Source of the DNA: an uncultured bacterium
GTDB lineage: Bacteria > Zixibacteria > MSB-5A5 > UBA10806
Length of the DNA stretch: 29,745 bases
Direction: 5' to 3'
Assembly (NCBI GenBank): GCA_965541585.1
Contig: CBEUCH010000026.1
Location: forward strand, 1 to 29,745
Made by a program: the position numbers and the translations under genes. Positions 1 to 29,745 of this stretch are shown here, in pieces (position 1 is the first letter of the stretch; each line of letters begins with the position of its first letter). The notes beneath the pieces are model-generated. The model had not been told where the DNA came from. It did no database searches and saw only the letters and a list, made by a program, of their open reading frames with translations.

Positions 1-900
1 GACTATACATTCGAGAAGATCGATGAGGAGCTTGAAACCGGACAGGCTTATTACTATCGTTTGAGCCATGTTGACGCGAATACCGCCTGGTATTCGGATA
101 TCGCCGGTCCGGTTTACCCCATCGAGAACTGGTATAATACTAAGAGAACCAATGTGTTGATCGGCATAATTATAACCGCCGTGGTCGTGGGATGGTTTAT
201 CTATCTGGGCAGGAAAGGGAAGAGCCTCTACCTCAGGCCGATAGCGGGTCTGCTGGCGATGGATGAAGCGCTCGGTCGGGCCACCGAGATGGGAAAGCCA
301 ATATTATATTCATCCGGCAGAGGCAAGATGGAGCGACCGGCATCGATCGCAAGTATGAATATCTTCGGTTCGGTGGCGGAGAAGGTGGCTTCCTTTGGAA
401 CACCGCTTATCTTTCCAAATAACGACCCAGTGGTGACCGCAGTGGCACAGGAAGTCGCCCGGGAAGGCTACACCAAGGCCGGGCATCCCGATCTGTACAA
501 TCCCGAAAACATATATTTCGTGACCGATAGCCAGTTCGGGTATGCTGCGGCTGTGGACGGTATCATGATGAGAGAGAAACCGGCCACCAACCTCTTCTTC
601 GGTACATTCGAGGCGGAGTCGCTGATCCTGGCCGAGACCGGAAACTCCATCGGCGCTATCCAGATTGCCGGCACCGATTCATCCATACAGATGGCCTTTT
701 TCATAGTCGCCTGCGATTACGTTCTTATAGGGGAGGAGCTGTTTGCGGCGTCCGGCTATTTATCGGGCGATCCACAGGTGATCGGTTCACTCAAAGGCTC
801 CGATTATCTAAAAATCATTGTCATTTTGATACTGGTGCTCGGGGCGGTGCTGGCAATAATGAATCAGGAATGGTTCATCAACCTCTTCGTAACGGTTTAG
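1..900 (+). CDS. Membrane protein, DUF6754-like domain preceded by an extracellular (FN3-like) segment; 5'-partial
   Basis: Frame 1 is open from base 1 (DYTFEKIDEELETGQAYYYRL...), so the real start is upstream of the window, not the TTG at 61. It has one TM helix, then LRPIAGL...RATEMGKP...QFGYAAAV...AESLILAETG...IGEELFAASGYL, then a C-terminal TM. Family assignment is from recall of the motif pattern. Confidence 0.75.
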   Translation, partial: DYTFEKIDEELETGQAYYYRLSHVDANTAWYSDIAGPVYPIENWYNTKRTNVLIGIIITAVVVGWFIYLGRKGKSLYLRPIAGLLAMDEALGRATEMGKPILYSSGRGKMERPASIASMNIFGSVAEKVASFGTPLIFPNNDPVVTAVAQEVAREGYTKAGHPDLYNPENIYFVTDSQFGYAAAVDGIMMREKPATNLFFGTFEAESLILAETGNSIGAIQIAGTDSSIQMAFFIVACDYVLIGEELFAASGYLSGDPQVIGSLKGSDYLKIIVILILVLGAVLAIMNQEWFINLFVTV

Positions 901-901
901 A

Positions 902-1519
902 ATGAGACGGTCTTTTCCAATACTGGTCTGCTTCTCCTTCGGCATGGCCATGCTGGTTCAATTCTTTATACCCTCGAAACTCTCGACCAATGCCTATAAT
1001 GAAATAACCGACTGGGCCCAGATCATATACGCTTTTGCTCTTATGGTGGGTGTATTCGGGCTGATCAGATATCATTTGAAAAGGGTCTCGCGGCGCGAGG
1101 AAGGCTGGTTCTATAACCTGCTGACAGTGGTTTCGCTGGCGGTTATGGCTTTGTTCGGATTTGCCCTGGGTCGCGGAGACGGCAGTCCGTTTATGTGGAT
1201 TTTCAATTATATGCAGGCACCCATGCAGGCGTCTGTTTTCTCCCTGTTGGCATTTTTCGTAGCCTCAGCGGCTTATCGCGGTTTTCAGGCCAGGAATACA
1301 GAGGCTTTGCTTCTTCTGCTTTCCACGGTGTTTATCATGTTCGGGATTGCATCGGTGGGCAACTCTATCCCGCCCTTCTCCGATATCGCCAACTGGATCC
1401 TGATGAACCCGTCGATGACGGCCAGGCGCGGTATATTTATCGGGATCGGGCTTGGTACCATAGCCACTGCGCTCCGCGTAATTCTGGGAATCGAACGAAC
1501 GTACCTGGGGAAGGAATAA
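902..1519 (+). CDS. Polytopic membrane protein of the DUF6754-associated cluster
   Basis: About 6 hydrophobic segments; motifs FSLLAFFVASAAYRGF and RGIFIGIGLG...LRVILGIER; starts 1 nt after the upstream stop. Confidence 0.75.
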   Translation: MRRSFPILVCFSFGMAMLVQFFIPSKLSTNAYNEITDWAQIIYAFALMVGVFGLIRYHLKRVSRREEGWFYNLLTVVSLAVMALFGFALGRGDGSPFMWIFNYMQAPMQASVFSLLAFFVASAAYRGFQARNTEALLLLLSTVFIMFGIASVGNSIPPFSDIANWILMNPSMTARRGIFIGIGLGTIATALRVILGIERTYLGKE

Positions 1520-1522
1520 GAA

Positions 1523-2344
1523 ATGAATTTCTGGGATAGAGTTCGTCATTTAGACAGAAGGATAATATACGTCCTGATGCTATTGGGTGTGGGGCTACCG
1601 CTCCTGACGGAAATCGGACTTCCGGTGCGTGTTACCCAGGACGTCCGGAATGTGTATGAGTTTATTGAAAATTTGAATCCGGGGGATGCGCTTTTAATAT
1701 CCTATGACCATGATACCGGTACTCTGCCGGAGATGGTTCCCATGTCCGATGCCATATTAAGACACGCATTCTCAAAGGATTTAAGGCTGGTGGGGATGGC
1801 GTTACGGGCCGAGGGGACTGCAATCGGGAGGCAGGCTTTCAGGCGGATCGGAAAGGAGTTCGGCAAGGAGGAGGGTGCCGATTACGTCTTCCTGGGTTTC
1901 CGTCCTGAGATCACTGCAGCTATTCTCGGCCTGGGGACGTCGTTTGAGCGTGTTTTTCCCAAGGACGACAGAGGCATCCCGGTCGGCGAGCTGGAATTGA
2001 TGCGAGATATCCGCAATTACAATAGTATCGCCCTGGTTATATCAATTTCCGACGATGATACCCCGGTTTACTGGGTCAATTATGCCAATGCGAGGTTTCA
2101 GGCCAGGATCGTGCCGGCCGTTACGGCGGTCATGGCCACCACGTTTTTTCCTTTTATCGATTCCCATCAGGTGGTCGGGATGGTTGCCGGTTTGAAAGGC
2201 GCTGCCGAATACGAGAAGCTGATAGAGAAGCCCGGGCGAGCGGCCCGCGGTATGGATGCGCAATCCATCGCTCACCTGGTGATGATAGGATTTATCATCG
2301 TCGGTAACCTCGCATATTTTCTGGGAAGAGAAAGGAAACGGTAG
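1523..2344 (+). CDS. Membrane-anchored alpha/beta protein, probable distant paralog of the first gene
   Basis: N- and C-terminal TM helices flank a soluble domain (DYVFLGF; GMVAGLKGAAEYEKL; GMDAQSIAHL). Tightly packed in the operon. Confidence 0.7.
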   Translation: MNFWDRVRHLDRRIIYVLMLLGVGLPLLTEIGLPVRVTQDVRNVYEFIENLNPGDALLISYDHDTGTLPEMVPMSDAILRHAFSKDLRLVGMALRAEGTAIGRQAFRRIGKEFGKEEGADYVFLGFRPEITAAILGLGTSFERVFPKDDRGIPVGELELMRDIRNYNSIALVISISDDDTPVYWVNYANARFQARIVPAVTAVMATTFFPFIDSHQVVGMVAGLKGAAEYEKLIEKPGRAARGMDAQSIAHLVMIGFIIVGNLAYFLGRERKR

Positions 2345-2345
2345 A

Positions 2346-3044
2346 TTGGATCTGGAATTTATATATAACTACCTTATTGCCAGCGAGCGTCTCGGTATCT
2401 GGATCGCGGCTTTGCTGACTCTTGCCATTTATTCTTTCCTGTATAGAGATAACCCTGTCTACCGATTTGCGGAGAGTCTTCTTATAGGTATATCGGTTGG
2501 TTTTCTACTGGTCACGGCTTTCGAGACGACTATAATGCCGAAAGCGCTCGAACCGGTTGGAAACAGCTTTAAGCAGATCGTTGTATCGGGCCAGTTCGCC
2601 GCCATCGGGACTTTTCTCTGGCTGTTGGTGCCGGTAGCGCTGGGGCTTTTGATGTTCGCCCGCTTTGTACCCCGGTATGCCTGGACGTCGAGAATCGCGC
2701 TGGCATTATATATCGGGTTCGGAGCCGGAGCGTCCATTCCGGCAAATATGCAATCGTATATTTTAAGGCAGATCGAGGCTACTATACGTTCGTTCATGAT
2801 GATTGACGGCATCGGCAGCGCTATAAACGCAGTCGTCATACTCGTGGGGCTGATTTCAACTTTGCTCTATTTCTATTTTTCCAAAGCGCATACCGGCGCA
2901 TTCGGGAACGTCGCCCGCCTGGGGACGTTTTACCTGATGATATTCTTCGGGGCCACATTTGGATACACGGTCATGGCGCGTATCTCTCTTCTCATCGGGC
3001 GCTTGACTTTTCTCATGAAAGACTGGCTGGGATTGATATCATAG
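2346..3044 (+). CDS. Polytopic membrane protein of the same cluster (TTG start)
   Basis: About 6 TM segments; SFLYRDNPVYRFAE and FFGATFGYTVMARISLLIGR motifs; 1 nt after the previous stop. Confidence 0.75.
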   Translation: MDLEFIYNYLIASERLGIWIAALLTLAIYSFLYRDNPVYRFAESLLIGISVGFLLVTAFETTIMPKALEPVGNSFKQIVVSGQFAAIGTFLWLLVPVALGLLMFARFVPRYAWTSRIALALYIGFGAGASIPANMQSYILRQIEATIRSFMMIDGIGSAINAVVILVGLISTLLYFYFSKAHTGAFGNVARLGTFYLMIFFGATFGYTVMARISLLIGRLTFLMKDWLGLIS

Positions 3045-3098
3045 AAAAACCAGAGATTTGTCTTTTTAAGATAGGATTAAATATATCGGGGGAGTGTT

Positions 3099-4850
3099 AT
3101 GAAGGAATTTTCGGCGATAGCGATATCGATGATTTTAGTGGCATCCTGCGGAAAAGTTGATGTGAAAAGCTGGCAGCGGGTTAATCTCCCCGAGGGCTAC
3201 AGCGATTCTCATATACTCAGTATAGATACCAGGGATGATGCCATCCTTCTCGGAACCTACGGGCGGGGAGCGCTGTTCAGCCGGGATAATGGTGCCAACT
3301 GGGTAGTTTACGATACATCGAACGGCCTTTCCTGGAATTTTATCCTGGGAGGCGATTGGCAAGGGGATTATCTGATCCTGGCCACTCTCGGCGACGGATT
3401 GAATATCTCCAGGGATGACGGCAGTACCTGGGATCGTTACGGTTACAACTTTTTCGGTATAGAATACCTCTATACGGTTGGCGCGAAAATCTCTAACGGG
3501 ACGAAATATGTCCCCACCGCCGACGGCCTGGTCGTTTTCGACAGCATTGCCGACTGGCGGGCTATAACCGAAAACTACGGGACAGCGTATCAATATTTTT
3601 ATGATATGAAAGTCGACGGCGATACCATAATTTTGGGAACGTTGCACGGAATGTTCGTTTCCCCCGATGATGGGAAAAAATGGTCCATTTACTGGCCGTA
3701 TGGGAAAAAGTACAAATCTAAACGGGCATTATGCAAAGTACGTGCGGTGGAATCCAAGGGGCAGGAACTGTTCGCCGGTTGCGATGACGGCCTATACCAC
3801 TCGCCCGATAACGGCGAAACATGGAATCGTTTAGGAAAGGATATTTTGTCGAGCCAGTATATTCACGATCTCGCAATCGATAGCGACAACAACCTCTGGG
3901 TGGCGACATATAAGGAGATAGCGTCATACAACCTCGGTTTTCACGGCTGGAAAACTTACGATATTTCAAATGGTCTGCCTCAAGGAAGCATCAACTGCCT
4001 GGGGATTACGGCGGCCGGGGAAATACTGGCCGGCACTCATCACGGGCTGTTCAAACTCGGAAAGGGGAGGCCTGTACCTCTTGTAGTAAGGACGGTAGAT
4101 GCCGAGTTTACGGAAGCCGAAGGACCAGCTCATCAATGGATGCTACGCCCCGTGAGGCCCGAGGATCAAAACCTAAAAGACCAGACATATCTTTATGGTT
4201 CCACCATGGGCGGAAACTTCCGTCAACACCAGGGGAACGAATACAACGCCCCGGAGGGGACCCGCCTCTTGGCGGTGGATGACGGGATAATCGTCTACAT
4301 CAATAAAGAAATCGGCCACTCTGTATTAAAATGCGACCGTAAAGAGGGAGAGTTCTTCGTATACGCCCATTATCATCATCAAAACCAGATCATACGGAAA
4401 ATCGGAGAACGGGTTAAGAAGGGCGTCTGGATAGGCTCGATCGGTAAAAAGGGCAACGTCACTAACGAGCATCTACATTTCGAGGTTTCGTTATCCACGG
4501 TTGACGATTCCAACAAGGAAAGCCATACCCGAAATCCGGAATTGTGGGTGGTGCCTCTTCCCGGAACCGGAACCATTGTCGGTATCCTGACTGATTCCGA
4601 CGGCAATCCTGTTCCCGGCGCCAGGATCTATGGCGTCACCAAACCGATTCCCACCGAATCCCCGTTCTCTTTTGCCGAGACATATATGGATAAGGTCCAC
4701 CCGGACGAATCCTACAACGAGAATTTCGTAATAGGCGATGTCCCCGAAGGAGAGTATATCCTTCATTCGACCGTCGACGGGAAGAGTTCGATAGTCGATG
4801 TGCATGTTCGAGCCGGGCAGATCACCCGGGTGAAGATGGGATTAAGATAA
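3099..4850 (+). CDS. Lipoprotein: Asp-box beta-propeller + M23-family metallopeptidase + C-terminal carboxypeptidase-regulatory-like Ig domain
   Basis: Lipobox LVASC; four Asp-boxes (SRDNGANW, SRDDGSTW, SPDDGKKW, SPDNGETW); M23 motifs HQGNEY-APEGT, IGKKGNVT, HLHFEV, RNPE; then GTIVGILTDSDGNPVPGARI. RBS GGGGAG upstream. Confidence 0.8.
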   Translation: MKEFSAIAISMILVASCGKVDVKSWQRVNLPEGYSDSHILSIDTRDDAILLGTYGRGALFSRDNGANWVVYDTSNGLSWNFILGGDWQGDYLILATLGDGLNISRDDGSTWDRYGYNFFGIEYLYTVGAKISNGTKYVPTADGLVVFDSIADWRAITENYGTAYQYFYDMKVDGDTIILGTLHGMFVSPDDGKKWSIYWPYGKKYKSKRALCKVRAVESKGQELFAGCDDGLYHSPDNGETWNRLGKDILSSQYIHDLAIDSDNNLWVATYKEIASYNLGFHGWKTYDISNGLPQGSINCLGITAAGEILAGTHHGLFKLGKGRPVPLVVRTVDAEFTEAEGPAHQWMLRPVRPEDQNLKDQTYLYGSTMGGNFRQHQGNEYNAPEGTRLLAVDDGIIVYINKEIGHSVLKCDRKEGEFFVYAHYHHQNQIIRKIGERVKKGVWIGSIGKKGNVTNEHLHFEVSLSTVDDSNKESHTRNPELWVVPLPGTGTIVGILTDSDGNPVPGARIYGVTKPIPTESPFSFAETYMDKVHPDESYNENFVIGDVPEGEYILHSTVDGKSSIVDVHVRAGQITRVKMGLR

Positions 4851-5033
4851 AACTGTTTCGACCTCAGGGAGCGCAGATTGATAGGGGATTAATTTATGTG
4901 TCTACTGAGGGTGAGTGAATGGACTTCGGGATTAACTTCAGGTCCATTTATTCGTCCTCAGAATCTGCCCACCTCGCACAATCCGCGTTTAGACAAATCT
5001 CTTAAGCCTATTCCATTTCAACCCGCAAAAAGC

Positions 5034-5062
5034 TTGCATTCTTATCCAAAAGACTCTAAATT
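5034..5062 (+). promoter_or_regulatory. Putative sigma-70 promoter
   Basis: TTGCAT (5034-5039), 17 nt, TAAATT (5057-5062), upstream of the 5150 gene. Confidence 0.45.
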
Positions 5063-5149
5063 ATAGTACAGTTCTATTCCCTCCCTCGGGATTTATGCAG
5101 CAATATTTGATGGCTCGTGCTATCAGATGAATGTGCGGAGGCTATTAAC

Positions 5150-5974
5150 ATGCGAAACATGCTAAAAAGTGTCGTAACAATCACAGCGGTTGTTATGGCA
5201 ATTTCCCCGGCCGGACTCTACGCACAATCGATCTGGAATGATCGGGGAGGTCTAAATTCGGTGACACTGGAATTATCAAAACCGAAATTCGAAAGCAGCA
5301 GATTTTCCGGACTGGCCGCATTCCTGACATTGCAAATGGCGCTAACGGATCGAACTCTTTTCGTTGTCGAATTGCCATATGCCCACAGTCGCAGCGAGTA
5401 TTATAACGAATCTGGAAGATCTGATAACGCCATAGGGAATATTTATCTCGGAGTCGAGATTCGGCCGGAAGACTCACCAAGGAGCGGGGAATTCGGGATC
5501 CGCCTGCCGACAGCATCAAGAGATGATTACTCCGCCAATTATGCCGGCATAGTGGCCGACCATGACCGGCTCGAGGCGTTTCTCGCAGATTGGTTGATTA
5601 TAAATGCAAGATATATTTATCGCCCGCAATATAAAGATGGCTTTGCCACGCGGTTTCACTTAGGGCCCTCAATTCTGGTATACACCGGAGAAGGAGATCG
5701 CGCTAGCTCTAGCGAGGTATATCTTCATTATTCTGTTCAGCCCTGGTTCAAAGCCGAAAAGACAAGCTTCGGTGCGGGTTTTTCGGGAGTGATGCTGCTT
5801 ACAGGTGGCAATCCCTTTTCAGGCAAAAACACGGAAATCCAGATCGGATTGGCAGTAGTCTATGACGCCGGCCGAGTAAGGCCCGGCGTGAACCTCCGCT
5901 TGCCCGTCAGCGACTACCTGGATGATTCACTGGATTTCGTTTACAGCTTCAGCCTGCAAATGCAGTTCAAATGA
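5150..5974 (+). CDS. Putative outer-membrane beta-barrel protein
   Basis: ATG at 5150 has a GGAGG RBS, a better start than GTG 5117. Signal peptide ends LYA-Q; amphipathic beta-strands; GNIYLG...RLPTA pattern; C-terminal YSFSLQMQFK. Confidence 0.65.
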   Translation: MRNMLKSVVTITAVVMAISPAGLYAQSIWNDRGGLNSVTLELSKPKFESSRFSGLAAFLTLQMALTDRTLFVVELPYAHSRSEYYNESGRSDNAIGNIYLGVEIRPEDSPRSGEFGIRLPTASRDDYSANYAGIVADHDRLEAFLADWLIINARYIYRPQYKDGFATRFHLGPSILVYTGEGDRASSSEVYLHYSVQPWFKAEKTSFGAGFSGVMLLTGGNPFSGKNTEIQIGLAVVYDAGRVRPGVNLRLPVSDYLDDSLDFVYSFSLQMQFK

Positions 5975-5989
5975 GACGAGCCGGTTAAC

Positions 5990-6601
5990 ATGAATAAACA
6001 GACTAAACAACAAAGTGAGAGAATCACCATGAGAATATCAAGAATGATGTTTTTGGTTTTGCCCGGTGCGTTTTTGCTGTCGCTTTCTACAGCGGGTCAG
6101 TCTCAGGAGACTGGATACGATAGCCTGAATTTCCAGATCAAGTCAGAAAATACTGCCTTGCTTTACTCCGGTCTCGGTACTCTCACGCCTGTCGGTCTCG
6201 GCTTAGCAGTCTCTGATGGCTCGGTGTTTAAGGTAGCTGCGACCGGAATCATAGTGGGGCCCTCGCTAGGGTATTTCTATGGAGGGGAGCCTGGCCGTGG
6301 TCTGAGGGGCATCACGATTAGACTTGGAGTAGCGGCTGGCTCTTTTCTTGTAGGCAATGCTATGGGCTTGGAAATAAACCTCTTCGGAGGATCAGGTGCT
6401 GACGATGACGGCTGGCCAGTAGTATTTGTGGGAGCACTCTTTGTCCTGAGCCACGGTATTTACGACATAGCCAGAGTCAGAGGTGTTGTCAGAGAGAATA
6501 ATCTTGAAATTATTCGCCGGAACCAGGCATCCGTTATCGTGATGCCCAAATATTTCGCTGATTCGGGGGCAGGCGGGCTTGAGTTGCGGGTGGCATTCTA
6601 G
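5990..6601 (+). CDS. Hypothetical exported/membrane protein with glycine-rich helices
   Basis: Signal peptide, GPSLGYFY, Gly-rich hydrophobic segments, C-terminal GGLELRVAF. The true start could be a downstream Met. Confidence 0.6.
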   Translation: MNKQTKQQSERITMRISRMMFLVLPGAFLLSLSTAGQSQETGYDSLNFQIKSENTALLYSGLGTLTPVGLGLAVSDGSVFKVAATGIIVGPSLGYFYGGEPGRGLRGITIRLGVAAGSFLVGNAMGLEINLFGGSGADDDGWPVVFVGALFVLSHGIYDIARVRGVVRENNLEIIRRNQASVIVMPKYFADSGAGGLELRVAF

Positions 6602-6687
6602 TGGATGACAGGGAGGGGATATGAGAAGCAGAAATAGCAGCAAGCAAAAGGGGTCACTAAAACCACATCATTCTTCGTCAATAAACG

Positions 6688-6716
6688 TTGCCATCTCATC
6701 CCGAATCATCTATATT
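6688..6716 (+). promoter_or_regulatory. Putative sigma-70 promoter
   Basis: TTGCCA (6688-6693), 17 nt, TATATT (6711-6716). Confidence 0.5.
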
Positions 6717-6832
6717 GAAAACACAGTTCGATTTTTCCTCCCGGGGTAAGCGCAAATCGAAACCAAGAGTGAATCTAAACGTTTATTCATCCGCTGCCTG
6801 AATAGGCTTGCGGAATAGATTAACCGGAAACT

Positions 6833-7330
6833 ATGGAGGAGAAAATGAGATTGTGGATTATGCTGCTGGCGACCTTAATGGCAGTGAATTGTGACAAGGA
6901 CAAGGCCACAACACCCGAACCTCAGAGGCTGGTTTTTTCTGATTATGACGGCCCCGATGCAATAGTTGATTTGGGAGACGGCCCGCTGGACGCAATCATT
7001 GAAGGCAATCTGACCAACATAGACACCTCGCTTTTCAACGATAACTATCGAGATCAATATACGATAACTTTGTCCACAAACGGCGATATTCTCCTTTTCG
7101 TGCAAAATCATCAGTTCCTGGCGGCACCAGTAAATGTAACTGTTGTAGATCCCAATGGGGGGTTCTCCTGGTATTCAACGTTTGGTATTGACCGAAACAA
7201 CGAACCAATAGAGGCTTCTTATTACGGACAGAGAACCTTAAATATTATCGTGGAGATCCATTCATATTACCGTGGCCCCAATGATCCTGAAATTGACTTC
7301 AAGTATGAGTTGAGGATTATGATTCCATAA
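6833..7330 (+). CDS. Hypothetical lipoprotein
   Basis: MRLWIMLLATLMAVNC lipoprotein-type signal, then DKDKATTPEP linker and a beta-rich domain. GGAGG before the second Met (6845) suggests that is the start. Confidence 0.6.
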   Translation: MEEKMRLWIMLLATLMAVNCDKDKATTPEPQRLVFSDYDGPDAIVDLGDGPLDAIIEGNLTNIDTSLFNDNYRDQYTITLSTNGDILLFVQNHQFLAAPVNVTVVDPNGGFSWYSTFGIDRNNEPIEASYYGQRTLNIIVEIHSYYRGPNDPEIDFKYELRIMIP

Positions 7331-7680
7331 TGCCAAAGGTCACCCTTCGCAAACGTGGCATTCTACAGCAAGCCCTAATTCTCCACTTTTGAATTGATTT
7401 TCCGGGGACTTCAGATTAGAATTTGAAGCATGGTCGTAGTCCTTCGCGCACGTGGCAATATCCGATATTTTGAATACCGGTCTTTTGCTGGCCTAAGCGT
7501 CAGGTGCAGTATATCGTCGATATCAAGGGAGTCCTTTTCAACCTTTTCGTCTGTTCATATTTTTGATGTATTGCCGACGATGTAAAAAGAAGATGAAGGA
7601 GCAATCTCGGAGCTTCCACAAGAAACGTAAGTGGATTTGCCCGAATTGCGGGTCTGTCAGGTTTCAGAAAGCCAGGGAAG

Positions 7681-8475
7681 ATGGCAAAGAACGAAAGTAA
7701 AATAGTAATCGGGACCTCCGGCTATTCCTTCGATGACTGGGAGGGAGTTTTTTACCCGACGGGATTGCCGAAGGGGAAGCGGCTCGATTTTTACAAAGAC
7801 CATTTCAATGCGACCGAAATAAACTCTACGTATTATCGCATTCCGCATCCGGCAGTTTTCTATAACATCGCAAAAAAGGTGAGCGATGATTTTGAATTCA
7901 TGGTAAAGACTCACCGGAGTTTTACCCATGACAGGAAGGATATCAAAAGCGAAACCGAGAAATTCAACGAGGCTTTGAAACCGATGGTGGAATCCGGCAA
8001 GCTGCGGGGTTATCTCGCCCAGTTTCCTTACAGTTTCAAATACAGTCCTCAGAATCTTGATTATATCCGGGAAGGGAAAGAATATTTCGGCGAAATACCG
8101 TTATTCGCGGAATTTCGTCATCGAAGCTGGGATCGGCCCGATCTCTTTGAATTTCTCCGCACAAACGGGATAGGCTTTTGCTGCGTGGACGAGCCTGCTC
8201 TCTCCGGACTGTTTCCTCCCTTAGCAGAGGCAACCACGAACACGGGTTATATTAGATTGCATGGCCGAAACGCCGCTAACTGGTGGGGAGGCAAAGGGGA
8301 TCGATACGACTACCTTTATTCAAAGGACGAATTGACGGAATGGAAGAAGAAGATTGACTCTTTGAAATCGCGGACCGATAAGATATATCTGTTTTTTAAT
8401 AACTGTCACCTGGGACAGGCGGTCAGAAATGCCAGGATGTTTAGAGAGCTGCTGCAATTGGAGATGAGTGAGTGA
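7681..8475 (+). CDS. DUF72 (YecE-like) family protein
   Basis: IGTSGYSFDDWEGVFYP, EINSTYYRIP, LAQFPYSF, AEFRHRSW, YIRLHGRN, YDYLYS, FFNN: the canonical DUF72 motifs. Confidence 0.93.
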   Translation: MAKNESKIVIGTSGYSFDDWEGVFYPTGLPKGKRLDFYKDHFNATEINSTYYRIPHPAVFYNIAKKVSDDFEFMVKTHRSFTHDRKDIKSETEKFNEALKPMVESGKLRGYLAQFPYSFKYSPQNLDYIREGKEYFGEIPLFAEFRHRSWDRPDLFEFLRTNGIGFCCVDEPALSGLFPPLAEATTNTGYIRLHGRNAANWWGGKGDRYDYLYSKDELTEWKKKIDSLKSRTDKIYLFFNNCHLGQAVRNARMFRELLQLEMSE

Positions 8476-9365
8476 GAAAATTATCCAAAAGAGTACTCTT
8501 TTACCTGCTGGCCATCTGGGCTGTTTCCGCGGCCTATTCGACGATTGCAAATACAAGAAAGGCGGCCACAATCAGGTTTGAGGAGGAACCAGGTATTCTT
8601 GAGGTGGTCTGGGAGACGATCAGCCCATCATCGGGACCGAGAGTCAAATCCAAATCGGCCATCCTGATCGATCTCGACAGCGGCGAAATTCTGGCCGGGA
8701 AAAACGAGAATAAAATCAGGCCGATCGCCAGCCTCACCAAGCTGATCACGGCCATGGTATTTTTGGAGACGTCACCGGATCTTTCCGTCGTGGAAACTGT
8801 GACCTCCAAAGATAGAAAAGCGGCGGGCAGGACGAGACTGTATGCGGGCGAGAAGTTGACGCTGTATGATCTATTCAACCTGATGCTTATATCATCGGAC
8901 AACGTAGCGGCCAGGGTTCTGGCAAGATCCACGGGATTAGAACTGGACTTGTTTATCGAGAAAATGAACGAACTGGCCTCGGGCCTGAACCTGAAACACA
9001 CTCGATTTACCGATCCCACCGGTCTCGGTACCGGTAATGTTTCAACTGCCGCGGAATTCGCCCGGGTTTTCAAATCCGCGCTGGAATCAGACCTGATAGC
9101 GGAAGCCATTTCCAAAAAGAGCCATACTTATAGAGCGTTGAATAGCGATATGCAGTATATCGCCTATAACACCAACCGGCTACTCTACGGGCGGCATGAT
9201 GTAATCGGAGGGAAAACCGGTCATATCAGGGATTCCGGCTATTGTCTGGCGTTGGGGATCGAAAATGACGACGGCAGAAGGCTCGGCGCGATCCTGCTGG
9301 GGGCTCCTTCCAATAATTATCGTTATCGTGATGCTCACCGGTTGCTGGCTTCTGCATATAATTAG
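8472..9365 (+). CDS. D-alanyl-D-alanine carboxy/endopeptidase, peptidase S11 family
   Basis: SxxK (IASLTK), SxN (SSDN) and KTG (GGKTGH) motifs; N-terminal signal anchor; GTGA overlap with DUF72. Confidence 0.92.
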   Translation: MRKLSKRVLFYLLAIWAVSAAYSTIANTRKAATIRFEEEPGILEVVWETISPSSGPRVKSKSAILIDLDSGEILAGKNENKIRPIASLTKLITAMVFLETSPDLSVVETVTSKDRKAAGRTRLYAGEKLTLYDLFNLMLISSDNVAARVLARSTGLELDLFIEKMNELASGLNLKHTRFTDPTGLGTGNVSTAAEFARVFKSALESDLIAEAISKKSHTYRALNSDMQYIAYNTNRLLYGRHDVIGGKTGHIRDSGYCLALGIENDDGRRLGAILLGAPSNNYRYRDAHRLLASAYN

Positions 9366-9392
9366 GTGAGTTACACGGGTCAATCATCACCC

Positions 9393-9421
9393 TTGACTGG
9401 TGTAATCAACGAACATATATT
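9393..9421 (+). promoter_or_regulatory. Putative sigma-70 promoter of the tRNA pair
   Basis: TTGACT (9393-9398), 17 nt, TATATT (9416-9421). The -35 lies inside an imperfect inverted repeat, TTACACGGGTCAA...TTGACTGGTGTAA (9371-9405). Confidence 0.6.
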
Positions 9422-9474
9422 GATGCGCTGCCGAGATAATATTTTTGCGGAAGCGGTCGATCTTTGCAATAAAT

Positions 9475-9547
9475 GCCGGAGTAGCTCAGTTGGTAGAGCA
9501 GCTGATTTGTAATCAGCCGGTCGGCGGTTCGAGTCCGTTCTCCGGCT
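9475..9547 (+). tRNA. tRNA-Thr (anticodon TGT)
   Basis: Acceptor stem GCCGGAG/CTCCGGC; D-loop AGTTGGTA; anticodon arm GCTGA-TTTGTAA-TCAGC; GGTTCGAGTCC T-arm. CCA is not encoded. Confidence 0.97.
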
Positions 9548-9565
9548 ATTTGATTGACAATGCCG

Positions 9566-9647
9566 GGTGGGGTTCCCGAGTGGTCAAAGGGAACAGACTG
9601 TAAATCTGTCGCCTCAGGCTTCGGAGGTTCGAATCCTCCCCCCACCA
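9566..9647 (+). tRNA. tRNA-Tyr (anticodon GTA)
   Basis: Acceptor stem GGTGGGG/CCCCACC plus discriminator A; anticodon arm ACAGA-CTGTAAA-TCTGT; long variable arm; GGAGG-TTCGAAT-CCTCC T-arm. CCA is not encoded. Confidence 0.97.
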
Positions 9648-9912
9648 GTTTTTTATAAACCTCCGGGATCCTGCCCGATGCATGTGGTTTCATAGCACTC
9701 TGTTTTTTTTCTGTTAAAGAGCATGGTAAGTCCGTGCTGGCTCGATAGTTAGATCGTCAGTCCAGTCTCCAGAGGGAACCAACCATGACATTGTTCGAAA
9801 TTCGAATCCCAGAGTCCATATTTATAGACTGCTGCAGTTAGAGATTACCCCTGAATTCTCCAAAGCAATCCATGATCACTTCAAGAGATTTTATGAAAGT
9901 GTTACAGGGATT

Positions 9913-9939
9913 TAAAATCACCAAGAATTAGTCCGAAAC
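9913..9939 (+). promoter_or_regulatory. Putative sigma-28 (FliA/SigD)-type promoter, copy 1 (weakest match)
   Basis: TAAAATCA, 11 nt, TCCGAAAC versus consensus TAAAGTTT-N11-GCCGATAA. Ends 7 nt before RNA motif copy 1, the same offset as in the other two copies. Confidence 0.55.
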
Positions 9940-9946
9940 TACTGAA

Positions 9947-10064
9947 GAAAACTAAATAACGGACGCAGAATGCCTTGTCGTGTAAGACACGGGCTTGCAA
10001 GAGCGGGGCGCAATCGAATCACCGGTCGGGGTGATAATGATCGCGCCCTTCTTTTTTGCCCGGA
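9947..10064 (+). ncRNA. Conserved structured RNA motif, copy 1 (candidate attenuator/riboswitch or sRNA)
   Basis: GAAAACTAAATAACGGACGCAGAATGCCTTGTCGTGTAAGACACGGGCTTGCAAGAG, then hairpin GGGCGC...ATCACC...GGTGAT...GCGCCC and TTCTTTTTT. Recurs at 22166 and 27377. Confidence 0.8.
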
Positions 10065-10109
10065 CGAGGTTTATTCATAGAAAAGTCGATCAAATAGAGC
10101 TACCGAAAT

Positions 10110-11198
10110 ATGAAAAGAGAGAGCGCATTGATTCATTCCGCTTCGCAGGTGATTGAGTATTTGGTGATATTGACCTTGTTTTTAGCCGCTGGCAACGTTT
10201 CGGCGCAATCACCGAAGCTAAAAATATACGGCTACTTCGATGTGGAGATTGAGGTCAGCAACAAGGATGCAGCCGGCAAGATATGGACCTTCGACCAGCA
10301 TCACCTCAATATCGTTACAATATACCGAGTAGACGAGCAATTCCGGGTATTCAGTGAAATTGAATGGGAGCATGGACCCTCCCACAAAGTTGATGAAACA
10401 ACCGGAAAGATTTATCTGGCTAAAGCCTTCGTAGAATATAAGAATTCCGACGCTTTCCGGGTACGCGTGGGCAAGTTTTTATCTCCTTTCGGGATCTATA
10501 ACGAGAGGCATGATGCTACCCCCACCTTCATTTCGACAAAGCTGCCGCATTCTGTTTACGGGGAACATGAGTTATCAACGGGAGCCAAAGGCCGTTTGTA
10601 TAGCAAGTTCTCCACCGGGATTCAGGCTCTTGGCAGCCTGTACGCCAGCGGCTGGGAGGGGAAATATCAGCTATATTTGTCCAATGGCAGAGGAGCCAAT
10701 CCTTATGAGAAAGACGATAACCCCAATAAGGGTATCGGGGCGCGTCTGGTTATATCTGCTCCAATAGAAGACCTTCGGCTGGGAACCTCCTACTATGCCG
10801 ATCGAAACGGCAAAGTCGGCAACACCAGGCAAAGCGCTCTGGGGTTTGACGCCGAACTGGATTATCTGAATTTCCATCTCGAATCAGAAATGGTCTTTCA
10901 CGAAATCGGGCTAACAGATACACCCGGGATGTCGAACGGCGATTTCAGGCACGGGTTCGGGTATTACGTTCTGGCGGCATACACTATTCTTGATAAACTG
11001 ACCCCGTTCTCCCGGTATGAATCACACGATCATGATATCGATGAAGGCGAGGTGGATGAGAACCTGGGCATGATCGGAATTAACTATTCTATCACCCCCC
11101 GGGTTTACCTGAAAAACGAAGTTCACTTTCATAACTTTATCGGTGGTGCGGAGGAAGGTTTCAAGATGTATATCGCTTCTATCGCGGTGGCATTTTAG
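10110..11198 (+). CDS. Outer-membrane beta-barrel (porin-like) protein
   Basis: Signal peptide (VSA-Q); KIYGYFD, SEIEWEHG, RVGKFLSPFGIYNERH, D-N-NKGIGARL motifs; C-terminal YIASIAVAF beta-signal. Confidence 0.8.
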   Translation: MKRESALIHSASQVIEYLVILTLFLAAGNVSAQSPKLKIYGYFDVEIEVSNKDAAGKIWTFDQHHLNIVTIYRVDEQFRVFSEIEWEHGPSHKVDETTGKIYLAKAFVEYKNSDAFRVRVGKFLSPFGIYNERHDATPTFISTKLPHSVYGEHELSTGAKGRLYSKFSTGIQALGSLYASGWEGKYQLYLSNGRGANPYEKDDNPNKGIGARLVISAPIEDLRLGTSYYADRNGKVGNTRQSALGFDAELDYLNFHLESEMVFHEIGLTDTPGMSNGDFRHGFGYYVLAAYTILDKLTPFSRYESHDHDIDEGEVDENLGMIGINYSITPRVYLKNEVHFHNFIGGAEEGFKMYIASIAVAF

Positions 11199-11208
11199 CA
11201 TGGGATAG

Positions 11209-11682
11209 ATGGTCAGGCGCATGATAACAAGCGGGAAATATACAATCTGTACTCTGATTCTGGTTCTGCTTTGCCTCGGCAGCACGGCAACGGCTCAGAT
11301 TGTGGTAGTCGTCAACGACAGTAATTCCATATCCGATCTGACACTGGATGAGCTGAAGCGGATTTATCTGGGTAAGACGACCGCTTTCCCCGATGGAAAG
11401 GAAATTGTTCTGATGGAATACAGTCCTCTGTGTGAGAAGTTCTACAAGGCCGTTTTAAATATGACAGAATTAAAGGTGAGAAAACACTGGATGAAGGTTG
11501 TGTTTTCCGGCGAGTATGCCACGCCTCCAACAGAGTATAAAGATCTGGACGAGATTAAAAACCAGGTTTGTAAAAATAGAGGAGCAATCTGTTTTGTCGG
11601 GCTGTCCGAGGTCGAGGATTGTATGAAGGTTCTGACAATCGAGGGCAAAAAGCCTGACGACGAAGGCTATCCCCTCAGGTAG
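11209..11682 (+). CDS. Small periplasmic PstS-like (single-lobe substrate-binding-like) protein
   Basis: Signal peptide (ATA-Q); IVVVVNDSNSISDLTLDELKRIYLGK...GAICFV...KVLTIEG resembles part of phosphate-binding PstS, but the protein is only 157 aa. Confidence 0.75.
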   Translation: MVRRMITSGKYTICTLILVLLCLGSTATAQIVVVVNDSNSISDLTLDELKRIYLGKTTAFPDGKEIVLMEYSPLCEKFYKAVLNMTELKVRKHWMKVVFSGEYATPPTEYKDLDEIKNQVCKNRGAICFVGLSEVEDCMKVLTIEGKKPDDEGYPLR

Positions 11683-11719
11683 GGTTGGCAATTTCCTGTA
11701 GGCGGAGGAATATCACAAT

Positions 11720-14700
11720 ATGACCTTTCAATTGTCCAGCTTGCGCATACGCACGAAGATACTGATCAGTTCTGTTTTAACGTTGGTGCTGATTTCCCTG
11801 TTTATTCTTGCCTATTATCCGGCCCAGCAGAAACGGCAGATCTACAATGCTATGCAGCAGAAAGATCACGCCGTGGCGGAGATGATAGGGCTGGGGGTCG
11901 GCATCGGGATGGGAACAGGTGACTTCGTCGCCATTACCGAGGCGCTCGACTGGGCTAAAAAAGAAGCCAATCTGAATTATATCGTGGTGCTCGACGAAAA
12001 TAACGAAGTAATCGCTTCTTACAATCCCCGTAGTATCGAACTGGATATTCAGCATTTGCTTATCAAGGATGATATCATGGAAATCGATGGCCACTCCCTG
12101 CATGCCGTCAACGTCCCGATTATAATTCAGGATGTGAACTATGGAACTCTGCTTTTCGGGAGTTCACTGGAGGAGGTAAATCGCGCCATCTCAGGCAACG
12201 CAAAAACGACATTGGAGGTGAGCCTGGCGATTCTCTTCCTGGGTCTCGCCCTTTCGGTGTATTTTAGCCGATTGATTACGAAGCCCCTCGCTCGACTACG
12301 CGACGCTGCCGACGAAGTCGGTCGCGGAAATAAAAACGTGGCGATTGATATTACCGGTACCGATGAGGTGGGCGTCCTCGGGATAGCATTCAAGGAGATG
12401 ATTAAAAGCGTCCGCCAGGCAGAGGAACAAGCCGCCATCTTCCGTCAATTCGCCGAAGCCTCCGGGCAGGGCCTCGCCATGGCCACGCCTGATGGCGAGA
12501 TTACGTATGCCAACCCCTCGCTCATCCGTCTTATGGGGGAGGATAAACTGGAGGATTTAATTGGCAAAACATTCGTTCCCTATTATCCCGAAGAACTACA
12601 GCAACGCATGCGGAACGAGATACTCCCCGCCGTTATGGAGAAAGGTCATTGGGTAGGAGAATTGGCGATAAAATCTACCGACGGTCGGCTGACACCTACT
12701 CTGGAGAGTATATTTCTCATCCGCGATGAAAACGGCAATCCACTCTGTCTGGCCGATATAATGATAGATATCACGGAGCGCAAACGGGCGGAGGAGATTC
12801 TCAAGAGGCAGGCAGCATTTGTTAAAAATAATCCAGGCCCGGTTTTGAACGTCGAGAAGAATGGTTATATTTTGAGTGCCAATCCGGCGACTAAAGCGAT
12901 ATTTGAGGATGATTTGATCGGAGAATTGATATATGAAAAGTTTCCGAAGATTACGCAATCAATTATTAATGTACCGGCTGGCCTAGAGCCTGTTCAAATC
13001 GAAGAGCAGATTGGAAACATGACCTATTTATTTGCGATCCGTCTTGACGAGTCGACTAACACGGTTTTTGTTTATGGAACCAATATCACAGAACGCAAGC
13101 GAGCGGAGAAGGCATTGCAGAAGCGGACGTACGATCTTGGCGAACGGGTCAAGGAGATTAATTGCCTTTACCTGACTTCAGAACTGATAGGAACGAGGGG
13201 TATTTCTCTGGAGGAGATTTTTCATGGGACGATCGATCTCATTCCCCCTGCGTGGCAATATCCAGACATAACATGCGCCAGAATAGTCCTTGAGGGACGT
13301 GAATTTAAAGCCAAGAATTTCGTGGAAAGCGAGTGGAAACAGGCTTGCGAAATCGTCGCCTGCGATGAAAACGTTGGATCCATAGAAGTCTATTATGGCA
13401 AACAGATGCCCGAATTTGATGAGGGGCCATTCCTGAAAGAAGAAAAAAACCTCCTCTTGCACATAGGGGAGCGCCTGGGATCGGCAATAGAGCAGAAAAG
13501 GGCCGAAAAGGCTCTTCAGGAGTCGGAAGAAAGATACAGGGGTTTGGTGGAAAATATCGATATCGGGATTTCCTTGATTAGCCCGCAGATGGAAATCCTG
13601 TCCCTGAATAGAAAGATGCAGGAGTGGTTTCCAGGCATAGATCTGTCCAAAAAACCGCTCTGCTATGATGTATATAATCTTTCGACAGAAAAGCAGATAT
13701 GTTCGAACGGCCCGGCAGTCATGACGCTGAAAGACGGAAAAGTCCACGAAGCCATTATCGAAGCCCCGGAGGGTGGCGAGGTAAGGAGTTTCAGGATTGT
13801 ATCATCTCCGATAAAAGATATGTTAGGTGATATAGTCGCCGCTATTGAAATGGTCGAGGATATTACAGAAAAACTAATGATCCAAAAGGAATTGACCCGG
13901 ACGGACAAACTCGAATCGATCGGTATGCTCGCCGGTGGTATTGCCCACGACTTCAATAACCTTCTGGCCGGTTTCATGGGAAATATCTCGCTGGCCAAGA
14001 TGGAAATCGATCCGAGAACCAAAGCATATGACGCATTGGAGAGAGCCGAAGCCGCATCCGTCAGGGCTAAGCGACTAACCTTGCAGCTTCTCACATTCGC
14101 AAAAGGTGGAGCGCCTGTTAAAGAAAGGGCTTCGATCCAGGAATTGATAAAGGATGCAGTCAGCTTTGCGCTTAGTGGTTCCAACATCAGATGTGATTTT
14201 CTGATACCGGATGATGCCTGGGAGGTTACGGTGGATAAGGGGCAGATCGGCCAGGTAATTCGGAATCTTGTTCAGAACGCCGCTCAGGCGATGATCGGTG
14301 GAGGGTTTATAAGAATATCTGTTGAAAATCTTCTTGCCGGATCGGGCGAACCCAATCTTCTCGATAGGTGTAAATACCTGAAAATTTCTGTTCAGGATCA
14401 TGGTGTCGGGATCGCTGAGGAACATATTCAAAAAATATTTGAACCATATTTTACGACCAAGCAACAGGGGAGTGGTCTGGGGCTGCCCGCCGTTTATTCC
14501 ATTGTGAAGAATCATGACGGCCATATAGACGTGGACTCTGAATTGGGCGTAGGAACGACTTTCCACGTCTACATACCTGCGACGGAGTGTGAAATATCGG
14601 CAGAACCAACGCCCGAAGCTGAGATTGTCTCCGGCAAGGGAAAGGTACTGGTAATGGATGATGAGGAGATGATCAGAGAAATGCTTGAGGACCTGCTGGA

Positions 14701-15037
14701 GATAATTGGATATGATGCAAAGTTCACATCAGATGGAGCCGAGGCTATAGAGCTTTTCAAAAAAGAGCGAGATCTTGGTCAGCCCTTTGATATTCTCATA
14801 ATGGATTTAACCATTCCCGGAGGTATGGGTGGAAAGGAAGCTATGGCCAGGATAAGAGAGATCGATTCTGAAGTGAAGGCCATAGTCTCCAGCGGGTACT
14901 CATCCGACCCGGTCGTAGCCGATTTCAGAAAGTACGGCTTTACGGGATATCTAAATAAGCCGTATAACGCCAGCCAACTAAGCAGCGTGTTGGATGATGC
15001 CCTCCACTCTGAATGCATTGAACGAGACTTAAAATAA
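11720..15037 (+). CDS. Hybrid sensor histidine kinase (TM-periplasmic-TM-HAMP-PAS-PAS-GAF-like-PAS-HisKA-HATPase-REC)
   Basis: HAMP ITKPLARL...DEVGVL; DITERK linkers; H-box AGGIAHDFNN; NLVQNA, DHGVGI, FTTK, GSGLGL; REC VMDDEE...MDLTIPG...KPY. RBS GGAGG. Confidence 0.95.
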   Translation: MTFQLSSLRIRTKILISSVLTLVLISLFILAYYPAQQKRQIYNAMQQKDHAVAEMIGLGVGIGMGTGDFVAITEALDWAKKEANLNYIVVLDENNEVIASYNPRSIELDIQHLLIKDDIMEIDGHSLHAVNVPIIIQDVNYGTLLFGSSLEEVNRAISGNAKTTLEVSLAILFLGLALSVYFSRLITKPLARLRDAADEVGRGNKNVAIDITGTDEVGVLGIAFKEMIKSVRQAEEQAAIFRQFAEASGQGLAMATPDGEITYANPSLIRLMGEDKLEDLIGKTFVPYYPEELQQRMRNEILPAVMEKGHWVGELAIKSTDGRLTPTLESIFLIRDENGNPLCLADIMIDITERKRAEEILKRQAAFVKNNPGPVLNVEKNGYILSANPATKAIFEDDLIGELIYEKFPKITQSIINVPAGLEPVQIEEQIGNMTYLFAIRLDESTNTVFVYGTNITERKRAEKALQKRTYDLGERVKEINCLYLTSELIGTRGISLEEIFHGTIDLIPPAWQYPDITCARIVLEGREFKAKNFVESEWKQACEIVACDENVGSIEVYYGKQMPEFDEGPFLKEEKNLLLHIGERLGSAIEQKRAEKALQESEERYRGLVENIDIGISLISPQMEILSLNRKMQEWFPGIDLSKKPLCYDVYNLSTEKQICSNGPAVMTLKDGKVHEAIIEAPEGGEVRSFRIVSSPIKDMLGDIVAAIEMVEDITEKLMIQKELTRTDKLESIGMLAGGIAHDFNNLLAGFMGNISLAKMEIDPRTKAYDALERAEAASVRAKRLTLQLLTFAKGGAPVKERASIQELIKDAVSFALSGSNIRCDFLIPDDAWEVTVDKGQIGQVIRNLVQNAAQAMIGGGFIRISVENLLAGSGEPNLLDRCKYLKISVQDHGVGIAEEHIQKIFEPYFTTKQQGSGLGLPAVYSIVKNHDGHIDVDSELGVGTTFHVYIPATECEISAEPTPEAEIVSGKGKVLVMDDEEMIREMLEDLLEIIGYDAKFTSDGAEAIELFKKERDLGQPFDILIMDLTIPGGMGGKEAMARIREIDSEVKAIVSSGYSSDPVVADFRKYGFTGYLNKPYNASQLSSVLDDALHSECIERDLK
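13510..15000 (+). repeat. PAS-HisKA-HATPase-REC block duplicated at ~18646-20135
   Basis: Near-identical protein stretches (IGISLISPQMEILSLNRKMQEWFPG; DKLESIG; IVKNHDGHIDV/VVKNHDGHIDV; DLTIPGGMGGKEA) with visible nucleotide identity. Boundaries are approximate. Confidence 0.85.
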
Positions 15038-15173
15038 GAATTGGCTAAAGATCTCTCCTCCAGGTCACCGAAGTCGACCGGAGGAACGATATACAAGATC
15101 AAGGTGTCCCATAACGGCGGTCGCCCTGGATTATGAGAAATCACACTGAAGCCTGTACTGATAAAATAAGCGC

Positions 15174-15203
15174 TTGACAAAATCAAGATGGCCGTGATAT
15201 ATA
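15174..15203 (+). promoter_or_regulatory. Putative sigma-70 promoter
   Basis: TTGACA (15174-15179), 18 nt, TATATA (15198-15203), with a TGn extended -10. Confidence 0.5.
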
Positions 15204-15303
15204 AAGTGCGATACATTCAATTCTGGCGCTGGTGGGGGAAGACATTGGTCAAGGATGCAGAAAATTATCTAATTTTGATCGTTTTTGACTATTTGGCAGT
15301 CTC

Positions 15304-18300
15304 ATGAACGAGAAAAGAAGAATCATCGCCCTCATAATAATTCTGGCGGTTTCAATAACCATCATAGCTTCCGTGACAATCTTTCTTTTATACAGAACGG
15401 CATTTGAACAGCAGACGGCGCGCCTTGCGGAGACGGCGCAGAGCCGGGCACGCATGATGGAGGCAGTAGCCCGGTTCGATATACAGTACAGCGATCAGGA
15501 TATTGCGGGAGGAGCTTTCGCTGCCACGCTTTTGCAGGTCTTTGACGCTCATTCGCGCTTCGAGGGTTTCGGAGAAACGGGAGAATTTACCCTGGCTAAG
15601 CGGGATGGAGACGATATTGTTTTCCTCTTGAGTCACCGCCACACTCATGATGAATCCGAGACTCCCGACTCAGAATACCCTTTGCCTACCCCGATACCGT
15701 TCAATTCCGATATCGCTGAACCGATGCGTCGGGCGCTGTCGGGAAAGTCGGGGACGCTTGTTGGCCTTGACTACCGTGCGGCCGAGGTGCTGGCCGCCTA
15801 TGAGCCGGTTGACGTGCTCAACCTGGGTATTGTCGCCAAGATCGATCTTGCAGAAATCCGAGCGCCCTTTATCAGAGCAGGAATAATGGCCTCGGGAGTC
15901 GGTATTATTATGATCCTCGTCGGAATATTTCTGTTCCTGCGTATCAGCGATCCCATGATTCGGCGTCTGGAGGAATCTGAGCAGCGTCTGACATTGGCAC
16001 TCGAAGGCGCTCAAGATGGCGTCTGGGATGTGAACATCATGTCAGGTGATGCGGTTTACAGTGATCGCTGGGCTTCCATGCTCGGTTATGATCTCAGCGA
16101 AGTCGAACCGAAAAACGACTCCTGGGAAAATCTGCTTCATCCTGATGATCATTCCCGGGTTATGGAGCGAATCAATGACCACTTGGAAGGAAAGACCTCA
16201 TCTTACAGCGCTGAGTTCCGCATGAAAGCAAAATCCGGGGAGTGGAGGTGGATTTTGAGCCGCGGCCGGATAGTAGAAAGGGACAGCAGGGGGAAACCGC
16301 AGCGAATGACCGGCACGCACTATGACATCACCGAGCGAAAGCAGGCGGAGGAGACATTGCGGGAGACTCAGGATTACCTTCTTAAAGCTCAAGAAATTGC
16401 AAAATTTGGTAATTGGTCATGGGAAAAAGATAAAGACATAGGTTTCTTCTCAGAAGAGGTCTATAATATGTTAGGTTACACTATAGGTGAAATTCAGCCA
16501 AGTCTTAAATGGTTATTAGGAATAATGCATCCTGATGACAGAGAGCAAGTAATAAAAGGTATAGAAGAATCAATGCGCACTGGCAAATCGTATGCTGGGG
16601 CGTACAGGCTTACAAGAAAGGATGGAAAGGAAATTATTGTAGATTCACGAGCAGAAGTTGTCTTAAACCATGCAGGTGAAGCAACAGAGATGATAGGAGT
16701 CATTCAGGACATCACCGAGCGAAAGCAGGCGGAGGAGGCGCTGAGAGCCTCGGAGACAAAATACCAGGATCTCTACGATAACGCCCCTGACATGTATGTC
16801 TCCGTTGACCCGGAAACAGCTGAAATCATAGGTTGTAATGAGACATTCTCAAAGCGTATCGGTTACAAAACGGAAGAAATCATAGGCCGCCCCATCTTTG
16901 ACATGTATCATCCTGATTGCATGGAAGAAGCAAGAGAAGCGTTCAATTCGTATGTGACTACGGGTGTAGTGAGCGACAAAGAGCTTCAGTTGAAGAAGAA
17001 AGATGGAACGAAGATAGAGGTCAGCTTGAATGTTTCTGCCGTTCGCGATGAGCAGGGTAAAATCTTATATAGTAGATCCTCCTGGCGTGATATTACTAAG
17101 CGAAAGCAGATGGAGGAGGCGTTACGGGAATCCGAGAGTCGGTACCGCGAACTTATTGAGGAATCCGGGCTGGCTTTCCTCATCGACGATTTGGACGGCA
17201 ATTTCATCTATTTCAATGACACTTTTGCAGGACTTTTTGGATATGGCCGGGAAGAGATGCAGAAGCTCAGAATCCAGGATCTCGTGCATCCGGATGATTT
17301 CGACGAGGGACAGATGCGGCACCGGAATAGTATTCGGGCGCCTCAACAGAGCTCTCAATATGAATTACGCGCAATAAAGAAAGATGGATCGATAATTCAT
17401 CTTGAAATTAATTCCTCTCCGATTAAGAAGGGAAATAAAATCTCCGGATTCAGGTCCTATATCCGCGATATCACCGAGAAGAAGCTCGCGGAGGAAGCGC
17501 TGATAGATTCCGAGGAGAAGTATCGCCAGCTGTTCACCACCGAAATGGACGCCATAATGATCTTCGATGGCGAAACGCGACAGTTTGTGGATGTGAACGA
17601 TGCAGCGATCCGGCTATATGGCTACAGCAGGGAAGAGTTTTTGAAATTGGAGATTATCGATATTACCGCGGAACCGGAAGCCTCCGAGAGAGCCATACAG
17701 AAAATCGTGGCAGGGACGCCCGCCACCGGTATGACACGCCTTCATAAGAAAAAGGACGGGACCATATTTCCGGTGGAGATATCCGGTAGCAGTTTCAAGC
17801 TGAAGGGTCGAGGTGTAGGTTGCGGAATAGTCAGGGACATCACCGAGCGGAAGCAGGCGGAGGAGGAACTGAAGAGAAGTGAAAAAAGCCTATCCAGGGC
17901 GCAGCATATAGCTCGCCTTGGTAACTGGGACTGGAACATCCTTACACGCCAGTTATTCTGGTCTGACGAGATCTATCGTATATTCGGGCGTAGCGCCGAT
18001 GAGTTCGACCCCACTTTCGGATCGTTCTTGAGCCTGGTACATCTTGATGATCTTGACCGTGTTCAGGAGGCTGTTGACGAGGCCATGGCCAAAAACAGGC
18101 CGTATAGCATTGACCACCGCATCGTGCGGCCTGATGGTGAGATACGTATCGTCCACGAACAGGCAGATGTGACTTTTAACAATTCTGGTCAGCCCGTTCG
18201 CATGGTGGGCACGGTGCAGGATATCACCGAGCGCAACAAGGCTGAAGAGGCGTTGCGGGAGAGCGAGGGGAAATTCGAATCTTTCTCGGAAAATCTTCCG

Positions 18301-20151
18301 GGAGTAGTGTGCATCTACGATCTTTACCCTGATGGTCACCGGCAGTTACTCTATCTGGGAACTGGACTGGAAAGATTGCTTGGCAAGGCCGCGGCGGATA
18401 AAATTGGCAATAATGTGGATGAATATTTCAGGTTGATTCACCCTGAAGATCTGCCGGAATTGCAAAAGGCCGCCGACGAAGCCAGAGAAACGGGCCAGGT
18501 GCTTGACCATGAATATAGAATAGGCATCGATTCGGTGAACTACATCTGGGTTCGCGCGGTCAATCAGGCTACCTGCAGAGAAAACGGCATAGTCCGCTGG
18601 AGCGGGCAAGTTTATAATATGACCATGCAAAAAGCAGCAGAGGATGCGCTGAGGGAATCCGAAGAAAAATACAAGGGGTTGGTGGAGAATATCGGAATCG
18701 GGATTTCATTAATCAGCCCGCAAATGGAAATCCTGTCTTTGAATAGGAAGATGCAGGAATGGTTCCCAGGCGTAGATCCGTCCAAAAGACCGGTCTGCTA
18801 CGAGTCTTATGGCGATCCACCGAAAACAAAGGAAATCTGTTCGTACTGCCCCGTTGCCAAGACATTAAGAGACGGTAATGTTCACGAAGCCGTATCCGAA
18901 ACGCCAGCCGGTGATGAGACGAAGAATTACAGAATTATCTCATCTCCAATAAATGATGTATCCGGTAATATCGTGGCCGTCATTGAGATGGTTGAAGACG
19001 TCACAGAGAAACTGAAGGTTGAAAAAGAACGAGAAAGGGCAGACAAACTCGAATCGATCGGTATCCTGGCCGGTGGTATTGCCCACGACTTTAACAATAT
19101 TCTGGCCGGTTTTATGGGGAGCGTTTCGCGCGCTAAGATGGATATTAACCCGAACTCTGAAGCATTTAAAGCCTTGGAGCGAGCCGAGGCAGCGTCGATC
19201 AGAGCGGTGAAGTTAACGGATCAGCTTCTTACTTTCTCGAAAGGGGGGGCGCCTATTAAAGAGAAAGCTTCGATAGAAGAATTAGTCAGGGACACTGTAG
19301 GTTTCGCGCTCAGTGGCTCCAATGTCAAATATGATATTCTAATACCAGATGATATCTGGGAAGTCAAAGTCGATAAGGGGCAGATTAGCCAGGTGATTCA
19401 AAATCTGGTCATGAACGCTGCTCAGGCGATGCCGAGCGGAGGGGAAACAAGAATATTGGTCGAGAATCTTCAGTTGGAACCGGGCCAACTCGTTTCCCTC
19501 GATAAAGGCAAATACGTGAAGATTTCCGTGCAGGATCATGGCATAGGAATTCCCGACGATTACCTCCAGAAGATTTTTGATCCATATTTTACGACCAAGC
19601 AACAAGGAAGTGGTTTGGGGTTGGCCACCGTTTATTCAGTTGTGAAGAATCATGACGGCCATATAGACGTAACATCTGAGCTGGGGGTGGGAACCACCTT
19701 CGATGTCTACCTGCCGGCGACGGGGAAGGCACGATCGAAAGAACGACCTTCCGAAACAGCAATCGTACCCGGCTCGGGAAAAGTCCTGGTAGTGGATGAC
19801 GAGGAGATAATCAGGATCACGCTCGCGGACATACTGACGAAGATCGGATATGAAGTGAAATCTGCCTCTGAGGGACAGGAGGCTATAAGACTTTTCAAAA
19901 AGGAAAAAGACAGAAGTCAGCCCTTCGATATCGTCATACTCGATTTGACAATCCCGGGCGGTATGGGCGGAAAGGAAGCTATATCGAAATTGCGAGAAAT
20001 CGACCCTGATGTTAAGGCGGTCGTCTCCAGCGGCTATTCAACCGACCCGGTCATAGCCAGCTTCAGGGAACACGGTTTCTCGGGATATATAAAAAAGCCC
20101 TTTAAGGTCAGCGATCTGAGCACTGTATTAGATGATATTCTGCGATTGTAA
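15304..20151 (+). CDS. Giant hybrid sensor histidine kinase (TM-Cache-like-TM, 8 PAS, HisKA-HATPase-REC)
   Basis: Periplasmic GETGEF...GLDYRAAEVLAAY; eight PAS units ending in DITERK-type linkers; AGGIAHDFNN; ATPase boxes; REC VVDDEE...LDLTIPG...KPF. Confidence 0.95.
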   Translation: MNEKRRIIALIIILAVSITIIASVTIFLLYRTAFEQQTARLAETAQSRARMMEAVARFDIQYSDQDIAGGAFAATLLQVFDAHSRFEGFGETGEFTLAKRDGDDIVFLLSHRHTHDESETPDSEYPLPTPIPFNSDIAEPMRRALSGKSGTLVGLDYRAAEVLAAYEPVDVLNLGIVAKIDLAEIRAPFIRAGIMASGVGIIMILVGIFLFLRISDPMIRRLEESEQRLTLALEGAQDGVWDVNIMSGDAVYSDRWASMLGYDLSEVEPKNDSWENLLHPDDHSRVMERINDHLEGKTSSYSAEFRMKAKSGEWRWILSRGRIVERDSRGKPQRMTGTHYDITERKQAEETLRETQDYLLKAQEIAKFGNWSWEKDKDIGFFSEEVYNMLGYTIGEIQPSLKWLLGIMHPDDREQVIKGIEESMRTGKSYAGAYRLTRKDGKEIIVDSRAEVVLNHAGEATEMIGVIQDITERKQAEEALRASETKYQDLYDNAPDMYVSVDPETAEIIGCNETFSKRIGYKTEEIIGRPIFDMYHPDCMEEAREAFNSYVTTGVVSDKELQLKKKDGTKIEVSLNVSAVRDEQGKILYSRSSWRDITKRKQMEEALRESESRYRELIEESGLAFLIDDLDGNFIYFNDTFAGLFGYGREEMQKLRIQDLVHPDDFDEGQMRHRNSIRAPQQSSQYELRAIKKDGSIIHLEINSSPIKKGNKISGFRSYIRDITEKKLAEEALIDSEEKYRQLFTTEMDAIMIFDGETRQFVDVNDAAIRLYGYSREEFLKLEIIDITAEPEASERAIQKIVAGTPATGMTRLHKKKDGTIFPVEISGSSFKLKGRGVGCGIVRDITERKQAEEELKRSEKSLSRAQHIARLGNWDWNILTRQLFWSDEIYRIFGRSADEFDPTFGSFLSLVHLDDLDRVQEAVDEAMAKNRPYSIDHRIVRPDGEIRIVHEQADVTFNNSGQPVRMVGTVQDITERNKAEEALRESEGKFESFSENLPGVVCIYDLYPDGHRQLLYLGTGLERLLGKAAADKIGNNVDEYFRLIHPEDLPELQKAADEARETGQVLDHEYRIGIDSVNYIWVRAVNQATCRENGIVRWSGQVYNMTMQKAAEDALRESEEKYKGLVENIGIGISLISPQMEILSLNRKMQEWFPGVDPSKRPVCYESYGDPPKTKEICSYCPVAKTLRDGNVHEAVSETPAGDETKNYRIISSPINDVSGNIVAVIEMVEDVTEKLKVEKERERADKLESIGILAGGIAHDFNNILAGFMGSVSRAKMDINPNSEAFKALERAEAASIRAVKLTDQLLTFSKGGAPIKEKASIEELVRDTVGFALSGSNVKYDILIPDDIWEVKVDKGQISQVIQNLVMNAAQAMPSGGETRILVENLQLEPGQLVSLDKGKYVKISVQDHGIGIPDDYLQKIFDPYFTTKQQGSGLGLATVYSVVKNHDGHIDVTSELGVGTTFDVYLPATGKARSKERPSETAIVPGSGKVLVVDDEEIIRITLADILTKIGYEVKSASEGQEAIRLFKKEKDRSQPFDIVILDLTIPGGMGGKEAISKLREIDPDVKAVVSSGYSTDPVIASFREHGFSGYIKKPFKVSDLSTVLDDILRL
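16324..17865 (+). repeat. 30-nt direct repeat (DITERKQAEE linker), 3 copies
   Basis: GACATCACCGAGCGAAAGCAGGCGGAGGAG at 16324-16353 and 16708-16737 (identical) and 17836-17865 (1 mismatch). Confidence 0.9.
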
Positions 20152-20385
20152 TCCGGCGGGCGAAACCTGGTTTGACAATAGAACAATCAGCGAGAAAATG
20201 GCCGCCGTAGACAGTAGAGAGTTAGCGACCTTTAAATAAATTGAAGCCACGTTATGACAGAAAAAAGCGATAATCACTTTGACAATTGGGGAAATGTAGC
20301 CTATGAACGACTGGAGGAGAGCTTATAAGGTCCGGCTCGCCGATAGAATCCTCCGGATCTTAAGCTGTGGTAATCGCCTTAGAAG

Positions 20386-21363
20386 ATGATTGATGTGATG
20401 ATAGCAGAATCTATCGAAAATAGATACTATCAACTTCTGAAAGCGCATTTTACCGAACCGCAGGGGATGTTTTTACATAGCGTGACCGAAATTGGACGTG
20501 AGATCGTAAAAGAAGGAGTTCCAATCGAAGATGTCGCGAAATTGCACGAGAAGACGATAGATCGCTTGGAGCGTGAGTCCCCCAACAAAAAACTGCTGGA
20601 GAATAACCATGTCGTCTTTCAACCCCTGATGGAATTACTCATAGTTTACGGCGCTGCTTCTCGCAAGAGGTTCAAGGAGCAAAAGAGGGCGGAAGCGCTG
20701 GCCGCCACCGGCCAGATGGCTGGACGAATCGCCCATGAAATTAATAATCCGTTGGCAGGTCTGAAGAACTCGTTTGCCCTTATCAAGGATGCAATCCCCG
20801 ATGATCACCCGGATAGAAAGTTCAGTAGCTATATCGATAAAGAAATTGACCGAATTGCTAATATTGTAAGACAGATGTTCGTCCTATATAAACCGCCAAA
20901 GGTTCCGGCCGACGATATATATCTCGTTGACGCTATTAATGATGTCATATTAATGTTGGAAGCCGAATGCAAACAGCGAGGTATTGCCATCGATTTCCGC
21001 GGCCCTGATCAATCCTTAAAGATGTCCGCTCCTGAGGGCTCATTTCAACAGGTATTGTACAATGTTATTGTCAACGCCATCGAAGCTTCCCCGGATCGTG
21101 GAATAGTATCGGTAACCGCATCAATAGATGAGAGAAAACTGGAGCTGGTGGTTTCGGACCAGGGGAATGGAATTCCGGAAGAGATAGGCGACCGGATTTT
21201 TGAGCCTTTCTTTTCGACAAAAGGAAATACATCGAGCGGAGGCCTGGGTCTCGGGCTTTCGGTCTCGAGAAGCCTGGCGCAGGCAATGAACGGTTCTATT
21301 GAATATAAAAGCGATCCAGGTAAGGGAACCGAATTCAAGATTGCGTGGCCGTTAAGTAGTTAA
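20386..21363 (+). CDS. Cytoplasmic histidine kinase with an RsbU N-terminal-like domain
   Basis: N-terminal YYQLLKAHF...LHSVTEIGREIVKEGVPIEDVAKLH matches the RsbU_N helical pattern; H-box IAHEINNPL; NVIVNAIEA, DQGNGI, FFSTK, GLGLGL. Confidence 0.85.
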   Translation: MIDVMIAESIENRYYQLLKAHFTEPQGMFLHSVTEIGREIVKEGVPIEDVAKLHEKTIDRLERESPNKKLLENNHVVFQPLMELLIVYGAASRKRFKEQKRAEALAATGQMAGRIAHEINNPLAGLKNSFALIKDAIPDDHPDRKFSSYIDKEIDRIANIVRQMFVLYKPPKVPADDIYLVDAINDVILMLEAECKQRGIAIDFRGPDQSLKMSAPEGSFQQVLYNVIVNAIEASPDRGIVSVTASIDERKLELVVSDQGNGIPEEIGDRIFEPFFSTKGNTSSGGLGLGLSVSRSLAQAMNGSIEYKSDPGKGTEFKIAWPLSS

Positions 21364-21376
21364 CAAGGGGTGTCAA

Positions 21377-22174
21377 ATGAGTAACTTAGGACGGATCTTT
21401 ATCGCTGACGATGAGGAGGTCTTTCTTGTCTCCACAGCAAGGCTGCTGGAGAAAAGGGGACATCAATGCCAGACCGCGACGAACGCGGCCGACGCTGCCA
21501 AGATTCTGAGCAGTGAGAATTTCGATCTTCTTATTGCGGATATTAGAATGCCCGGGAACACCAACCTGGAGCTGATAAAGGATCTCCCCAATATATCAGA
21601 GGGATTGCCCGTCATTCTGGTTACAGGCTATCCATCGATACAGACGGCAATCACCGCCCTGGAGTTGCCGGTTGTATCGTATCTGGTCAAGCCGCTTGAT
21701 ATCGACGAGCTGATCGAATCCGCTCAAAGGGCTATAGATTCCTACAGGGTTTACAGCAATATAAACAACACGCGCCGACACTATCAATTCTTGTCAAAAG
21801 ACCTCGAAAATATCGAGAAGGCATTTGAGGCCAATCTGGGCGATTATTCTTCAATGCCCGCAGACGCATTTGTATCGCTCAACCTTAAGAACATTCTTAA
21901 CAGCATATGTAACCTGGCATACCTTATTAACATACACGAGAAACAAGATGGGGATCAAGAGATCTGCAGACTATTCAATTGTCCCAGATTGATGACGCTA
22001 ATTGAGACACTATGGGAAGCAACACAGGTTCTGGAGAGAACAAGGAGTGCTTTTAAATCCAGCGAACTTGCCCAGTTGCGCGTGAAACTGGCGAAGATTA
22101 TTACCGAAATGCTAAAATATTCCCCTAATGCTAAAGTTTTGCACTCTTTACCCGATAAGAAAATTGAAAACTAA
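21377..22174 (+). CDS. Response regulator (REC + unrecognised helical C-terminal domain)
   Basis: IFIADDEE, LIADIRMPG, VTGYPS, YLVKP; no recognisable HTH or AAA+ output domain. Confidence 0.88.
   Translation: MSNLGRIFIADDEEVFLVSTARLLEKRGHQCQTATNAADAAKILSSENFDLLIADIRMPGNTNLELIKDLPNISEGLPVILVTGYPSIQTAITALELPVVSYLVKPLDIDELIESAQRAIDSYRVYSNINNTRRHYQFLSKDLENIEKAFEANLGDYSSMPADAFVSLNLKNILNSICNLAYLINIHEKQDGDQEICRLFNCPRLMTLIETLWEATQVLERTRSAFKSSELAQLRVKLAKIITEMLKYSPNAKVLHSLPDKKIEN
22132..22158 (+). promoter_or_regulatory. Putative sigma-28-type promoter, copy 2
   Basis: TAAAGTTT (22132-22139), 11 nt, CCCGATAA (22151-22158): 15/16 match to TAAAGTTT-N11-GCCGATAA. Confidence 0.8.
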
Positions 22175-22281
22175 ATAACGGAAGCAGATTGCCTTGTCGT
22201 GTAAGACATGGGCTTGCAAGAGTGAGGCGCGGTCAAATCGCTGATTGAGCGATTTTGGCAGCGCCTTTTTCTTTTGCCGGA
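22166..22281 (+). ncRNA. Conserved structured RNA motif, copy 2
   Basis: Same 57-nt 5' core; hairpin AGGCGC...AAATCGCT-GATTG-AGCGATTT...GCGCCT followed by TTTTCTTTT. Confidence 0.8.
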
Positions 22282-22536
22282 TTGGGAAATAATAGGAGTA
22301 AGTTGGAGGTTGCAGTAAGAATTCCGGTATCGAAAATTAATTAATACCATCGCAGGGATCATGATGCAGGCCATGATAATAAACTTACAGGGAATCGATA
22401 CCCGGATTCCAGAAATTCTCGGGATATACTGGAATCATTGAGAGATCGTAACAATGTATTTAAAGGTATCAAAACTAACATTAAGGTCAGACTGAATAGA
22501 TAAGGAATGATCACCGAGTAAACAAGCGAGAGGGAT

Positions 22537-23727
22537 ATGAAAAGCCTGGATTTAAGCAAAATATGGACCGGAGAAGTCAACCCCGATATAATCTCGACTA
22601 TCTCTCACGAGTTGAGGACGCCGCTGTCTATAATCCGGGAATTCATCTCATTAGTATATGATGAGGTTCCGGGCCCTATAAATGATAGACAGCGCGTATG
22701 CCTCGAATCTGCCCTGAGAAACTGCGACAGGCAGGCAACATTAATAAATGATATATTGGATGCGTCGAAATCAAATTCTAGTAGACTCCTTTATAACCGA
22801 CGGAAAACAAACATCAAATTGCTGATTGATGAAATCGTGGGAGATTATAGCCTGAAATGCGAAAAGAAATCTCAAGTATTGAGCTTGGAGTACGAGGAAT
22901 CATTACCGGATGTGCTGTGCGCCCCTGATCAGATTACCCAGGTATTATTGAATTTGCTGAGCAATGCCCGACGATATACCCCGGAGGGAGGGCGTATAAC
23001 AGTGGAAGCCCATTCAAATGAGGAAGTTATCGTGGTTCATGTTATAGATACGGGAATAGGCATTGGTCATGATCAACTATCGAGGATATACCAGAACTTT
23101 TTTCGCATAGACTCAACGCAAGCCGAAGCCACCAGAGGTTCGGGATTAGGTCTGGCAATAACAAAAGATTTAATCGAGCAAAACGGCGGAGAGATTCTTA
23201 TCAAAAGCGAACCGGGGAAAGGGAGCGATTTTTATTTTACTATTCCCATTTACAATAGAAGAGTTGAATATGAGGCAGCTTTATTTGATCATGCAAGGCC
23301 GATAATCGCAAGCGGAAAGCCACTTTCCTTAGTTCTTGTGCGATTCAGAGTGTCTGAGAATATTCGTAGCCGGGATAGAGACTTGAAGTTGCGGGAATTA
23401 TCGAAGGGTATCAAGGAGACGTTGCAGAATAATATAATAAGTTCCACAGATCGCGTTCTATCAACGAATACGGAAGATATTATTGCGATCGTTCTTGAGA
23501 CGGATAGAGCCGGTTCGAAAGCGGCGGCCGACAGGTTAATACGTGCGCTATGTGATAAGTACGATTACATATCAAGCTTTGCAAGCAGTCAACATAGTTA
23601 CACGGGTAATACATGTACATGGCCTGAACTCAAGCGATTGATTAGGGCGGCGGAACGAAAATTAAAATCAAAAGACAAGGTTTTCATGGAGGTGAAGGAT
23701 GGCAGGCAGCAAGATTCTAATAGTTGA
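22537..23727 (+). CDS. Sensor-less histidine kinase with a C-terminal degenerate GGDEF-like domain
   Basis: H-box ISHELRTPL within ~25 aa of the start; NLLSNA, DTGIGI, GSGLGL; tail LSLVLVRF...DIIAIVLETDRAGSKAAADRL resembles the GGDEF fold without the signature. Confidence 0.85.
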   Translation: MKSLDLSKIWTGEVNPDIISTISHELRTPLSIIREFISLVYDEVPGPINDRQRVCLESALRNCDRQATLINDILDASKSNSSRLLYNRRKTNIKLLIDEIVGDYSLKCEKKSQVLSLEYEESLPDVLCAPDQITQVLLNLLSNARRYTPEGGRITVEAHSNEEVIVVHVIDTGIGIGHDQLSRIYQNFFRIDSTQAEATRGSGLGLAITKDLIEQNGGEILIKSEPGKGSDFYFTIPIYNRRVEYEAALFDHARPIIASGKPLSLVLVRFRVSENIRSRDRDLKLRELSKGIKETLQNNIISSTDRVLSTNTEDIIAIVLETDRAGSKAAADRLIRALCDKYDYISSFASSQHSYTGNTCTWPELKRLIRAAERKLKSKDKVFMEVKDGRQQDSNS

Positions 23728-24091
23728 TGATGAGCCGGACATATTGCAGGCCTTGACGATGCGATTGGAAGCGGCAGGCTATGAGGTAATCACCGCCAAT
23801 AATGGCTATGACGCTACGAATTTGGCTGCGAAGGAATCGCCGGATCTGATTATTTGTGATATAGGTATGCCTGAGATGGATGGCCATGAGGTTGCAAAAG
23901 AGATCAGGAGATCGTCAGGCATGGCGCATATACCTATAATCTTCTTAACTGCTCGAACAGAACTGGAGGAGATGAAGATCGCGGTTGAGGAAAAGGTTGA
24001 TAGATATATTACTAAGCCGGTTGATCCTCAGCTCCTTCTAATGTCGATAATGGCTTTGCTGATGCGTAACACGAAGGAAAGAAGTTGCTGA
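23699..24091 (+). CDS. Single-domain response regulator
   Basis: ILIVDDE, ICDIGMPEMDG, FLTA, YITKP; RBS GGAGGTG; overlaps the upstream kinase by 29 nt. Confidence 0.93.
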   Translation: MAGSKILIVDDEPDILQALTMRLEAAGYEVITANNGYDATNLAAKESPDLIICDIGMPEMDGHEVAKEIRRSSGMAHIPIIFLTARTELEEMKIAVEEKVDRYITKPVDPQLLLMSIMALLMRNTKERSC

Positions 24092-24155
24092 TTGTGCGCG
24101 GGCGTAGCGATATTCGCGGTCAATCTTAGATGTCGGCGTACGGAGTAGAAATATC

Positions 24156-25730
24156 ATGGGATTAAAAGGACCCATCACTGGTATGACTGAGCCGAAGCGA
24201 GCGGATGGATCAATAATAGAATCCGAGTTACGCTACCAGGAATTATTTTTCTCCATGATGGAGGGAATTGTTTTGCTGGATAAAAACGAAAACATCCTGT
24301 TTTGCAATCCTGTATGTGCGAGGATTCTTGAAGAAGGATCAGAGAACAAACTGATAGGTAGAAGTTTTTTGGACTATATTCCGCGAAGCGAGCAAGAAAA
24401 TATCTCGTCGCAAGTTGAGAAATTAAGAGAGGGTGAATGTTTACAACAAGAATTGAATATCAAAACAGCAAAAGGAAACGACAGGACAATTTTGTTTTCC
24501 GGCTCCCCTTTGCTTGATGATGATGGCGAATTTAAAGAAATATTCGCCATTATAATGGATATATCGGAGCTAAAGGAATTGCAGATGTTCAATTCACGTG
24601 CCCAGCGATTGGAGATGGCGGGACGGATAGCTGGTCAGGTAGCACATGATTTCAATAATCTTCTTTCCCCGCTTGCCGCATATCCGGAGCTCATCAGAAG
24701 CGAGCTTCCTGAGAATCATTCTATTCTCAAGTACGTTGACGCCATACAGAAAGCAGCGCTACAAATGGCAGAAATCAATCAACAGCTTTTGACACTTGGT
24801 AGGAGAGCTCATTTTAAGATAGAATTCTTGAATCTTGGCGTTATTATCAAAGAGGTTATTGCTCAGCTACAACCGGCTCCGGAAACACTGATCATTGACG
24901 TTAGCATAAGTGCTGATCTGATGGAAATAAAAGGTGGTATCTCTCAGATCCATAGGCTGGTTCTAAATCTGATAAACAATGCAAGAGAGGCAATGCAGGA
25001 TAAAGGGTATCTAAGTATCAGGGCCGAAAATTATTACTTAGATGAATTAATTGATAAGTGTAATCGAATTGTCACTGGAGAATATATTAAACTTACGGTT
25101 TCGGATACCGGTACCGGCATTCCGCCGGAAATCATAGATAGGATATTCGAGCCCTTTTTCTCCGCGAAGAGTATGGATGAACGGAGGGGTTCAGGATTGG
25201 GCCTGAGCATTGTGCATGCTGTCCTTGAAGATCATAATGGTTATATTGACGTTGAAAGCGCTGTTGGGAAGGGAACGTCGTTCTTCATATACTTTCCCGC
25301 GGCGGGAGAGAACTCAGATATATCGGCAGAGGATCATATAGTGGGGGGGAAGGAAAGAGTCCTGGTTGTGGACGATGAGCGGGTACAGAGAGATGCTGCG
25401 CTGGCGATATTAAAAGAGCTTGGCTACGATGCCTCATCAACTAGAAGTGGCGAAGAGGCAATCGACTACATTCGGAAATATCCGCAAGATCTGCTAATTA
25501 TCGATATGATAATGCCCGATGGGATTGACGGTGTTGAAACCTATAGACGGGTCCAGGAAATAAATCCCGGCCAGCAGGCAATTATGATATTGGGATATTC
25601 CCAGCCCTGCAAGGCCGAGGAAGCGAAAGAGCTTGGAATCAAAGTCTTCATAACAAAGCCATTGACAATTAAATCCTTAGCAGTCGCACTAAGAAAAGAA
25701 CTGGATAAGGGAGTGGTGACGAGATCGTAA
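24156..25730 (+). CDS. Cytoplasmic hybrid histidine kinase (PAS-HisKA-HATPase-REC)
   Basis: One PAS; AGQVAHDFNN; NLINNA, DTGTGI, GSGLGL; REC VVDDE...IDMIMP...TKP. Confidence 0.93.
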   Translation: MGLKGPITGMTEPKRADGSIIESELRYQELFFSMMEGIVLLDKNENILFCNPVCARILEEGSENKLIGRSFLDYIPRSEQENISSQVEKLREGECLQQELNIKTAKGNDRTILFSGSPLLDDDGEFKEIFAIIMDISELKELQMFNSRAQRLEMAGRIAGQVAHDFNNLLSPLAAYPELIRSELPENHSILKYVDAIQKAALQMAEINQQLLTLGRRAHFKIEFLNLGVIIKEVIAQLQPAPETLIIDVSISADLMEIKGGISQIHRLVLNLINNAREAMQDKGYLSIRAENYYLDELIDKCNRIVTGEYIKLTVSDTGTGIPPEIIDRIFEPFFSAKSMDERRGSGLGLSIVHAVLEDHNGYIDVESAVGKGTSFFIYFPAAGENSDISAEDHIVGGKERVLVVDDERVQRDAALAILKELGYDASSTRSGEEAIDYIRKYPQDLLIIDMIMPDGIDGVETYRRVQEINPGQQAIMILGYSQPCKAEEAKELGIKVFITKPLTIKSLAVALRKELDKGVVTRS

Positions 25731-25760
25731 TATGTGAGATGTTTTTACTCGAAATGCTTT

Positions 25761-25823
25761 GACCTAGCCCTGCCACTAGGTCCTCAAGGCGGTGGTAGTT
25801 ACCTCAATAACTGCTGCCGCCTT
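25761..25823. terminator. Tandem hairpins between convergent genes (probable terminator)
   Basis: GACCTAG-ccctgcca-CTAGGTC (25761-25782), then AAGGCGGTGGTAGTTA-cctcaa-TAACTGCTGCCGCCTT (25786-25823). The U-tract is weak. Confidence 0.55.
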
Positions 25824-26023
25824 CTTCAATTGCGACAATTTCGATTTTAATTAACTGCAAACATTAGAATCTTTTAAAACAGTGCTTTTCAGGCTATTGC
25901 AGCCGTCCAAGCATCCTGCAGAGTTAACTGAGATGCAAAACACCTTCCAATTGCTATGATTCGAAGAAAAGGCAGAAAGTAACATAACCGGCAATTTTAG
26001 CATTTTCTATATACCGGGCGTAT

Positions 26024-26584
26024 TTACTTCAAGAACATCATTTTCTTGGTTTTCTCAAAGTCCGCTGCTACTATTCGGTAGAAGTAGACCCCCGTGCTCA
26101 CCCTGAAACCCCTATCATTCTTGCCAAACCATTGCGACGCCTTGTAGCCGGCGTCTTGTCGCTCATCCACCAAGACCCTCACCTGTTGTCCCAGAACATT
26201 ATAAATATGTATCCTTACATCGGACGCCGCCGGTAATTCATATTCTATCGTGGTACCGGCATTGAATGGATTGGGATAGTTTTGGTGCAGTGCGAATTCC
26301 TCGGGGAGTTCGATAACAGGTTCCGTTGCCCACTCTATTACAGCGGGATTCCAGAATCCATTATATAGAGTCATCGTTGTTCCTTCAACGGTCTCGATGA
26401 TAGGTTCACCGAGTGATGAAGAGAGCATGAAGTTGGTGCTGGTAAGCCTCATGGCTCCTCCCGAACTCATACATTGTCGGAGAATCTGGGCAGCGAAAGA
26501 ATCCGTAGGGCCGATATTGGAGATACCCAACACCAACAGGAAAAACAAACTTCCTCTGGAAAAGGTTTTCAAACATCTTGTCAT
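26024..26584 (-). CDS. Small secreted protein with a C-terminal FlgD-Ig/T9SS-type-A-like domain
   Basis: RBS GAGGGGG; signal peptide; SSGGA...STNFMLSSSLGEP...LYNGFW module; EFALHQNYPNPFN...IYNVLGQQVRVL...STGVYFYRI...KKMMFLK. Confidence 0.88.
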   Translation of the reverse strand: MTRCLKTFSRGSLFFLLVLGISNIGPTDSFAAQILRQCMSSGGAMRLTSTNFMLSSSLGEPIIETVEGTTMTLYNGFWNPAVIEWATEPVIELPEEFALHQNYPNPFNAGTTIEYELPAASDVRIHIYNVLGQQVRVLVDERQDAGYKASQWFGKNDRGFRVSTGVYFYRIVAADFEKTKKMMFLK

Positions 26585-27342
26585 TGTTCACCCCCTCTTT
26601 ATTGTTCGAATAATTTATCGGGACTATGGCTCCTCTAATTTTATTTATCGGCGTATGCGTTTGAAATTATTAAATAAAATCGAATCCTGAACAGTATGTG
26701 GCTGAAACAGTTATTTCTGAACAGTCGCTGGATTTCTCATTACAGCAAGGATATTACGAATTTTTTGCGGATTGCTGCAAAAAAGCCGCTAACGGCATGT
26801 AAATAAGTATTTGCCGCACGTCTCCTGGCCGCGCAGCGTTAGCGTAGAGCAGATCAAATTAGGAGAAATGCTGTCCATCGGATTACTCCGCCGGGAAGTG
26901 ATATATCGCGGGTCGTCTAACGTGAGGGTTGTATTTGTCGTTATTAGCTTGTTGTAGCAACGACACTTTTATTCTCGGATGGCCAGGATAAAGGATATCC
27001 ACCGTGAAATAGTAGCCCGCCACTTTTGGCTTAAACGCGCGATGTTTCAAAATCATCTGATCCAAGCTGTGAATCTGAATTCGGCGATCATTCAAAACCG
27101 GTCGATCCATGTAGACGCTAAATGGACTCTGCAGAATCAAAGGCGATGTAGACCTTCGCCGGGTCTTCAAGCTATTTAATTATCAGTGATTGCCAGGTTG
27201 GGAAGAGGGTGTTGGGAAAGCGCGGCTGGTCTTCAAGAAGGGGATATATGTTCTTAAAGCCATGCGGATTAGAAAGTTGCGATCAAAAAACATCAAATCG
27301 ATAAAGACTGTTCCACATATCGAAAAATATTTTCACAGGTGC

Positions 27343-27369
27343 TAAAGTAATGAACTCCCTGCCCGATAA
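27343..27369 (+). promoter_or_regulatory. Putative sigma-28-type promoter, copy 3
   Basis: TAAAGTAA (27343-27350), 11 nt, CCCGATAA (27362-27369). Confidence 0.75.
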
Positions 27370-27376
27370 TATGACT

Positions 27377-27493
27377 GAAAACTAAATAACGGACGCAGAT
27401 TGCCTTGTCGTGTAAGACATGGGCTTGCAAGAGTGAGGCGTAATCAAATCGCTGATATGAGCGATTTCGGTTGCGCCTTTTTCTTTTGCCGGA
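27377..27493 (+). ncRNA. Conserved structured RNA motif, copy 3
   Basis: Same 57-nt 5' core; hairpin AGGCGTAATC-AAATCGCT-GATATG-AGCGATTT-CGGTTGCGCCT followed by TTTTCTTTT. Confidence 0.8.
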
Positions 27494-27836
27494 TCTGAAA
27501 ACGATATGCAGAGAATTGAATTTTCAAACGGAAAGATCGGTGACGAAACAACATGAATAATGGAGGGGTAAGAGAATTCAACTTAAAGGTTTTTTCATCC
27601 TAGAGTACCTCCATATATATAAAGAGGGGGGTATATAGTGAGGCATTTGAATGACCCACAAATTTGTGAGCATTTAAACATAAGTATAGTTGAAACGAGC
27701 TTTAAGCGGACGGGAGGCGCATAAGTCAGATCGCAGGAAGATCTTAGGCCGCCTGACAATGACATTTTATAGAATAAAGAATGTTCTGGTTAAAGAAAAT
27801 AGTAAAGAAAAATCTCCACAGGAGGGGGAAAAAGAG

Positions 27837-29745
27837 ATGAAGAAGATTCTACTCTTAACGGGAATGTGCTTGTTTTTGTTTGTCTCGATTAGTTTTGCAG
27901 CAGCCGTTCCCAAACTGATCAACTACCAGGGGATGCTGGCCGACGACGCCGGCGAGCCCCTGACAGGAACCTACAGCCTGACCTTTAGGATTTACGATGA
28001 TTCCGCTGCAGGTAATCTTGAATGGACCGAGACGCAAAGCACGGTACAGGTTGAGAATGGGCTATTTAACGTGAGTCTCGGCGCAGTAACCGCGTTGAAT
28101 CTGGCATTTGACGAGTCGTACTGGCTGGAAGTTGAGCTGGATGGCGAGATCATGCCACGTATGAGATTCGCCAGCGTTGGATACGCCTATCGAGCCGTGG
28201 TGGCAGACAGTGCCATGGTGGCGATAGCTACAAGTACTACTCTTGACTCTCTACATGTTATAGGGGATGCCCAGATAGACGGTGATTTACACATGGGAGG
28301 CACCTTAACCCATGATAGCCTGGTCATCGCAAAGGATGGTCTGGTGTTTGTAGATAGTCTGGGTAACGAGATATTCCATATAGAACTGGAGGGGTCGGAA
28401 AGCCATGCTGGTGAAACAGTACCTGATGCCCTGCATGGTGCTCTTGTGTTTGAGACTCATGATGTACAAAATACTTCAAATATGGAGGTGGCGTTCTGGG
28501 ATAGCGAAAACAGCAGACCTGGATTAATCATAAGCCAAGGTGGACCACAGCGAGCCTCAACATTTGACAGAAGTCTGCAGATAGGAAAAGCACAGGGGGC
28601 AGCACCTGTTGATTCTAATTATACCAGGTTTGAGGGATTTTACTATATCGACGCTTTGACGTCTGGAACAGGAGCTGATCTGGGAGTTGAGGATGATATT
28701 GAAGCCAAGGGCTCCATTTACTCCCAGGAGATTATTGCTGCGGAAGGCGGAGAGTTAATTGCGGGAAAGGATACCGCCGCTTATGCCGGAAGGGTCGTTT
28801 TACACGACGCTGACGGGACTGACGGTTTCACTACCACCATAGTCTCCAATGCTGACGTGGCGGCAAGTCTCACATTAACTTTACCTGCTGATGATGGCTT
28901 AGCTGACCAGATATTAACCACCGACGGTTCGGGAGCCCTGAGTTGGACTACACCCATCGGAACTGGCGATATCACAGCAGTAGGCGATGCGACAAGCGCA
29001 GATGCGTTCACTGAGGATGGAACTGGAAACCTCCTCTACTTCGAGGGTGCAACTGTCGATAATTTTGAGGTCGCTCTTCAAGGAGCAGATGCCAGCGCTG
29101 ATGTTACCCTAACGCTTCCGGATGCCACCGATGTCCTGGTGGGAAGAGCCACTACCGACACATTGACCAACAAGACACTCACCAGCCCGGCTCTGAATAC
29201 GCCAGTATTGGGTACTTCAGTTTCGGGTAGCGCTGTATTGGATGAGGATGATATGTCCTCTAATAGCGCCACTCAAATTGCCACTCAGCAATCCATCAAA
29301 GCCTATGTGGATAACCAGGTTGTCAGCGGTGATTTCGTGGATACTACTTTCACCGTTTACGATGATGCGGATGCCACTAAGAAACTGGCCATCGAGACCT
29401 CCGGCATAACCACCGGCAATACCAGGACTCTGAGTGTCCCTGACTATGACGGAACCATAGCCACCATTGCCGGCACGGAAACATTGACCAACAAAACACT
29501 GACCAGTCCGGCTCTTAATACGCCAGTATTGGGTACCTCAGTTTCCGGTAGCGCTGTATTGGATGAGGATGATATGTCCTCCAACAGCGCCACTCAGATT
29601 GCCACCCAGCAGTCCATCAAAGCCTATGTGGATAACCAGGTTGTCAACGGTGACTTCGTGGATACTACCTTTACGGTTTACGATGATGCGGATGCCACCA
29701 AGAAGCTGGCCATCGAGACCTCCGGCATAACCACCGGCAATACCA
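27837..29745 (+). CDS. Large secreted phage-tail-fibre-like repeat protein; 3'-partial, absent from the ORF track
   Basis: RBS GGAGGGGG, ATG 27837, frame open to the window end by manual translation. Signal peptide MKKILLLTGMCLFLFVSISFA, then AVPKLINYQGMLADDAGEPLTGTYSLTFRIYD...NGLFNVSLG...YWLEV; later LTLTLPADDG...LTTDGSGALSW, TLTNKTLTSP and ATQQSIKAYVD motifs. Confidence 0.9.
   Translation, partial: MKKILLLTGMCLFLFVSISFAAAVPKLINYQGMLADDAGEPLTGTYSLTFRIYDDSAAGNLEWTETQSTVQVENGLFNVSLGAVTALNLAFDESYWLEVELDGEIMPRMRFASVGYAYRAVVADSAMVAIATSTTLDSLHVIGDAQIDGDLHMGGTLTHDSLVIAKDGLVFVDSLGNEIFHIELEGSESHAGETVPDALHGALVFETHDVQNTSNMEVAFWDSENSRPGLIISQGGPQRASTFDRSLQIGKAQGAAPVDSNYTRFEGFYYIDALTSGTGADLGVEDDIEAKGSIYSQEIIAAEGGELIAGKDTAAYAGRVVLHDADGTDGFTTTIVSNADVAASLTLTLPADDGLADQILTTDGSGALSWTTPIGTGDITAVGDATSADAFTEDGTGNLLYFEGATVDNFEVALQGADASADVTLTLPDATDVLVGRATTDTLTNKTLTSPALNTPVLGTSVSGSAVLDEDDMSSNSATQIATQQSIKAYVDNQVVSGDFVDTTFTVYDDADATKKLAIETSGITTGNTRTLSVPDYDGTIATIAGTETLTNKTLTSPALNTPVLGTSVSGSAVLDEDDMSSNSATQIATQQSIKAYVDNQVVNGDFVDTTFTVYDDADATKKLAIETSGITTGNT
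29160..29745 (+). repeat. 321-nt (107-aa) tandem repeat in the fibre gene, about 1.8 copies visible
   Basis: ACATTGACCAACAA... at 29160 and 29481; differences are almost all synonymous (one S->N seen). Confidence 0.93.

Follow-up and report, generated by a model that had tools for sequence, protein, structure and literature searches.

We predict that a repeated element in the genome of an uncultured bacterium of the phylum Zixibacteria is a protein-dependent antitermination leader. We put the probability of this reading at roughly one half. By analogy, the leader would work like the RAT/LicT or ANTAR systems and would be a member of neither. The candidate partner is REC-X, a receiver protein with an unannotated C-terminal domain. 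The features of the window (the whole stretch of DNA that we analyzed, 29,745 nt) are listed in Table 1.

Table 1. Positions of leader RNAs, predicted promoters, and associated genes in the window
Feature	Position	Strand	Remarks
Sigma-28 (FliA)-like promoter, copy 1	9913..9939	+	10/16 consensus matches; weakest of the four
Leader RNA copy 1	9947..10062	+	P1 9972-9994; antiterminator 9972-10009; terminator ~9999-10058
Porin, behind copy 1	10110-11198	+	Pfam
PstS-like protein, behind copy 1	11209-11682	+	Weak match to NCBIfam TIGR02136
Two PAS hybrid histidine kinases, behind copy 1	11720-15037, 15304-20151	+	Pfam
Histidine kinase (RsbU_N, HisKA, HATPase_c)	20386..21363	+	Pfam; candidate cognate kinase of REC-X
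REC-X	21377-22174	+	Receiver (aa 7-115) and unannotated C-terminal domain; candidate antiterminator protein
Sigma-28-like promoter, copy 2	22132..22158	+	15/16 matches; within the unconserved tail of the REC-X ORF
Leader RNA copy 2	22166..22279	+	P1 22191-22213; antiterminator 22191-22228; terminator ~22218-22277
Histidine kinase, stand-alone REC, and PAS hybrid kinase, behind copy 2	22537..25730	+	Pfam
Sigma-28-like promoter, copy 3	27343..27369	+	13/16 matches
Leader RNA copy 3	27377..27491	+	P1 27402-27424; antiterminator 27402-27439; terminator ~27429-27488
Secreted fibre/adhesin-like gene, behind copy 3	27838..29745 (runs off the window)	+	Start codon with SD; weak match to NCBIfam Bdello_MAT_N

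An earlier note on this DNA had placed three copies of the element at 9947, 22166, and 27377, all on the + strand, with differences at only positions 18, 24, and 44 of their first 57 nt, and had put the end of copy 1 (10064) 45 nt 5' of the ATG at 10110. All of this holds up. A fourth copy lies at G000:C18:27201 (contig C18), so the 3.5 Mb genome has four in total. The nhmmer E-values of the copies are 1e-31 to 1e-38, and the next match (E = 0.6) is copy 3's own hairpin on the reverse strand. The initial 9 nt of copy 2 overlap the final codons of the REC-X ORF, and the same-strand run of genes behind copy 1 (10110..20151) extends into the kinase and REC-X genes. (By eye, the island that holds copy 4 also has ORFs resembling integrase and primase genes.) We rejected a MITE- or REP-type mobile repeat, which the earlier note had also considered: there are only four copies, their orientation is constant relative to the promoter and the next gene, and we saw no terminal inverted repeats or target duplications in their 15-nt flanks (by eye).

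All four copies are preceded by a predicted FliA/sigma-28-type promoter, which the earlier note missed. The predicted layout is an 8-nt -35 box, an 11-nt spacer, and an 8-nt -10 box. We scored promoters with the sigma-28 consensus from PMC7286023; copy 4's promoter has 12 of 16 matches. Across 10 sequences from this and other genomes, six score 12-16 of 16, two (copy 1 and G255b) score 10-11, and no such promoter was found at the RNAs of G031 or G251. By comparison, 54 of 4000 random 90-nt windows reach 12 matches. Copy 1's promoter aligns with that of copy 4, and its own score is not above background. FliA itself scores over the cut-off in this genome. Judging from the predicted boxes, the 11-nt spacer, and the presence of FliA, the leader RNAs would belong to the FliA (sigma-28) regulon.

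Three mutually exclusive folds of the RNA are conserved: a short hairpin (P1, nt 26-48), a longer antiterminator hairpin of 38 nt with two internal loops (nt 26-63), and the terminator. The antiterminator's 3' end is the terminator's 5' arm, with 5 nt common to both. In an alignment of nine sequences, 88.8% of the antiterminator's 116 cells are paired, which only 3 of 500 shuffles reach (slid controls are 30-54% paired), and 4 of its 13 pairs have changes on both sides. For the terminator, 94.9% of 99 cells are paired and 3 of 11 pairs have both-side changes. The RNAalifold consensus is the antiterminator overlapping the terminator, and in all four copies the antiterminator is the minimum free energy (MFE) fold at most prefix lengths of 64-95 nt. 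The four positions that vary among this genome's copies are all unpaired in it. The terminator arm pairs upstream with a probability of 0.79-0.99 in 8 of 10 sequences. The computed stability of the terminator is about -28 to -31 kcal/mol, versus about -13 for the antiterminator. Whole copies fold at z-scores of -3.0 to -5.8, for which the terminator is largely responsible.

The hairpin that the earlier note proposed is P1, with an additional outer stem. It was right that this is the MFE fold of each 59-nt fragment (-13.1 kcal/mol), and P1 is indeed conserved (86.1% of cells paired, reached by 0 of 500 shuffles, with two pairs changed on both sides). But it is not more stable than shuffled sequences (z of -1.1 to -1.4), and it is just one of three folds. 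The outer GCAG/UUGC stem is broken in copy 4, which varies additionally at position 20, and the 5' 25 nt are not conserved in other genomes.

There are caveats to these counts. They cover 9-10 sequences from 5-6 genomes; this genome alone contributes four, which makes the covariation counts non-independent. (The alignments A9 and A10 do not include G251, whose long insertion MAFFT misplaced.) Also, single-sequence shuffle tests of the antiterminator are weak, with p of 0.017-0.116 in 8 of 10 sequences, 0.59 for G017, and 0.54 for G255b. On the other hand, copy 3 and the RNA of G033 are identical at 25 of 38 nt, whereas the linked gene matches at 15 of 51 fourfold-degenerate positions. This argues for selection on the RNA sequence.

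The earlier note did not recognise a known family, and Rfam release 15 agrees: in the window it finds two tRNAs and terminator-only matches at 23-25 bits (gathering thresholds are 50-95), and at five homologue loci it finds nothing at E ≤ 1. Together with the conserved pairing of antiterminator and terminator, this supports the earlier suggestion of a transcription attenuator that is absent from Rfam. Word searches of the open-access literature turned up no description of the RNA or of the REC-X domain.

We found homologues of the RNA in four other Zixibacteria genomes and, tentatively, in a fifth. Genome-wide RNA searches, made before any protein search, identified the RNA of G017 (among 24 genomes) and those of G033 and G255 (among 151), and all three genomes have a REC-X gene within 300 nt of the RNA. 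The RNAs of G031 and G251 were found by inspection beside a REC-X-type gene. With these included, all RNA homologues in other genomes are at most about 300 nt away from a gene that encodes a receiver plus the helical domain or, in G251, follow a free-standing 97-aa version of this domain. (The RNA of G251 scores just 20.4 bits, the level of a bare terminator.) The RNA is upstream of the gene in G017 and G255a and downstream of it in this genome, G033, and G031. In 198 distinct genomes searched with the RNA model R3, no protein-negative genome has an antiterminator-bearing match; R3 matches of 21-30 bits in nine protein-negative genomes and at G033:C36 are bare terminators.

The converse does not hold. 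Of the 285 genomes, 11 have the REC-X domain, and in the five of these that belong to genus g32, the RNA was not found genome-wide or in ~70 kb around the genes. Absence of FliA does not explain the patchy distribution of the RNA, because 272 of the 285 genomes have FliA. Other searches gave little. When copy 3 was compared with 60 relatives by BLASTN, all matches were short and due to chance; a 23-nt pattern, allowing at most 3 mismatches, had 3 non-self matches in the 285 genomes, versus 6 for a control; an exact-pattern scan of genome contigs gave 3 matches, of which one (the G017 locus) is real and two are chance; and a metagenome pattern scan gave 4, none with a promoter or terminator. 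One viral scan gave no matches and another gave 8 chance matches, and no holder of the RNA was listed among sequencing runs. We also rejected five weak model matches (L033, L034, L036, L037, and L039, the last being antisense within an ORF) and kept G033:C289, which is motif-like with a noise-level score, out of all counts.

We then considered the linked protein. REC-X is present as a single copy in this genome. Its only annotated domain is Response_reg, and the receiver keeps Asp55. The C-terminal domain (aa 118-245, nt 21728-22111) has four helices, a C-x4-C-P motif, and a basic T-K-x-x-F-K-S-x-E-L-G-x-L-R helix pair; it is possibly metal-binding. (In G017, the two cysteines are lost and the receiver is degenerate.) Clustering at 50% gives 1036 representatives of the domain, which is a C-terminal module behind REC, PAS-PAS, PAS, or MEDS inputs. 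Its last helices are conserved and basic, with a mean net charge of +2.4. A histidine kinase gene lies directly 5' of REC-X here and also, by eye, in G033, G255, and the five g32 genomes.

We found no relative that would reveal the domain's function. Its AF2 model (pLDDT 84, pTM 0.51) has no Foldseek match at E ≤ 0.001, and VIA-align gives only generic helical hairpins, over residues 1-75. Sequence and fold searches of PDB yielded no convincing relative, and neither fold nor profile matched a known RNA-binding protein. No viral relative was found, nor any match on plasmids or, in a search that had no positive control, in 201 genomes of another phylum (via L044). In the ESM Atlas, the domain has no usable match. 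(A full-length REC-X relative matches only REC-labelled clusters there, most commonly from Verrucomicrobiota, Gemmatimonadota, and Planctomycetota, which we treat as a lead only.)

In the mechanism that we propose, each copy would be the 5' leader of a sigma-28-driven transcript and would act as a protein-dependent transcription attenuator. Going by the consensus, FliA would initiate about 7-10 nt past the -10 box. Computation, with comparative support, suggests that the nascent RNA folds into P1 first and that, once nt 59-63 emerge, it refolds into the antiterminator, which would hold the terminator's 5' arm. The terminator is predicted to win by default, so the kinase, porin, fibre, and stressosome genes downstream would be off. 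Linkage, domain architecture, and analogy suggest that a histidine kinase activates REC-X through its receiver domain, and that the C-terminal helical domain then binds the antiterminator, probably at an invariant C-G pair and a G.A mismatch, leading to read-through. The net effect would be an AND gate of a late flagellar sigma factor and a two-component signal. Because the leader is upstream of the REC-X genes in G017 and G255, positive feedback would arise there. The earlier note had left open whether the attenuator responds to a ligand or to a protein; the protein branch now has a candidate.

Two known systems are similar. In PMC3105407 and PMC12591593, the RAT is a single hairpin containing two internal loops; it overlaps part of a far more stable intrinsic terminator, and the two are mutually exclusive. 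Our 38-nt hairpin resembles the RAT of BglG, SacY, and LicT (by predicted folds and pair counts) in its two internal loops and in the 5 nt that it has in common with the terminator. But the leader has no Rfam match; the linked protein has no CAT (PF03123) or PRD among the families listed, and the part of it that might bind RNA is all-helical and C-terminal. A two-component receiver, not the PTS, provides the input, and signalling and surface genes take the place of sugar operons as targets.

The ANTAR module is fused to varied sensors such as PAS (PMC12591593). Like EutV, AmiR, and NasR, REC-X consists of a receiver, a long helix, and a small helical C-terminal module; this domain, too, is fused to other sensors such as PAS, and the leader overlaps a terminator. 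However, ANTAR (PF03861) is absent among the best 25 of 85 families for 102 REC-X members (E ≤ 0.1) and for seven fragments of the domain (E ≤ 10). (A search of five genomes with PF03861 matched none, but no control matched either.) The ANTAR fold is a three-helix bundle of ~60 aa (PMC8934654); the REC-X domain's AF2 model, at pTM 0.51, shows four helices. The REC-X domain also carries the C-x4-C-P motif. ANTAR RNAs are dual hairpins with A1 and G4 in their hexaloops (PMC3369931), whereas our RNA has one hexaloop, with G1 and U4, in this genome and G017, and it is not kept elsewhere.

It is a tentative but serious possibility, with odds just short of even, that sensor-coupled antiterminators that bind RNA include a third family in addition to CAT and ANTAR. 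Its helical domain would recognise a single bulged, terminator-overlapping hairpin, and in this organism it would control a sigma-28 regulon that comprises kinases, a stressosome/KaiBC island, and a surface fibre. (The review PMC12591593 names no RNA-binding antiterminators other than CAT, ANTAR, and HutP, and for response regulators it gives ANTAR as the output that binds RNA.) If so, an orphan output domain with over a thousand sequence clusters would gain a function and a target RNA, and two-component signalling would gain a second RNA-binding output. The pair would be a compact orthogonal switch (~40 nt plus ~90-130 aa), and an uncultured phylum would be seen to add post-initiation control to that of the flagellar sigma factor. 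Should the protein link fail, there is still a conserved leader with three states that is absent from Rfam.

The strongest alternative, which we consider unlikely, is a cis attenuator controlled by another host factor or by a small molecule; in a riboswitch of this kind, the ligand would stabilise P1 as an anti-antiterminator and turn the genes off. REC-X would then be linked to the RNA by co-transfer or as a regulated gene, and it does lie downstream of the leader in G017 and G255. As the promoter overlaps or abuts the 3' end of REC-X in three genomes, the linkage could reflect co-transfer of a single cassette. P1 is about as conserved as the antiterminator, including its two both-side changes, so P1 could be the regulated state. 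c-di-GMP regulons typically comprise signalling and surface genes, as are found here, and the genome has four GGDEF matches. Like c-di-GMP-I (GEMM) riboswitches, the leader and terminator stand in front of signalling and adhesin genes, and a few short words in the RNA presumably recall GEMM. But these words vary among copies and homologues, and neither the window nor the five homologue loci have an Rfam riboswitch match at E ≤ 1, and we set a GEMM derivative aside. Three of 9 sequences cannot form P1's C12-G19 pair, the P1 loop differs between genomes, and P1 alone is not more stable than shuffles. The narrow distribution, in protein-positive genomes only, also counts against the cyclic-dinucleotide riboswitch that the earlier note had in mind.

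Next in probability, and also unlikely, is the earlier note's other suggestion, a multicopy sRNA, which survives as a minority view. The RNA would be a stand-alone, sigma-28-dependent transcript that pairs in trans or sequesters a protein (REC-X or CsrA), with the terminator as its 3' end. FliX/MotR, Qrr, and RsmX are types of sigma-28-dependent or multicopy sRNAs, and as in such systems the RNA is present in multiple copies that each have an intrinsic terminator and an alternative-sigma promoter of their own. Furthermore, behind the terminators of the G033 and G255b RNAs there is no clear gene on the same strand, all four copies in this genome keep an unpaired 5' 17-mer with ACGGA, and the genome encodes CsrA and a FliW-like gene. 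However, an sRNA does not need a conserved helix that captures the terminator arm. No seed is conserved across genomes: G017, G033, G255, and G031 do not share the 5' segment or its GGA, and there are at most two GGA motifs; we demoted a CsrA sponge. The first 18 nt have no perfect 12-nt complement outside the copies, and Hfq has no match in this genome (it is 98% complete). Nor do the genes behind copies 1 and 2 have a separate sigma-70-like promoter: no such site was found on the + strand at 9650-10200 or from copy 2's terminator to 22537. (Copy 3 has a single such site, 9/12, at 27753-27782, which is at chance level.)

It is improbable that the copies are an unregulated or DNA-level promoter-terminator cassette on mobile signalling islands, with incidental RNA folds and a REC-X that perhaps binds DNA. 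The island around copy 4 fits this, as do the two genomes of the same genus, which lack both RNA and protein, and GCC/GGC-rich sequence readily forms alternative folds (the null mean in the single-sequence shuffle tests is 0.4-0.7). But the antiterminator and terminator have compensatory changes, conservation is far above that of synonymous sites, the orientation is constant without terminal repeats, and the conserved part is downstream of the predicted start and is not palindromic.

Finally, we consider a ribosome-mediated attenuator with a leader peptide very improbable. In this genome each copy does carry ATG or TTG at nt 24-26, and the nt 44 change would be synonymous. The homologues, however, largely refute the idea: G017, G033, G255, and G031 lack a start codon at this position. 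By eye, the stop positions also differ among the four copies.

The leader is a real, undescribed RNA with three alternative folds. Three copies start at the window positions proposed in the earlier note, and their first 57 nucleotides differ at three positions, as it had claimed; these are 18, 24, and 44. A search of the whole 3.5-Mb genome found one extra copy, copy 4. It lies about 90 nt upstream of a STAS/RsbR-like gene, behind which comes a series of ORFs resembling stressosome, kinase, and KaiBC genes (all labels except STAS were assigned by eye). The note did not recognise the repeat as a known family, and our searches agree: Rfam 15 gave only two tRNAs and terminator-level noise in the window, and no Rfam family matched the RNA, either there or at five homologue loci. 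Both the RNA and the protein domain linked to it seem to be undescribed in the open-access literature. (Subscription papers or the supplements of RNA-motif surveys could hold them.)

Locations of the RNA copies, the linked genes, and other features (G, genome, with G000 the source genome; C, contig; L, extracted locus)
Feature	Location	Strand	Remark
Copy 1 (start)	window 9947	+	
Copy 2 (start)	window 22166	+	
Copy 3 (start)	window 27377	+	
Copy 4	G000:C18:27201		
REC-X gene	window 21377-22174	+	single gene in the source genome
REC-X ORF extension	window 22112-22174	+	~20 codons beyond the family's usual end, across the copy-2 promoter
Two tRNA genes	window 9475-9647		300 nt 5' of copy 1
Kinase-receiver halves	window 13492-14973, 18627-20111		duplicates ~5.1 kb apart
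Direct repeat inside the fibre gene	window 29154-29745		321 nt in length, 93% over 271 nt
Copy-4 island	G000:C18:about 23500-38500		copy 4, followed by RsbR/S/T-like, KaiB-like, KaiC-like, and kinase genes (most labels by eye)
Flagellin 5' leader 12-mer	G000:C3:70182 (L029:1418-1429)		one degenerate position
Possible divergent copy	L091 (G033:C289) 2743-2845		21.7 bits, noise level
Stand-alone domain	L067 (G251:C221) 1349-1769	-	C-x-x-C-x4-C-P motif

The hairpin that had been proposed (P1, nt 26-48) is the minimum-free-energy structure of the first 59 nt, but it is no more stable than in shuffled sequences; it is the terminator that makes the folding of whole copies significant. When prefixes of the four copies are folded, P1 is the earliest structure in all of them. 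Between about 64 and 95 nt, the minimum-free-energy fold of most prefixes is a hairpin of nt 26-63, the putative antiterminator, in which the 5' strand of P1 pairs with the terminator stem's first 5 nt. At full length, the terminator prevails. In isolation, the energies are -10 to -12 kcal/mol for P1, -13 to -14 for the antiterminator, and -28 to -31 for the terminator.

We then compared nine sequences, with G251 (a tentative homologue) excluded. The antiterminator is paired in 88.8% of 116 cells, with both-side changes in 4 of 13 pairs; the corresponding values are 86.1% (72 cells) and 2/8 for P1, and 94.9% (99 cells) and 3/11 for the terminator. (Slid controls gave 23-57%.) These counts are supportive rather than significant, because the sequences are related (four share a genome) and also served to derive the structures. 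The RNAalifold consensus of the nine is the antiterminator, whose upper internal loop has an invariant C-G pair adjoining a G.A mismatch. A per-sequence shuffle test was weak (p of 0.017-0.116 in 8 of 10 sequences), with no signal in G017 or in the second G255 copy. Sequence comparison clearly points to selection on the RNA: 25 of 38 nucleotides are common with G033, versus 15 of 51 fourfold-degenerate sites in the linked gene. Conservation between genomes does not extend to the 5' 25 nt, the ACGGA motif, the outer GCAG/UUGC stem, or the possible start codon.

A FliA-like motif lies 7-10 nt upstream of every copy's start. Scored against the consensus in PMC7286023, copies 1-4 match at 10, 15, 13, and 12 of 16 positions, and G017, G033, and the two G255 copies at 12, 16, 12, and 11; all eight have an 11-nt spacer. 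(At least 12 matches occurred in 54 of 4,000 random 90-nt windows.) The motif is absent from G031 (9/16), which has a sigma-70-like motif by eye, and from G251 (10/16). Between terminator and gene, copies 1 and 2 have no sigma-70-like site on the + strand and copy 3 has one, which is at chance level. The source genome has genes for FliA, CsrA, and flagellin, as well as four GGDEF matches; Hfq had no match there.

Sequence searches found no homologues. Related genomes were searched with covariance models, as the earlier note had suggested. In 24 genomes of the same order, a model built from the four copies detected one homologue, in G017 (44.7 bits). With the promoter added, a second model was used to search 151 genomes and turned up G033 (43 bits) and G255 (35 bits); G255 has a second, degenerate copy. 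In all three genomes, a REC-X-like gene lies within 300 nt of the RNA. (REC-X has a receiver and an unannotated C-terminal domain.) We searched for the domain only after these RNAs and their neighbors were known, and found it in 11 of 285 genomes. Of the other 150 genomes in the second search, no more than 10 carry it, so the chance that all three matches fall in protein-positive genomes is about 2 in 10,000, ignoring kinship and co-transfer. Two more RNAs were found by looking beside the gene. The one in G031 (18.8 bits with the second model) was missed genome-wide. The tentative one in G251, a hairpin followed by a terminator, comes after a gene for the domain alone (97 aa), and a gene for an exported protein begins about 30 nt further on. 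A third model, trained without G251, was applied to 198 distinct genomes in three sets (40 + 80 + 80 slots). Its strong matches were its training sequences only, and weak matches in nine protein-negative genomes were rejected as bare terminators, which puts its noise at 21-30 bits. G251 scores 20.4 bits, so its case rests on position and manual folding. Overall, the RNA was seen only alongside the protein (5/5 genomes, or 6/6 with G251), and 5 or 6 of the 11 protein-positive genomes have it.

At E ≤ 0.001, the profile of the C-terminal 128 residues matched 1,036 of 1.84 billion representatives; the best 150 were listed and 142 of those aligned. No Pfam family covers the domain, and the NCBIfam matches among those listed cover receiver or PAS parts. 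In some of 15 sequences inspected, it follows PAS-PAS, PAS, or MEDS instead of a receiver. Conserved residues are C197, C202, P203, L219, T222, K223, F226, K227, S228, L231, L234, R235, and L238, and the mean net charge is +2.4 over residues 213-241. AlphaFold models four helices (pLDDT 84, pTM 0.51); fold searches gave only generic helical matches, restricted to the first two. REC-X is immediately preceded by a histidine kinase gene in the source genome, G033, G255, and the genus g32. In the REC-X of G017, both cysteines have been lost and the receiver is degenerate. In G251, the domain gene lies between feoB-like and exported, porin-like genes (both by eye), which hints that the cysteines could sense metal.

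REC-X is a strong candidate for the leader's partner. With its weak, bulged hairpin overlapping a far more stable terminator, the leader has the anatomy of a protein-dependent antitermination system. The RNA layout is like that of RAT/LicT (PMC3105407 and PMC12591593), but the linked protein has no CAT/PRD profile. The protein layout, with a helical output domain fused to sensors, is like that of ANTAR (PMC3369931 and PMC8934654), but REC-X has no ANTAR profile and the RNA lacks dual A1/G4 hexaloops. We propose that activated REC-X would bind and hold the antiterminator, so that sigma-28 transcripts would read into the kinase, porin, fibre, and stressosome genes, with one REC-X gene serving all four copies. 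The repeats, promoter-like motifs, conserved alternative pairings, and linkage are observed; we infer transcription, termination, binding, and the direction of control, and we give this reading a probability of roughly 0.5. Against it, the RNA was not detected in the five g32 genomes despite the protein, G033 and the second G255 copy have no clear downstream gene, and the gap in G031 is 1.3 kb. Cis attenuation of whatever kind is likely. Because P1 is as conserved as the antiterminator, the leader may instead be a ligand-bound OFF switch. The linkage itself allows for co-transfer, as the promoter overlaps the end of the REC-X gene in three genomes.

Several smaller observations concern the loci themselves. 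The REC-X ORF ends inside the copy-2 RNA, in nt 1-9. An extra 5' hairpin, absent in the source genome, directly precedes the conserved core in G033, both G255 copies, and G031 (L052, L053, and L066). The possible divergent copy in G033 has a sigma-70-like promoter and lies upstream of an ORF for a membrane protein, where the contig ends. The copy-4 island has integrase-like and primase-like ORFs (by eye) and lacks a REC-X gene. A 12-mer from the repeat's 5' end occurs five times in the genome, in the four copies and a flagellin leader, where it sits upstream of a GGA hairpin of the CsrA-site type. This likeness is only suggestive because the pattern was picked after it was seen and is A-rich. 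The signalling cluster begins directly after the two tRNA genes and is absent from two same-genus genomes (judged by REC-X and RNA only), which suggests insertion at a tRNA. Within the cluster, the kinase-receiver halves of two hybrid kinases are 74-81% identical in their longest matches.
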